A DNA stretch of 64,000 nucleotides, taken from contig CAWJSJ010000004.1 in the NCBI GenBank assembly GCA_963845565.1, positions 160,001 to 224,000 on the forward strand. The letters run 5' to 3'. Each line of letters starts with the position of its first letter. The stretch's first letter is position 1. The position numbers and the translations under genes were made by a program. This document shows, in pieces, positions 1 to 64,000 of the stretch. Origin of the DNA: an uncultured Methylomirabilota bacterium. GTDB taxonomy: Bacteria > Methylomirabilota > Methylomirabilia > Methylomirabilales > 2-02-FULL-66-22. A model generated the notes under the pieces. The model saw only the letters and a list, made by a program, of their open reading frames with translations. It was not told where the DNA came from and ran no database searches.

Positions 1-414
1 AATCTGGCCACCGGGGTGAGCACCAGCGGCTGGTCCTGGAAGTACCCCGGCCGGTTGGGCGACTCGCCCGTGGTCGGGGCGGGGAACTACGCCGACAATC
101 GGTTTGGCGCCGCAGCGTGCACGGGGCGGGGCGAAATGGCCATGCGACTCTGCACGGCACACAGCGTGGTGACCTACCTGAAAATGGGGATGACACTGGA
201 GGCGGCCGGCCGCGAGGCCGTGGCGGATCTGGCGTATCTGGTGGATCCGTACTTCGGCCGGGTGAGCCTGATCGCCATGGACGCGCGGGGCAACCACGCG
301 GGGTTCTCCAACGCCCCCGATCAGACCTACCTGTACCTGACGGATGACCTGACGACATGCGTCGAGGCGCCGCGGATCCACGTGGAGACCGGAGAGATGG
401 GCCGGCGGGCCTGA
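1..414 (+). CDS. Asparaginase-2 family (isoaspartyl peptidase / glycosylasparaginase), 5' partial
   Basis: [22 protein letters not shown] and TGRGE motifs of the Ntn-hydrolase beta subunit; frame is open from base 1. Confidence 0.85.
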
Positions 415-447
415 GGGGCTGTCGGCGTGTACCAAGAGGAGGCGTCA

Positions 448-1596
448 ATGGAGCAACTCGGCGGGCTGTTCGACCACTTGAAGATGCTGACGGCGCTTCC
501 GGCCACCAGCGGATTCGAGCAAGGGATCGCGCGACGACTCCTGGAGGAGATGCGCCCCCTGGCGGACCGGGTCGAGGTGGATCCCTTCGGGAACGTGTAC
601 GGCACGATCGAGGGTTCCGGGGGCCCTCGCGTCTTGCTGCCTGCCCACAGCGATTCGGTGGGGATGATCGTTTCCCACATCGAGGAGAACGGGTATCTCC
701 GGTTCGACGTCGTGGGGTCCGTCCCGGCGAATCTTACCTACGCGCAGCGAGTCCTGATCTGCACGCCCCAGGGATTGCGCACGGGGGTGGTGGGATCGAA
801 GCCGGGCCACATCGCCTTCCGCCTGGAACCGGATCTGGGAACGACAATCCCGCCGGTGGATGCGCTCTTCATCGACGTGGGGGCGTCATCCAGGCGCGAG
901 GTCCAGCGGCTGGGGATCGAGCCGGGGCAGCAGGTGACCTGGGACCGGGACCTCGCTTGGCTGGGCGACCCCTCGACGGGCCTCGTCACGGGGCGGTCGC
1001 TGGACGACAAAGTCGGATGTCTGGCCTTGCTGGAGGCGATGCGCCAGTTGCGCGACTCCGGCCAGCGGCCCTACGTCACGGCGATCTTCGTCGCCGCCGT
1101 GCAAGAGGAGGTGGGCCTGCGCGGGGCGACCCAGGCCGCCGGCCGGATCCGACCGGATCTCTGCATCGGGATCGACGCCACCGTGTCCCAGGCGGGTTTC
1201 GGAAGCGGACTCGGCGTCCACCCCGGCACGGCCTTTTCCGAAGCCGCGAACAGCCTCGGGGCCGGTCCGGGCCTCTCGGTGATGGACCGGGGAGCCTCGG
1301 TTCCATATGGCCTCTTCGGCCATCCGGCCCTGATCGCGCTCTTCCGCGAGGTCGCCGCGCGGAAGAAGATCCCGTACCAGATCGAAGGCAGCATGCCGAT
1401 CATCACCTCGGACGCGGCCGCGGTCCAGTTCGCCGGGGCGGGCGTGCCGTCCCTCACCATCAAGATACCCTCACGCTACACCCACGGGCCCGTCGAGGTG
1501 TGCTCGCTGGCGGATGTGGCCGCGACGGCGGATCTGGTGGCGGGGGCATTGCGCGCGATCGGGCCGGACAGCCGATTCCAGTTCGTGGACGCCTGA
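448..1596 (+). CDS. M42 family metallopeptidase (FrvX/TET-like aminopeptidase)
   Basis: [27 protein letters not shown] and RYTH metal-ligand motifs; GAGGAGG RBS before ATG 448. Confidence 0.9.
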
Positions 1597-1646
1597 AACA
1601 GGCGCACATTGGCAGAACGGCCCCGCCCATGACGAAGGAGCCTGTA

Positions 1647-2078
1647 ATGCTCAAGGGAATCTCGCCGCTCGTCGGCCCCGACCTGCTGGCGCTCCTGTGT
1701 CGCATGGGGCACGGGGACGAGATCGTCCTAGCCGATGCCCACTTCCCGGGGGAAAGCGTCGGCCGGCGGGTCGTGCGTGCGGATGGATTGCGGATCGCGG
1801 ATCTTCTGGATGCGGTCCTTCCGCTCCTGGAATTGGACAGCAAGGGGGGAAGTCCGACGGTCATGATGGCGTCCGATGGGAAGGATACTCTCGACCCGAC
1901 GGTGGAGGATTCGTACCGCCGGGTGATCCTCCGGCACTGCCCTGGCGCACCGCCCATCGCGCGAGACGAGCGGTTCGCTTTCTACGAGCGAGCCCGGAAG
2001 GCGTTTGCCGTCGTGATGACCGGCGAGACTGCGAAGTACGGGAACATCATCCTGCGGAAAGGCGTGACCCCCTGCTAG
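1647..2078 (+). CDS. fucU: RbsD/FucU family L-fucose mutarotase
   Basis: [32 protein letters not shown] and [25 protein letters not shown]. Confidence 0.9.
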
Positions 2079-2174
2079 TGTCCTGAGTTAGAAGTTCGCC
2101 AACATATTTCAAGGCCAGAGGGCGATCCCGAGGGTCGGTGGAATTGTTCGCGAACTTCTGATTCGAGATACTAG
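2075..2174. mobile_element. 100-bp MITE-like element with 25-bp imperfect terminal inverted repeats, CTAG at both ends
   Basis: Left CTAGTGTCCTGAGTTAGAAGTTCGC versus reverse complement of right end CTAGTATCTCGAATCAGAAGTTCGC. Confidence 0.7.
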
Positions 2175-2353
2175 AGCTTAGCCGGGTGGCACAGGCTGCT
2201 GGCCTTGGCGGCCGCGCGCCCGCACTCCTTGCAGATGTACTTGGCATCCTTGACCAGCGGCCGCAGTTCCTTCACGTCCACGCGGCAGCAACAGCAGGCC
2301 AGCGCGCACAGCTTGTTCTCGTGCCAACCCGACATCTTTGTCTTTGCCGCCAT
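2171..2353 (-). CDS. Small cysteine-rich, putative metal-binding protein (60 aa)
   Basis: GGAGG RBS; KLCALACCCC...YICKECGRAA...LCHP. Confidence 0.7.
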   Translation of the reverse strand: MAAKTKMSGWHENKLCALACCCCRVDVKELRPLVKDAKYICKECGRAAAKASSLCHPAKL

Positions 2354-2454
2354 TCCCAGCCTCCTCTCTGTGCATCCATGCGTCCCGGTGCCGGGAGTGC
2401 GCATGGACCGTTGGTAAGTGTGTCAACACCTTCCGCGAGCCACCCACACCGGCC

Positions 2455-3747
2455 TTACCGACCCAGGATGGCGCCGGGGAGCCAGACGGAAAGGCCGGGG
2501 AAGAGGACGATGATCGTCAGGGTGATGGCCAGGGGGACGTACCAGGGGAGCATGGCGACGGAGAGACGCTCCAGGGACAGCCCGGTCACCCGGTTCAGCG
2601 TGTAGAGGACCGAGCCCACCGGCGGAGTCACGAGGCCGATCATCAGGTTGAAGACCATGATGACGCCGAAGTGGATGGGATCGATCCCGAACTGCTTCAC
2701 CATCGGCATGAGCACGGGCACCAGGATGAAGAGGGCCGGCGTCGCGTCGATGAAGCAGCCCACGACCAGCAGGAAGATGTTAATGAGCAGCAGGAATGCC
2801 AACTGCGAGCTGACCACGCTCCCTATCCACTCCACGAGGAGGCTGGAGATCTGATAGCGGGCCAGGACCCAGCCGTAGATGGAGCTGGCCGCCACGATGA
2901 GCAGGATGATCGAGGTATCCAGCATGGAGTCCCGCAGGACCCGGCGCAGGCTCTGCCAGGTCAGGGTCCGGTAGACGAGCCCCATGAAGAGGGCATAGCA
3001 GACCGCAATGGCGGCCGCCTCGGTGGGGGTGAAGACGCCGGAGACGATCCCCCCGATCAGGAGAGCCGGAGCCAGGAGCGGCAAGGAGCCCCGCTTGAGC
3101 GCGGCCCCCATCTCGCGCCAGGTGGCGCGCGGCTTGGCCTGCCAGCCGTACCAGGGGGCCATGGCCACCAGGAGCCCCATCATCATCAGGCCCATGAGGA
3201 TACCGGGGAAGAGCCCCGCGACGAGAAGCTTGGCCACCGACTCTCCCGCCATGGCCCCGTAGATCACCATGGGGATGCTGGGGGGAATGATGGGGCCGAT
3301 GGTCGCCGAGGCGGCCGTCACGGCGGTGCTGAACTCCAGGCTATAGCCCTCGTCCACCATCGCCTTGATCTCCATGTTTCCCAGCCCGCCGGCATCCGCC
3401 ACGGCCGAGCCGGACATGCCCGCGAAGATCATGCTCCCCAGCACGTTGACGTGGCCGAGTCCCCCCCGGAAATGGCCCACCAGGCACTTGGCGAACTCGA
3501 AGATCCGGTCGGTGATCTGCGCTTCGTTGCACAGCCGTCCCGCCAGGATGAAGAAGGGAATGGCGAGCAGGGTGAAGTTCGTCACCCCATACATGACCCG
3601 CTGCGCCAGGATGTCCCAGGGGATATCCAGGAATCCCCGCAGGAGGCCCAGGGTGACGACGCTCGTGAGCCCCATGCCCAGGGCCACCGGAAACCCGAGG
3701 AGAATCAGCAGCAACAGAAGCCCCATCATCACACATACGATGAACAT
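2455..3747 (-). CDS. dctM: TRAP transporter large permease
   Basis: LLAIPFFILAG, FAGMSGSAVADA, GPIIPPSIP, FTPTEAA and GLVTPPVG motifs. Confidence 0.95.
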   Translation of the reverse strand: MFIVCVMMGLLLLLILLGFPVALGMGLTSVVTLGLLRGFLDIPWDILAQRVMYGVTNFTLLAIPFFILAGRLCNEAQITDRIFEFAKCLVGHFRGGLGHVNVLGSMIFAGMSGSAVADAGGLGNMEIKAMVDEGYSLEFSTAVTAASATIGPIIPPSIPMVIYGAMAGESVAKLLVAGLFPGILMGLMMMGLLVAMAPWYGWQAKPRATWREMGAALKRGSLPLLAPALLIGGIVSGVFTPTEAAAIAVCYALFMGLVYRTLTWQSLRRVLRDSMLDTSIILLIVAASSIYGWVLARYQISSLLVEWIGSVVSSQLAFLLLINIFLLVVGCFIDATPALFILVPVLMPMVKQFGIDPIHFGVIMVFNLMIGLVTPPVGSVLYTLNRVTGLSLERLSVAMLPWYVPLAITLTIIVLFPGLSVWLPGAILGR

Positions 3748-3756
3748 GCGGTCTCC

Positions 3757-4240
3757 TCAGGCTTTCGGAGAGTGCAGGAGCGCTCGCCAGTTTCGGCCGA
3801 GATTCCTCAGGGTGAGGAGGACCAGCAGCGCGAAGCAGACGGGGACGGCGGCATAGACGTAGCTCATGCTCATGCGGAAGCTGCCTGCCTCCACGGCGGA
3901 GACGGTCCACATCATGACGGCACCCCCGTAGGCGATGCCTCCGAAGAAGATCACCCCTCCGACTGCGATGATGCATTCCACGGCGGCCTTGAGTCGACCT
4001 GGGAGACGCTCCAAGATGAGCGTGGTCCGCAGGTCCAGACCCTCTCGGGCCGCGATGATGCATCCGAGGAAGATCGCGTAAGCGGAAAACCACCGAGCCG
4101 CCTCTTCGGTCCACGGAACCGACACCTCTAGGACATAGCGGAAGAAGACCTGCGCCGTCACCAGGACGAGCATGCAGATGAACGTGAACAGCGCAAGGCG
4201 CTCCACCGTCCTCCAGAACCATCCGAGGAATCTGCTGCAT
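3757..4240 (-). CDS. dctQ: TRAP transporter small permease; the likely ATG at 4240 is 1 nt out of frame
   Basis: QVFFRYVL and PWTEEAAR motifs; lies between dctP and dctM; start uncertain. Confidence 0.85.
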
Positions 4241-4359
4241 TGGCCTACCTTCGCACGGCGCGCCCCCCGGCCCGCAGTCGCGAACGGCTGCGCGCCGGCC
4301 GAGGGCCACCGTAAGCGCGCGGAGCCCCGATCCAGCCGGAGCCCCACGCGGCGGTCGAC

Positions 4360-5358
4360 TTACTTCCCGACGATCTGCTGCAACAGCCCCTTGACCTCGG
4401 GCGCCCACAACTGGTCGGCGATCCGATCGATGGCCGGGCGCGCCGCGGCGATGAACTTCTGCTTGTCCACCTCCATGAACTTCACGCCATGGTTCTTCTC
4501 CATGGTCGCGCGAAGCCCGTTCGCCTTCTCCACCTGCTGGCTGCTGCCCCAGGCGGTGGCCCCCTTGATCGCGTCCACGACGATCTTCTGGTTAGCGGGG
4601 GTGAGGCCCTGGTAGAACTTCTCGTTCACGACCCAGTGGAAGTAGCTCGAGATATGCTCGGTCATCATCACGAACTTCTGCACCTCGTAGAGCTTCCCCT
4701 CGAAGATCTGCAGGACCGGGTTCTCCTGGCCGTTCACCACACCGGTCTGCAGGGCAGTGAAGACCTCGGGCCAGGCCACCGGGGTCGGCAGGGCGCCGAT
4801 CTCTTTCCAGACGTCCACCCAGGTCTTGATCTCGGGCACGCGCAGCTTCAGCCCCTTCACGTCCGCCGGGGTCGTGATGGGCTTGTTGGCGGTCAGCAGC
4901 CGGGCGCCGCGCCGGGAGATGCCGACGATGCGCTGGTTGCCGTTCTTAATCATCGCCTCGTTGAGCTTCTCGCCGATCGGGCCGTTGTAGGCCTTGTCCA
5001 CCCCCTCGTAGCCGGGGAAGACGAAGGGCACGGTCATGACGGCGTACTTCGCCCCGTAGGTCGAGACCCCCATGTCGCCGGCCTGGAAGATCTGGAACTC
5101 GTTCCGGCTCGTCGCCTCCATGATGTCCCGCTCGCCGCCGACCTCGGGCCCGAGGAGCCGCACGGCCATCTCGCCGTTGCTGTTCTTCTCCAGGCTCTCC
5201 TTGATCCGGTTGGCGATCCCCCAGACGATCTCTTCGGTGCGGGCGTTGTGCATGACCACGGTGACGTTCATCGGGGTGCCCGCCAGCACCGGTGGCGCGA
5301 TCGCGACCACGCCGACAAGAAAACCAAGCGATAGCAGCACGGCAACAGTTCGCTTCAT
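4360..5358 (-). CDS. dctP: TRAP transporter substrate-binding protein
   Basis: Signal peptide; KGLKLRVP and EVFTALQTGVVNGQENP; AGGAGG RBS. Confidence 0.95.
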   Translation of the reverse strand: MKRTVAVLLSLGFLVGVVAIAPPVLAGTPMNVTVVMHNARTEEIVWGIANRIKESLEKNSNGEMAVRLLGPEVGGERDIMEATSRNEFQIFQAGDMGVSTYGAKYAVMTVPFVFPGYEGVDKAYNGPIGEKLNEAMIKNGNQRIVGISRRGARLLTANKPITTPADVKGLKLRVPEIKTWVDVWKEIGALPTPVAWPEVFTALQTGVVNGQENPVLQIFEGKLYEVQKFVMMTEHISSYFHWVVNEKFYQGLTPANQKIVVDAIKGATAWGSSQQVEKANGLRATMEKNHGVKFMEVDKQKFIAAARPAIDRIADQLWAPEVKGLLQQIVGK

Positions 5359-5791
5359 GGTTGACCCTCCTTCTGCGTGTTGGCCAAACCGGTGAAAGCA
5401 CACGGCTCGTGTGGCGCGAAATACGCGTCGCACAAAGCCTCACCATACCCAAACGTCGGATGGCGTCGAGGACGGACCTTATCCGCAAGGAAGTTCGCCT
5501 GTCAAGCCGAAACGCGAATCTGCCTACCCTGCGTGCGTCATTGGACCACGCCGCACGCGGAGCCAGCGAGGCGGCGAGTGCTTTGCATCACCGTGTTGTG
5601 CTGACCGGTCGGGGATGGAAGGGCGTTCGGCCGGCGCGACAGGCAATCCGATGCACCGCGGGGCCCGCAGCCGCGACGTGCCCGGGCGCGTACCAACATC
5701 CCTCGGCCGGCCCGTTCTCTGGGGGGCTATACCGTTCTGTCTCGGAGCGCGGGGTCTCCTCGATCCAGCAGGTGGGGCGGGTCCGATTCGG

Positions 5792-6193
5792 TCACGAGTG
5801 GGCGTAGACGGGTATGGGAAAAGGCCCCACGGGCGCGTCCGCGACGTTCTCCCCGTTGCCTTCGGCGGCACGGCCGGCGGTTGGGGTCGAATGCTCCAGC
5901 ATGCCCACCACCCGTTCGACCAGTTCGGTGGCGGTATTCTCTTTGAGAAAGATCCCGTCCTTGGCGACGATCCGCATCTGGGTGATCGTCGTCCCGCCCC
6001 CCTCCAGTTCGACATAGACCTGACGGTCCTTGGCGCTGCCGAAGAGGGCGTCGAACGCCCCGTCCCCTTGGGGCCGGCGCGGTCGCACCTTGAGGCCCAT
6101 ATGCTGCAGCAAGAGCGCAGTGGCCTCGCGCGCTCGGGAGAGAGGTACGGGCAGGATTCTGTACGTCACGGCCAAAGTTCTGAGCTTCGACAT
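5792..6193 (-). CDS. Hypothetical protein, DUF3568-like; paralog of 6949-7311
   Basis: Colinear similarity to the neighbouring ORF (LAVTYR/LALTYK, YVELE, AKDGIF/AKEGVF, ATEL). Confidence 0.6.
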   Translation of the reverse strand: MSKLRTLAVTYRILPVPLSRAREATALLLQHMGLKVRPRRPQGDGAFDALFGSAKDRQVYVELEGGGTTITQMRIVAKDGIFLKENTATELVERVVGMLEHSTPTAGRAAEGNGENVADAPVGPFPIPVYAHS

Positions 6194-6948
6194 GATCGCC
6201 CTCGGATTCCGCCTGTCGGCTATCGCGAACGGCGTGAGGTCACAGGGCCAGCGCGGCGTTCGGTTCCATTACGGCACTTTGCTCAGAAGCAACCTTTGTG
6301 CCTGCAGGCCCACTTCGTGGGATCGGACCGGTGATGACAGCGCTTCGCAAGCACTCGCGCGGGCCTTCGAGTGGTGAAGAGGCAATGGTCCGATCGTGCG
6401 AAGCGTCTGACGTGCGTTCGAGCGGGTGCGCACTTGTCGGCAAGCCTCCTTCGCCGACTCATTTCAAACACGTATTTTCAATTGGTTACCGAGATACCTG
6501 GGGTGGGCCGTGCCGATGGAATTCCGTCTTGATAGGTTGACCCCACGGTACCTACCCAGGTGCTATGCGGGCCCCTCTCACGAGCGCACCCTTGCGGGGA
6601 GCGTCCGCAGGGGGGCGCATGAGGCGCCAAGACATTCCCCACCTGACGTCCGGGGTGCTCGGCATCAGGCTTTCGGGTCAGAAAGTGATAAGTGTGCCTT
6701 ACACACACGAACCCCTCCCATGCCGGTCGTGTTCGTATTCTTGGATCGGTCTTTCGAGAAAAGCATGGAGAATCGAATGGTTGCGAACGTTCACGACTAA
6801 TGGATCGGTGGGATTATGGGAAAGTCGGAATACCTCTCGATATTTGCCAATCGGCAGGATGGCTTGAACAGCCTGGTGTGGAGAAAAGAGAGCGGCGGAT
6901 GGGTCGAGCAGCGCCGGTGGGCCATCCGAGGAAACGGCGCCGCCGTAA

Positions 6949-7311
6949 TCACACGGCGAGGGCGGGAATGGCGTTTCCGGTCGCGGGTAGCCCGGTTAGG
7001 GGGACTCTTCCTTGCTCCAGAAGGTACGCCACGCGCCTGATGAGTTCGGTTGCCGCATTGTCGGCGAAGAAGACACCCTCTTTGGCGAGAACCCGCGCCC
7101 GCGTGGCCTCGGTCCCATTGGTTTCGAGTTCGACGTACAGTTTTCGCCGCCAGCCGCTGGCCAGAACGCGGGCGCTTCCATCCCGCCGTCTTCCCCTGTG
7201 GAGCACCTTCAGATCCATCTGAGTCAGCACGTCAACGGTGGCCTGATGGACGCGTGAGACCGGGGCGGGAAACGTCTTGTAGGTGAGGGCTAGAATACAC
7301 AACTTCTTCAT
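6949..7311 (-). CDS. Hypothetical protein, DUF3568-like; paralog of 5792-6193
   Basis: YKTFPAPVSRVHQAT...YVELE...RARVLAKEGVFF..AATELI; GGAG RBS. Confidence 0.6.
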   Translation of the reverse strand: MKKLCILALTYKTFPAPVSRVHQATVDVLTQMDLKVLHRGRRRDGSARVLASGWRRKLYVELETNGTEATRARVLAKEGVFFADNAATELIRRVAYLLEQGRVPLTGLPATGNAIPALAV

Positions 7312-7668
7312 CTGCCGCTCCGTATGGCCATCTATCTTTTGTCGTCGTTGTCGTTGTCCTGCGCCATTTCTCTTCGAGGAGCCAGCCGGGATGTTCCTCG
7401 AAGAGGCAACCTTCGTGCCCCTGGTCGGCATGGAGAGGCCGGCATTAAGAGGCCGCGTATTTTCGAGCGGATGCGCCGAAATCCTCCGTCTTGTTGGTGT
7501 TTTCTTTGGGTGGCACTCGAGAAGAAACTACCGTGTAAAAAGCGGCCGAGGGGCACATTGCGCCGACCGCGCGGCCGAAGATGCTTTTTGATTGACGCTC
7601 CCCACCGCGTGTGTTAACAAGCCTCGAGCCCTCCCCGCGTCCCTATGCCGACGACCGGAGGCGATCCG

Positions 7669-9201
7669 ATGCTCGCCAAGGTCCTCTCCAGTGCCGTGCT
7701 CGGTGTCGATGCCTACCTGGTGGCGGTGGAAGTGGACATTGCCCTCGGCCTTCCCACCTTCAATACCGTCGGCTTACCCGACGCAGCGGTCAAGGAGAGC
7801 CGCGACCGCGTCAAGGCTGCGGTCAAGAACTCCGGCTTCGAGTTTCCCGCCAAGCGCATCACGGTGAACCTGGCGCCGGCGGACATCAAGAAAGAAGGCG
7901 CCGCCTTCGACTTGCCCACTGCCGTCGGGATCCTGGCGGCCCAAGAGATCGTCCGCGGAGATCGCCTGGGGCAGTTCGTCATCCTGGGGGAGCTGTCGCT
8001 GGACGGTTCCGTCCGACCCATCCGCGGGGCGCTGTCCATGGCGGTGGCGGCGCGGGAAGCGAATCTGGAGGGCGTCCTCGTTCCGGTCGAGAACGCGCCG
8101 GAGGCGGCGGTGGTGGAGGGGTTGGCGGTGCACGGCGTGGCAAGCCTGCAGCACGCGGTGGCGCTCCTGAACGGCGAACAGGAGTTCACTCCGACCACGG
8201 TGGACCTGGAAGCCACATTCGCCGTGTCGGCGGACTACGGGGTGGACTTCAGCGACGTGAAGGGGCAGGAGCACGCCAAGCGGGCCCTGGAGGTGGCCGC
8301 GGCGGGCGGACACAACATCCTGCTCCTCGGCCCGCCCGGCTCGGGGAAGACGATGCTGGCCCGACGGCTCCCCACGATCCTGCCGACGCTCTCGCTGGAG
8401 GAAGCCATCTCGACCACCAAGATCCACTCCATCTGCGGGCTGCTGTCTGCCGGGCAGGCGCTGCTGGCCACCCGGCCCTTCCGGGCGCCCCACCACACCA
8501 TCTCGGACGCCGGCCTCATCGGCGGGGGCAACATCCCGCGGCCGGGAGAGGTGAGCCTCGCCCACCACGGAGTCCTCTTCCTGGACGAGCTGCCCGAATT
8601 CAAGCGGCACGTTCTGGAGGTCCTGCGGCAACCGCTGGAGGATGGGCAGGTCACCATCGCGCGGGCGCTCTCCTCACTGACGTACCCCGCGCGGTTTATG
8701 CTGGCGGCCGCCATGAATCCCTGCCCGTGCGGCTATGCCACCGACCCCACCAAGGAGTGCTCCTGCACGCCGCTGCAGATCCAGCGCTACCTGGCGCGGA
8801 TCTCGGGGCCTCTGCTGGATCGCATCGACATCCACATCGACGTCCCCCCGCTCAAACATCGGGAACTCGGCGGTGAGCCGTCGGGGGAGCCGTCGACGAC
8901 CATTCGAGAACGCGTCCGGCGGGCTCGCCACCTGCAGCAGGAGCGCTTTCGTCGCAGCAAGGCGTTCTGCAACGCGCACATGAGCACCCGGCAGATCCGG
9001 AAACACTGCCAGGTGGAGGGTGAAGCGAAGAGCCTGCTGGAGATGGCCATGGAGCGATTGGGGCTGTCCGCCCGGGCCTACGACCGGATTCTCAAGGTCG
9101 GCCGCACCATCGCGGACATCGCCGGGGCGGAACACATCCAGCCGGAGCACATTGCCGAAGCGATCCAGTACCGGTCGCTGGACCGCGGCCCACGACGATG
9201 A
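7669..9201 (+). CDS. comM: YifB/ComM Mg-chelatase-like AAA ATPase
   Basis: [47 protein letters not shown] and NPCPCG. Confidence 0.95.
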
Positions 9202-9313
9202 TCGGGCGGCCGAGGCATGCCGCGAACCGTCGCCGTCTCGGGTCGTGCGGCGCGCCGAGGTCGATTGGCGTCCGGCGTTATGGGGTAGAGGAAGACGAAC
9301 GGGAGACGCGCTG

Positions 9314-9679
9314 ATGGCTTCAGCACCGCTGGCATCGATTCCGCGGGACTATCCGCGCATTATGTCCCAGATTCCCGTCCAGATTCAGGTCGCGCATGCC
9401 TGGGAGACCAGCATGCATGCGTCCATGGCCGCCACCCTCTTCAATGTCAGCCGGGGCGGGGCGGGCGTCTTTCTCCCGTATGTCCTGCCGCCCCGGACGC
9501 GGCTCGCCGTCCTGATCCCGGTCGCGGTGCCCAGCCTGCGAATTCCGGCAGAAGTGGTTTGGACCTCGCGCGCGCCCTGGCGTGGTGGCGGTACTGCGGC
9601 GTACGGGCTGCGATGGATGATCTATCTGTCTCGGGAAAGCCTGGAGGCCATGGTTCCCGGGGGGAGCCTGCCGGCCTGA
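9314..9679 (+). CDS. Stand-alone PilZ domain protein
   Basis: RxxxR (RDYPR) and NxSxxG (NVSRGG) c-di-GMP motifs; AEVVW and YGLRW. Confidence 0.7.
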   Translation: MASAPLASIPRDYPRIMSQIPVQIQVAHAWETSMHASMAATLFNVSRGGAGVFLPYVLPPRTRLAVLIPVAVPSLRIPAEVVWTSRAPWRGGGTAAYGLRWMIYLSRESLEAMVPGGSLPA

Positions 9680-9738
9680 CGGGCGCGAAGCGGGAATTTG
9701 CTTGTCGCCGCCGGCGGATTTGATTAGATTGTCGGGCC

Positions 9739-10245
9739 ATGTCGCCATCGTCCAACAAGAAGCCGGCTCGGGGAGCGGAGAACAAAACCCTCTGCGCCAA
9801 CCGCAAGGCCCGATATGATTATCACATCGAAGAAACCTACGAGGTCGGCATCGCCCTCCTCGGGAGCGAGGTGAAGTCCATCCGGCAGGGGCGCGCCAAC
9901 CTGCGCGACAGCTACGCCGCAGTCGAGCGCGGGGAACTCTTCCTGCACAACTGTCACATCAGTCCCTACGAGCAGGCCGGCCAGTTCGCCCCGGATCCTC
10001 TCCGCTCCCGCAAGCTCCTCATGCACCGCGCCGAGATCCAGCGGCTGGTGGGGAAGGTGGAGCAGAAGGGACTCACCCTCGTGCCCCTGAGCCTCTATCT
10101 GAAAGGCCCGCACGTGAAGGTGAGCTTAGCCCTGGCGCGGGGCAAGCGGGAATACGACCGGCGAGAAGACATCAAGGCGCGCGAGGCGGACCGCGAAGTG
10201 GCCCGGATGTCCCGGGGGCGGGCCAATCGACCGCTCGAATCCTGA
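9739..10245 (+). CDS. smpB: SsrA-binding protein
   Basis: NRKARYDY, GIALLGSEVKSIR, RKLLMHR and ARGKREYDRR. Confidence 0.97.
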   Translation: MSPSSNKKPARGAENKTLCANRKARYDYHIEETYEVGIALLGSEVKSIRQGRANLRDSYAAVERGELFLHNCHISPYEQAGQFAPDPLRSRKLLMHRAEIQRLVGKVEQKGLTLVPLSLYLKGPHVKVSLALARGKREYDRREDIKAREADREVARMSRGRANRPLES

Positions 10246-10264
10246 ACGCCGGCAAGGAGACACG

Positions 10265-11017
10265 ATGAAGATCGCAGCCCATCTCGATCCGGATGTGATG
10301 GCCAGAGCCGCGGCGGACGCTGCGGCGCAGATCCTGCGGGATGCCCTGCAGCGCCAGGGGCGGGCGGCCTTCGTGGCCGCAACAGGCGCCTCCCAGTTCA
10401 ACTTCCTGAAGCACCTGGTGGCCGCGCGGGGCATCGCGTGGGAGCGGACGACGATGTTCCACCTGGACGAGTACATCGGCCTCTCGGCGGAGCATCCGGC
10501 CAGCTTCCGGCGGTACCTGCGCGAGCGACTGACGAGCCAGGTCTCCATCGGGACGGTCTGCTTCGTGGAGGGGGACGCGCCGGACATCGTGGCCGAGCTC
10601 GATCGGCTGAACCGGACCATCGCCGCGGTCCCGATCGATGCCGCCTTCGTGGGGATCGGGGAGAACGGCCACCTGGCCTTCAACGATCCCCCGGCAGATT
10701 TCGCGGTCGAGACGCCCTTCATCCGTGTGACGCTGGATGAGGCCTGCCGCCGTCAGCAGTTCGGGGAGGGGTGGTTCAAGACGCTGGAGGACGTGCCGCG
10801 GGAGGCCATCTCGATGACCGTGCGGCAGATCATGAAGGCGGCCCACATCATCTGCACGGTCCCCGAGAAGCGTAAGGCGCAGGCCGTCAAGGCCTGCCTG
10901 GAAGGAGAGGTCGGGCCCATGTGCCCTGCCTCCATCTTACGGACCCATCCGTCCTGCCGCCTGTTCCTGGATAAGGACTCTGTCAGTTTGCTCAAGCCGG
11001 CCACACTATCGGCGTGA
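10265..11017 (+). CDS. nagB: Glucosamine-6-phosphate deaminase family
   Basis: ATGASQ, FHLDEYIG, GIGENGHLAFNDP and CPASIL. Confidence 0.88.
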   Translation: MKIAAHLDPDVMARAAADAAAQILRDALQRQGRAAFVAATGASQFNFLKHLVAARGIAWERTTMFHLDEYIGLSAEHPASFRRYLRERLTSQVSIGTVCFVEGDAPDIVAELDRLNRTIAAVPIDAAFVGIGENGHLAFNDPPADFAVETPFIRVTLDEACRRQQFGEGWFKTLEDVPREAISMTVRQIMKAAHIICTVPEKRKAQAVKACLEGEVGPMCPASILRTHPSCRLFLDKDSVSLLKPATLSA

Positions 11018-11099
11018 CAGACGAGCCACGAGCCTAGAGCCACGAGCGGCGACCGGAGGGCCGAGAGCGTAGCGGGACGCGGAAGAATTCACGTCTCCT

Positions 11100-11242
11100 C
11101 AGGCTGCTCAAAACGGTCCAGATGCAAGGCGGAAGGCGCAAGGCGGGTCCCGGCCGCAGGCTGGGTCCAGGCGTACTCCAGGTACGCCGCAACGAGTGCC
11201 TCAGCCTTTCAACGCCGCAGATGGGCCGTTTTCAGCAGCCTG
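11100..11242 (+). mobile_element. MITE-like repeat, copy 1 (CAGGCTGCTSAAAA terminal inverted repeats)
   Basis: CAGGCTGCTCAAAACGGTCCAGATGCAAGGCGG...GCAGATGGGCCGTTTTCAGCAGCCTG; related copies at 35850 and 39692. Confidence 0.8.
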
Positions 11243-12557
11243 TTAGAGCGGAGAGCCAGCGGGCGGTGCGGAGGAGCCGGGCATCGTCGCCGCGGCGTCC
11301 GACGAGCTGGACGCCCAGCGGCAGGCCGCGGGGACCATGGAGAAGCGGCAGCGTGACGGCCGGGACCCCGCACAGCGTCCAGGCGGTGCAAAAGATGGGG
11401 CTGCCGGTGGAGGTGAGCCCCGCGGGCGCCTCTCCCGTGGTGGCCGGCGTCAGGATGGCGTCGTACCGCGCGAAGATCGCCTCCAGGGCCTGGATCAATC
11501 CCCGCACCCTCTCCACGGCCCGAGTGTAATCCACGGCCAGTGTTCGCTGGCCGCGCTCGATCATCGTCCGCAGGGTGTCGCTCAACTGCTCTTTGCCCTG
11601 CCGATACTCCGCATCAAAACTAAAGGCCAGATCGGCTTCCATGATGGTGCGATGCAGGTCCGCGGCCTCGGCGAACGGCGGCGGTAGCGCGACCTCCTCC
11701 GCACAACCGAGGCGGCCCGCGAACTCCGAGAAACGCCGGCGGGTGTCCGGGTCGGCGTCCTCCCAAAACGGCGATTTGACGAACGCCAGCCACGGGCGGG
11801 ACGGGGGGTCCTGGTTGGCGGACTCGAGGAAGCGCGGCAGCGATTGGCGTTGCATCGCCGGGTCCCGGCCGTCGTAGACCATCAGGGTGTGGGCAAGCAG
11901 GGCGGCGTCCTCTACGGTGCGCGCGAAGACGCCGACGTGGTCGAGGTGCGGCGACTGGCGGAGCGCGCCGACTCGGGAGATGAGGCCGAATGTCGGCTTG
12001 AACCCCACGACGCCGCAGTACGCGGCCGGTCGGATCACCGAGCCGTTGGTCTGCGACCCGATGGCCAGCGGCACCATCCCGGCGGCGACGGCGGCGGCCG
12101 ATCCGCTGGAGGAGCCGCCGGGGGTATGGGCGGGATCGTGCGGATTCCGTGTCTTCCCGGGACTGTAAACGGCCAGTTCGGTCGTCACGGTCTTGCCGAC
12201 GATGACCGCTCCCGCGGCGCGAAGCAGCGTCACGGCCATGGCGTCCTCGACCGGTTGTCGGCCGGCGTGCAGGACGGTGCCGTTCTCGGTGGGCATATCC
12301 GCGGTGTCGAAGATGTCCTTGATGCCGACCGGCAGGCCGTGAAGGGGGCCGAGAAACGTCCGCTGGCCGAGCGCGCGATCCCGATCCCGGGCTTGCGCCA
12401 TTGCGCGCTCGGGGTCAAGGAGGGTCCAGGCCTGGACGCGGGGCTCGACGGCCCGGATCCGGTCCAGACACGCGCGGAGCAGCGCGGTGGCATCCAACTC
12501 GCGCCCCCGGATTGCCCGCAGCGCGTCGCAAGCAGTGAGCGCAGTGAAATCGTTCAT
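11232..12557 (-). CDS. Amidase signature family protein
   Basis: [26 protein letters not shown] and [12 protein letters not shown]. Confidence 0.92.
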
Positions 12558-12874
12558 GGGATCCTCGGGGCCGCGACGGACGAGGGTGCAGCGCCGGTGC
12601 ACGCCGGCGCTGCAGAGGGCTTCGGGGGAGACAGATACCGCAAGTGGCGTCCGTCGTCAAGCGAATCGGGGGCGTGTCGCGCACAGTGGTGCGGTACGCG
12701 GTCAGGGTTGACGAGTCGGACGCATGCGACTTGCGCCTGACAAGCGGGCGGGAGTGTAGTACCCTCGTGTCACCCGGACGCCGTGCCCGAGTCCTGCGAG
12801 GAGGGCGGTCACCCCGGGCGGGGCATGGGCGCGCACTCGAGGCGAAATGGCTGCCGAACGACAGGGAGGAGACG

Positions 12875-14104
12875 ATGCGGAAGATCAGCGTGCGGAATCC
12901 GGTGGTGGAACTCGACGGCGACGAAATGACCCGGATCATCTGGAAGGCGATCAAGGAGAAGCTCATCTCTCCATACGTGGATCTCGATCTCAAATACTAT
13001 GATCTCGGCATCGAGAGTCGCGATCGCACCGACGACCGGATCACCGTGGAGGCCGCCGAGGCGATCAAGCGCTACCGGGTCGGCGTCAAGTGCGCGACCA
13101 TCACGCCGGACGACAACCGGATGAAGGAGTTCACCCTCAAGCGGATGTACAAGTCCCCCAACGGGACCATCCGGAACATCCTCACCGGTACCGTCTTCCG
13201 GGAGCCCATCGTCTGCAAGAACGTCCCCCGCCTGATTCCGAGCTGGACCAAGCCGATCTGCATCGGGCGCCACGCCTTCGGCGATCAGTATGTGGCGACC
13301 GATTTCGTGGTGCCGGGCAACGGCAAGCTGACGATCACCTTCACGCCCGAAGGCGGCGGAGAGCCGACGACCTACGAGGCCTACCAGTTCAAGACCGGGG
13401 GCGGGGTGGCGCTGGCGATGTACAACACCGAGGAGTCCATTCGCGGCTTCGCGCACGCCTGCTTCAACCAGGCGCTGCTGAAGGGGTGGCCCCTGTACCT
13501 CTCCACCAAGGATACCATCCTCAAGAAATACGACGGACGCTTCAAGGATATCTTTCGGGAGATCTACGAGGGCGAGTATCGGCAGCGTTTCGAGGCGGCC
13601 GGGATCTCCTACGAGCACCGGCTCATCGACGACATGATTGCCTCCTCCCTGAAAATGGCCGGGGCGTTTGTCTGGGCATGCAAGAATTACGATGGGGATA
13701 ACGCGTCCGACATGATCGCACAAGGGTTCGGCTCCTTGGGACTCATGACCTCGACACTCATCACGCCCGACGGGGGAACCATGGAGGCCGAGGCCGCCCA
13801 CGGAACGGTCACGCGCCACTTCCGCGACCACCAGCAGGGCAAGCGCACATCCACCAACCCCATCGCCTCGATCTTCGCGTGGACCCGCGGACTGGCCTTC
13901 CGGGGCCGGCTCGACGACAACCGGGAGCTCGTCGGGTTCTGCGAGACCCTGGAGAAGGTCTGCGTGGAGACCGTGGAATCGGGCAAGATGACCAAGGACC
14001 TCGCCGTGTGCATCCACGGCAAGGACGTGAAGCCCGCGCACTATCTCTACACCGAGGACTTCCTGGCGGCCTTGGACAAGAACTTGCGGGCTCGACTGGG
14101 GTGA
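12875..14104 (+). CDS. icd: NADP-dependent isocitrate dehydrogenase (type II)
   Basis: [27 protein letters not shown] and [20 protein letters not shown]. Confidence 0.95.
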
Positions 14105-14152
14105 GCAAGGCGGCGGGATCAGAGACGACGGCGCGGTGCGCGCCGCATCGTC

Positions 14153-15208
14153 TCATGCCTCGAAGGGAATCCCGACGCTCGCTCCCAGCTTGGTCAGGTC
14201 GTTGACGACGGCGTCGCTCAGCGGGATGCCCTGTTCTCGCCGCTCCTGCTCCGTGAGGAACTCGGGTTCCCCGGCCACCATGATCTTGCTGAATCCCTTC
14301 GCCAGGGGTTCCGCCTTGACCTCGCGGATCATGGCATCCATGTTGGCCTTGAATTCGGCGGCGGGCCGGAACCGATCGATCCGGATCGCGCCGAAGAAAT
14401 GGCCGACCCCTTGGTTGCGTGTGGGGTTGTTGTACAACTCCCCGACATGCGGCCCGAAGGGACCGCCGGCCAGCGTGGCCGTCAGCACCTCGATGGCCAT
14501 CGCCAGGCCGAAGCCCTTGTGACCGCCCAGCGGGAGCAGCGCGCCCTCGTTGGCTTCCTTGGCGCTGGTGGTCGGCTCGCCGTCCTTGTTGAGACCCCAG
14601 GAGATGGGGATGGTCTCGCCCTTCTTCGCCGCCAGGATGATGGCGCCCCGGGCGACGACGCTGGTGGCCATGTCCAGGACGAACGGCTTCTCCTCGCCGG
14701 CGGGCACCGCGATGGCCAGGGGGTTGGTCCCGAAGAAGGCCTTGCGCCCGCCCCATGGCGCCATCAGGGAGGGGGAGTTGGTGAGCGAGATGCCGATCAT
14801 GTCCTGGTCCAGCGCCATCATGGCATAGTACGCGGCCGTTCCAAAGTGCGTGGAATTCTTGGCCGTCACCATCCCGATGCCCGCCGATCCGGCCTTGGCA
14901 ATGGCGAGCCGCATGGCCCGGGTGCCGACCACCTGCCCGAGGCCGTCCTGCCCATCGTAGACGGCCGTCGTCGGCGTCTCGGCGCTCACGACCCCCTGCG
15001 CGCGCCCGTTGGTGAGCCCGGCCCGCAGCCGCTCCACGTAGATGGGGAGCCGGGTGATGCCGTGCGTGTCCACGCCGCGCAGGTTGGCCGCCAGGAGTGA
15101 GTGGGCCACGATCTCGGCGTTCTCCCTGGGCACGCCCGCCTTTTCCAGCGCCGCCACGCAAAATGCCGAGAGTTGTGATGACTTGAAGCGACGTCCGGTG
15201 TCTTCCAT
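14153..15208 (-). CDS. Ldh_2 family oxidoreductase (malate/lactate/ureidoglycolate dehydrogenase type)
   Basis: LRGVDTHG, NSTHFG, GTNPLAIAVP, LDMATS and GGHKGFGL. Confidence 0.92.
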   Translation of the reverse strand: MEDTGRRFKSSQLSAFCVAALEKAGVPRENAEIVAHSLLAANLRGVDTHGITRLPIYVERLRAGLTNGRAQGVVSAETPTTAVYDGQDGLGQVVGTRAMRLAIAKAGSAGIGMVTAKNSTHFGTAAYYAMMALDQDMIGISLTNSPSLMAPWGGRKAFFGTNPLAIAVPAGEEKPFVLDMATSVVARGAIILAAKKGETIPISWGLNKDGEPTTSAKEANEGALLPLGGHKGFGLAMAIEVLTATLAGGPFGPHVGELYNNPTRNQGVGHFFGAIRIDRFRPAAEFKANMDAMIREVKAEPLAKGFSKIMVAGEPEFLTEQERREQGIPLSDAVVNDLTKLGASVGIPFEA

Positions 15209-15489
15209 GCTGTCAGCCTCCGTGTGTTTTTGCGTCCGCGATCCGTGGGGTCCGCTGAACCTTCGGTCGGCCCGGCCCGAATGGGCGGAGGATGCCGCAG
15301 GCTGCCAGGGCAGTCAAGGGCAAACTGGGGCCCGTGGACCGGTTGCCAGGTGGCCGAGGCGAACGTGCCAGGCGGGCGGAGGAATTCCCCATCTCTTGGT
15401 TCCTGACTGACAGCCGGGCATGAATATGGTATAAATGACGCAGCATTGTGTGAACTGCGAATCGTCATCCTTTCGTTGAGGAGGTCGTA

Positions 15490-16392
15490 ATGGCAAAAGC
15501 TCGGGTGTCCATGGCAGGCATCTTTCCGCCCATTCCCACGCCCTTCGATGCGGCGGAGGAGCTGGATCTCAAGGCGTTGGCCGGCAACATCGAGAAGTGG
15601 AACAAGACGCCGATCAACGGGTACGTCGTGCTGGGATCCAACGGCGAAATGACCTACCTGTCCGAGGCGGAGAAGGTGGCGGTGTACGAGACGGCGCGGA
15701 AGCACATCCCGTCGAGCAAGCTCATGATGGCGGGCTGCGGTTGTGAGTCCACCCACAGCAGCATCCAGCTCACCAAGAAGGCGGCGGCGATCGGGGCGGA
15801 CGTGGCGCTCTTCATCAGCCCCTGCTACTACAAGTCGAAGATGGACAACGCCGCGCTCGCGGACTACTACACGCGCCTCGCCGATGCCTCGCCGATCCCG
15901 GTGAGCGTGTACAACTTCCCGGCGAACACGGGCATTGACATGACGGCGGAGCTGGTCATCAAGCTGTCGCAGCACCCGAACATCGCGGCCGTCAAGGAGA
16001 GCGGCGGCAACGTGGTGAAGATGGGCGAGATCATCAAGAACGTCCGCCCGGACTTCCAGGTGCTGGCGGGATCGGCCGGGTTCCTGTACCCGTCCCTGGT
16101 CCTCGGCGCCGTGGGCGGCGTCCTGGCCCTGGCCAACATCGCGCCGCAGCAGTGCTGCGACATCCTCGCCTTTGCCAAGGCGGGGAAGCACGAGGAGGCT
16201 CGCCAGCTCCAGCTCCGGATGATCGCGCCGAACACCGCGGTCACCGCGGGCTTCGGCGTGGCCGGGTTGAAGGCTGCCATGGACATGCTGGGCATGGTCG
16301 GCGGCAAGCCGCGGAGCCCGATGCAGCCGCTCAGCGACGAGCAAAAGGCGAAGCTCAAGGGCATCCTGCAGACCGCGGGCATTCTGCAGTAG
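15490..16392 (+). CDS. Dihydrodipicolinate synthase family aldolase (4-hydroxy-2-oxoglutarate aldolase-like)
   Basis: FPPIPTPF, GSNGE, YNFP and the KES Schiff-base lysine. Confidence 0.88.
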   Translation: MAKARVSMAGIFPPIPTPFDAAEELDLKALAGNIEKWNKTPINGYVVLGSNGEMTYLSEAEKVAVYETARKHIPSSKLMMAGCGCESTHSSIQLTKKAAAIGADVALFISPCYYKSKMDNAALADYYTRLADASPIPVSVYNFPANTGIDMTAELVIKLSQHPNIAAVKESGGNVVKMGEIIKNVRPDFQVLAGSAGFLYPSLVLGAVGGVLALANIAPQQCCDILAFAKAGKHEEARQLQLRMIAPNTAVTAGFGVAGLKAAMDMLGMVGGKPRSPMQPLSDEQKAKLKGILQTAGILQ

Positions 16393-16459
16393 TGTCCGAT
16401 CTCCGTGGGCAATGGTTTTCTGCCAGCTGTCACCTGCCCGCTGCCAGCTGGCTTTTCAA

Positions 16460-16809
16460 GGGGGTGCAACGGTTTCGACGGGGGCAAGGGGGTACAGGTG
16501 GCATGCCGAGTCCCCACCGGCTCGTAAAAGGTGGGAAAAACACAACTGCCAATAACGAATTGGCCCTCGCTGCCTAACTAGCAGCGACGTCCCCCTTGCC
16601 CCGCTTGCCGGGTGAGATCGGGGCGTCATAAAGGCAAGCTAGGCTAGCCGATCCCGGCCCGGGGTCGGCCGGATGAAAACCAATGGGCTGGTCGTCGGGA
16701 GCCCTGCCGGCGGGGTTACCTGGCGACGAGAAAAAAACGCCGGCTACGCATGTAGAAGCCTGTACTGACAGGTTCTCGGACGGGGGTTCGACTCCCCCCA
16801 CCTCCACCA
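16460..16809 (+). ncRNA. ssrA: tmRNA; tag peptide ANNELALAA
   Basis: 5' GGGGGTG...GGTTTCGAC; 3' T-arm GGGGGTTCGACTCCCCC and CACCTCC-A-CCA; internal GCC AAT AAC GAA TTG GCC CTC GCT GCC TAA; smpB nearby. Confidence 0.97.
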
Positions 16810-16812
16810 GAA

Positions 16813-16847
16813 CGAACGGGCTCCCCTCGGGGAGCCCGTTCGATTTT
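16813..16847 (+). terminator. Intrinsic terminator-like hairpin after ssrA, copy 1
   Basis: CGAACGGGCTCCCC-TC-GGGGAGCCCGTTCG followed by ATTTT. Confidence 0.75.
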
Positions 16848-16891
16848 GCTGATACGGGCCGGGACGACTGGCGGGCAATAATAAGCGCCGT

Positions 16892-16924
16892 AACGGGCTC
16901 CCCTCGGGGAGCCCGTTTCGTTTT
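16892..16924 (+). terminator. Duplicated terminator-like hairpin, copy 2
   Basis: Identical 26-mer AACGGGCTCCCCTCGGGGAGCCCGTT followed by TCGTTTT. Confidence 0.7.
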
Positions 16925-17128
16925 ATGCCATTGTGACGGTTTCGTTCATCAAGCCCGGCCGCCTGTCACCTACCCGCGGCCGGCCGGTCTTCAGTCCTCT
17001 GCCTTCCGCCTCCTGCTCTTCCCTCATCGACGAATTGACGAACGGCCTGCTTGACGAACTGACCCGTCGCCGTTTACCGCCTGCCCCCGCCCTTCGGCTC
17101 TCGGCACTCGGCTCTACAGACTCGCGCA

Positions 17129-17161
17129 GTGACCCCGGATGTCACAGCCCTCTTGTATGAT
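17129..17161 (+). promoter_or_regulatory. Palindromic operator plus -10 box (putative WYL-activated promoter 1)
   Basis: GTGAC-CCCGGAT-GTCAC-N10-TATGAT. Confidence 0.7.
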
Positions 17162-17241
17162 CCCGCCAGACGAGAGCCACCAGGGCGGGCGAGCGCGAAT
17201 CAGCGGACGCGGCACCCTGGAGTCAGGGGAGGAGGACACCC

Positions 17242-17420
17242 ATGCGGATGTACGAGCTGTGGAAACGGCGACGCCGGAGCGGGAGCCGCGCCGACTCGAA
17301 GACGCGGGCGGGCCGGTGCTGTTCGACCGGTCCTGTGACGCGGAGGCGTACTCGGCGGAGGATCGGGACCGCTGGGAGGCGCGCTTCACCATCGTGCCGG
17401 TCACGGTCGGCCGGGCCTGA
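17242..17420 (+). CDS. Small hypothetical protein (~59 aa, one apparent frameshift)
   Basis: Strong GGAGGAGG RBS before ATG 17242; lies between promoter 1 and the protease gene. Confidence 0.4.
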
Positions 17421-17471
17421 ATCGGCCGGGGGCACTCGTTGACGCAAACCCCGCAGGACAAGGAGGTGTCC

Positions 17472-18416
17472 ATGACGACTTCCGAACAGCAGGTTCCCAC
17501 GGCGGCGGAGCGCATTCGCGAGGCGGCGGCGGCGTTGGCGCGCCACCGGGGCGGCCCGTGTCTGGTCTTTGTCAGCCGGTCCCTGGTCCACGCGGACATC
17601 CTCACCGTCCGGACCGCGCTCGGGAGTGCCCGCGGGGACCATCTCGATATGATCGTGGCCGGCCCGGGCGGGCGGAGCGAGGCCGCGTACCTCCTCGCCC
17701 GGGAGCTCCGGCGCCGGTTCGCGCGCCTGACGGCCTATGTGCCCTTCGAGGCGAAGAGTGCGGCCACGCTCCTGTGTCTCGCCGCGGACGAGCTGGTCCT
17801 GGGCGACCTGGGGGAACTGGGCCCCCTCGATCAGCAGTACGAGGCGAAGCAGACCGCCGACTACCCTCTGAGCACCTCCCAGCTGCTCCCCGGGGTCGCG
17901 CTCCGTCAGCTCCAGGACGGGGCCACGGCGTGCTATGACGCCCTGGTGCGCCGGATCGTGAAGGAGAGCGGCCTCCGGCCGCTCGAGGCGGGCAGCAAGG
18001 CCGCCGAGCTCGTCGGGACCCTGTATGCGCCCCTCGTCCAGCAGCTCGACCCAACCCGGTTGGCGGAGTGTGCCCGCGGGTTGGCCGTGGGGAAGGCGTA
18101 CGCCGAACGGGTGCTGCGGCGCTACCGGCCCGCCCTCTGGGCGGAATCCGGCCCCCAGCTCCTGGACCGCCTGGTGCAGGACTACGCGACCCACAACTTT
18201 GTCCTCGATCGCGAGGAACTCGCGGAGGTGGGCCTCCCCACCCGGGCGCCCGACGACACGGAGGCGGCTCTGCTGAACCAGCTCGCCCTCGCGCTGATTG
18301 CGTTCGGAACGGACGACGACCTGATCGCCCTCGTGACTGCGGGCCGACGGGACCCCCACGCTGGCGGCTGCCGGTTCCAGCCAGGCGCGGGGACACACGC
18401 CGCGGAAAACACTTAG
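17472..18416 (+). CDS. SDH family ClpP-fold serine protease
   Basis: GPGG, VPFEAKSAATLL, ADELV, LGPLDQQ and YATH motifs; AGGAGG RBS. Confidence 0.8.
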   Translation: MTTSEQQVPTAAERIREAAAALARHRGGPCLVFVSRSLVHADILTVRTALGSARGDHLDMIVAGPGGRSEAAYLLARELRRRFARLTAYVPFEAKSAATLLCLAADELVLGDLGELGPLDQQYEAKQTADYPLSTSQLLPGVALRQLQDGATACYDALVRRIVKESGLRPLEAGSKAAELVGTLYAPLVQQLDPTRLAECARGLAVGKAYAERVLRRYRPALWAESGPQLLDRLVQDYATHNFVLDREELAEVGLPTRAPDDTEAALLNQLALALIAFGTDDDLIALVTAGRRDPHAGGCRFQPGAGTHAAENT

Positions 18417-18767
18417 GGGGCGCGCAGGTCGCACTACATAGAAGGGACGATCTCAATGCGAACTGCGGGACGGCACCGGCGGCTCGCGGCGGTTCTGCTG
18501 TGTGCGGTGATTGTGGCAGGGTGCGCGCTGTGCCGGCTTCATGGTTGACATTCTCACCAAGACACAACACTCTGAGATGCGCCCGGAGTTGATGGAGCGT
18601 TTCGAGCATTCGCTCCTGATCCACGGTGGCGCGCGCTGAACGACTTGGCTGCGGCGTGGCGGCCGTGGCGTGGACTTCAGGGTCCTCCCAGCATCAATGG
18701 CACCGTTTCCGACTAGGCGGGAGGGAGTGCAGACGGTATAATATCCTTACGAGGGACGGTAGGAACA

Positions 18768-18967
18768 ATGATCTATCGTATTGCGCTTCGAGCATCGGAG
18801 GAAGGGTATCAGCGCGTCGGTGCCGGGCTTGCCTGGCTGTTGGTCGCAGGGGGCCACCGAAGCGGGAAGCGCTGGAGAACATCCGGGAGGCTATCCGGGA
18901 GTACCTTGCGGTCGCCGCGGAATTGACCCAGGGTGCCGAGATGCGTGAAGTTGACGTTGCGGTCTAG
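18768..18967 (+). pseudogene. HicB family antitoxin (frameshifted)
   Basis: Across frames: MIYRIALRASEEGY..SVPGLPGCWSQGATE..EALENIREAIREYL. Confidence 0.75.
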
Positions 18968-18969
18968 CC

Positions 18970-19080
18970 ATGGGAAAGTTTCCCGGCATCAACCATCTGG
19001 ATGCCGTCCGCGCCCTCCAGAAAGCTGGTTTCCGCATCGCTCGCCAAGGTAAACACTTGTCATGACTGACGGCGTCCGCA
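18970..19080 (+). pseudogene. HicA family toxin, truncated
   Basis: MGKFPGINHLDAVRALQKAGFRIARQGKH..MTDG, then an abrupt junction. Confidence 0.7.
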
Positions 19081-19323
19081 TGCGAGCGCGGCACCCCGCC
19101 GACCGTGGTCGCGGTCCGATTGTCGTTCACCCGACGCGCGTCATGGAGGACCGAGAACAGCTCCACGACGTCGGGGTCGGCTCACCGTCGTGCGGCGAGG
19201 CGGAGGCCGATCGTTCGCACGCGCGCCCAGTGGGAGATGCCATGGATCCCGTCTCCACTCGAGTCGATGCAGCTGGCGGATCGCGTCGAGGAGCGGGCCG
19301 GTCGACGCAGACGGCCGTGTCAT
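19081..19323 (-). pseudogene. HD-domain protein N-terminal fragment (paralog of 28188-28724)
   Basis: Across frames: GIHGISHWARV..GLRLA...VVELFSVLHDARRVND. Confidence 0.7.
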
Positions 19324-19435
19324 CCGCGTGGGCCTTCAGCTTGCCACCTCGCCCGCTCGGCCAATGGACGCATCGACGCGTAGACTCTGTCGCTCCCTGC
19401 CAGCCGCCAGCTGTCTACTGCCAGCGTCCCCCAGG

Positions 19436-20424
19436 TCACGTCTTGCTGAGAATCCGCTCGGCGGCGCTGCGAACAGCGTCCTTGAGTTCTTGAGGCCGGA
19501 GGATCGTCACGCCGCCGCCGAATCCCAGGAGCCACCCGACCAGCTCCGGCGTGGCGGCGACGGTGAGGGTCATCCGGAGGCGGCCGGTCTTCTGGGGCTC
19601 GAGCTTCTGGCTGGGGTGCCAGGTCCGGTCCTTCACCCAGGCGGTGGTGGCCTTATCGAAGAGAAGCTCGACGGTGACGGGCTTTCCCCGCATCACCCGA
19701 AGAGCGTCCCCGACGTAGGCCTCCAGGTCGAAGCTGAGGGGAAGCTGGAAGGCGTGGTCGGTGAGGGTGCAGCTCCGGATCCGCTCCACGGCGAAGAGCC
19801 GGACGGACTCGCGCAGGTGGCAGTAGGCGACCAAATAGAGTGCGCCGTTCGCGTACCACAAACGGTAGGGGTTCACTTCCCGCCGCGTGGTCTGGTTCCG
19901 GCTGGCGGTGAAATACCGGAGCTGGACCGTCCGGCCCTTGGTGATCGCCTCGGTCAGTTTGTCGATGGTCTCCTTGTGCTGGCGGTAGCTCACGTGAGGA
20001 CCGAGGCCGATGGCGAAGCAACCGTCCAGTTGTTGGAGGTACGCGTGGCCCGGGGCGGGGAGGGCGGTCGCGGCCTTCCCCAGGGCAGAGTCGAGGGATG
20101 CCTGGAGCTGGGTCCCCTCCAAGGGGCGCAGGAGGCCCCGGCTAAACGTCAAGGCCATCAGTTCCGTCGGGGAGAAGGCGAGCGCGGGGATATTGCGGAA
20201 GCCCTCCATCAGCTTCCAGACCACGCCGCGGCCGTCGACCTTCTCCGTGAGGAGGGGGAATCCCGCGGCTTCCAGTGCTTCCAGATCCCGGCGGATCGTC
20301 CGGTGGTGCCGCGTGAAATCGGCGGGGAGTCCGTCCGCCAGCGCCTGGAGCGTCAGCCCTCCCGGGACACCTCGAGGGTGCGGAGCAGGTGCCACTGGCG
20401 GGTGACCTGGTCGTTCCGGGGCAT
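19436..20424 (-). CDS. HTH-WYL-WCX transcriptional regulator; apparent frameshift near 20365
   Basis: MPRNDQVTRQW N-terminus, RTIRRDLEAL HTH, RREVNPYRL, LYLVAYCHLRESVRLFAVERI and WLLGFG. Confidence 0.9.
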
Positions 20425-20825
20425 GCCGACCCTCCCAATTTCGGGGTCCACCTCGCAAATCCGATGTCGTGACGCCCGGGACTCTGACACATTCCCTGGC
20501 CTCGAGCAATCACAGCGTGGCAATTGTCCGCCTGCGTCTGCAACCCGCGGTCGGCCCCAAATGCGCGACACAGATGGGAGCCGTGTTCGGTATGCGGTGT
20601 GAAGAACCTCGGTCGCAGATTGAGCCCGCGCTCGTGCCTGCCCTCGGTGACACGGCGCTCTTCCGGACGCCTCTCCTGTTCGCGTCAGGTGGTGGGGGGC
20701 TCGTGGAAACTCTGCGAGGTTCCCGTGGGGTTAGGGCGTCTCCTTGAGGAGTCGCTTGACCAGTCGGACGAACTCCGTCGCTTCGTCAGGAGGTTGCGAG
20801 CCTCGGTCTCCGCGATGCGGCCCGC

Positions 20826-21522
20826 CATCCAGTCAGAACTTCATCGGCGCACCTGGTGCGACCATTCAGCAGGCCCTCTACATTCCGCCAGAGCCCTCCC
20901 GGGTGCCGGCGTATATGGACAACTGGGAGAAATACTACCACGCGGACGAGCGGGATCCCTTGGTGCAGCTCGCCCTGATCCATGCCCAGTTCGAACTGAT
21001 CCATGCGTTTCTGGATGGCAATGGTCGACTCGGCCGGATCCTCGTCCCGATCTTCCTCTACGAACGGCAGCTCCTCGCTCGGCCGATGTTCTACCTCTCC
21101 GCGTACCTCGAGAGCCACCGCGAGGAGTATGTGGGGTTGTTGCGGGGACTGGACGGGCCGGAGACGTGGAGCCCATGGATCGCCTTTTTCCTGCGCGCCC
21201 TGACCGAGCAGGCGCGGGAAGGCGCCACGAAGGCCAGGCGGATCCTGGCCCTGTACGGGCGCCTCAAGGGCGAAATCCTGGAGTTGACCCATTCCCAGTT
21301 CGCCGTCCCGCTCCTCGACCGACTCTTCCACCAGCCGGTGTTTGCGAGCAGCACGCTGGTTGCCGACAAGGCCATGCCGAGCAAACCCATGGTCATGGCG
21401 CTGCTCCGAAAGCTGCGAGATGCCGGCATCCTGGTGGTGGTCCGCGAAGGGAGCGGCCGGCGGGCCAGATCCTCGCCCTGGGCGAACTGGTGAATCTCTG
21501 CGAAGGGAAGCGGGCTTTCTGA
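20826..21522 (+). pseudogene. Fic family protein, N-terminally truncated, C-terminal frameshift
   Basis: HAQFELIHAFLDGNGRLGR Fic motif; no recognisable N-terminus. Confidence 0.8.
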
Positions 21523-21701
21523 GGAGCGGGGGCCCGGCTGCAGCGATCAATCCCTGTCCTTGCTTTCCAGCGCCCGAGTGCCTCTGCAGTACTGTTGTCT
21601 CCCCATCACGCCATCCCCCCTTTCCGCCTCGTTCTGTTCCTTGCCGGCTACCAGTTGCTGGAAACGCCGGAAGCTCTGCGCATAGCGCGCTCCCAGTCTA
21701 T

Positions 21702-21808
21702 GCAGATGCTGGCGACGTGAAGCCGGCCATCCAGCGGCTCACCGCCTTTCTCGCCGCTCCCGAGGTGGCGGCAGCGACCGACCCTGAGATCCGGGCCACC
21801 CGGCGGCG
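21702..21808 (+). repeat. ~107-bp diverged copy of the vWA gene 3' region (26018-26124)
   Basis: Encodes ADAGDVKPAIQRLTAFLAAPEVAAATDPEI versus ADAGDVKEAIQRLTAFLAAPEVAAATDPEI. Confidence 0.85.
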
Positions 21809-21814
21809 GATCCG

Positions 21815-21996
21815 GTCCGTTTGAGGCGACTCGCGGATCTCGGCAGGCGAGATGGTCTCGCGCTTGATCCGGCCGGAGCGGAGCAGATCGTCAAGCGCCA
21901 TCGGGGGACCCCAGGAGGGGAATCAGTGGGCCGGCGAGGATCCGGGCGACGAAGCTGCCCCGTTCGCGGCGCCGGCGAGCGAATTCGCGGGGCGTC
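21815..21996 (-). pseudogene. Remnant of a nucleotidyltransferase C-terminus plus the start of the next (HEPN-like) gene
   Basis: TPREFARRRRERGSFVARILAGPLIPLLG overlapping MALDDLLRSGRIKRETISPAEI. Confidence 0.45.
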
Positions 21997-22251
21997 AAGG
22001 TCGTCTCCCGGCTGTAAGGAACGTTTGAGCCGACGGACGGCGGCGCGAGCCTCCAGGGACCGAATGGGCTGGGCGAGAAAGGACCGGCCTGCAAAGGGAA
22101 AGCGGCAGAGGGTGGGGACCAGGTCGTCGAACAGGCGGTCGAGGAGGCGATCAAACGCCCCGCGCCCCTCCTCGCCGAGGAAAGTCTGGATGGCCCCAAG
22201 GTTCTCGGCGAAGTTGTGGGTAAAGACCGGCGCGAGCCGCTTACCGGCCAT
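21997..22251 (-). pseudogene. RelE/ParE family toxin, truncated
   Basis: FTHNFAENLGAIQTFL...LCRFPFAGR; overlaps the stop of the upstream antitoxin. Confidence 0.6.
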
Positions 22252-22520
22252 AGCGGGTACGTAACTGACGTACCGTCAGGGTCCGACCGGCCGCGATGTC
22301 GGCATCGCTGCGCGGCCTCGTGGAGAAGAAGCAGGTGGATCCGCTCCCGTTCCAAGCGGTGATAGTACTCCAACCGGTCGGCGCCAATCAGCGCGGCACA
22401 GCTCTCGCCGTTCTTGGTGATCAGTTTTTCGACCGGACCGCCGGACACCTCCTCACACGGTTCGGTGAACTGGGCACGCGCCTTGGTGAGGGGGACAACG
22501 TCTCGTGGCGACAGGGACAT
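22241..22520 (-). pseudogene. Phd/YefM family antitoxin (frameshifted)
   Basis: DVVPLTKARAQF...EKLITKNGESCAALI..., then ADIAAGRT in another frame; AGGAGG RBS. Confidence 0.7.
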
Positions 22521-22677
22521 GGGACACCTCCTTCGCATGGACGGAGGATATGCACTGTACAGGATTCTGTCAAGTCGAGTCACCCACTGGACGCGCACGG
22601 AGGCCCTCGGGTATGAAACAAACCAGGATGGGTGACACCGGTGGGAAAAGCCGTCTACGGGGAGGAGGTCCCTGACC

Positions 22678-22998
22678 GTGAAGAAGACCCGGAAGGTTCA
22701 GCGTTTCACCGTGGTTCTGGAGCGCGACGAGGACGGGTTCTACGTGGCGTCCATTCCGGCCCGCGCGGGGTGCCCCCGGCCGATCACTGGACAGGCCATG
22801 CGGCGCATTCGGGAGGCGGCGGGCAGAGGCTGGAGGTCCGTCGGGAAGGCGGGGCGGATCGCTGCCGACCTTGGATCTGGTCGGAGTCCAGCAGCTCGAG
22901 ATCCCCGCATGACCCGCCTTGCCCCCATCTCCGCCCGCGAGTTGCAGGCAATGCTCTCCCGGCTGGGATTTCAGCTGGTCCGACAGAAGAGGTCGTAA
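22678..22998 (+). pseudogene. Second degenerate HicB plus truncated HicA (from 22909)
   Basis: RFTVVLERDEDGFYVASIPA...RIREA, then MTRLAPISARELQAMLSRLGFQLVRQKRS*. Confidence 0.7.
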
Positions 22999-23490
22999 AT
23001 GGAGAAGGGCACGGTGGAGCGCATCCCTGCCGAGCGCGTTGCGCGGGCGATCGTGCTGGTGCGTGGGCAGCGTGTACTCTTGGACAGGGACTTGGCGGTT
23101 CTGTACGGGGTGGAGACGCGCGTGCTGAATCAAGCGGTACGGCGGAACATCGTGCGGTTCCCGCCGGATTTCCTGTTCAGGCTCACCCGCGAAGAGATTC
23201 GGGACATATCACAAATTGTGACATGTTCGACCATCAAGCACGCCCGCAGCGTGAACGCGTTCACCGAGCAGGGGGTGGCGATGCTCTCGAGCGTCCTCAA
23301 GAGCGAGCGGGCGATTGCGGTCAATATTGCCATCATGCGGGCGTTCGTGCGGCTGCGCGAGACGACGTCTTTGCAGAACGACCTTATCACCAAGCTCGGC
23401 GATCTGGAGGCAAGATCGGACAAGACGCGAGATTCGCACGCTAGTGGACGCCATCCGCCAGCTCATGGCCCCGCCGGAGAAGGCCTGGCG
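22999..23490 (+). CDS. ORF6N domain DNA-binding protein (C-terminal frameshift)
   Basis: VRGQRVLLDRDLAVLYGVET..LNQAVRRN..RFP and AFTEQGVAMLSSVL. Confidence 0.85.
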
Positions 23491-23783
23491 GCCCCCCGAC
23501 GTCCCAAGGAACGCGTCTCGCTGTCCCTGTCGGATATCCCTGTCGCCCCTCGGCTTCGGGTGAGGCAGGGGTCCGGCGTACCGAGTGCGGCGGCCGCGGC
23601 GCCCAGGCGGGCAGTCAGGAGTGGAATAAGATAAACAAATTACGGTCGACGAATTGCTCAGCTCCCCGCAGCGAGCCGCAGCCAGGCCGGTGGCCGCGGT
23701 GTGATTGCGAAGCCGGTTTCACGTGGTATGAAGGTGCCGTCGGTGCACAGATCGCGGGCGCTGAATGGGTCAGGGGGGCAGCC

Positions 23784-24092
23784 ATGACGCTGAGCCGGGA
23801 GGAGCGGGAACGGCTCAAACGCGAGGTCGTGGCCTGTTTGAGCGGCGAACCGGAAGTCCGACGGGTGGTGCTCTTCGGATCGTTCGTGACGAGTCCGACG
23901 CCGCACGACTTGGATGTGGCGGTCTTCCAGGAAAGTGACGAGGGCTACCTGCCCCTCGCGCTCAAGTACCGCCGACTGCTCCGGAGGGTCGCGGAAACGA
24001 TCCCCGTGGATGTCCTCCCCCTCCGCTCCGCTGGGACGACCGGGGAATTCCTGAAAGAGGTGGAGCGGGGCGAGGTGGTGTATGTCCGCTGA
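23784..24092 (+). CDS. Minimal nucleotidyltransferase (MNT) antitoxin
   Basis: VVLFGS...DLDVAV...VDV and GEVVY. Confidence 0.85.
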   Translation: MTLSREERERLKREVVACLSGEPEVRRVVLFGSFVTSPTPHDLDVAVFQESDEGYLPLALKYRRLLRRVAETIPVDVLPLRSAGTTGEFLKEVERGEVVYVR

Positions 24093-24472
24093 GGCGCGCC
24101 GCTGGTTGGGGTATGCGGAAGAGAATCGGCGCGCCGCGGAACTCTGTCTGCAGGCGAACCCATCAACCCGTGCTTGCAGAATGCCCAGCAGGCGGTGAGA
24201 AGGCACTCAAGGCCCTGCATCTCGGCAGTGGACTTTCCCTCAAGAGGACCCACAGCATCGGGGAACTTCGGAGAGATCTTCTCCGCGCGCAGGTAGACCC
24301 CGGACTGACAGCGGATGCCGCCGACCTCTTGGATACGATCTACCTCCCATCGAAGTATCCCCTCGGCTCTGTCTTGCCGGATTTCGAGCCCGACGTCACG
24401 ATGGCACAACGCTGCGTGGCGCTTGCCAATGAAGTGCTCACCGCAGCCGGCAAACGATTCCCCTCGGAATAG
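24082..24472 (+). pseudogene. HEPN domain protein (frameshifted)
   Basis: Across frames: MSAEARRWLGYAEEN...NAQQAVEKALKA...RTHSI...YLPSKYP. Confidence 0.8.
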
Positions 24473-24739
24473 CGCGTTTCGTTTCCCCCCACCGTTCGTA
24501 TGCAGTTCCCTCAGCGACTGTTCAGTCTCGACGCCTTGACCGACCGCGAGCATCGTTGACCTGGTTGTCCACCGCCTTCGGACCGTCCGCAACCTCCTGC
24601 GTGCGCCCCAGCGCCCCTGCACCTCGGCGCCTCTGTCGCCTTCAGGTTTCCCTGTCCCGCTCGCTGTCGCTGGCGCACACGCCCTGCCCGCTGTTCTCCC
24701 CAATCTGCAATCTGCATTCGACAATCCGCAATTCCCATT

Positions 24740-24772
24740 GTGACCCCACATGTCACACATGTATGGCATCCT
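24740..24772 (+). promoter_or_regulatory. Palindromic operator plus -10 box (putative WYL-activated promoter 2)
   Basis: GTGAC-CCCACAT-GTCAC-N10-CATCCT with an extended TG. Confidence 0.65.
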
Positions 24773-24929
24773 CGTCGCGTCGGCGCTTGAACTTGATTGC
24801 CGATTGCCGATTGATGATTGCCGATTGCTGAACAAAGCGTAAGGCGCTGAGCGCTTAGCGCCAGAGGATTCCGTTCTCTGCCGGCTGCCAACTGCCCGCT
24901 GCCAGCTGGCCCTGGAAGGGAGGCTTCTT

Positions 24930-26243
24930 ATGTCGGAACCCGCATCGCCAAATCGCCAAATTGCCCAGTTGCCGCACGCCGTCCTGATGCGTCTGGACAT
25001 CATCCCCGAACGCCCGTGCCTGCCGGTCGGCGAGGTCACCTCCCTTCCCGTCCTCATCCGCCTCACCGCGCCCACCGTTCCCCAGATGGCCCGGAAGCCC
25101 CTCAACCTCTGTCTCGTGATCGATCGGAGTGGCTCGATGGCAGACGAGAAGCTCCGCCACACCATCGCCTCGGCCAAGTTCGTGGTCGAGCGACTGGCGG
25201 CCACCGACCTCCTTTCGGTGGTCCAGTTCGACGAGCGGGTGAAAGTCGTCATCCCGCCGGGACCCGTGACCGATCGGGCGCACCTCTGCCGTCGCCTGGA
25301 CGGCATCCACGCCGGCGGGCAGACGAACCTCTCGGGCGGCTGGCTGCGTGGCGCGGCCTGTGTCCGGGAGCGGCAGGCGCCCGATTACATCAACCGGGTC
25401 ATCCTGCTCACCGACGGCCAGGCCAATCACGGGATCACCGATCCGGCTGTCCTGGTGAAGCATGCGGCGGAATTGACCGAAGAGGGAATCACCACAACGA
25501 CGATAGGTTACGGCGAAGACTTCAACGAAGATCTCCTGACGGCATTGGCCGATGCCGGCCGGGGAAACGCCTACCACGTCGAGACCGCGGACCAGGCGCC
25601 GACCATCTTCGCGCGGGAATTGGAAGGACTCCTGGCGATCGCCGCCCAGAACGTCCGGGTGACGTTCACCCCGAGCGGTCTCGTCCGGCGGGTGGACCTC
25701 TGTTCAACCATGGAGCACCACCGGGACGGGAGGACCCTCACCGTCACCGTGGGCGATCTCGTCAGCGAGGACACCCGGTCCCTGCTTCTCATCCTCCGGA
25801 CCGATCCCGGGAAGAAGGAGGGGTGGGCGGATCTGGGGACGGTCACCGTCACGTACGACGACGTGGTCGGGGGGATTTGTTCCAGGACCCTCACCCACGA
25901 GGTCGTCGTCGGAGCGATCGCCCCCGCGAAAGTCGCCGCCATCCCGCCGGATGCCGCGGTGGGCAAAGAACTGCTCATCCTCCGTGCCGCGAAAGTCCTC
26001 CAGGCTGCCATCACCGAGGCAGATGCTGGCGACGTGAAGGAGGCCATCCAGCGGCTCACCGCCTTCCTCGCCGCTCCCGAGGTTGCGGCAGCCACCGATC
26101 CCGAGATCCAGGCCGCCCGCCGGCGACTCAAGGAGATGCTCCACGATCTCCAGGATCGGGGGTTCGACAAGATGTCCCGGAAGCACATGGTCTATTCCAG
26201 TCGCGAGTGGACCCAGGGCAGGTCGAAGGGAGGGGCTGACTAG
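24930..26243 (+). CDS. von Willebrand factor A domain protein
   Basis: MIDAS motif IDRSGSM, GQTNL and ILLTDGQAN; GGAGG RBS. Confidence 0.9.
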   Translation: MSEPASPNRQIAQLPHAVLMRLDIIPERPCLPVGEVTSLPVLIRLTAPTVPQMARKPLNLCLVIDRSGSMADEKLRHTIASAKFVVERLAATDLLSVVQFDERVKVVIPPGPVTDRAHLCRRLDGIHAGGQTNLSGGWLRGAACVRERQAPDYINRVILLTDGQANHGITDPAVLVKHAAELTEEGITTTTIGYGEDFNEDLLTALADAGRGNAYHVETADQAPTIFARELEGLLAIAAQNVRVTFTPSGLVRRVDLCSTMEHHRDGRTLTVTVGDLVSEDTRSLLLILRTDPGKKEGWADLGTVTVTYDDVVGGICSRTLTHEVVVGAIAPAKVAAIPPDAAVGKELLILRAAKVLQAAITEADAGDVKEAIQRLTAFLAAPEVAAATDPEIQAARRRLKEMLHDLQDRGFDKMSRKHMVYSSREWTQGRSKGGAD

Positions 26244-27457
26244 AGCTCCGCGAATGGCAGGGCCGTGACGCCCGGGGCGAGCGGCAAGCGGACCTCGCCG
26301 GCGTGAACCACGTAGCCGGGCGCGGCCTTGGTGCCGAGCAGTTCGCGAAAGGCGACGATTCCCGAGGCCATCGCCGGCCGTGGGGTGGCGGAGGTCTTCA
26401 CCTCGATGGGGACGAGAACCGACCCCGTGTCCACGACGAAGTCCACTTCTGCGCCGGTGGAGGTCCGCCAGAAGTACACCTCGGGGTCGATCCCGCGCCC
26501 ACCCAGGCCTTTCACGAGTTCTGCGAGAACGGCGGTCTCGAAGATCGCGCCGGCCATCGGACCGGCGGCCGCGTGGGTCGCGTCCCGCAGTCCGGCCAGG
26601 AAGCACAGGATCCCGGTATCAGTGAAGTACACCTTGGGGGTCTTCACGAGACGCTTGCCGACGTTGGCAAAGTAGGGGCGCACGATCCGGATCTGATGGG
26701 TGGCTTCCAGGACCGAGAGCCACGCCTTGGCGGTGTTCACCGCGACCCCGAGGTCGCGGGCCAAGTCGGTCAGGTTGAGAAGCTGCCCGCTCCGGGCCGC
26801 CAGTCCCCGCAGGAAGACCTGGAAGAGCGTGAGGTCGCCGACCTGGCGCAGGACGCGGACATCCCGCTCCAGGTAGGTTTGGATATAGCTGGCGTGCCAG
26901 AGGGCCGGCTCCCGCTTCGGATGGGCGGCGAGTTCCGGGTAGCCGCCCCGGAGCAGATGTGCCCAGAGGGCGCGAAGGGGCGGGACCTGGCGGAGGGTGC
27001 CGGTCCGTTCCCATGGCAGCGGCCGACCAGGTTCGCCCGCAAGCTCACGATGGGACAAGGGCAAGAGCCGTAGGGTGGCGGCACGACCGGCCAGGGACTC
27101 GGTGATCTGCGCCATCAGGAGCAGGTTCTGGGACCCGGTCAGGAGATACTGGCCCGTGGCCGCCCGGCGGGCGTCGATCCGCTCCTTGACATAGGGCAAG
27201 AGGTCGGGCGCGTACTGGACCTCGTCGAGGATGACCGGCGGGGGATACAAGTCCAGAAAGCCCCGCGGGTCCGCGGCAGCCGCCGCGCGGACGTCCGGCG
27301 CCTCCAGGGACACATACCGGGCGCGGCGGCCGAACAGGCGGGCGAGGAGCGTCGTTTTCCCGGCCTGGCGAGGACCGGTGAGCACCACCGCGGGGAACTC
27401 CCTGGCCGCCTGCCGCAGAACGGGCTCCAGGGTACGAGGGATGTAACGGGTGGCCAT
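26240..27457 (-). CDS. AAA+ ATPase (AAA_14 plus DUF4143)
   Basis: GPRQAGKTT, LDEVQ, LTGS, RGGYP, YLERD, KVYFTDTG and EVDF..IEVK. Confidence 0.9.
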   Translation of the reverse strand: MATRYIPRTLEPVLRQAAREFPAVVLTGPRQAGKTTLLARLFGRRARYVSLEAPDVRAAAAADPRGFLDLYPPPVILDEVQYAPDLLPYVKERIDARRAATGQYLLTGSQNLLLMAQITESLAGRAATLRLLPLSHRELAGEPGRPLPWERTGTLRQVPPLRALWAHLLRGGYPELAAHPKREPALWHASYIQTYLERDVRVLRQVGDLTLFQVFLRGLAARSGQLLNLTDLARDLGVAVNTAKAWLSVLEATHQIRIVRPYFANVGKRLVKTPKVYFTDTGILCFLAGLRDATHAAAGPMAGAIFETAVLAELVKGLGGRGIDPEVYFWRTSTGAEVDFVVDTGSVLVPIEVKTSATPRPAMASGIVAFRELLGTKAAPGYVVHAGEVRLPLAPGVTALPFAEL

Positions 27458-28187
27458 GCGGGCTCTCCTGTCTGTGCAATTATGCATTTGGAGTGCACGA
27501 TTGCAAGGCCAAAATTCACCGGCGGCAGGTGGAACAGGGAGACTGCACTCCGTCTCTCTGACTCGCTGCCTTCTGCCCGCTGGTAGCTGTACTTCAGTCC
27601 CCTGCCAGCTGCCATCTGCCCGCTGCTAGCTGGTCGAAACGATGAGCGGTCGAACCGGATCGGCCGGACGGAGGAACGGCAGGGACGGATCGAGGTGTAC
27701 GACACGCAATCCAACCGCATCGGCGAGGGGGTGCGGCAACCGGACGGCAGCATCGACTTTCGGGACCCGCAGGGGAATCGGATTGGACGCACCGGCCCGC
27801 CGAGCACCGACGGCTCGGTGCGGTTTGACGATGCGCGTCCAACCGCGTCGGGCAGGGCAGGCCCGACACCACGGGGCGCTATCAGTACGAGGACCGGGGA
27901 TCCACCCGGCGCGGCAGCGGCGACGCCTCGGGCCCCGTGTGGCTCCAGCGCGGCTCGCGGAAGTAGGCCGATGTTTCCGACTGCGCACGGAGGCGGGACG
28001 GCGGCATTGGGGCGTTCTTTCCGCGTCCCAGCCCACTGCCACCTGCTTCCTGCCAGCTGGTTTCCATGGTGCCCAACGCCAGACACGTGCACGCGGGTCG
28101 GGCTACGCCCTTGCACCGTGCAGAGGTGTCTGTTATACATCCCACCGGGCTTTCGCCCGTCCTTGGAAGCTTGGAGCTCGACGGCCG

Positions 28188-28724
28188 ATGTCCTCAGACC
28201 TTACTGAGATATGGACAATCCATGCGATTCGGGCACAATACACGCTCCCCTGGCGGGGTACTCACGGCATCACCCACTGGGCCAGGGTGCGAGAGGCGGG
28301 GCTCCGCCTGGCGGCACGGACTGGCGCCAATCTGGCCGTCGTGGAGTTGTTCGCGGTGCTGCACGACGCCCGCCGCCGGAACGAGGGGGTGGACCCCGGC
28401 CACGGCGGGCGGGGAGCGGACTTCGCCGCCACACTCCGGGGCACGCTGATTCATCTCGCCCAGGCCGAGTTCGCGCTCCTTCACACTGCCTGTGCCGACC
28501 ATACCAAGGGGTTGCTCGACGCCGACATCACGATCCAGACCTGCTGGGACGCGGACCGACTGGACCTCGGTCGGGTTGGTACCACACCGGACCCGGCGCG
28601 GTTGTGCACCGCCGCGGCCCGGGATCCTGACATGATCCGATGGGCCGGGCAGCGCAGCGGCGGGGAGTATGTGCCACCGGTGGTGGACCAGGAGTGGGAT
28701 GGGGGGCGGCGCACGCGGAGGTAA
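28188..28724 (+). CDS. HD-domain metal-dependent phosphohydrolase
   Basis: HGITHWARV, LHD, HG.RG and CWDADRLDLGRVG. Confidence 0.85.
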   Translation: MSSDLTEIWTIHAIRAQYTLPWRGTHGITHWARVREAGLRLAARTGANLAVVELFAVLHDARRRNEGVDPGHGGRGADFAATLRGTLIHLAQAEFALLHTACADHTKGLLDADITIQTCWDADRLDLGRVGTTPDPARLCTAAARDPDMIRWAGQRSGGEYVPPVVDQEWDGGRRTRR

Positions 28725-28800
28725 AGGAGTGGGCGGAGTCAATTGGAGGATCGGATGTTTTCGGACGCATGCTAGTTCCAGCTTTTCACCCGGGAACTGA

Positions 28801-28862
28801 GGTACCGGACACCTTTTGACGCGTAACCATTTGATTTCCTTGAAGCGCCAATCAGATTCTTC
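28801..28862 (+). repeat. ~60-bp dispersed repeat, copy 1 (copy 2 at ~33813-33873)
   Basis: GGTACCGGACACCTTTTGACGCGTAACC..GATTTCC.TG.AGCG.CAATC shared between the copies. Confidence 0.75.
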
Positions 28863-28983
28863 TGCCAAATACGACAAGTTGCGCGAGTCCGGCACCTCCC
28901 TGCCTCGCCTACCCGCCACCGCGTGATGGCACGAGGGCGTGCGTGTCGAGTCATCTCGTGGTCGTCGTGCCCGGCGCCAGCAC

Positions 28984-29319
28984 CTATGCGGCCCGGACTG
29001 TGGTCTCCCCGTGCGTCGGAATATTGGTGATCTCTTCCGCCAGTCGGCGTTCCGCATGCCACAGGTCGAATGCCTGCTGGAGTCGCAACCAGAGCCCCGG
29101 TCCGTTGCCGCAGAATTTCCCCAGGCGAACGGCCGTGTCCGGCGTCACGGGCGCCCGGCAGGCCAGAATCCGGTGCAGCATTTGTCGGCTCACCCCGAGT
29201 TGCCGCGCCGCATCGCTTACAGACAGGCGAAGCGCCGGCAGGACGTCTTCCCGCAGAATGGCGCCGGGGTGCGTGGGGGGGCGCTCCAGTCGCCGGTCCC
29301 TCTTTGCGGCTTTCACCAT
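28984..29319 (-). CDS. higA: HigA family antitoxin
   Basis: PTHPGAILREDVL, AARQLGVSRQ and LWLRLQ. Confidence 0.9.
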   Translation of the reverse strand: MVKAAKRDRRLERPPTHPGAILREDVLPALRLSVSDAARQLGVSRQMLHRILACRAPVTPDTAVRLGKFCGNGPGLWLRLQQAFDLWHAERRLAEEITNIPTHGETTVRAA

Positions 29320-29333
29320 CGGACTTTCTCCTC

Positions 29334-30863
29334 CTAGTGATATTGCTCCAGGTTCACCCGCAGCGCCTCGCCATCGATCCACTCGAAGGTGATACACCAG
29401 GGGCCGTTCACGTGCAGACTGAAGCGCCTCGGCCGCCCCCGCAAGGGGTGGAAGTCGAACCCCGGGACATTCAAATCGTTTAGCGCATCGGCCCGATCAA
29501 GCGCATCGAGGCGGCGCAGGGCCCTCGCCTGCAGGTCCGGACGGACGTATGCGCAGGACAGGCGGTTAAGTGAAAACTCTGCTCTACTGGACGGGACGAT
29601 GTGCCGTCCCCCAAGGAGAGCAGCGCATGAAACGTCCCCGACGGAATCACGCCCCCGCCTTCAAGGCCAAGGTGGCCCTCGCGGCCCTGAAGGGCGACCG
29701 GACCCTGGCCGAGCTCGCGCAGCAGTTCGACGTCCACCCGAACCAGATCACGCAGTGGAAGACCCAGCTCCTGGAACGGGCGATGGAGCTCTTCGCCACC
29801 CCGGCCGAGCGCCAGGCCGCCGCGCCCCGACGTCAAGGCCCTCCACGCGAAGATCGGCCAGCTGGCCATGGAGAACGATTTTTTGGCCGGCGCGCTCGGT
29901 CGGCTCCCCGATGCGAGCGGCAAAGCGATGATCAGCCCGCCAGCACCCGCTGCCGGTGACGCGCCAGTGCCAGCTCCTGGCGCTCGCCCGGTCGTCGGTG
30001 TACTACACGCCCCAGCCGGTCTCGGCGGCCGACCCTGGCCCTGATGCGCCAGCTCGACGAGCTGCATCTGGAGTATCCCTTCGCCGGCAGCCGGATGCTC
30101 CGGGATCTGCTGCGGCTCCGGGGCGTGCGTCGTCGGCCGCAAGCACGTGGCCACCCTGATGCGGCGGATGGGGATCGCCGCGCTGTACCGGCACCCCCGG
30201 ACCACCCAGCCCCACCCGGGGCACCAGGTGTTCCCGTACCTGCTCCGCGATCTGCGCGATCACGGCCCCCAACCAGGTCTGGGCCATGGACCTCACGTAC
30301 CTCCCGATGCGCCACGGCTTCCTCTACCTGGTCGCCGTGCTGGACTGGGCGACCCGCCGGGTCCTGGCCTGGCGCCTCTCGAACACCCTGACCACGGACT
30401 GTTGTCTCGACGCCCTGGAGGCCGCGATCCAGGACCACGGCTGCCCCGGGATCCTGAACACCGACCAGGGGAGCCAGTTCACCAGCACCGCCTTCGTCGC
30501 CTGGTCCAGCAGCACGGCATCCAGCTCAGCATGGACGGGCAAGGGCGCCTGGCGCGACAACCTCTTCGTCGAGCGCCTCTGGAAGAGCGTCAAGTACGAA
30601 GAGGTGTACCTGCATGCCTATGACTCGGTGACCGAGGCCCAGCAGGGCCTGGCCCGGTACTTCACCTTCTACAACCAGGGCCGGCCGCACTCGGCCCTGG
30701 ACGGCCGGACCCCGGATATGGTCTACTTCGGCGTGCTGCCTCAGCGCGAGGCGGCGTAACGTGACCCGAGCAGAGTTCCACTTAACGCGCCCCGTTTCCT
30801 GTATGCGCTCTCGCCCGTGTCGAACAGGGCCTTCAGCCCTTTATGCTTGAAGCTGCGGATCAT
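29334..30863 (-). pseudogene. higB: HigB toxin interrupted by the IS
   Basis: MIRSFKHKGLKALFDTGESAY (30863-30801) continues as VRPDLQ...HPLRG..VNGPWCITFEW...EQYH* (29546-29334). Confidence 0.88.
29555..30800 (+). mobile_element. IS3-family-like insertion sequence (orfA from 29627, orfB to 30759, multiple frameshifts)
   Basis: FKAKVALAALKG HTH; W..DLTY, NTDQGSQFT, DNLFVERLWKSVKYE and YNQGRPHSAL; IR core TTAAGTGRAACTCTGCTC; GTATGCGC duplicated on both sides. Confidence 0.9.
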
Positions 30864-31239
30864 CGCGCGTCAGTGTCAACCATCACGTTACACCCTGTCA
30901 AGCGAAATATGACCGCCGGTACCTGGTACCGATGGCGGGACGAGCGAACGGCCCGGTGATGGGTCTCTTGGGGGAAACGGCGCAGCGCTTTCAAGTGCTC
31001 ACCCCGGCCTGCCATCCTATAAGGTATCGCGGCCTGGCCGGGGCGATCCTCGTGAACCTGGAGGTGATCATCCGGGGCGCCGGTTGACGGCGTCGGAGGT
31101 CAGCGGCTGCGCTTTACGTTTTGTGCTCATGGGGGTAAGAGAATTACCCTGGTGATCGCCAAAGGGAAAGTCGGTCGAAAGATGTACTGACTTGACAATA
31201 CTCTCCGTAACTCGCAATATATGGCGTGTTGTGGAGGAT

Positions 31240-32046
31240 ATGAGCAAGTGCCAGTCCTGGATTTCTTTTCCGCACACCCGGTCTTCACGCGGGAGGAGTT
31301 TGCCCACTTCCTGCGGGGGCGATTGGTCAAGTCCGCACGTACTACCGAATCCCACCTTCTGCGATACCTCACCTCAGGGCGGATCGGCCGGGTCAAGCGG
31401 GGCGTCTATTTCAGCGCCGGCCCCGGCGAAACGGCTGAGAACGCTTCGCTCGATTTCCTGTTGGTGGCCAGCCGCCTGACGTCTGACGGGGTCTTGGCCT
31501 ACCACACCGCCCTCGAGGCGCACGGGTACGCTCAGAGCCTTTTCGAGCGGTTGTATTTCCTGACGACGTCCAAGGCCAAGCCGCTGACGTTTCGAGGGCG
31601 CCACTTCATCCCGGTGCTCGCCGTCCGCGGCCCTCCGCCGGAAGAAGAAGGCGTTCACGCTGTCGACCGAGGTCGAGCGGCGAGGGCTGCCGTGTCGGGT
31701 CACCACGATGGAGCGCACACTGGTGGATGTGCTGGACCGGCCGGATCTCGCGGGTGGTTTTGAGGAGGTCTGGCGGTCCCTGTCCAGTGTGCCGCTGTTC
31801 GACCTGAACGTCGTCGTCGACTACGTCCGGCTCTGCGGTCAGGCGACGCTCGCTGCCAAGGTAGGATTCTTTCTTGAGCAGCATCAACAGTCGCTCAGCG
31901 TACCGAAAGACGTCCTGGAGCGGCTCCGCAAGATGCGGCCCAAGCAGCCCCACTACCTGGATCGGCGACTGGGAGGCAAGATGGCGCCCGGGTGGAATCT
32001 GCTGGTACCGGCCGCGATCTTTCCACTTGACGGATATTCCATATGA
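31240..32046 (+). pseudogene. AbiEi-like type IV antitoxin / transcriptional regulator (frameshifted)
   Basis: FFSAHPVFT, RVKRGVY, LAYHTALEAHG and ERTLVDVLDRPDLAGGFEEVWRSL. Confidence 0.8.
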
Positions 32047-32426
32047 GTTATAGTCCTGATACGGAATGGCCGGTCGAATACACGGATGAGTTCGAGACGT
32101 GGTGGGAGCGTCTGACGGAGGCGGAACAGGAGGATGTGGCCGCCAAGGTCATCTTGCTCCAGCGCCTGGGGCCCGCGCTCCCCCGACCGCACGCCGATGT
32201 GGTGCGGTCTTCCAGGTATGCCAATATGAAGGAGCTGCGGATCCAGCATGCCGGACGGCCGTACCGCGTGCTGTATGCGTTCGATCCCCGGCGGTGTGCG
32301 ATCCTGTTGATTGGCGGGGACAAGACAGGCAACGATCGCTGGTACGAGATATTCGTCCCGCGGGCGGACCGGCTGTATGGCGAGCACATCGCGAGCCTGA
32401 GGGGGGAGGGTATGACTGATGGCTAA
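32043..32426 (+). CDS. RelE/HigB-like (Gp49-type) toxin
   Basis: VEYTDEFETWW, GPALPRPHAD, MKELR and RVLYAFDPRR.AILLIGGDK. Confidence 0.85.
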   Translation: MSYSPDTEWPVEYTDEFETWWERLTEAEQEDVAAKVILLQRLGPALPRPHADVVRSSRYANMKELRIQHAGRPYRVLYAFDPRRCAILLIGGDKTGNDRWYEIFVPRADRLYGEHIASLRGEGMTDG

Positions 32427-32736
32427 GAACTTCAAGGCACTGCAGGCGAAGATGCCGCCCGGGGCACGGCTGCGCGCCGAGGCCAAGGCGGATGCCATGC
32501 TCCGATCGATGTCCCTGGACGAGCTCCGCGAGGCGCTGAACCTCACCCAGGAGGAGCTCGCCAATCGCCTCCAGGTGAAGCAGCCGGCCGTCGCCAAACT
32601 GGAACGGCGCGAGGACGTTCGGTTGAGCACGCTTCGGGCTCTCATCGAGGCAATGGGGGGACACATCGAAGTGCGTGCGGTCTTCCCTCAAGGCACCGTC
32701 GTCCTGCGGCAGCCCAGCGAATCGCAAGCCGCGTGA
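32419..32736 (+). CDS. XRE/HTH antitoxin
   Basis: LDELREALNLTQEELANRLQVKQPAVAKLE; overlaps the toxin stop. Confidence 0.88.
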   Translation: MAKNFKALQAKMPPGARLRAEAKADAMLRSMSLDELREALNLTQEELANRLQVKQPAVAKLERREDVRLSTLRALIEAMGGHIEVRAVFPQGTVVLRQPSESQAA

Positions 32737-32810
32737 GCGATTGGCTATGATGATTTCCCGCGTTTCAGCTCATCGGTAACCTCCCGGCAGAGCCCAAGGA
32801 GGTGTGAGGC

Positions 32811-33050
32811 ATGGCGATCAATCCTATCGCCTCCGCCCGCGCGGTCAACGAGCAGTTCCTTCGCTATCAGCTCACCGCCTTTCCTCTCGCCGACGAGGCG
32901 GTGTCGCGGCAGGCCGACGAGGGCATCCGCTCGCCCGCCAAAGCCTTCCGGGTGGGCCCCCGAATTCGGGACCTCGTGACGCAGGAGGTCCTCCACCCAG
33001 CGTTCCCCGGCATCGTCGAGTATCCCGACCTGGTCGCGCACCAGGATCCC
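32811..33050 (+). pseudogene. N-terminal fragment of a large DEAD/DEAH helicase (up to the Q-motif)
   Basis: MAINPI...EQFLRYQLTAFPLAD...LVAHQ; AGGAGG RBS; no Walker A follows. Confidence 0.5.
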
Positions 33051-33090
33051 GGGTCGTCGATCCGGGAGCCGGCCGAGGGAGACGAGGGCC

Positions 33091-33831
33091 ATGGCGCGTG
33101 ACAACCAGGGGTTCATTTCAGGCGTCCACAATTACTGCGACCGGTGGTGCGAGCGCTGCCCCTTCGCCAGTCGGTGCCGCGCCTACGCCATGGAGATGAG
33201 CATCCGGATCGACGGCTTCGACGGCGAGCTGACGCAGGCCGCCGAGGGGTTGTCGGCGGAGTCGGCAGGGGAGTGGCGTGAGGAGAATTTCCTGGCCGAG
33301 GCCGAGGAGGAAGTCACCGACGCGGAGATCGAGCAGGAGGTGCTGGCGCGGGACGTCGCCCATGCGCTGGCCGAGGTGCACCCGCTGGCCGTCGACGCCG
33401 ACCGCCTCGCGGAGCTGGCCGGGCCGCTCCTCGGCGCGGCCGATGCCGTGTTGACAGCCGGCGGCGACGAGGCCGAGGCCTTCCGGCATCCCGTCGAGGT
33501 CTTGGCGCACTACAAGTATTTCGTGGCCGCAAAGGTCCGCCGGGCGCTCTCGGGTCGGGAGGAGCCTCCGATCCTCGACGACGACGGGCGTCCCTTTCCC
33601 TCCGACGCGGATGGCAGCGCCAAGGTCGCCGCCCTGGCCTGCGCCGCCGCCCGGGATGCCGCCCAGCGCCTGGCAACGCTGGATCCGACACTCACCTCCC
33701 TGGTCGCTCCCTTCACGCGGACGGCCGACCGCGTCCTGGTCCTCCTCGACGCGGCGTTCCCCGGCCATCGCGCCTTCCGCCGCCCCGGCTTCGACGATCC
33801 GTCCGAACGGACGGTACCGGACACCTTGTGA
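33091..33831 (+). CDS. Hypothetical protein with an N-terminal Cys cluster
   Basis: FISGVHNYCDRWCERCPF, DADGSAKVA and C-terminal AFRRPGFD. Confidence 0.75.
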   Translation: MARDNQGFISGVHNYCDRWCERCPFASRCRAYAMEMSIRIDGFDGELTQAAEGLSAESAGEWREENFLAEAEEEVTDAEIEQEVLARDVAHALAEVHPLAVDADRLAELAGPLLGAADAVLTAGGDEAEAFRHPVEVLAHYKYFVAAKVRRALSGREEPPILDDDGRPFPSDADGSAKVAALACAAARDAAQRLATLDPTLTSLVAPFTRTADRVLVLLDAAFPGHRAFRRPGFDDPSERTVPDTL

Positions 33832-33928
33832 CGCGTAACCCGTGGATTTCCCTGGAGCGACAATCCCGTTCTTGTCAGGCGTCGGCCAGAGAATGGCCGG
33901 GCCGATCGGAACCGACGGAGGCTGATCA

Positions 33929-34130
33929 GTGTCGGTGCGGCCGCAGGGGCTCCGAGTGTGCTGCCCAAAGAAGCCCGACTGGGGCGTGGGCCACGTCCTA
34001 TCCGACGACGATGGGGCGATGGTCACCGTCTTCTTCCTAGGACGCGGGAAGCAGAGACTGGATACGCGCATTGCTGAGCTGGACCTCGTGACCGGCCCAG
34101 CCGCGGTAAATCCGGTCCACGATCCACTTT
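33929..34130 (+). pseudogene. DUF3553-like SH3-fold fragment
   Basis: RV.CPKKPDWGVGHV...VTVFFLGRGKQRL. Confidence 0.45.
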
Positions 34131-34338
34131 GGAAGAGCCAGCCCCCTCCCGGCGATCTCACGGATCTGCGCCACGCGTGGCGAGTGAATCGCAGTTGCCA
34201 CGCAGGTGCGACGTTGGTACACTGCAGATCGGCTAGGGACAGGAACCGGAAGAGCAGGTATCCCGTGGCGCAGGAACGTGTCGGGGTGGACGTTGCGCGT
34301 GCGACCGAAGAGGGATCATTCTTGCGGACGATGACGCC

Positions 34339-34680
34339 ATGACCACACCTCGGACACTGGCCCCGCAGCAAACGGCGGCCCTCGAAGCGTTCGCCGGAGG
34401 GGTGCGCAGCCTCCTGGGCGACCGCCTTGTGGCGCTGAAGCTCTTCGGCTCCCACGCCCGCGGCGACGCCGGCCCGGACTCCGATCTGGACGTCCTTGTA
34501 CTGGTGGAGGAGGCGACTCCCACTCTGGAGAACCACGTCCTGGACCTCGCCTTCCACGTGAATCTGGTGCATGACGTCTATATTTCTCCCCGGGTGATCG
34601 CCCGACGCATCTTCGAGGATCCCGTCTGGCGCAGTACCCCCTTCATTCGCGCTCTGGAAACGGAAGGGGCAGCTCTGTGA
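34339..34680 (+). CDS. Minimal nucleotidyltransferase (MNT) antitoxin
   Basis: LFGSHARGDAGPDSDLDVLVL. Confidence 0.9.
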   Translation: MTTPRTLAPQQTAALEAFAGGVRSLLGDRLVALKLFGSHARGDAGPDSDLDVLVLVEEATPTLENHVLDLAFHVNLVHDVYISPRVIARRIFEDPVWRSTPFIRALETEGAAL

Positions 34681-35081
34681 AGCCGGAGCTCGCGGCCCTG
34701 GCGCGGCACCGCCTGGCCCAAGCACACGAAACCCTCGCCGAGGCGGAGCAACTCCTCGCCAGTCAGGCGCTCCGGGGTGCGGTCAATCGATTGTACTATG
34801 CGGCGTTCTACGCCGCACGCGCCCTGCTGGCCCTTCGGGAGGTGGACGCCGCCCGACACAGCGGTGTCATCAGTCTCTTTCAACAGCACTACGTCAAGAC
34901 GGGCCTCGTCGCCGCGGAGACGGGCAAGATCCTGGCTCGCGCCTTCGAGAAGCGGCAGAACTCCGATTATGAGGATTTCGCCACGGTCGAACCCGCCGAC
35001 GCCCAGGATCTCGCCTCTGCCGTGCAGACCTTTGTAGACACCTGCAAACTACTCCTCGATCGGTTGCTCCGAGACGTGTGA
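34677..35081 (+). CDS. HEPN domain protein
   Basis: AVNRLYYAAFYAARALL, HSGV and RQNSDY; GTGA overlap with the MNT gene. Confidence 0.9.
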   Translation: MKPELAALARHRLAQAHETLAEAEQLLASQALRGAVNRLYYAAFYAARALLALREVDAARHSGVISLFQQHYVKTGLVAAETGKILARAFEKRQNSDYEDFATVEPADAQDLASAVQTFVDTCKLLLDRLLRDV

Positions 35082-35093
35082 ATCTGATTTCCC

Positions 35094-35126
35094 GTGACCT
35101 CAGATGTCACACCCTCGCGGTATCCT
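35094..35126 (+). promoter_or_regulatory. Palindromic operator plus -10 box (putative WYL-activated promoter 3)
   Basis: GTGAC-CTCAGAT-GTCAC-N10-TATCCT. Confidence 0.7.
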
Positions 35127-35173
35127 CCCTGTGCGCCGGCCGTGTCAACCCACGCCGGGCCAAGGAGGAACCC

Positions 35174-35812
35174 ATGGCGACCAAGACGTTCCCCGACACC
35201 CAGACCTGCGCGTTTCCCGGCGAGAAACCGACGCTCGCCGTGGACGTCGAGGCCGACCTCCAGGGCCGGGTCGTCTCGTGCGAGGCGGCGCTGGCGAATG
35301 CCCTCTGGCAGCTTGCCCGGTTCTACCAGGCGGCCGGGCGGCCGGCGGACGCCACCGCCTGCGCGGAGCGGTTTCTCGCGGGCGCCCGGACCCCGGCCGC
35401 ACAGGCCACCGGGTGCCTGCGGGCGGGCCAGCTCCTGGAGCAGCAGGATCGGTACGCCGAGGCGGAAGCGATGTATGCCCGCGGGCTGGCGCTCCGGGCG
35501 GCCGGAATGGACGTGGCCTACTTCCTTCACAACAACCGGGGATACTGCTTGAACCTCCTCGGGCGCCACGCGGACGCCGAGGTCCACACCCGGGCGGCCA
35601 TCGCGCTCGATCCCACCCGGCACAACGCCCACAAGAACCTCGGCCTGGCCCTGGCGGGGCAGGGGCGCCTTGAGGAGGCCGCTCGGTCCCTTTTGGAAGC
35701 GGATCGCCGCTGTCCGCCGGACACCCGGGCGCGGGGCCACCTCACCGACGCTCCTCGCGGAACACCCGGAACTCCTGGCGGGCGATCCGTCTTTGGCGAC
35801 CGCCTGCCGTGA
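35174..35812 (+). CDS. Tetratricopeptide repeat protein
   Basis: HNNRGYCLNLLGRH, AIALDP and AHKNLGLALAGQG; AAGGAGG RBS. Confidence 0.85.
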   Translation: MATKTFPDTQTCAFPGEKPTLAVDVEADLQGRVVSCEAALANALWQLARFYQAAGRPADATACAERFLAGARTPAAQATGCLRAGQLLEQQDRYAEAEAMYARGLALRAAGMDVAYFLHNNRGYCLNLLGRHADAEVHTRAAIALDPTRHNAHKNLGLALAGQGRLEEAARSLLEADRRCPPDTRARGHLTDAPRGTPGTPGGRSVFGDRLP

Positions 35813-35849
35813 GCGGGGGATCCGCCCAGGCCGGGTGGGGAGGGCCTGA

Positions 35850-35975
35850 CAGGCTGCTGAAAACGGCCCATCTACCGCGTTGGCCCGCTCGCGCGGCGCT
35901 GCGACGTACGTGCTCAGTACGCCTCGCGCCACGCATCCCGCGCCGCCTTGTATCTGGACCTTTTTGAGCAGCCTG
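35850..35975 (-). mobile_element. MITE-like repeat, copy 2 (inverted)
   Basis: CAGGCTGCTGAAAACGGCCCATCT...ATCTGGACCTTTTTGAGCAGCCTG. Confidence 0.8.
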
Positions 35976-35989
35976 GGAGAAATGAGGTT

Positions 35990-37472
35990 GTGAGCACCGT
36001 GCCAAAGGTGACGAGAAGGTTGTCGAAGTCCCGGTACCTGTCGGGCCTGCAGTGCGCCAAGCGCCTCTACCTGGAGATCCACGCCCGGGAGTTGGCGACA
36101 CCCTTCGATGAGGGGACGCAGGCGATCCTGGACGCAGGGACGCGGGTCGGGGAGCTCGCCCGGGAGCGGTACCCGGGCGGCGTTCTGGTAGACGTGGAGC
36201 ATTTCAAGGTGGCGGAGGGGCTCGCCCGCACGGCGGCGCTCCTGGTCGATCCGTCCATCACGGTCGTCTACGAAGGCTTCATCGCCTTCGATGACGTCGT
36301 CGTCCGGCCCGACATCCTGGTCCGGACCCGCGGTAATCGGTGGCGGCTGATCGAGGTGAAGTCCACCAGCCGGGTGAAGGACGAGCATCTCCACGACCTG
36401 GCCATCCAGGCCTACGTACTCACCGGCGCCGGCCTGGTCCTGGATGCCACGTGCCTCATGCACCTCAACACGGGCTATCTCTACCCGGGCGGGCCGCTCG
36501 ACCTCCAGCAGCTCTTCCAAGAACAGGAGCTGACCCGCGAGGTGGCCGACTGCCAGGGCGAGATCCCCGCGCGACTCGCCGCGATGCGACAGGTCCTGGC
36601 CAACCCAGCACCCCCGGCCGTCGAGCCGGATGACCATTGTTTTGCTCCGTACGAGTGCCCCTTCTGGGAGCACTGCACCAAGGACAAGCCCGGCTCGCTG
36701 GATCTTCCACCTCCCCGGGAGCCGGCAAGCGTTCCGCGATCTGACGGCGCTGGGCGTCCAGACCATCGACGACATCCCGCCAGGTTACTCCCTGCAACTG
36801 ATCCAGCAGCGGGTGAAGGACAACGTCGAGTGGGTCGGCCCCGGGCTCCACGGAGCGCTCGACACGGTCGAGTACCCGGTCCACCATCTGGACTTCGAGA
36901 CGCTGGGCTCCGCCATCCCGCTGTATCCCAACACGCGGCCGTACCAGGCCATCCCGTTCCAGTGGTCGAACCACATCGAGACCGCGGATGGACAGCTCCG
37001 ACACGAGGCCTATCTGTGCCCGGATCCGCGGGACCCTCGCGAGGAGCTGGCCGTGGCCCTCCTGGAGTCGGTGGGGCAGGAGGGGAGCATCTGCACCTAT
37101 ACCGGCTACGAGCGGAGCGTCCTCACCGGACTCGCCGAGGCCCTCCCGCACCTCCGACCCGACCTCGACCGGGTCTGTGACCGCCTCTGGGATCTCCACC
37201 CGATCATCAAGGCACACTATTACCATCCCGCCTTCAACGGCTCCTACTCGATCAAGGCGGTCCTGCCCGCCGTGGCGCCGCACCTCGCGTACGACGACCT
37301 GGCAATCCAGGAGGGGATGATGGCCTCCCTCCAGTTCCACCGGATGGTCTTCGGCGATGGCGATTCCACCGAGAAGGCGACGATCCGCACCGCCCTCCTC
37401 AAGTACTGCGAGCGCGACACCCTGGCGATGGTGGAGTTGCGGCGGGCGCTCCGGGCCAAGGCGCGCAACTAG
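35990..37472 (+). CDS. DUF2779 domain protein (PD-(D/E)xK-like N-terminus, RNase H-like C-terminus); frameshift near 36695
   Basis: LSKSRYLSGLQC.KRL, RPDIL..LIEVKS, CPFWEHC, LDFET, PFQWS, SYSIKAVLP and YCERDT. Confidence 0.85.
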
Positions 37473-38221
37473 AGCGCGGGTGGGCTCGATAGGGTCGTTG
37501 GGTGTTTGCGCCATAGGGAGTTCGGAAAGCGCCCACGAGTCGCGTCAGACGGCGGGGCGGACACGGTTGGCCCGGAACCGGAAGATGGAGACGGGATGCC
37601 TTCTGACGCGCAGGCCGCTGACTCTCGGTGAGCGGCACGCCGGTGTTTCTTCACGAAGCGCGGAGTACCGAACGGTCGCTTACCGCCAAACCAGCGGGGT
37701 ATCAGGCTGCGCTGCGGTGACCTCCTGCCCCATCCCGCCCTGGCACGAGCGGCTCCAGGAATCGGTTTTTGGCTTGACCGTTTTGTCGTGCTGTGGAACG
37801 ATTCTGCGCAACGAGGAACCGGATTGTCGTCCGGCGCGGCGCCGGAAGGGTAGGCAGTCAGGCGCCCGCGTTCCACGTTCCTCGGTGTCACCGCCGTTCG
37901 AGCTGGCCAGACTCACCCAGGACCCCCGGTTTTCTCTCCGGGGTGTTGACGGGGTGCGGCAATGTGCCAGGTCACGCGCAGACCCCACGCTGTCCCTGCC
38001 ACCTCACGCGTGAACCGTTTCGGCCCCGCCGCCGTGGTCGGATCGGACCGTCCTTCGCGTCGGGGGGCACCGGCTGACGAGGCTCGCCCACGCCCCCGCG
38101 GTATCTGCCTACAGCGACGACCCCACGTGCTGGAGGTGGAACGTCCGCCGCCCGCCCGCCACGATCCAATCATGACGTCCGCGTCTCGTCCTCGGCTGTC
38201 TCCATCTGGGGAGGGTTCATC

Positions 38222-39457
38222 ATGACGCGAGAAAAGACTCACCCTGAAGATCGCGGTCTGCTAACGCGGCGGGCCGTTCTCCTGGGAATCGGCGCCGTCG
38301 CAGGCGCTGCGGCCGTCGCACCCCGAGTCGTTCGGGCCCAGGCCCCGTCCGTCGGGCCGGTGGCGCCGCGAAGCACGGTCACCAGCCCGCCGCGCGACTT
38401 CAGTCCGACGGGAGCGCCGACCACCTACTTCACGGATCCGGACATCCTGACCGTTGACCCATTGTTCAACCAGTACGTCCAGCCCAACAGCGCGATCGCG
38501 CGCCTGTGGACCGGCGCGCTCTGGTCGGAGGGGCCGGCCTGGAGCGGACAGGGGCGCTACCTGGTCTGGAGCGACATTCCCAACAACCGGCAGCTGCGCT
38601 GGCTGGAAGACAACGGCCGCGTGAGCGTCTTCCGCATGCCCGCGAACAACAGCAACGGCAACAGCTTCGACTTCCAGGGTCGGCAACTATCCTGCGAGCA
38701 CCTGACGCGGCGCGTCGTCCGCTACGAGCACGACGGTTCGGTGACCGTGCTCGCCGACTCCTACAACGGCAAGCGGCTCAACTCGCCCAACGACGTCGTT
38801 CCCCATCCGGACGGGAGCTACTGGTTCACCGACCCACCGTATGGGGGTATGCTCTACGAAGGCGCCGCGGACGCGCCCGGCGGGCCGACCAACGCGAGCG
38901 GCCGGCTGCGTTCCCAGGTCGGCCAGGCGGCGGGTATCGGGTTGGCCAAGCGGGAACTTCCGACCAACTGCTACCGGATCGACCCGAGCGGGAGGGTCGA
39001 TCTCGTGATCACCGAGGACCAGGTCCCGGATCCGAACGGGCTGGCGTTCTCGCCCGACTACAAGAAGCTGTACGTCGTCAGCACCGGCAAGGGACCGGGC
39101 GACACCGGGCCGGGCGGCAAGGGCGACATGCACGCCTTTGACGTCGGCAGCGACAACAAGCTGTCCAACCAGAAGCTGTTCAGCGATTTCATGATCGATG
39201 GCGTGAAATGCGGGCCGGACGGAGTCCGCTGTGACGTGGACGGCAATCTCTGGTGCTCCAGCAACGCCGGCCGCGCCGTCGGCTACAGCGGTGTGACCGT
39301 CTGGACCCCCGAGGGCAAGCTCATCGGGCGCATCCGTCTCCCCGAGATCTGCGGCAACGTGTGCTTCGGCGGCCCGAAGCGCAACCGTCTGTTCATGGCC
39401 GCCAGCCAGTCCCTCTACGCGGTGTACGTCAACACGCAGGGAGCGGCCCCGGGTTAG
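38222..39457 (+). CDS. SMP-30/gluconolactonase family protein with a Tat signal
   Basis: TRRAVL Tat motif; WSEGPAW, NSPNDV, PNGLAFSPD and PDGVRCD. Confidence 0.9.
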   Translation: MTREKTHPEDRGLLTRRAVLLGIGAVAGAAAVAPRVVRAQAPSVGPVAPRSTVTSPPRDFSPTGAPTTYFTDPDILTVDPLFNQYVQPNSAIARLWTGALWSEGPAWSGQGRYLVWSDIPNNRQLRWLEDNGRVSVFRMPANNSNGNSFDFQGRQLSCEHLTRRVVRYEHDGSVTVLADSYNGKRLNSPNDVVPHPDGSYWFTDPPYGGMLYEGAADAPGGPTNASGRLRSQVGQAAGIGLAKRELPTNCYRIDPSGRVDLVITEDQVPDPNGLAFSPDYKKLYVVSTGKGPGDTGPGGKGDMHAFDVGSDNKLSNQKLFSDFMIDGVKCGPDGVRCDVDGNLWCSSNAGRAVGYSGVTVWTPEGKLIGRIRLPEICGNVCFGGPKRNRLFMAASQSLYAVYVNTQGAAPG

Positions 39458-39508
39458 GAGCCGTTACGAAATAACTTGTCCATTGTCTGTAATTTCGTTA
39501 CGGCTCCT
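39456..39508. repeat. 53-bp inverted repeat (minimal IS-end remnant or terminator)
   Basis: AGGAGCCGTTACGAAATAAC...GTAATTTCGTTACGGCTCCT. Confidence 0.6.
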
Positions 39509-39664
39509 TATGCCGTTCCCGAAATTTCTCCGGTCAAGTTATTCTTTGACAACGGCTTAGAGGGGACCACGCCTGAACCTCGGGTGCGTGTGCCGAAATG
39601 ACGATGACCTCGGATGGGCTCCCTCGTGGGAGCCCATCCGAGGCTCCGGTAGGCGCCGACCTGC

Positions 39665-39816
39665 CAGGCTGCTGAAAAACACGCCTTCCCTCAGGCTGCT
39701 CAAAAAGGTCCAGATGCAAGGCGGCGCGCGAAGGGCCGAGTGAGGCGTACTTCCTGTACGCCGCAACGAGCGCCCAAGCACGCCAACGCCGCAGATGGGC
39801 CTTTTTCAGCAGCCTG
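39665..39816 (+). mobile_element. MITE-like repeat, copy 3, with an extra left IR
   Basis: CAGGCTGCTGAAAAA (39665), CAGGCTGCTCAAAAAGGTCCAGATGCAAGG (39692) ... TTTTTCAGCAGCCTG-CTAG. Confidence 0.8.
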
Positions 39817-40467
39817 CTAGTGGATGCGGCGGCCGACGACCGCGGCGTCCAGGGCGCGCCGGTCCACCCGGAAGAGGCCGCGGATCTGGGCGGGTGTCAA
39901 AAGCGGAGTGTGGGGGACGTCCACCAGGTGCTCCGGGATCCACCAGAGGTCGGTTTCGGAAGTCATCCAGCCGGGATGGACACGGTCGAAGCGCGCCAGG
40001 TTGACGGGGCGGGAGTAGGCGCGAAGCGTCCGCTCGCCGCGCAGGTTGATGTAGTCCTCGAAATAGCTCATGGCCAGCTCGCGCAGGCTGCGATAGACGG
40101 GGGCGCGACAGCGCAGCCCCGAGAAGTTGGACTTGGCGATGGCGCCCCAGTGGCGGTCGGCACGATAAACGGCGATGACATGGTCCGTGTCCTGGACCGC
40201 CTCCAGATCCAGCAGCAGCGGCGGAAAGCCGAGGACGCGAAGCGCAGCCGCGGCGAAGATGGCCCCTTCCAGGCAGTGCGCGGTCCGCTCGGCGAGCACC
40301 CGGCGGGGCGACCAGGCCGTCTCGGCCAGGTGGTAGGGCATGGCGTCCAGCGCGCGCTGAATGCCCGCGGGATGGCGCAGCGCGCGCAGGCTGCGCAACT
40401 CCCTGGCAGTGAACCCGAAACCGCGCACGACGCTCTCCGGGTCGTGGCGGTTGGACGGCGTGCCCAC
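39817..40467 (-). CDS. Hypothetical protein, transglutaminase/papain-like Cys-His pattern
   Basis: AHCLEGA, DHVIAVY and WGAIAKSN; GGAGG RBS before GTG. Confidence 0.7.
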   Translation of the reverse strand: MGTPSNRHDPESVVRGFGFTARELRSLRALRHPAGIQRALDAMPYHLAETAWSPRRVLAERTAHCLEGAIFAAAALRVLGFPPLLLDLEAVQDTDHVIAVYRADRHWGAIAKSNFSGLRCRAPVYRSLRELAMSYFEDYINLRGERTLRAYSRPVNLARFDRVHPGWMTSETDLWWIPEHLVDVPHTPLLTPAQIRGLFRVDRRALDAAVVGRRIH

Positions 40468-40535
40468 TCTGTTGTCCTCCGACGTTGCGGGTCGCGCATG
40501 AAGCCCGCGACGCCTCGCCCCCTGCGGCGGCAACC

Positions 40536-41402
40536 TCACGACGGTCGTGCCTCGAAGGTGTTGCACTGCTTCAGCGTGCCAGACTCGATTCCGCGCCTGA
40601 ACCAGCGAACGCGGTCGGCCGACGTGCCGTGTGTAAAGCTGTCGGGAACGGCGTACCCGCGCGTCTGCTGCTGCAAGCGGTCGTCGCCGATCGCACTGGC
40701 CGCGGTCAGCGCCTCCTCGATGTCGCCGGCCTCCAGGATATTCCGCATGCGGTCGGCGTGGTGCGCCCAGATCCCCGCCAGACAATCGGCCTGGAGCTCC
40801 AGACGCACCGAGAGCGCGTTTGCTTGGGTCTGGCTCGCGCGGCTCCGCGCGGCCTGCACCTTGTCCGAGATGCCGAGCAGGTGCTGTACGTGGTGGCCGA
40901 CCTCGTGGGCGATGACGTAGGCCTGGGCGAAATCTCCCGGGGCCTTGAACCGGACCTTCAGGTCTTGGTAAAAGGCGAGGTCAATGTACACCTTCTGGTC
41001 GGCCGGGCAATAGAACGGGCCCATCGCGGTCTGGCCGGTGCCGCAGGCGGTCGGCGTCGCGCCGGTGAAGAGCACCAGTTTCGGATCCTGGTACTGGCGG
41101 CCGGCCTGGCGGAAGATCGTGCGCCAGGTGTCCTCGGTGTCGGCGAGCACCTTCGAGACGAAGCGTGCCATCTCGTCGTTGGCCGGGGGTTTGTGCGCGG
41201 GCACCGATTGTACCGCCGGGCTTCCGGCGCCCGAGAAGAGACCGAGAATCACGGTCGGATCAATGCCGAAGAAGTAGCTCGCCGCAAGTGCCAGCACGAT
41301 CGCGCCGATCCCGGCGCCCCGACCGACGCCGAAACTTCGTCGGCCGCCCTCGCCGCGGCGATCTTCGACGTTGTCACTTTCTCGCTCGTCGTCGAGACGC
41401 AT
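40536..41402 (-). CDS. YpfJ-like neutral zinc metallopeptidase
   Basis: SDNVEDRR, GPFYCPAD, AHEVGHHVQ, ELQADC and FTHGTS. Confidence 0.92.
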   Translation of the reverse strand: MRLDDERESDNVEDRRGEGGRRSFGVGRGAGIGAIVLALAASYFFGIDPTVILGLFSGAGSPAVQSVPAHKPPANDEMARFVSKVLADTEDTWRTIFRQAGRQYQDPKLVLFTGATPTACGTGQTAMGPFYCPADQKVYIDLAFYQDLKVRFKAPGDFAQAYVIAHEVGHHVQHLLGISDKVQAARSRASQTQANALSVRLELQADCLAGIWAHHADRMRNILEAGDIEEALTAASAIGDDRLQQQTRGYAVPDSFTHGTSADRVRWFRRGIESGTLKQCNTFEARPS

Positions 41403-41421
41403 GTGCGCCTCCCTTCTTCCG

Positions 41422-42915
41422 TTACGTTCGCGCGAAGAGCCTGGCCTGGGGCCGGAACGGGACGTCGGCATCCAGGGGGAAGATGGGCCGCAGGCAGCGG
41501 GTGTGGCCAAGGCTCTTCAGGTTGGCGGATGTTGCCCCAGGGGCATCCACGTTCACCAGCGTGGCCGCCCACGCCTTAAAGAAGCGCTCCTGGCAGTGGG
41601 GGGACTTCACCACGACGGCATCGAAGTGCGCCGGGTCCTGCCCGTGGGCCAGGAAGAGCGAGCGGTCATAGAGGCTCACCGCGCGACTGGTCACGACCAG
41701 GGTGAAGCAGTCCCCCTCCAGGACTGCGGTCGGTCCCGCCTGCCAGGTGTCGCCATGGGACTCGCTCCGGCAGCGGCCGTCCGAGAGGAGGCGCACCGTG
41801 GCGTTGATCGGCAGCGGCCGGTGACGCTTGGGGTCGAGCGCGCCGCCCACCTCCGTGGTCAGCGTGTGCCCCACACCGGCCGCGAACGCCGCGCGGACCG
41901 CGGGGGGATCCACCACGGGGGCCAGGACCCGCTTGGCGTAGCCGGACTCGACCAGCGCGCGCAGGATGGCGTTGCTGTCGCCAGGGGCGCCGGAACTGGT
42001 GGCGTCGGCGGCGTCGGTCAGGATGGTGGTGCCTTCCGTCTGCGTCGCGATGTGCACGGCCTCCGCGAGACTCGTCAGGGGCTGCTGCAGTCGCTCGCGG
42101 ACCGCCCAGAATCCCTCCGCCAGGGCCAAGGCCTCGCGCTCGGCCCGCGCCGGGTCGTTGTCGGTCACCACGACGCTCCGGGAGCAGAGACCGGGCACAT
42201 CGGTGAACGGGTTGCCGATGAACATGCCGGCGGCCAGGCCACCGGGACTCGTTTCGATGGCCTGGGCCTGGCGGATGAAGGTGCCGAGCAGGCCGGTCGC
42301 CGTGATCAGTTCGTTCCCGCGCACCAGCGCCGGGATGGTGACGACCGCCGTGACGGGTCGCACGGCGCCGGCCAGGATGCGCAGGAGAAGCCGCGCCGCC
42401 CGCTCGCCCGTCTGGAAGAAATCCACGTGGGGATAGGTGTGATACATCGCGATGGCGTCGGCGTGCTGGAGCATGCGGTCCGTCAGGATGCCGTGCAGGT
42501 CGAGGGAGACCACGATGGGGATCCGCTCTCCGAGAATCTTGCGCGTCTCGGCCAGCAGAAATCCCTCGGTGTCGTGCTCGCTTTCGGCCTCCATGGCGCC
42601 GTGGAGGGAAAAGTAGACGGCGTCCACGGGCGGCGCCGATCGGACCGCGTCCAGGAACTCGCGGGCGATCCGGTCGAAGTCCGCCGCCGCCAGGACCCCG
42701 CCGGAGGTGATGGCGCGGGCACTGTAGGCGGGGACGATCTGGACGTCGGGCTGTGTCGCGAAGACGCCGAGGGCGCCCGCCATCTCGCTCCCGACCCCCG
42801 CGTGGCGGCGGAGCAGCTCGGGCCCGACGGCGATGCTGAAGTCCTGGTAGTGACTCGGGACCGGATTGAACGAGGATGATTCCTGCTTGCATTCCGCAAC
42901 CAGAATCTTCGCCAT
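41422..42915 (-). CDS. M81 family metallopeptidase (MlrC-like)
   Basis: QESSSF, LHGAM, SLDLHG, TYPHVD and VVKS. Confidence 0.9.
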   Translation of the reverse strand: MAKILVAECKQESSSFNPVPSHYQDFSIAVGPELLRRHAGVGSEMAGALGVFATQPDVQIVPAYSARAITSGGVLAAADFDRIAREFLDAVRSAPPVDAVYFSLHGAMEAESEHDTEGFLLAETRKILGERIPIVVSLDLHGILTDRMLQHADAIAMYHTYPHVDFFQTGERAARLLLRILAGAVRPVTAVVTIPALVRGNELITATGLLGTFIRQAQAIETSPGGLAAGMFIGNPFTDVPGLCSRSVVVTDNDPARAEREALALAEGFWAVRERLQQPLTSLAEAVHIATQTEGTTILTDAADATSSGAPGDSNAILRALVESGYAKRVLAPVVDPPAVRAAFAAGVGHTLTTEVGGALDPKRHRPLPINATVRLLSDGRCRSESHGDTWQAGPTAVLEGDCFTLVVTSRAVSLYDRSLFLAHGQDPAHFDAVVVKSPHCQERFFKAWAATLVNVDAPGATSANLKSLGHTRCLRPIFPLDADVPFRPQARLFART

Positions 42916-43057
42916 CGCCGATGCTCCTTCCCTCGCATTCGCCTGGGCGTCGGGCCCGCGGGCGCCGCCCTGCATGCGACAGTCCTGCATCCCGGAACGG
43001 CACGGGGAGCGCCGATGGTCGGGCGCTCCCCGTTGCCGGAAGAACCGCGCGTGCTGG

Positions 43058-43957
43058 TTACTTCGTGATGAACTCCACCGCCATCACCGTCCGCGGCGGC
43101 ACGGGTTGCTCCTTGGTCTTGATCCACTTGGCGTGGAGCACGCCCGTCTTGCCGATGTTGTACGGGGGCAGGGCGATGGTCATGGCCAACTCGCCCCGCG
43201 ACACGGCCTCGCGGGCGTCCTTGTTGGCGTCCATGCCGGTGATCTTGATCCCCGTCCGCTTCGACGCCTTGACGGCGGCCAGGACCCCCATGGCCATCTC
43301 GTCGTTGAAGCAGAAGACGGCATCGATCTGCGGCTGGGCCTGGAGGATATTCTCCATCACGCCGAGAGTCACTGCCCGGTCATATTTCCCGCTCTGCTGG
43401 GCGACGATCTTGATGCCCGGGTACTTGGGCCACACCTCGGCGGATCCCTTCTTCCGGTCCTCGGACGAGGCGGCGCCCGGGATGCCCTCCATGACGACCA
43501 CGTTCCCCTTGCCGCCGAGGGCCTTGGCCACCCATTCGGCGCCCTCGCGGCCGATCACCACGTTGTCGGTCCCGATGTGCGAGGTCACCTTGGCGCCGGG
43601 GACGGCGCGCTGCAGCGTGACGACGGGGATCCCGGCCTCCGCCGCCTTGTTCAGGACCGCCGCCGCGCCGTCATGGGTGGCGTTGATGATGATCACGTCC
43701 ACTTTTTTCTGGATCAGGTCCTCGACGTCGGCAATCTGCTTCTCCAGCTTGTCCTCGGCGTTCAGGATGGTGGCCTCCATCCCCTGAGCCTTGGCCTCGT
43801 CGCGGACGCCGTCGGCCATGGCCTTGTAGAAGGGATTGACCTGGGTGGAGACGGAGAACCCGATCTTCACGCCGGCCTGGCCGCCGGAGACCGTCACCGC
43901 CAGGAATCCCACCGCCAGGATCGTGATGCCCACGACGCGCCATCCTCGGATACCCAT
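43058..43957 (-). CDS. Ribose-type sugar ABC transporter substrate-binding protein
   Basis: Signal peptide; NPFY, IGTDN, NDEMAMG and ITGMD. Confidence 0.9.
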   Translation of the reverse strand: MGIRGWRVVGITILAVGFLAVTVSGGQAGVKIGFSVSTQVNPFYKAMADGVRDEAKAQGMEATILNAEDKLEKQIADVEDLIQKKVDVIIINATHDGAAAVLNKAAEAGIPVVTLQRAVPGAKVTSHIGTDNVVIGREGAEWVAKALGGKGNVVVMEGIPGAASSEDRKKGSAEVWPKYPGIKIVAQQSGKYDRAVTLGVMENILQAQPQIDAVFCFNDEMAMGVLAAVKASKRTGIKITGMDANKDAREAVSRGELAMTIALPPYNIGKTGVLHAKWIKTKEQPVPPRTVMAVEFITK

Positions 43958-44023
43958 CCTGCTCCTCCTTTCCGGCGTGTCGGTCCGGTCCCACCATGGG
44001 GCCGGAGGACGCCGGTTGCGACA

Positions 44024-45010
44024 TTACCCGGAGTGCTCGCGCGGCTCCCCGCGATCCTCCGATGGAACCGCGGGACCGCTGCGCCCCGTACCTGCCTTGA
44101 TCGCCTGATCCACCAGCACGGCCAGGACGATCACGCCTCCCTTGGCGATGAGCTGGTAGAACGGGCTGACGTTCATCAGGTTGAAGCCGTTGTTCAGGAC
44201 GCCGATGATGAAGGCGCCGACGACCGTGCCCCAGATCGTCCCCTCGCCCCCCATCAGGCTGGTGCCGCCCAGGACCACGGCGGCGATCGCGTCCAGCTCG
44301 AACCCGACCCCGGTATTCGGCTGCGCCGAGCTCAGCCGCGCCGCCAGGACCAGACCGGCGAGCCCGGCCAGGACCCCCCCCAGAACATACACGAGGATCT
44401 GGATTCCCGCCAGGCTGATCCCCGCCAGCCGGGCGGCCTCGGCGTTGCCGCCAACGGCATACACGTAGGTTCCCCAGCGGGTGCGCGACAGAAACCAATG
44501 GGCGGCGAGCAGGGTGGCGATCATGAGCAGGATGGGGACGGGGATCGGACCGATGAAGGCCTGTCCCAGCCAGAGGTAGGGACCCTCGGTCTTGACGATC
44601 GGCTCGCCGTTGGTGAGAACCAGCGCCACCCCGCGCACCACGGTCATGGTGGCCAGGGTGGTGATGAAGGGGGGCACGCGCCCCCAGGCGATCAGGGCGC
44701 CGTTCAGCAGACCCACACCGGCGGCCACCACGATGCCCGCCAGCATGCCGACGACGTCGCCGGCGGGCCGGGCGACGAGGAGCGCGGCGCAGCCCGCCAG
44801 GGCGATGGTCGAGCCGACGGAGAGGTCGATCCCGCCGGTGATGATCACGATCGTCATCCCGGCCGCCACGATGGCGTTGATGGAGACCTGGCGCGCCACG
44901 TTGATCAGGTTGGAGGCGGTCAGGAACCGGTCCGACAGCAGACTCAACACGGCGCCGATCAGGAGGAGGCCCAGGAGGGACCCGTAGTCCCGCAGGAGTC
45001 GTCGGCTCAT
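44024..45010 (-). CDS. Sugar ABC transporter permease
   Basis: GGIDLSVG, PPFITTL and ELDAIAAVVLGGTSL. Confidence 0.93.
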   Translation of the reverse strand: MSRRLLRDYGSLLGLLLIGAVLSLLSDRFLTASNLINVARQVSINAIVAAGMTIVIITGGIDLSVGSTIALAGCAALLVARPAGDVVGMLAGIVVAAGVGLLNGALIAWGRVPPFITTLATMTVVRGVALVLTNGEPIVKTEGPYLWLGQAFIGPIPVPILLMIATLLAAHWFLSRTRWGTYVYAVGGNAEAARLAGISLAGIQILVYVLGGVLAGLAGLVLAARLSSAQPNTGVGFELDAIAAVVLGGTSLMGGEGTIWGTVVGAFIIGVLNNGFNLMNVSPFYQLIAKGGVIVLAVLVDQAIKAGTGRSGPAVPSEDRGEPREHSG

Positions 45011-45014
45011 GGCG

Positions 45015-46508
45015 TCATCTCGTCAGACCGGTGGCGTGCGCCATCACGGTTTCGGGGGAGGCGGTGCGCGCGTCCAGCTCTGCAACCACCTGATGGCGGC
45101 GCATGACGCACAGTCGATCGCTCATGGCAATGACCTCCGGCAGGTCGGACGAGATGAGAAGAATGCCTTTGCCGTCCCGGACGAGCTGGTTCATCAGGCG
45201 GTACATCTCCTGCTTGGCCCCCACGTCGATGCCCCGCGTCGGCTCGTCCAGGATCAGCAGGCGGGACCGGCGAGCGAGCCACTTGGCCAGGACCACCTTC
45301 TGCTGGTTGCCGCCGCTCAGACTCCGCACCGGGTGCGCAGGGTCGGCCAGACGGATGCGGAGCTCCCGGATCAGCGGCTCCGCCAGGCGGCGCACGCCGC
45401 CCCGGGCGGGCAGCCAGCCGGCCAGGAGGCGATCCAGGTTGGGTAGGGCGATGTTCACGTCCACGCCCAGGCCCAGCACCAGTCCCTGTCCCTGGCGATC
45501 CTCCGGCACCATGCCGATCCCCAACCGGATCGCTTGCCGCGGCGTCGTGACCCGGAGCGGACGGCCACACCAGGTGAGGGCGAGGCCCGGGTGACGCTCG
45601 GCGCCGAAGACGGCGCGGACCAGCTCGGTCCGGCCGGATCCGACCAGACCAGCCAGGCCGACCACTTCTCCCGCCGCGACGCGCACGGGGAGGCCGGCGG
45701 CCGGCCGGATCTCCAGGAGGGGCTCCCCCGGCGCCGCCGGTTCCTTGGGGTAGTGCTCCGTGATGCTCCGGCCCACCATCCCCCGGATGAGCCGGTCCAG
45801 CGTCGCCTCGCCGGCGCCCAAGGTTTCCACCCGACGCCCGTCCCGCAGGATGGTCACGCGGTCCGCCAGGCTCAGCACTTCCTCCAGGCGATGGGAGATG
45901 TAGAGGACGCTGACCCCCCGCGCGCGCAACCGCCGCACGGTCTCGTGCAGGCGAGCCGTCTCCTGGGTGGTGAGGGTGGCGGTCGGCTCGTCCATCAGGA
46001 TCAGCCGCGATTCGCGAGACAGCGCGCGGGCGATCTCCACCATCTGCCGCTCCGGAACCGAGAGCTCCCGCACCGGTCGGTCCGGATCCAGACCACCCGC
46101 TCCTTCCGTCCGGCCCAGAAGATCGGCCACCAGGCTGACGGTCCGGGCCCGCATGGCGGCCCGGCGCGCGGCCCCGCCGCCGGGGACGGAGGTCTCGTGC
46201 CCCAGAAAAATATTCTGCGTCGCCGTGAGCGCGGGGATGAGGGTGAATTCCTGGTAGATGGTGACGATGCCGCAGGCCTCGCTGGCGCGCGGCGAGCCGA
46301 CGGGCAGGGGGGCGCCCGCGAAGCGAAGGTCGCCGGCATCGGGTCGCACCGCCCCGCTCAGGATTTTGAGGAGTGTGGACTTGCCGGCGCCGTTTTCCCC
46401 GACCAACGCGTGGACCTCGCCCGGCTGGACCTCGAGATCCACGCCGGCAAGAGCCTGCACGCCGCCGTACCGCTTGGTCAGACCTCGCACGGAGAGTAGG
46501 GGATCCAT
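45015..46508 (-). CDS. Sugar ABC transporter ATP-binding protein (two NBDs)
   Basis: GENGAGKST, MDEPT, LSGGNQQK and DEPTRGIDVG. Confidence 0.93.
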   Translation of the reverse strand: MDPLLSVRGLTKRYGGVQALAGVDLEVQPGEVHALVGENGAGKSTLLKILSGAVRPDAGDLRFAGAPLPVGSPRASEACGIVTIYQEFTLIPALTATQNIFLGHETSVPGGGAARRAAMRARTVSLVADLLGRTEGAGGLDPDRPVRELSVPERQMVEIARALSRESRLILMDEPTATLTTQETARLHETVRRLRARGVSVLYISHRLEEVLSLADRVTILRDGRRVETLGAGEATLDRLIRGMVGRSITEHYPKEPAAPGEPLLEIRPAAGLPVRVAAGEVVGLAGLVGSGRTELVRAVFGAERHPGLALTWCGRPLRVTTPRQAIRLGIGMVPEDRQGQGLVLGLGVDVNIALPNLDRLLAGWLPARGGVRRLAEPLIRELRIRLADPAHPVRSLSGGNQQKVVLAKWLARRSRLLILDEPTRGIDVGAKQEMYRLMNQLVRDGKGILLISSDLPEVIAMSDRLCVMRRHQVVAELDARTASPETVMAHATGLTR

Positions 46509-46788
46509 GGTCGCGTGCCGCGTCGGCGCGGGGCCGGAAAGGAATTAGCGCGCCACCATAGACCACCGAGCCGGGTTGGTTGTCAAGGGAAAAGCGGGCG
46601 GTGGTGACCGAGGAGGGCGGGTGCGGCCCGCACCGGGAAGGGCGCCCGCGTGGTGGACTCCCGAAAAAGTTCTTGTTGTACGGCGACAGGCTTTGTAGTA
46701 GCTTCCGTTTCGGCCAGCCCTGGCGCCCCCGCGTGGGCGGTTGTGTGCCGGGGAGACTCGCAACCACACCTCAGGAAAGGAGAGCAGC

Positions 46789-47079
46789 ATGGCGAAGCCG
46801 ATGACCAAGGCGCAGACCGTCACCTACTTCTCGGACAAGTTGGGCATCACCCGCAAGGTCGCCGCGGCGTTCCTGGATGAGCAGGCGAAGCTGGCCGGCA
46901 AAGAGGCCAAGAACGGCTACACGATTCCGGGGCTGGGCAAGCTGGTGTTGGTGAATCGCAAGGCGCGGATGGGCCGCAACCCTCAGACCGGCGAGGCCAT
47001 CAAGATCGCCGCACGCCGCGTCGTGCGCTTCCGTGTGGCCAAGGCCATGAAGGATTCCGTGCTGGGCGGCAAGAAGTAG
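46789..47079 (+). CDS. HU family DNA-binding protein
   Basis: IPGLGK and RKARMGRNPQTGEAIKI; AAGGAG RBS. Confidence 0.93.
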   Translation: MAKPMTKAQTVTYFSDKLGITRKVAAAFLDEQAKLAGKEAKNGYTIPGLGKLVLVNRKARMGRNPQTGEAIKIAARRVVRFRVAKAMKDSVLGGKK

Positions 47080-47340
47080 GCGTGCCGGTCCGGGCAGCTC
47101 TCGCGGTGCGTCACGGCGATGGGGGCGGAGCGTGGCGCTCCGTGGCGCCCGATCCCGTCGGTCTGCGACGCCTCCTCCTGCAAGATTGCGGCGAGGGAGG
47201 ATCGCTCTAGGGCGGTTCTCCCTCGCCGGCGCCCCCCACTTGGCGGGGCGGGACACGCGCCGTGCAGGGGCTTCTGGGAAGCCGGCGTCCCGCCTCTTTC
47301 GTAGTTGCACCCGCCAGCGTGCCAACGGAGACGACAAACC

Positions 47341-49566
47341 ATGGCGGCGGCGTCCCTCTCCAACACGAGTGTGAAAGCCATCATCCAGGGCGAATGCGGG
47401 GATCCCTTCGCGGTGCTCGGGCCGCATGTGATCCGCCGGGCCCGGCGTCCCGCCGTAGCCATCCGCGCCTTTCTCCCCCATGCGGCTCAGGTCACCGTCG
47501 TGCCCGCCGAGGTCGGTGCGCTCCCGCAACCGATGGAGCGGCTGCACGCGTCAGGCCTTTTCGAAGCCGTGTTCGCCGACCGGCGCGAACTGTTCGGGTA
47601 TCAGTTGGAGGTGCGGGATCGTGATGGCATCGCCTGTCGCTGCGAGGACGCCTTCCGGTTTCCCTCCGCGCTGAGCGATTTCGACCTCCACCTCTTGGGC
47701 GAGGGGACCGACTACCGGGCCTACCAGAAGCTGGGGGCGCATCTCGCGACGGTGGACGGCGTGACGGGGGTGCGGTTCGCGGTCTGGGCGCCGAACGCGC
47801 GGCGGGTCAGCGCGGTGGGCGACTGGAACGGCTGGGACGGCCGGGTGCACCCGATGCGCCTCCATCCCGGCAACGGACTCTGGGAGATCTTCATCCCGGG
47901 GCTGGGCAGCGGGGCGCTGTACAAGTACGAGATCCTGCCGAAGAGCAGCGCGCCCCTCGCCCTCAAGTCGGACCCGGTCGCCTTCGCCTTCGAGGAGCGC
48001 GATCCCCCCACGGCCTCGATGGTCGCCGATCTCGACTATGCGTGGGGCGATGCGGAGTGGATGGCCGCGCGGGCGGCGCGGAACGCTCTGGAGACTCCCC
48101 TTTCCATCTACGAGGTCCATCCCGGCTCCTGGATGCGGGTGCCGGAAGAGGGCAACCGCTACCTGACCTATCGCGAACTGGGCGAGCGCTTGGGCGCCTA
48201 TGCGGCGGAGATGGGCTACACCCATGTGGAGTTCATGCCGATCACGGAGCATCCCTTCTACGGCTCCTGGGGGTACCAGCCCATCGGCCTCTATGCCCCG
48301 ACGCGCCGGTACGGCGCGCCGCAGGACTTCATGGCCTGCGTGGACGCGCTTCACCGATACGGTGTGGGCGTCATCCTGGACTGGGTACCGGCCCACTTCC
48401 CGAACGACCCGCATGGTTTGACCTACTTCGACGGGACGCACCTGTACGAGCACGAGGACCCGCGCCGGCGCGAACATCCGGAGTGGGGGACCCGCATTTT
48501 CAACTACGGCCGGAACGAGGTGGCCAACTATCTGATCGGGAGCGCCCTCTTCTGGCTGGACAAGTACCACATCGACGGGCTCCGCTTGGACGCCGTGGCC
48601 TCCATGATCTATCTCGATTACGCCCGGCAGGGCGGCGACTGGCTCCCGAACCAGTACGGCGGGCGAGAGAATCTGGAGGCGGTGAGCTTTCTCCGACGAT
48701 TGAACGAGGCCGTCTACCGCGAGCATCCGGGAGCCATCACGATCGCCGAAGAGTCGACAGCCTGGCCGCAGGTGTCGCGCCCGACGTACGTCGGCGGACT
48801 GGGGTTCGGGTTCAAGTGGAACATGGGCTGGATGCACGACCTGCTCGACTACATGACCGAAGACCCCATCCACCGGAAGTACCATCACAACCATCTCACC
48901 TTCGGATTCCTGTACGCCTGGAGCGAGAACTTCATCCTGCCGCTCTCGCATGACGAGGTGGTGTACGGCAAAGGGTCGCTGCACCGGAAGATGCCCGGGG
49001 ACGACTGGCAGAAATTTGCCAACCTGCGCGCGTTCTTCGGCTTCATGTACGGGCATCCAGGCAAGAAACTGCTCTTCATGGGGGGCGAGTTCGGCCAGAC
49101 CAACGAATGGGACCATGAGGCGAGCCTGGATTGGCACCTCTTGGAGATGGGGCCGTACCATCGCGGATTGCAGCGCCTGGTGCAAGACCTGAACGGGCTC
49201 TACCGGACGCAGCCGGCCCTGTACCAGGTGGACTTTTCGTCCGAGGGGTTTCAATGGATGGACTGCGACGACACGGACGCGAGCGTGGTGTCGTTCGTTC
49301 GGCGCGCGCGCGACCCGCAGGACTTCCTCCTCTTCGTGTGCAACTTCACCCCGGTGGTGCGGAGCGGCTACCGGGTCGGCGTTCCGCGCGGCGGTTTCTA
49401 CCACGAGCGGATCAACACGGACGGCGCGATCTACGGCGGAAGCAACGTCGGGAACGCCGGAAACGTCCTGGCGGAGCCCATCCCGACCCACGGTCAGCCG
49501 TATTCGCTCCGGCTCGACTTGCCGCCCCTGGCGACCCTGGTGCTGCGACCCGATGGAGTCTGGTGA
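47341..49566 (+). CDS. glgB: 1,4-alpha-glucan branching enzyme
   Basis: [36 protein letters not shown] and LSHDEVV. Confidence 0.96.
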
Positions 49567-49706
49567 GTCGGCACGCTCGGCTGGCTCACACCCCTGGTAC
49601 ACGCCCTGCGCCGCGGTCATTCGATTCGGATCATTCACGAGTCCTTCGTGATTGATCCGGGCTCAACCGTCTCTCCCCACGCCACCCGTTCCGCGAGGAG
49701 GACCGC

Positions 49707-51107
49707 ATGCGCTCCGACGAACTCGCCTTCATGCCCGCCAGCGATCTGGCCGCCCTGATCCGGAACCAGCAGGTGTCCCCCGTCGAGGCGGTCGGAGCCG
49801 TCCTCGATCGAATCGCCCACCTCAATCCGCAACTCAACGCCTTCTGCGCCGTGACGGCGGATGCCGCCCGGGCGGAGGCGCGAGCGGCCGAGGCCGCCGT
49901 CCTGCGCGGAGACCGGCTCGGCCCGCTGCACGGCGTGCCGTTCTCGGTCAAAGACCTCGTGATTACCCGAGGGGTCCGGACGGGATTCGGGTCGCGCATC
50001 TTCGCGGACAACATTCCGACCGAGGACGCCCCCGTCGTCGAGCGACTGAAAGCTGCCGGCGGGATCATGGTGGGGAAGACGACGACGCCGGAGTTCGGGT
50101 GGAAGGGCACCACCGACTCGCCGCTCACCGGGATCAGCCGGAATCCCTGGGATCCGACCAAATCGCCGGGCGGCTCCAGCGGCGGCGCCGCCGCCGCGGT
50201 GGCGGCCGGCCTGGCGCCGCTGGCGGTCGGAACGGATGGCGGCGGCTCGATTCGCATCCCGGGGAGCTTCTGCGGCATCTTCGGCCTGAAGCCGACCTGC
50301 GGCGTGGTGCCCATCTATCCGATGCCGAATACCGGAACGCTCTCCCACGTCGGCCCCATGACCCGGACGGTGCGGGACGCCGCCCTGATGCTGTCGGTGA
50401 TGGCGGGGCCGGATGACCGGGATCCGCTGTCCTTCCCGACCACCGGGACCGATTTTACCGAAGGGCTGGAGACGGGGATCCGGGGGTTGCGCGTGGCCTG
50501 GAGCCCCACGCTGGGCTATGCGCGCGTGCACCCGGAGGTGCTGGCGGCGACGACGCGCGCGGCACGGCGCTTCGAGGAGCTGGGATGTCAGGTGGACGAG
50601 GTGGAGCGGGTCTTCGCCGATCCCGACGCGATCTGGGCGCCGCTCTTCTATGGGGGCATCGCCGGCCGCCTGCAGGAGTACCTGCCCGCCTGGGCGGATC
50701 GCCTCGATCCGGGATTGGTCTCGGTGATCGAGGAGGGAGGCCGCATTTTCGCGGCGGAGTTTGTCCGGGCAACGCTGGCCCGGGCCGCCTTCTGGCAGGA
50801 GGTCCGGAAATTCTTCCTGCGATACGACCTGCTCCTCACGCCGACCCTGGCCTCGCTGCCGTTCGCGGCGGGCGAGGAGAAGCCGGCGGACGCGCCGACC
50901 GGTTCCCGCCTGGCCTGGGTGGCCTTCACCTATCCGTTCAACCTGACCGGGCAGCCTGCCGCCACGGTGCCGTGCGGTTTCACGCCGGCCGGGTTGCCTG
51001 TCGGGCTGCAGATCGTGGGGAAGCGACTGGCGGACGCGACGGTGCTGCGGGCAGCGGCAACCTTCGAGGCGGCGGCCCCGTGGGCCGGCCGTCGGCCGGC
51101 GGTGTGA
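49707..51107 (+). CDS. Amidase signature family protein
   Basis: GPLHGVPFSVKD, PGGSSGG and GTDGGGSIRIP. Confidence 0.93.
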   Translation: MRSDELAFMPASDLAALIRNQQVSPVEAVGAVLDRIAHLNPQLNAFCAVTADAARAEARAAEAAVLRGDRLGPLHGVPFSVKDLVITRGVRTGFGSRIFADNIPTEDAPVVERLKAAGGIMVGKTTTPEFGWKGTTDSPLTGISRNPWDPTKSPGGSSGGAAAAVAAGLAPLAVGTDGGGSIRIPGSFCGIFGLKPTCGVVPIYPMPNTGTLSHVGPMTRTVRDAALMLSVMAGPDDRDPLSFPTTGTDFTEGLETGIRGLRVAWSPTLGYARVHPEVLAATTRAARRFEELGCQVDEVERVFADPDAIWAPLFYGGIAGRLQEYLPAWADRLDPGLVSVIEEGGRIFAAEFVRATLARAAFWQEVRKFFLRYDLLLTPTLASLPFAAGEEKPADAPTGSRLAWVAFTYPFNLTGQPAATVPCGFTPAGLPVGLQIVGKRLADATVLRAAATFEAAAPWAGRRPAV

Positions 51108-51165
51108 GGGGCCTGCGGAGAGGCGAGAGGCCAGAGCCGAGAGCATAGAGCCGAGAGCCGAGACG

Positions 51166-51212
51166 GGACCCGCACGCACGGCGGGGGGTTGCCCCGCCGT
51201 GCGTGCGGGTCC
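51166..51212. terminator. Long perfect hairpin between convergent genes
   Basis: GGACCCGCACGCACGGCGGGG-GGTTG-CCCCGCCGTGCGTGCGGGTCC. Confidence 0.7.
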
Positions 51213-51218
51213 GCGAGA

Positions 51219-52436
51219 CTACTTCACGACCGCCTTGATCATCTTGCCGAACTCCGTCCCATCCACCAGTCCCTTCTTCTTCAGCGAGGCGGCCTTCACC
51301 CGCAGGACCAGTTCGCCCACCTGCTCCTCCGTGGCCTTCACCCGGAGGCGCTGCAGGTGGATCTTGATCGAGTCGATCCCGCTGTTCTTCCCCAGGACCA
51401 CCCGCGGCGCCCGCTGACCCACCAGATTCCAGTGGATCGGGAAGACCTCCAGGATGTGCTCCGGTCCCACGTTCTTCAGCCACGACGCGATGATCCCCGA
51501 CTCGACATCGTAGACGTCGTCCCCCACGATCTGCCGGTTGGCGGGCATGGCGACCTTGGCGATCTTGCGGACGTACCGGGAGAGCTTGGTGAGCTGCTCC
51601 GTCTTGATCCCGGTGTCCACCCCGTACATGGTGAGCAGCGAGATGAGCGTGTCCTCCGTCGGGGCATTACCGGCCCGCTCCCCGATGCCACTGATGGTCG
51701 AGTGAACGACGGAGGCGCCCTCCGCCAGAGCGATGATCGTGTTGGCCACTCCCATGCCGAAGTCCATGTGGAAGTGAGTCTCCAGCGGCTTCTTGATCCG
51801 CTTCTGGGTCTCGCGCACGAAGTAGCTCACCGCGTGGGGCGAGAGCACGCCGAAGGTGTCCACCAGGGCCATGGCATCCATGTGGCCCTCGGTGGCCACT
51901 CGCTCCATGGTGTTCAGGTACCAGCCCATCTCGGCCCGCGAGGCGTCGATGGGGAAGAAGACCACGTAGAGCCCCTGCGACTTGGCGTACCGGGTGGCCT
52001 CGATGGAGGTCTCCACCGCCTTTTCCATCGACCACCGGTAGGCGTACTTGATGATGTGCTCGCTGGCGGGCACCTCCATCACGATGCCCTTGACCCCCGT
52101 GTCCACCGCGCGCTTCACGTCCTCCACCATGCAGCGGGAGAAGGCGAAGATCTCCGCGGGCAGCTTGAGCTTCACGATCTCTCTGATCGCCTGGGCGTCG
52201 TATTTGGAGACCGCCGGCATCCCCGCCTCGATGCGATGCACCCCGGCCTCGGCCAGCATCGTCGCCAGCTTGATCTTCTCCTTGGGGGTGAACTCGACGC
52301 CGGCCTGCTGCTCTCCGTCCCGGAGGCAGACGTCGTGGAACTTGATGCGCTTCGGGAAGCGGTGAGAGGCCTTGACCTCACTCACGAAATTCCAGGGGCT
52401 GGTGAACCATTTGTCCGTCTTCCAGGGCGTCTTCAT
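51219..52436 (-). CDS. HMGL-like / pyruvate carboxyltransferase (LeuA/homocitrate synthase superfamily), no regulatory domain
   Basis: LRDGEQ, HFHMDFG, GIGERAGN and LGKNSG. Confidence 0.85.
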   Translation of the reverse strand: MKTPWKTDKWFTSPWNFVSEVKASHRFPKRIKFHDVCLRDGEQQAGVEFTPKEKIKLATMLAEAGVHRIEAGMPAVSKYDAQAIREIVKLKLPAEIFAFSRCMVEDVKRAVDTGVKGIVMEVPASEHIIKYAYRWSMEKAVETSIEATRYAKSQGLYVVFFPIDASRAEMGWYLNTMERVATEGHMDAMALVDTFGVLSPHAVSYFVRETQKRIKKPLETHFHMDFGMGVANTIIALAEGASVVHSTISGIGERAGNAPTEDTLISLLTMYGVDTGIKTEQLTKLSRYVRKIAKVAMPANRQIVGDDVYDVESGIIASWLKNVGPEHILEVFPIHWNLVGQRAPRVVLGKNSGIDSIKIHLQRLRVKATEEQVGELVLRVKAASLKKKGLVDGTEFGKMIKAVVK

Positions 52437-52508
52437 CGCGGCTCCTTCCATGTGATGGATGCTGTCCGATTGCCTGCACCGTTCGGCGAGAGTGCCGCCC
52501 CGTGCCGA

Positions 52509-53222
52509 TCAGTGCGCCCCCCCAAGATAGGCGTTCAATAGCTGCCCTTCATCCTTGATGGCCTTCGGTGTTCCTTGCAAGACGATGCGACCCACCGAGA
52601 GCAGGTAGGCGTAGTCGCTGACCGACAGCGCGAGATTCGCGTTCTGCTCGATCAGCAGGATCGTGGTGCCCTGGGCATTGACCTCCTGGATCCTCCGGAA
52701 GATGTCCTCGACCACGATGGGCGCCAGTCCCAGCGACGGCTCGTCCAGCATCAGGATCTTGGGCTGGATCATCAGGCCCCGACCGATGGCCAGCATCTGC
52801 TGCTCGCCGCCGCTGAGCGTGCCCGCCAGTTGTGCGCGGCGCTCCGCCAGCCGGGGGAACAACGCGAAGACGCTTTCCATCTTCTGGGCCACGGTGCGGG
52901 CGTGGAAGTTGGTGTAGGCTCCCATCTTCAGATTCTCGATCACCGTAAGGCCGGGAAACGCTTGCCGCCCCTCCGGGACGTGGGACACGCCGGCCTTCAC
53001 GATCGCATCCGTCCGCATGGTATGAAGCCGGCTGCCATCGAGGATGATGGTGCCCGACAGGGGACGCAGGAGTCCGGAGATCGCCTTGAGCGTGGTGGAC
53101 TTGCCCGCACCGTTCGCCCCGAGCAGGGTGACGATCTTGCCGTCCGGAACCTCGATGCTGATCCCCTGCAGGACGGGCGCGACCCCCCCATAGGAGACGA
53201 CGAGATCTTCGATCTTAAGCAC
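52509..53222 (-). CDS. Branched-chain amino acid ABC ATPase (LivF-like)
   Basis: GANGAGKST, LSGGEQQML and DEPSLGLAP. Confidence 0.92.
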   Translation of the reverse strand: MLKIEDLVVSYGGVAPVLQGISIEVPDGKIVTLLGANGAGKSTTLKAISGLLRPLSGTIILDGSRLHTMRTDAIVKAGVSHVPEGRQAFPGLTVIENLKMGAYTNFHARTVAQKMESVFALFPRLAERRAQLAGTLSGGEQQMLAIGRGLMIQPKILMLDEPSLGLAPIVVEDIFRRIQEVNAQGTTILLIEQNANLALSVSDYAYLLSVGRIVLQGTPKAIKDEGQLLNAYLGGAH

Positions 53223-53985
53223 GCGACCCCCCTGTTCCGAGGTAGGCCTCGATGACCGCCTGGTCCCGCTGAATCTCGGCGAAGGTGCCCTGCGCGATCT
53301 TCTTGCCGTAGTTCAAGACGAAGACCCGATCGCTCAATCCCTCCACGAAGGCCATCTCGTGCTCGATCAGGAGGACGGAGACGCCCGTATCGCGGATCTT
53401 GCCGACCAGCTTCATGAGCTGCGCCTTTTCGGCGCTGTTCAGCCCCGCCGCCGGTTCGTCGAGCAGGAGGAGCTTCGGTCGGGCCATCAGGGCCCGCGCG
53501 ATCTCCAGGACCTTCTGGCGGCCGTACGGGAGGTTTTTCACCAGTTCGTCCCGGAACGGCCGCAGCCCCACGAAGTCGAGCATCTCGTCAATACGCGCCG
53601 CGATCGCTCCCTCCTCCGCCCGCGTCTTGGCCGTGCGGAGGAGCACATCCCACAGGCCCGACCGGGTATGGATGTGCCCGCCCAAGCGCACATTGTCGAA
53701 GACGGAGAGGGGGAAGAGCAGCCGGATATTCTGAAAGCTGCGCCCGATGCCGAGGGCACAGATCTCGTGCGGGGCACGCCCCTGGATGGGCCGCCCATCG
53801 AAGGCGATGCTCCCCCCCGTCGGCTTGTAGATGCCGGTAATCAGATTCAAGACGGTCGTCTTGCCGGATCCGTTCGGTCCAATGAGTCCGCAGATTTCTC
53901 CGGCCGCTACGGAGAGCTCCAGCTCGTTGACGGCCAGGATACCCCCGAAGCGCTTGGTCAGCTGAGTCGTCGTCAGGAGGCTCAC
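53215..53985 (-). CDS. Branched-chain amino acid ABC ATPase (LivG-like)
   Basis: GPNGSGKTT, LPYG, DEPAAG and VIEAYLG. Confidence 0.92.
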   Translation of the reverse strand: MSLLTTTQLTKRFGGILAVNELELSVAAGEICGLIGPNGSGKTTVLNLITGIYKPTGGSIAFDGRPIQGRAPHEICALGIGRSFQNIRLLFPLSVFDNVRLGGHIHTRSGLWDVLLRTAKTRAEEGAIAARIDEMLDFVGLRPFRDELVKNLPYGRQKVLEIARALMARPKLLLLDEPAAGLNSAEKAQLMKLVGKIRDTGVSVLLIEHEMAFVEGLSDRVFVLNYGKKIAQGTFAEIQRDQAVIEAYLGTGGSRA

Positions 53986-54953
53986 CCTTGCACCTCATCC
54001 TTGCGAGCGGTTCCCGGAAAGAGCCTACGCCGCACGCGCCGCGCCAACCGCTGGAGGTTCTCGATGTTCAGCACCTTGGTGTACCGGAGCATGAGCAGCA
54101 GGATGAGCGCATAGACGATCAAGCGGTAGCGCGTCATGAAGCGCAGAACCTCCGGCAATGAGGTCACTGCAAACGCACTCAGAATGCCCCCGGTCACGCT
54201 CCCCATGCCGCCCAGCACGACCATGAGCAGGTAGGTCGAGCTTTCGTTGAAGGTGAAGGAATCGGGATTCAGGTACCCGGCCAGATTCGCGAAGAAGACC
54301 CCCGACAGGCCGGCGAGTATGGAGGAGATCACGAAGGCCAGCAGCTTGACGCGGCGGACATGCACCCCCATGACCTCGGCGGTCACCTCGTCCTCGCGTA
54401 TCGCCTTGAAGGCCAGGCCGATATGGGATCGGCTCAGGCGCAGCGTGGCGAACGACGCCAAATAGGCCACCACCAGCATGAAGTAGTACAAGGGGAGTCC
54501 GCCGAGGATCGTCGGGATACGGTTGAGGCCGAAGGGCCCCCCCGTGAATTTCTCGTTGTTCAGAATGAGGATGCGGACGATCTCGGAAAAGGCAATGGTG
54601 CTGACCGCCAGGAAAGGGCCGGTCAATTTGAAGGAGGGAATTCCCAGCAGGAGGCCGACCAGCCCAGACACCAAGGGAGCGATTGCCAGACTGACCCAGG
54701 GGGAGACCCCGTAGTTGACGCACAGGATGCCATACGCGTATGCGCCCACCGCCACCAAACCGGACTGCCCCAAGGAGAGCTGTCCGGTGTACCCGAGCAA
54801 GATGACGAGGCTCAAGACAACCAGCCCATTTTGCATCCCCCGCTCCAGGATGTAAAACTGGTAGGCCGGGAGCCCCGTGAGGGGGATCAGGGCGAGCAGC
54901 AGAAAGATGATCTGGATCGGTCCGAGGCGCTTCAGAGCGGCCAGCTTCGACAC
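53982..54953 (-). CDS. Branched-chain amino acid ABC permease (LivM-like)
   Basis: GYTGQLSLG, AIREDE and VVLGG; GAGG RBS before GTG. Confidence 0.9.
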   Translation of the reverse strand: MSKLAALKRLGPIQIIFLLLALIPLTGLPAYQFYILERGMQNGLVVLSLVILLGYTGQLSLGQSGLVAVGAYAYGILCVNYGVSPWVSLAIAPLVSGLVGLLLGIPSFKLTGPFLAVSTIAFSEIVRILILNNEKFTGGPFGLNRIPTILGGLPLYYFMLVVAYLASFATLRLSRSHIGLAFKAIREDEVTAEVMGVHVRRVKLLAFVISSILAGLSGVFFANLAGYLNPDSFTFNESSTYLLMVVLGGMGSVTGGILSAFAVTSLPEVLRFMTRYRLIVYALILLLMLRYTKVLNIENLQRLARRVRRRLFPGTARKDEVQG

Positions 54954-54963
54954 GGTGTCCTCC

Positions 54964-55851
54964 TCAGACCTTTTCCGAAATTTCCGCCGAGAAGATGCCG
55001 CGCGGCCGAAAGAGCAGGAACACGACCAGGATCGCAAAGATGAAGACATCCTTGTAGGTGGGGACCGCAACGGTGGCGAACACCACCTCGGCAATGCCGA
55101 CGATCACCCCCCCGACGAGCGCCCCCGCGAAACTCCCGAGGCCGCCGATGAGGACGGCCGCGAAGGCTTTCAGGGAGACCAGGCCGCCCATCTCCGGGAT
55201 GAGGGGAATGATGGGAGCGATCAGGACCCCCGCAAAGGCTGCCAAGCCCGTCGCCAGCAGAAACGTCAGCGCCACGAGCTGATCGACCCGCACCCCCATC
55301 AGCGAGGCCGTCACCTGCCGCTGAGCCACCGCGCGCATGGCGATGCCGATGATGGTCTTCTTCAGGAAGAGCTGCAGGAGGGCCACCAGCACCACCACGA
55401 TCACGATGTTATACGCGTAATAGGGCATGATGATGATCCGCCCGATGTGGATCGGAGCGTCTCCGAGGGGCGGCCCGAACCGCTGGGCGTGGGGCCCCCA
55501 CACGAGCAGGATCGAGTTGTGTAGTAGGACGGTGAGCGACACGGTGCCGATCACGATGATGTCCGGATGCAACCCCTGGGAGAACATGGGGAAGAAGTAG
55601 CCCCGGCTCAGCAGGTAGCCGGCCAGCCCCATGATCCCGACCGTGAGCGCGAAGGCGAGCGGGTACGGCAGGGCCCAATGCGCAAAGGTGGAGAGCATGA
55701 CGTAGCCCCCCACGGTCATTAGGTCGCCCTGCGCGAAGTTGAAGAGCCCCGACGCGCTCCAGATCAGGGAGATCCCGAGCGCCGCGAGGGCGTAGATGAG
55801 ACCCATATTCAGACCCTGGATGAGGATCTGGAGGAGGTTCTCGAATCCCAT
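54964..55851 (-). CDS. Branched-chain amino acid ABC permease (LivH-like)
   Basis: YALAALG, NFAQG, AMRAVA and AFAAVLIGGLGS. Confidence 0.9.
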   Translation of the reverse strand: MGFENLLQILIQGLNMGLIYALAALGISLIWSASGLFNFAQGDLMTVGGYVMLSTFAHWALPYPLAFALTVGIMGLAGYLLSRGYFFPMFSQGLHPDIIVIGTVSLTVLLHNSILLVWGPHAQRFGPPLGDAPIHIGRIIIMPYYAYNIVIVVVLVALLQLFLKKTIIGIAMRAVAQRQVTASLMGVRVDQLVALTFLLATGLAAFAGVLIAPIIPLIPEMGGLVSLKAFAAVLIGGLGSFAGALVGGVIVGIAEVVFATVAVPTYKDVFIFAILVVFLLFRPRGIFSAEISEKV

Positions 55852-55865
55852 GCGATTCTCCTGCA

Positions 55866-55899
55866 GAGCGGGCGGGCAGTCGAAACTGCCCGCCCGCTC
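55866..55899. other. Intra-operon stem-loop after the SBP gene
   Basis: GAGCGGGCGGGCAGT-CGAA-ACTGCCCGCCCGCTC. Confidence 0.6.
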
Positions 55900-55912
55900 C
55901 GGTCCTGGGCTT

Positions 55913-57076
55913 CTACTTTTCTGCGGGATAGGTCTCGCTCATCAACAAAACCCACTTGCCGTCTTTCCAGACCTGGGTGTGCATGTGATGCACCAGGTTG
56001 CCCTCTTTGTCGGCCGTGTACTGGGCCAGCACCCCCTTGTAGTCCAGCTTGGCAAGCGCCTCGCGGATCTTCTCGCGGTCGGTACCGACCTTCCCCACGA
56101 TGTCGGCGATGATATAGATGCTGTCGTAGTGGTTGACGTGGGTCGAGGAGATGATCTGCTTGAACTTCGTCTCGTACGTCTTGATGAACTCCTGGATCTT
56201 CGGATCGGGGTCGCCGGGGGAGAGCGTGGTGGTGACCACCATCCCCTCGAAGTTCTCCTTGCCCGCCAGGTCATACACGGACGGGACGCTGGCCGCCCGC
56301 TCGCTGAAGATGGGGATGTTCTTCATGCCCAGCTCCGACCGCTGCCGGGTGATCTTGCCGACCTCGGGGGTGTAGCCGTACAGGAAGATGGCATCCGCGT
56401 TGGACTTCTTGATCTCCAGGAGCTGGGCGGAGAAGTCCTGGTCGTTGTCGTTGTAGGTCTGCACCGTCACCGGCTTCAGATTGAATTTGGTCATGGCCGG
56501 CTCGGTGGCCACCCAGTTGGCTTTCGAGTAGTCGTTGAGGCCATAGATGACCGCCGGTCGTTTGATGTTGTACTTCTCGACCGCGGTCTTGACGAGGAGC
56601 GGGATCCAGTACTGGGACGAGATCTGCATCCGGAAGGTGTAGGGGTTCCCTTGCTTGGTGGTCTCGGCGCTGGTGGCGTCGGTGATGGCGGGGATCTTGG
56701 CCTCCTTCCAGAGCTTCTCCGCGGCCAGCACCCCTCCGCTCCGGTTCGGGCCGACGATCACCAGCGGCTCCAGGGAGATCGCCTTCTTGGTGCCCTCGAT
56801 CGCCCCGGCGGAGTTGGAGGTCTCGTCCACCTCGGTGTACTCGATCTTGAGCTGGCTGCCGTCCGGCAGCTTCACCCCGCCCTTGGCGTTGATCTCCTCG
56901 ACCGCCATCTTCGCCGAGTTGAGCATGTACATCCCGTACGACGAGGCACCTCCCGTGGTCGGCGAGAGGTGGGCGATCTTGATGCTCTTGGGCTTGTCCT
57001 GTCCGCAACCGGTCAAGGCGAGCGCCGCGATACAGACAACCATCGAGAGCCACAGCGACCACTTGTGCAGTTTCAC
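55913..57076 (-). CDS. ABC substrate-binding lipoprotein (LivK-like)
   Basis: LTGC lipobox; IKIAHLSPTTG, EEINAKGGV and DFSAQL. Confidence 0.88.
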   Translation of the reverse strand: MKLHKWSLWLSMVVCIAALALTGCGQDKPKSIKIAHLSPTTGGASSYGMYMLNSAKMAVEEINAKGGVKLPDGSQLKIEYTEVDETSNSAGAIEGTKKAISLEPLVIVGPNRSGGVLAAEKLWKEAKIPAITDATSAETTKQGNPYTFRMQISSQYWIPLLVKTAVEKYNIKRPAVIYGLNDYSKANWVATEPAMTKFNLKPVTVQTYNDNDQDFSAQLLEIKKSNADAIFLYGYTPEVGKITRQRSELGMKNIPIFSERAASVPSVYDLAGKENFEGMVVTTTLSPGDPDPKIQEFIKTYETKFKQIISSTHVNHYDSIYIIADIVGKVGTDREKIREALAKLDYKGVLAQYTADKEGNLVHHMHTQVWKDGKWVLLMSETYPAEK

Positions 57077-57111
57077 GTGTCGTCCTCCTGTGTCGGGTGA
57101 TGGGGAAAGAG

Positions 57112-58089
57112 CTAACCGGAAAAAGCCCGTTGGTTCACCCAGAACTTTGGCCGGCCTTCGGTCAGGGCACGTGCCACCTCCTGGGCGGCCTTCCGCCGCA
57201 ATTCCGGCATGGCGTCGTCCGAATACCAGGCGGTGTGCGGCGTGAGAACAACGTTGTCCATGGCGGCCAGGGCAAGCGGGAAGCTCGGAGGTTCGTCGGC
57301 CAGGACGTCCAAACCGGCCCCGGCGAGCCGACCCTCTTGGAGTACGGTCAACAAGTCGGCTTCGTTGATCAGGGGGCCGCGCGAGGTGTTGACCAGCACG
57401 GCCGTCGGCTTCATCAGCCCGAGGGTCGTCCGATTCAGAATCCCCTGCGTCTCGGCGGTCAGCGGGGCGTGGACGGACAGGAAGTCGACCGCGCGGAGCA
57501 GCTCTTCGAGGCTCGCAGCGCGCCGGACGTGCCGGGCCGCGAAGGCCTCCGCGGCAACATACGGATCGAAGGCGATGACCTCGAGCCCGAAGGCCTGGAC
57601 CCGCTTGGCCACCTGTTGAGCGATATTGCCGAAGCCGAACAGCCCATACAGCTTCCCCTGGAGGCGCGGTGCCGGCTTGGCCAGGTCGACGCTCCACTGT
57701 CCCCCTTTGACGCTCGCGTGCAAGCGTGGGATGTGTCGCACGCAGGCGAGGAAGAGCCCGACGGTGTGATCGGCGACCTCGCCCATGCAGTAATCAGGGA
57801 CGTTGGCCACCATGATTCGCCTGGCGTTCGCCGCCTCCAGATCGATCGTGTTGTACCCGATGCCCGTCCGTACGATCACGCGACACGTGGGCCAGGCGTC
57901 CAGGATCTCCTTGGTGAGCTGGACGTAGACGTTGATCGCCGCGTCGCACCGTGCCCCCTCCCGCTTGAGCGTGTCGGGGTCGGTCGTCGGGGCCAGCACG
58001 AACTCGGCGTCGATCCGGCGCAGCTCCTCCTGCTCGATCGTCGTGTCGGGGAAGATGGTGTCGGTCATCAGGACGCGGAACGTGTTCAT
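57112..58089 (-). CDS. D-2-hydroxyacid dehydrogenase (CtBP-like)
   Basis: NVPDYC.EVADH, GFGNIA, VNTSRG and TPHTAWYS. Confidence 0.92.
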   Translation of the reverse strand: MNTFRVLMTDTIFPDTTIEQEELRRIDAEFVLAPTTDPDTLKREGARCDAAINVYVQLTKEILDAWPTCRVIVRTGIGYNTIDLEAANARRIMVANVPDYCMGEVADHTVGLFLACVRHIPRLHASVKGGQWSVDLAKPAPRLQGKLYGLFGFGNIAQQVAKRVQAFGLEVIAFDPYVAAEAFAARHVRRAASLEELLRAVDFLSVHAPLTAETQGILNRTTLGLMKPTAVLVNTSRGPLINEADLLTVLQEGRLAGAGLDVLADEPPSFPLALAAMDNVVLTPHTAWYSDDAMPELRRKAAQEVARALTEGRPKFWVNQRAFSG

Positions 58090-58125
58090 CGGAACTCCTC
58101 CCTGTGGGGCCGGGGATCCTCCGCC

Positions 58126-58818
58126 TCACTTCTTGCGGGCGGTGAGGAAGGCCACGACGCTGTCGGCGGTCCGCTGGAGGTGCGCCTCGACGCGCTTCAC
58201 GGCCAGTGCGGCGTTTCCCTGACGATAGGCGGCCAGGATGCTGCGATGCTCCCGATGCGCGATCTCGTAGTGCTGCAGGACGCCCAGGCGCATCCGGAGA
58301 TAGCGGTCGATCAGGTTGCGCAGGTTGTTGGCGAAACGCAGGATGCGCAGGCGTCCGGACGGTCGATACAGCCGATCGTGGAATTCGCGGTTCAGCGACA
58401 GCCAGGCCACCGGATCGCGCTCCTGACTCATGGCCTGGATCAGTTCGGTGGTGCGGGCGAGATCCTCGGCCTGAAAGGCCGGGACGGCGTGATGTGTGAG
58501 GAGTTTCTCCAGCTGGATGCGGAGCTCCCAGAGTTCCTTGACTTCGGCCGCAGAGAGCCGGCTGACCCGAGCCCCCTTGCGCCGCTCCGTCTCGACGAGC
58601 CCCTCGGCCTCCAGGAGTCGCAAGGCCTCGCGTACCACCACTTCGCTCACGCCATAGCGCCGAGCGAGGTTGCGTTGGCGGAGGTACTCCCCCTCCTCGA
58701 GGCTGCCGGACAGGATGGTCTGGCGGAGGTCATCGGTGAGCATCTCGCTGATGGACTTGTAGGAGCGGTGGAGTGGGTGCGCGGGGTGGTGAGATTCCGG
58801 CTTGACGTGTGGGGGCAT
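58126..58818 (-). CDS. GntR family regulator (FCD domain)
   Basis: LARRYGVS..VVREAL, NREFH and EH..I. Confidence 0.9.
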   Translation of the reverse strand: MPPHVKPESHHPAHPLHRSYKSISEMLTDDLRQTILSGSLEEGEYLRQRNLARRYGVSEVVVREALRLLEAEGLVETERRKGARVSRLSAAEVKELWELRIQLEKLLTHHAVPAFQAEDLARTTELIQAMSQERDPVAWLSLNREFHDRLYRPSGRLRILRFANNLRNLIDRYLRMRLGVLQHYEIAHREHRSILAAYRQGNAALAVKRVEAHLQRTADSVVAFLTARKK

Positions 58819-59119
58819 TGTGCGCGTCCTGACCCGAGGCCTGGCATCGTCGGCACAGGCCGCTCACGGTGGCGATTGTGTATCATGAGCGATAATCGAT
58901 TGTCAATTACCAATATCGGAAAACGAACCGGGACACCTCCCGGCGCAACCCCTCTCGGTGCGCTGGAAGGCGTCTCCTCTCCGTCGGAACCCGGCATGAT
59001 CATGCCGGGCATCCGTCGTCTGCCTGGCATGCGCACACCTTGACACCTTACACGCACCGCAGTACCTTGCCCCATCCTCCGATCGAGGCTGATTCGACGA
59101 ACCGAGCGAGGGCCAGACG

Positions 59120-59728
59120 ATGCGATTCGAGCCGACCGCGCTGCCGGACGTGGTGGTCATCACGCCGGACGTCCACCGCGATCCTCGCGGATTCTTCCTG
59201 GAGACCTACCACCAAGGGAAGTACCGGGCGGGGGGGATCGGGGTGACGTTCGTGCAGGACAACCTCTCCCGGTCCGCGCGCGGCACGCTGCGCGGGCTGC
59301 ACGCGCAGCGGCGTCGGCCTCAGGGGAAGCTGATCCGTGTGGTGGAGGGGGAGATCTTCGACGTGGCCGTGGACATCCGGCGCGGGTCGCCGAGCTTCGC
59401 CGGTTGGGTCGGGGTGCGCCTGTCGGGCGAGACCTTCCGGCAGGTGTACGTGCCGCCGGGATTCGCCCATGGCTTCTGCGTGCTGAGCGAGACGGCGGTG
59501 GTCGAATACAAGTGCACCGAACTCTACGATCCCGCCGACGAGATCGGCGTGATCTGGAACGATCCGGACATCGGTATCCAGTGGCCGATCAGCGACCCGA
59601 CGCTGTCGGCCAAAGACGGGGCAGCACCCCGGCTACGGGAGGTGCTGGAGGCGTTGCCTGATTGCGATGCGACGCCGGGTCGGGGAACGACGAACGAGCC
59701 GCCGCGCCTCAGGCGAGATGTTCAATGA
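59120..59728 (+). CDS. rfbC: dTDP-4-dehydrorhamnose 3,5-epimerase
   Basis: [31 protein letters not shown] and YKC. Confidence 0.95.
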
Positions 59729-60839
59729 GGACCTTCAGGGCGATCCCGATCAGGATCAAACCGCCGGCGATCTCGATGCGATGCTGACCGATCCGCCGGA
59801 GTCGCTCGCTCGCCCCCGTCCGCGTCAGCAGGGGTGCGCAGACGATCACCGCGACAGCCGAGAACAGCACGACGACCGGAACGATGGCCAGCGCCCACTG
59901 GAATCTGACCAGGAACGCCTGGGCGCTGGTGAGCGCGGCGATGATCAGGACCGCATAGACCAACCGGGGGTCCAAACGTGCGTCGGCGTGGCCCGGCCGC
60001 ACCACGCCGTGGATCATCTTCCAGCCGATCCCGCCAAGCAGCACGAACGCAATCCAGTGGTCGAATGCCGCCAGGGGCTTGGCCAACCCCAGGCTGGCCA
60101 CCCAGGCGACCGCGAGAAGGAGGACGAACAGCGATTGCGGCACGCGAGCGGCACCGCCGACGGCGGGACGTTCCGGCGCCGCGCTGCGGCGGCGCCGGAC
60201 GAAGAGATAGTGGGCCGCACCCAGGGTGGCCACCACCAACCCGAACAGGACGACCGATCGGACGGCCAACGGCAGCATCGTCGCCAAGACGGCGGAGGCA
60301 CCCGCGAAGCCGAAGAAGATGAAGACGCCGGCCGACACGAGGCGAATCAGTGTGTCCGGCATCCGCTTGCCGAGGACGATGCCGATGCCGATGCCGATAC
60401 TGTCCGCGACCACCATTCCGGCGGTCGTGCCCAGGAGGACGGCGATCGGATCGGTGTACTTGACCGCCAAGCTGATGGTGGCGAGCTGGGTTTTGTCGCC
60501 GAGCTCGGCCAGGAAGAACGCGATGGCGACGGTGAGAAACGGGCCAAAGCTGGAGCGCTGCTGGTCCTCGCCTTCCAGTGTGTCGCCCCGGATGGTCCAG
60601 AGTCCAAAGAGGATGAAGGACAGGGCCGCCGTCAGCGAGATGACGTCCAGCGGAATGACGTTGGTGAGCAGGCGCCCGGCCGCGACCGCCAGGGCGTGGT
60701 TCAGGAGGGTGGCCACGAATACCGCCGACAGCACGGTCCGTGCCGGGAATCGCGTGGCAAAGGCCATCGCCAAGAGCTGGGTCTTATCGCCCATCTCGGC
60801 CAGGGTGACGAACAAGAGGGATGCGATAAACGCCGGCAT
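59709..60839 (-). CDS. GDT1/TMEM165 (UPF0016) cation transporter fused to a degenerate MntP-like domain
   Basis: Two ExGDKT motifs ([16 protein letters not shown]); C-terminal FDHWIAF..IGWKMI and [20 protein letters not shown]. Confidence 0.85.
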
Positions 60840-61339
60840 GTCGGACTGCTCCTCCGCGTGTGATGGCGTATGGAACGATCAGCGGGTGGCGGTAAGTGTG
60901 GCAGTGGACAGGTCAGGAATGGCTGGCCAGGGCTTCCCCGTGCGGCCGTCGGCGCGCGCGCCGTCCCGAGCGCTGAATACTCCCGCAGATACGTTACCAC
61001 GCGGCGAGATCGTGGGCTAGACATCGCCCTCGAAGGTCTGGCGAGCCGAACGTTATGAGACACGACATGATCCGTGTCGGACCCGACGAACCTTGACACC
61101 TGTCCCGTCTCCACAGTAACTTTAACCGGCCGCGGACAGGATCGTCACGCGAGTCCGTGTGTCCGAGGTTGGGGGTGCCGTGGAGGGAGGAGGCTGCCCG
61201 CTGGAGGGGCTCGGTGGTCACGGGGCGGCGAAACATCGGCACGACCGGCGGCGTATAGAGTGGGAGAAGGCTGCAACAAGTCAGGGGCGCGGCGGCGAGG
61301 CCGATCTCGGCGCCGCATTCTTGCGTGAAAGGAGCCACC

Positions 61340-62905
61340 ATGCAGCGATCGGGACGGATGGCGATTCGACGGGCGCTCACCGGCGCCCTGCTCTGCGGGC
61401 TGTTTCCGTTCGCGGCGGCGTCCGGGGGCGAGGGACAACCCCCGCTCGCGCTGGATCTGCAGGTCGCCCAGATGGGCACGGCGCAAACCCCGGCGCGCCC
61501 GGCGCCGGGGGTCATGGCGCTCTCCATGAAGGAGAGCATCGCGCTCGCCTTGAAAGGTAACCTGGACATCGCCATTGAGGGGTTCACGCCGCAGATCCGG
61601 GAGCAGGATCTGCTGTCGGAGAAATCGGTGTACGATCCGAGCGCCTTCCTGGAGGCGTTACGATCCGACAACAGATTGCCGGCCACGCTGAACCTCTTGA
61701 CGGGCGCGCGCGTGCTGAGCGACCTTTGGGATTTCAACACCGGCTTGCGGCAGAAGCTGCCGACGGGGGGCTCCTACGAACTGCGCTTCAACAACGAATT
61801 CCTCCGGGTGCCCGGTTCGGCCAGTGGAGACGGGTTTATCAGCAAACTTGCGTTGACCGTCACCCAGCCGCTGCTCCGGAACTTCGGGTTCGAGGCGAAC
61901 GAAACCGGAATCCGAATCGCCACCAACAACCAGTCGATCTCGCGGGAGCAGCTGCGGCTGAAGGTGAGCAGCATCACGACGCAGGTCCAGAACGCGTACG
62001 TGGAGTTGGTGTTTGCGATCCAGAACCTGGAAGTGCAGCGCCGGTCGCTGAAGCTGGCGCAGGACCTCATGACGCTGAACAAGGCCCGGGTGCGGGCCGG
62101 GGTAGCGGCACCGGTCGAGGTGACCCAGGCCGAGGCACAGGAGGCCGCGCGGGTGCAGGATGTGATCGTGGCGGAGAAGGCGGTGCGGGATGCGGAGGAC
62201 AGCCTCAAGGTCATCCTGAACATCCCGGGGTCGACGGGCTGGGGCCAGGAAATTCAGCCGACGTACAGCCTCAGCTTTGACCCGAAGCCGGTCAATCTCG
62301 AGGAGGCCATCCGGACCGCCCTGGATAGCCGATACGAGTACAAGAGCGCGAAGCTGGACATCGAGAACCGCGACCTCTCGGTCCGGCTGACGCGGAACCA
62401 ATTACTGCCGGATCTGGCGTTGGCCGGGAGCGTCTTCACGAACGGGTTTGGGGCGAGTTACGGAAGCAACATGGACGCGATGACGAGCGGAGACTTCGTG
62501 TCCTACTCGGTCGGGGTGGTGCTGACCGTTCCCCTGGGAAACCGATCGGCCGAGGCAAGCTATACCAAGGCCCGCTTGACAGCCGAGCAAGCCAAGACGT
62601 CCCTTAGGCAGCTCGAACTTCAGATTGTCCAGCAGGTGCGCGAGGGCGTACGCCGTGTGGAGGCGAACGCGCGGCGGGTCGACGCAAACCGGGCCGCGCG
62701 GATCTTGGCGGAGGAACAGCTCCGGGTCGAGCAGCGCCGCCTGGAAGCCGGGGTTACCACGACCTTCAACGTCCTGTCGTTCCAGCGCGATCTGGCCCAG
62801 GCCCAAGCGAGCGAGATTCGAGCCATCGCGGATTATTACAATTCGTTGGCAAATCTGGAAAGCGTGAGGGGGACCGTCCTGGAGGCAAACCAGATCGAGA
62901 TGTAA
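61340..62905 (+). CDS. TolC family outer membrane efflux protein
   Basis: Signal peptide; ALKGNLDI, TQPLLRNFG, NQLLPDL and AGVTTTFNVL. Confidence 0.88.
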   Translation: MQRSGRMAIRRALTGALLCGLFPFAAASGGEGQPPLALDLQVAQMGTAQTPARPAPGVMALSMKESIALALKGNLDIAIEGFTPQIREQDLLSEKSVYDPSAFLEALRSDNRLPATLNLLTGARVLSDLWDFNTGLRQKLPTGGSYELRFNNEFLRVPGSASGDGFISKLALTVTQPLLRNFGFEANETGIRIATNNQSISREQLRLKVSSITTQVQNAYVELVFAIQNLEVQRRSLKLAQDLMTLNKARVRAGVAAPVEVTQAEAQEAARVQDVIVAEKAVRDAEDSLKVILNIPGSTGWGQEIQPTYSLSFDPKPVNLEEAIRTALDSRYEYKSAKLDIENRDLSVRLTRNQLLPDLALAGSVFTNGFGASYGSNMDAMTSGDFVSYSVGVVLTVPLGNRSAEASYTKARLTAEQAKTSLRQLELQIVQQVREGVRRVEANARRVDANRAARILAEEQLRVEQRRLEAGVTTTFNVLSFQRDLAQAQASEIRAIADYYNSLANLESVRGTVLEANQIEM

Positions 62906-63059
62906 GAGAACGACCGGTACCCGGTTGAGAAGAGGGGGAAGCGCGCGGCAAAGTGCAACATCCCGGCCGGCGCTTCCCCCTTAGACGTTGGGGCCGCATT
63001 CTCCACCCGCGGGACGCCATGCGGTCGCCGTGCAACATGCGCCCCCGCGGATCTCGCCG

Positions 63060-63452
63060 CTACTCGGGGACGTTCCGGACGAAGGAGTTCGCCAGGATCT
63101 TTCGCAGCTCGGACGCCAGCGCCGCGTCCGGGATTTCCCGCAGGATCACCCGCAAGGAAAAGCCGCACTTCTTGCACCGCTTGTATTGAAACACCCAGCG
63201 GCCGTCTTCTTGCGGCGTTCCGATTTCCTCCATATCCGTGAAGCAGCACGGGCCGGATCGGACCGGCGAGACGATGCGCTCCGGGAACTGGTTCTTCGCC
63301 GGCTTCTGGTCCGTGTATTCCACGATGGTCGCCAGGGGCTGCTCCACGTTCCCGCCGTGGGAGAGCCGAGAGGCGGCCGAGCGATCGGCCGGCCGGCGAG
63401 CTTCCAGGTTCGAGCCGATGGCACTTCTCTTCATTTCGATTCGACGGGCCAT
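63060..63452 (-). CDS. Hypothetical protein with a CC...CxxC zinc-ribbon-like motif
   Basis: GPCC...YKRCKKCGF; directly downstream of tetR with a GGGG RBS. Confidence 0.6.
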   Translation of the reverse strand: MARRIEMKRSAIGSNLEARRPADRSAASRLSHGGNVEQPLATIVEYTDQKPAKNQFPERIVSPVRSGPCCFTDMEEIGTPQEDGRWVFQYKRCKKCGFSLRVILREIPDAALASELRKILANSFVRNVPE

Positions 63453-63461
63453 GGTGTCCCC

Positions 63462-64000
63462 CTATGAGGTGTGGCGGTCCTCGGTGTGTTGAGCCACGCG
63501 GTGCAAAGTCACGTGCGCCTTCAGTTCGTCCATGACGTTCGCCATCAGATCGGCATTCCGGTGCAACTTTCCCATCATGAAGGCTCCCTCCAGCCCGGCA
63601 AGGATGAAGTGGGCCAAGCGGGGGATGTCCGTTCCGGGCCGCAATGTGTCCTGGAGTCTCGCGCGTTCGAGAGTTGCCTCGAGCTTCGACTGCAACTGGC
63701 CGAAGGCCTGGCTCAATCGCGTCCGGAACCCTTCGTGGACATCGCTCATCTCCATCGCAAGATTGCCCAGCGGGCATCCTCCCGTGCATCCGTCCCGCCG
63801 GACCCGCTCCATCGGGAACTCCAAGAACATCTCCAGCTGCGTCCACGGGTCGAGATCTGTCGCGAAGACCCGCTCGAGCACATCTTCCCGGATCCGTTCC
63901 AACGTCCGATCCAGCGCAGCGTAGCCCAGTTCGTCCTTGCTCTTGAAATAGTAGTAGAGGTTGCCTTTCCCGACGCCGCTCTCGCGCAGGATGTCGTCCA
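63462..64000 (-). CDS. TetR family regulator, 5' partial
   Basis: DDILRESGVGKGNLYYYFKSKDEL at the window edge; GCPLGNLA. Confidence 0.9.
   Translation of the reverse strand, partial: DDILRESGVGKGNLYYYFKSKDELGYAALDRTLERIREDVLERVFATDLDPWTQLEMFLEFPMERVRRDGCTGGCPLGNLAMEMSDVHEGFRTRLSQAFGQLQSKLEATLERARLQDTLRPGTDIPRLAHFILAGLEGAFMMGKLHRNADLMANVMDELKAHVTLHRVAQHTEDRHTS

Follow-up and report, generated by a model that had tools for sequence, protein, structure and literature searches.

A palindromic promoter box that occurs three times in the window (the whole stretch of DNA analysed here, 64 kb in length, from an uncultured Methylomirabilota bacterium) is real and tracks two branches of WYL regulators, clades A and B, across several bacterial phyla. 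We consider it quite probable that the boxes are the predicted sites of a DriD-type WYL activator with flanks of its own, which turns on accessory and defence genes.

The box stands at a fixed distance from the -10 hexamer

A pattern search of the whole window found GTGAC-N7-GTCAC at positions 17129, 24740 and 35094, just as the original prediction had it, and at no other place, while 100 shuffles of the window gave a mean of 0.05 palindromes and never more than one. All three boxes lie on the plus strand. Box 1 (17129..17161) comprises the palindrome at 17129-17145 and the -10 hexamer TATGAT at 17156-17161, with a predicted start at about 17168; Box 2 (24740..24772) has CATCCT at 24767-24772 and a predicted start at about 24779, and Box 3 (35094..35126) has TATCCT at 35121-35126 and a predicted start at about 35133. 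With a matrix from other genomes they score 40.6, 33.4 and 37.8 bits, respectively. The hexamers stand exactly 10 nt after the palindrome at all three sites, as predicted, and the consensus is (T)GTGACCYYRGATGTCACA, followed by the -10 hexamer 12 nt past the downstream GTC. The predicted lack of a -35 box also holds: at 17-nt spacing none of the six bases matches TTGACA in any of the three, and at 16 or 18 nt there are at most 3/6 matches, whereas canonical -35 boxes are present at other promoters of the same island. The flanks (200 nt upstream, 250 nt downstream) are mutually unrelated, with local scores of only 15-28, which rules out a duplication of the three promoters, again as first proposed.

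When the source genome was scanned with a matrix trained on other genomes only (nine loci that lay within or ran into coding sequence and had dissimilar spacers were excluded from training), six sites were found at 33-41 bits, the next best reaching 10.7. Three of them lie outside the window, at C2:641021, C2:2613462 and C5:964411. The bare palindrome is not enriched genome-wide (18 copies at N7 versus 16 at N1 and 13 at N13). Only together with the conserved spacer and the -10 does it give a signal; the concern that the motif might be frequent by chance applies to the bare palindrome and not to the full matrix. The 7-nt spacer is conserved, asymmetric and G+C-rich. When the -10 was not used in the search, TANNNT was still found at N10 in 13/16 sites and YANNNT in 26/44, and an extended -10 TG is present in 40/82 box sites. 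By the matrix scan, the recA and lexA loci of the source genome have no box, and no scoring box lies upstream of the WYL gene itself.

The box accompanies two WYL clades

The proposed link between the site and the local type of WYL protein was borne out. The box adjoins 9/10 clade A and 6/7 clade B WYL genes versus 0/23 other WYL genes, the tree being a fast IQ-TREE estimate whose only branch support is SH-aLRT. There is no perfect palindrome in 313 kb around these 23 other genes, and no box near 13 distant-WYL loci, which include kin of the second WYL gene of the source genome. The strict palindrome, searched without the -10, is found at 43 of 80 metagenome WYL loci and not once in reversed sequence. 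Among Nitrospiraceae, the box is present in 42/58 genomes with clade A (the other 16 lack the exact pattern) versus 7/63 without it, counts that overstate the co-occurrence as kin genomes are not independent. Of 36 pattern hits in relatives, five (G003, G020, G022, G057, G059) lie in or overlap coding sequence, have dissimilar spacers and were treated as chance; the co-occurrence counts were made both with and without them. The expectation that the box goes with the WYL orthologue in relatives is therefore upheld by the Nitrospiraceae counts, but the box persists in a few genomes in which no cognate WYL was found, orphan boxes being present in G002, G006, G013 and G033. In the complete genome of Nitrospira defluvii there are five boxes and a single WYL-domain match, which belongs to clade A. 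In viral contigs none of 15 pattern hits was confirmed as a clade A relative and there is no strict box, and in plasmid and phage collections every match is below 60% identity, with 21-32% among the matches listed.

The regulator resembles DriD

The HTH-WYL-WCX gene noted at 19436..20424 (minus strand) does encode PF13280 and PF25583, as a wHTH-3HB-WYL-WCX regulator of clade A and predicted box binder; it is, however, not a single open frame in the assembly, the shift near 20355 falling within the wHTH region. It is 88% identical to an intact orthologue in G004. The clade A gene is single in the source genome, the second WYL match (C2:560366) being on another contig. An AlphaFold2 model of the G004 orthologue (pLDDT 80.3) gave DriD (8TP8) as the best Foldseek match at E 2e-16, then PafBC at 8e-15, with BrxR and CapW at 4e-8 and weaker. 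The protein also has a full-length profile match to DriD (E 8e-18, identity about 22%), and helix 3 aligns with helix 3 of DriD. R42 and R46, which do not vary among 11 clade A proteins, align with DriD R37 and R41, and DriD E40 is replaced by R45. In clade B the equivalent of R37 is E, although the box is common to both clades.

Among the residues of the DriD ssDNA pocket, Y168, S172, R178, Y192 and R204 are kept in the alignment and W206 is replaced by F. Two ssDNA contacts are changed (R207 to A212, Y240 to M245), the equivalent of R176 is ambiguous in the alignment, and that of R288 is P or R, with P in the window gene. In the accessible text on DriD, R207A and Y240A are described as impairing the protein (PMC10853764). 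The replacement of R207 and Y240 makes ssDNA sensing more doubtful than first supposed.

Genes behind the boxes

The three boxes lie in a variable island whose left edge is a tmRNA gene (16460..16809, plus strand; ARAGORN). Two near-identical terminator hairpins follow this gene. The island contains TA and transposase fragments; among its 28 proteins scanned there was no integrase, only transposase fragments. The genes predicted downstream of the boxes, all on the plus strand, were confirmed by PF01972, PF00092, TPR and PF11074 matches. Behind Box 1 lies a conserved 59-aa small ORF of no known family (17243..17420), frameshifted near 17266 in the assembly, where contigs of all four sequencing runs compared have an extra base; intact homologues of 41-94% identity stand under the same box in other genomes. 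It has no match in Pfam, NCBIfam or PADLOC and none convincing in the ESM Atlas, where both it and a repeat protein give only matches below 0.9. It is followed by an SDH-type ClpP-fold serine protease (17472..18416; PF01972, E 2e-9) with an open frame, in which S96, D120 and H241, presumably the catalytic triad, are invariant in four homologues. Box 2 precedes a vWA-domain protein (24930..26243; PF00092, E 1e-19), also open, whose homologues start at a position matching 24987; those of 75-93% identity are found elsewhere directly behind the box and adjoining WYL genes. Behind Box 3 are a TPR protein (35174..35849), which is the C-terminal part of a TY-Chap3-TPR fusion found in relatives and is frameshifted near 35750, and a DUF2779 protein with a Cas4-like/TM0106-like nuclease N-terminus (35990..37472; PF11074), frameshifted near 36690, a frame change visible against three homologues. 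Apart from the Cas4-like similarity of the latter (E 6e-9; TIGR03491 stays below its cut-off), no target of the three matches a PADLOC system protein, and neither PADLOC nor NCBIfam names the targets as a system.

All three units recur under the same box in other genomes, which agrees with their proposed co-induction; they are not one fixed system, though, but a sample of a target set that varies between genomes and includes type I RM, Cas genes, vWA, ARPP-1 and DinB. Targets elsewhere are cas7 of type I-G, cas6, ARPP-1, TY-Chap3-TPR, vWA, DinB and a PD-(D/E)XK nuclease, with vWA, ARPP-1 and TY-Chap3 directly behind the box, and in N. defluvii (G061) three of four hsdM loci stand behind one. 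A scan of 28 island and 44 target proteins revealed no ADP-ribosylglycohydrolase.

The circuit is frameshifted in the source assembly

Four of six circuit genes (WYL, 59-aa ORF, TPR and DUF2779) are frameshifted, versus 5/84 genes elsewhere in the genome, and with the WYL gene shifted the regulon may be silent here. Whether the circuit has decayed or is mis-assembled is about evenly balanced. The boxes of this strain could well be relics, the regulator being a pseudogene that induces nothing, which we rate just under an even chance and which would not conflict with the reading that we favour for the family as a whole. Besides the excess of frameshifts and the TA and transposase fragments, this is suggested by two of the six boxes that have no clear or intact target: at C2:2613462 the box and the vWA leader are kept and the vWA gene is absent, and at C2:641021 the box is followed by just the N-terminal portion of an AAA ATPase that is 444 aa long in G011. 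On the other hand, all six boxes still score 33-41 bits, and 3/4 indels lie within or next to short G or C runs. Indels at such runs are typical long-read errors. Contigs of three other runs have one extra base near 20355 in the WYL gene, one of them differing at only one further position over 175 nt, although these contigs come from other populations and not from the source assembly. Among 20 matching sequencing runs none contains half of the query words, and the single RNA run has a share of 0.06.

A probable DriD-type activator and its alternatives

We favour a DriD-type activator because of the GTC-N12-(-10) geometry without a -35, the linkage to clades A and B, the DriD fold and the presence of both arginines. 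By analogy with DriD R37 and R41, a homodimer would read GAC-N7-GTC through R42 and R46, and R45 in place of E40 might explain the GTG/CAC flanks. As in DriD, the WYL dimer would occupy the -35 position and recruit RNA polymerase, and the otherwise weak sigma-70 promoters of genes scattered over variable islands would be switched on. The trigger is rather likely to be ssDNA from damage or infection, another nucleic-acid ligand being possible, and for the output we lean slightly towards anti-invader defence plus some repair.

The same protein could bind the box and act as a repressor in the manner of CapW and BrxR, a ligand then freeing the promoters. Defence-island targets are the usual setting of these repressors (PMC11662680), the WYL factors of ARG/vWA/ARPP systems have been termed negative regulators (PMC9503650), and a box over the -35 position could obstruct the polymerase. 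We nevertheless regard repression as very unlikely: promoters that lack a -35, amid island promoters that have one, leave little to repress, the distance from box to -10 is fixed, as in activators, DriD and PafBC outrank BrxR and CapW in fold similarity, and the WYL gene's own upstream region has no scoring box.

It is just as improbable that another host factor reads the site and that the clade A gene is a bystander. The box halves resemble those of the CRP consensus, TGTGA and TCACA, which are spaced by N6; here they are 9 nt apart (TGTGA-N9-TCACA), so a CRP/FNR-type binder, raised in the original prediction, fails on spacing. TGTCACA is also the -35 element of ECF41 promoters (PMC3426412), but the ECF41 -10 (CGTC or TGTC) occurs in only 0, 4 and 3 of 98 boxes at 15, 16 and 17 nt, which rules out TGTCACA-N16-CGTC. 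A LexA site is ruled out by the lexA and recA loci, which have no box. The orphan boxes and the second WYL gene at C2:560366 would fit a different reader, yet the 13 distant-WYL loci, that gene's kin among them, have no box, and so few Nitrospiraceae without clade A carry one. That the palindrome is a recombination or cassette-boundary site moving with mobile gene units seems scarcely credible. Boxes do lie at the borders of gene units in variable islands, often a few bases from the WYL stop codon, and the spacer is conserved and asymmetric; however, the -10 keeps its offset even when outside the search pattern, the extended -10 TG is frequent, integrases are absent from the 28 island proteins, and boxes lie in front of units instead of bracketing them in pairs.

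Relation to known WYL systems

The following comparisons relate to the accessible text of the papers cited. DriD of Caulobacter crescentus shares with the activator favoured here the wHTH-3HB-WYL-WCX fold, the GAC-N7-GTC core that covers the -35 position, a gap of 12 nt between GTC and the -10, an absent -35, and the two arginines (PMC9186387, PMC10853764, PMC13004042); its promoter is GAC-N7-GTC-N12-CAATCT, the optimised TTGACA standing, by count, 17 nt before CAATCT (PMC13004042). It differs in its CGAC/GTCG flanks read by E40 (GTGAC/GTCAC with R here), its AT-rich spacer (conserved and G+C-rich here), its R207 and Y240, and its targets didA, recA, recJ, dnaG and bapE in place of island genes. 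The flanks, the spacer, the E40 to R change and recA and lexA without a box rule out a DriD orthologue. Mycobacterial PafBC, with the motif tGTCgg-N10-tA-N3-T, has the downstream half tGTC at the same -26 position (GTC-N12-TA), no -35 and a two-arginine readout (PMC8635444); the expected DriD/PafBC-like promoter geometry is recovered, GTC-N12-(-10) without a -35 being common to all three. PafBC is, however, a heterodimer with a non-palindromic site and a core damage regulon. One clade A gene, with the other WYL match on another contig, and a palindrome rule out PafBC itself and make sigma adaptation less likely than a DriD-type assembly.

DdaA of Moraxellaceae, a homodimeric WYL activator with a box before RM, CRISPR-Cas and repair genes (PMC12392091, PMC13010146), is the closest precedent for WYL-activated defence. 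It reads CGWCA-N5-TGWCG some 50 bp before the TSS and has recA, ssb and uvr under its control, whereas here the box is missing from recA and lexA and the regulator has a patchy distribution over the phyla; the other motif and position and the boxless recA rule out DdaA itself. SiwR of Mycobacterium smegmatis is likewise a homodimeric WYL activator with a 19-bp imperfect palindrome, a required -26 region and a small local regulon (PMC10693628), but its triplet at -26 is GGA and its target is a single dinB-like operon next to it, in contrast to several dispersed sites per genome with variable targets. CapW and BrxR share wHTH-WYL-WCX and palindromic operators at defence loci, and differ as repressors released by ssDNA (PMC11662680), with a weaker structural match and activator-type geometry here. 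The ARG-centred conflict systems (WYL or Nudix regulators, vWA, TY-chaperones, REase, ARPP) resemble our targets in vWA, ARPP-1 and TY-Chap3 and differ in their ADP-ribosylglycohydrolase; the accessible text on them assumes repression and names no binding site (PMC9503650).

The activation mechanism (DriD) and a WYL activator tied to RM and CRISPR (DdaA) are already known, which limits the surprise. We found no description of the box or the clade in a literature search of mainly open-access main texts; the motif table of DriD homologues (PMC10853764) could bear on the novelty of the flanks. If our reading is true, DriD and PafBC have the GTC-N12-to--10 geometry in common with a third WYL lineage whose flanks are distinct, and this geometry would serve as a rule by which to look for WYL regulons in uncultured phyla; the activator would act on defence genes of islands and leave recA and lexA aside, and doubt would fall on the assumed repression by WYL genes beside vWA/ARPP systems. 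The box nominates uncharacterised genes as phage-defence candidates. More tentatively, the horizontally spread WYL clade could be a dedicated defence inducer in Methylomirabilota, Nitrospirota and other phyla that turns on type I restriction, CRISPR-Cas genes and uncharacterised effectors independently of SOS, perhaps with a ligand other than plain ssDNA. The box would then label new defence genes: the 59-aa ORF with the SDH protease, two vWA families, TY-Chap3-TPR with DUF2779, ARPP-1, and small repeat proteins whose starts resemble signal peptides.

The boxes are real sites and form a small genomic set

The window holds three copies of the GTGAC-N7-GTCAC palindrome (17129, 24740 and 35094), against a mean of 0.05 over 100 shuffles, and each copy is followed 10 nt later by a -10 hexamer (TATGAT, CATCCT and TATCCT, respectively), as the original prediction had it. 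The proposed lack of a -35 box was also borne out: the -35 positions read CCCCGG, CCCCAC and CCTCAG, with 0/6 matches to TTGACA at 17 nt in every case. Ordinary -35 boxes are present in other promoters of the same island. As the sequences flanking the three boxes are unrelated to one another, we agree that this is a conserved site and not a duplication.

On its own, the palindrome is no rarity in the 5.36-Mb genome, where the N7 spacing is found 18 times, N1 16 times and N13 13 times; the full matrix isolates six sites. This matrix was trained on 111 box sites outside the genome, picked by a pattern that includes the -10, and its six sites score 33.4-40.6 bits, the next score being 10.7, while the reversed genome gave no score above 18. 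The three additional sites lie outside the window (C2:641021, C2:2613462 and C5:964411). Both recA and lexA are present in the genome, neither with a box. A dispersed ACCACAGATTTCACAGAT-like repeat, found genome-wide, gave weak false matches to the matrix.

The box is a probable promoter element of DriD geometry

When the -10 was excluded from the search, TANNNT stood at N10 in 13/16 sites (N9 in 2) and YANNNT at N10 in 26/44, with 7 sites at the next most frequent offset. An extended -10 TG was present in 40/82 sites of a set chosen partly by its -10. The binding site of DriD is reported to be ATACGAC(X)7GTCGTAT, placed over the -35 position with a single fixed distance to the -10, in promoters without a -35 (PMC13004042). 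On the DriD promoter printed in the methods of that paper, our count puts CAATCT 12 nt after GTC and the authors' optimised TTGACA 17 nt ahead of CAATCT. The PafBC motif, given as tGTCgg(N10)tA(N3)T, likewise has 12 nt (PMC8635444). In the window boxes GTC-AC-N10 also amounts to 12 nt, which equals the DriD and PafBC spacing in these sources. The box is thus a probable promoter element of DriD geometry.

It is possible that the WYL protein acts at the box as a repressor, but the lack of a -35 and the constant distance between box and -10 agree poorly with repression. The same fixed offset disfavours a recombination site, since a -10 would not stay at a constant distance from such a site. A CRP-type factor, named in the original prediction as a competing occupant, can be set aside: CRP half-sites are spaced by N6, a distance that the box does not have. 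The sequence TGTCACA is shared with the ECF41 promoter, as PMC3426412 gives it, but the ECF41 -10 was found in at most 4/98 boxes at any spacing tested, and we rejected this reading as well.

In Nitrospira loci (L086, L087, L098, L105, L067, L096, L080 and others) another conserved element resembling a promoter, CCCTAG...CTAG followed by GGACG...TTCTTGSTACAGTG, was seen approximately 100-300 nt behind the box and ahead of a small Cys-rich ORF. It is perhaps the site of another regulator.

The box tracks two clades of WYL regulators

WYL clades were assigned from a quick tree; clade A holds regulators like that of the window gene 19436..20424 (-), and clade B is a second box-linked clade. In stretches selected solely by their WYL gene, the box adjoins 9/10 clade A genes (65-88% identity to the window WYL) and 6/7 clade B genes (29-33%), and the perfect palindrome is absent both from 153 kb around 10 WYL paralogues (36-44% identity) and from the 160 kb that surround 13 distant WYL genes. 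Among the best 80 of 390 metagenomic WYL loci, the strict palindrome, searched without the -10, occurred in 43, and in none when the sequence was reversed; many of the 37 loci without it are short contigs.

A loose pattern, run over 61 genomes of the order, matched 36 times in 21 of them, against 7 matches when the pattern was reversed; it was present in 12/15 genomes having a clade A or B gene versus 9/46 of the remaining ones. Five of these nine carry coding-region matches with unlike spacers, and the other four resemble real orphan sites. The pattern was present in 42/58 Nitrospiraceae genomes with clade A and in 7/63 without it, in a sample of 121 mostly incomplete genomes whose kin are non-independent. 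In the complete genome of Nitrospira defluvii the single WYL-domain match belongs to clade A, and there are five boxes. A GTDB-wide search with the strict pattern returned 40 loci, 12 of them with a WYL gene inside the stretch, mostly from Nitrospirota and also from Methylomirabilota, Desulfuromonadaceae, Binatia, Tectomicrobia and Acidobacteria. The box therefore tracks clades A and B, and the predicted pairing of site and WYL gene stands at the level of the clades, though not for the orphan sites or the seven Nitrospiraceae genomes without clade A.

Two isolated cases were noted. Contig G033:C45 carries two perfect boxes in a genome given as 99% complete, in which the WYL query matched nothing. 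A 2-kb contig labelled Patescibacteria (L103), probably mis-binned, bears a WYL gene of clade A that is almost the same as the one in genome G030.

The clade A protein resembles DriD

Genome G004 has an intact orthologue with 88% identity to the window WYL; its AlphaFold2 model (pLDDT 80.3, pTM 0.50) retrieved DriD first in a structure search (E 2e-16), then PafBC (8e-15), followed by BrxR and CapW (4e-8 and weaker). In helix 3, RTLRRD aligns to DriD RTAERM, with R37 and R41 kept and an arginine at E40. In DriD the guanines are recognised by R37 and R41 and the flanking C by E40 (PMC10853764), so we infer that the change at E40 fits the changed flanks of the box. Clade B has a glutamate at the first arginine position and an arginine one residue earlier, possibly a shift of register. 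Among DriD's ssDNA-contacting residues, clade A keeps Y168, S172, R178, Y192 and R204; R207 is replaced by alanine and Y240 by methionine, which leaves the ligand less certain than the predicted binding site. The system is predicted to work as DriD does, but it is not a DriD orthologue, because the flanks, the E40 position and the targets differ. Identity with PafBC or DdaA was rejected. We found no description of the box or the clade in a literature coverage consisting mostly of papers outside subscription.

Island genes are frameshifted in the assembly

The island begins past the tmRNA gene. In it, the WYL gene, one of two WYL-domain matches in the genome, and the three target units are mixed with TA genes, nucleotidyltransferase-HEPN pairs, genes for Fic and ORF6N, an AAA-DUF4143 gene and transposase fragments. 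Of the 28 island proteins scanned, none was an integrase. Two near-identical terminator hairpins (16813-16842 and 16892-16917) stand immediately 3' of the tmRNA gene, possibly as a scar of integration at its 3' end. The AAA_14-DUF4143 gene at 26240-27487 (-) matches PADLOC candidate PDC-S01 (E 4e-117) and has no box ahead of it. The vWA leader (24795-24830) contains short GATTGCC-type repeats with high depth from contigs of other organisms.

In the assembly, the window WYL gene changes frame near 20355, at a point that falls between the first and the recognition helix; the box beside its clade supports the local protein as putative regulator. Frameshifts also occur in the 59-aa ORF (near 17266), the TPR gene (near 35750) and the DUF2779 gene (near 36690), against a background elsewhere in the genome of 5/84 genes split across frames when compared with relatives' proteins. 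Contigs of three other runs, which stem from other populations, have one additional base where the WYL gene shifts, and one of these contigs otherwise differs at 1/175 positions; in the 59-aa ORF an additional base is present in four runs, again from other populations. The frameshifts may reflect either errors of assembly or genuine decay. Decay does occur in this genome, as the relic sites on C2 indicate: C2:2613462 (L001) retains the box, a portion of the vWA leader and the opening codons, the vWA gene itself being absent, and at C2:641021 (L003:5091-5471) the box precedes a 126-aa ORF resembling the N-terminus of an AAA ATPase, whose counterpart in genome G011 is a 444-aa, weakly IetA-like AAA ATPase behind a box.

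The target set of the box is open

All three window target units recur behind the box in other loci: the 59-aa ORF with the SDH protease gene in L044, L059, L060, L066 and L157; the same vWA gene, beside a WYL gene, in L134, L177, L179, L181 and L182; and TY-Chap3-TPR with DUF2779 in L076, whose DUF2779 gene is 80% identical to the window's (L076 and L079 both hold the same box). DUF2779 also lies 1.5-1.8 kb behind the clade B boxes of L158 and L159. Other first or near-first genes encode a second vWA family, MerR-VIT-vWA, ARPP-1, type I-G cas7, cas6, hsdM, DinB, PD-(D/E)XK nuclease, Fic, ORF6N, SurE, AAA ATPase, as well as small repeat proteins without a name. In N. defluvii, boxes stand 132 nt, 328 nt and approximately 1.2 kb before 3/4 hsdM loci, the fourth having none within 1.5 kb; in genome G062 a box precedes the only hsdM.

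The first gene behind the box frequently encodes a small NP-rich repeat protein with a signal-peptide-like start (L078:6104-6433, L089:4812-5243 and many Nitrospira loci), in many cases immediately ahead of type I RM genes; these proteins had no match in Pfam or NCBIfam and an Atlas score below 0.8. At L057:1501 (G036) a single box separates a gene for a DinB-type polymerase from a divergent DUF2779 gene. In L156 and L079, boxes stand ahead of AddB-like PD-(D/E)XK nuclease genes, followed in L156 by a helicase-like gene; these nucleases may serve in either repair or defence.

Predicted conflict systems pair WYL regulators with vWA, ARPP, TY-chaperones and REases in PMC9503650, where repression is assumed, and DdaA activates RM and CRISPR via a different box (PMC12392091). 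PADLOC left the window's own targets unnamed, and a defence role is suggested for them by association only. The window units had been proposed as one set; with many other genes behind the same box, this gives way to a target set that is open, not fixed.
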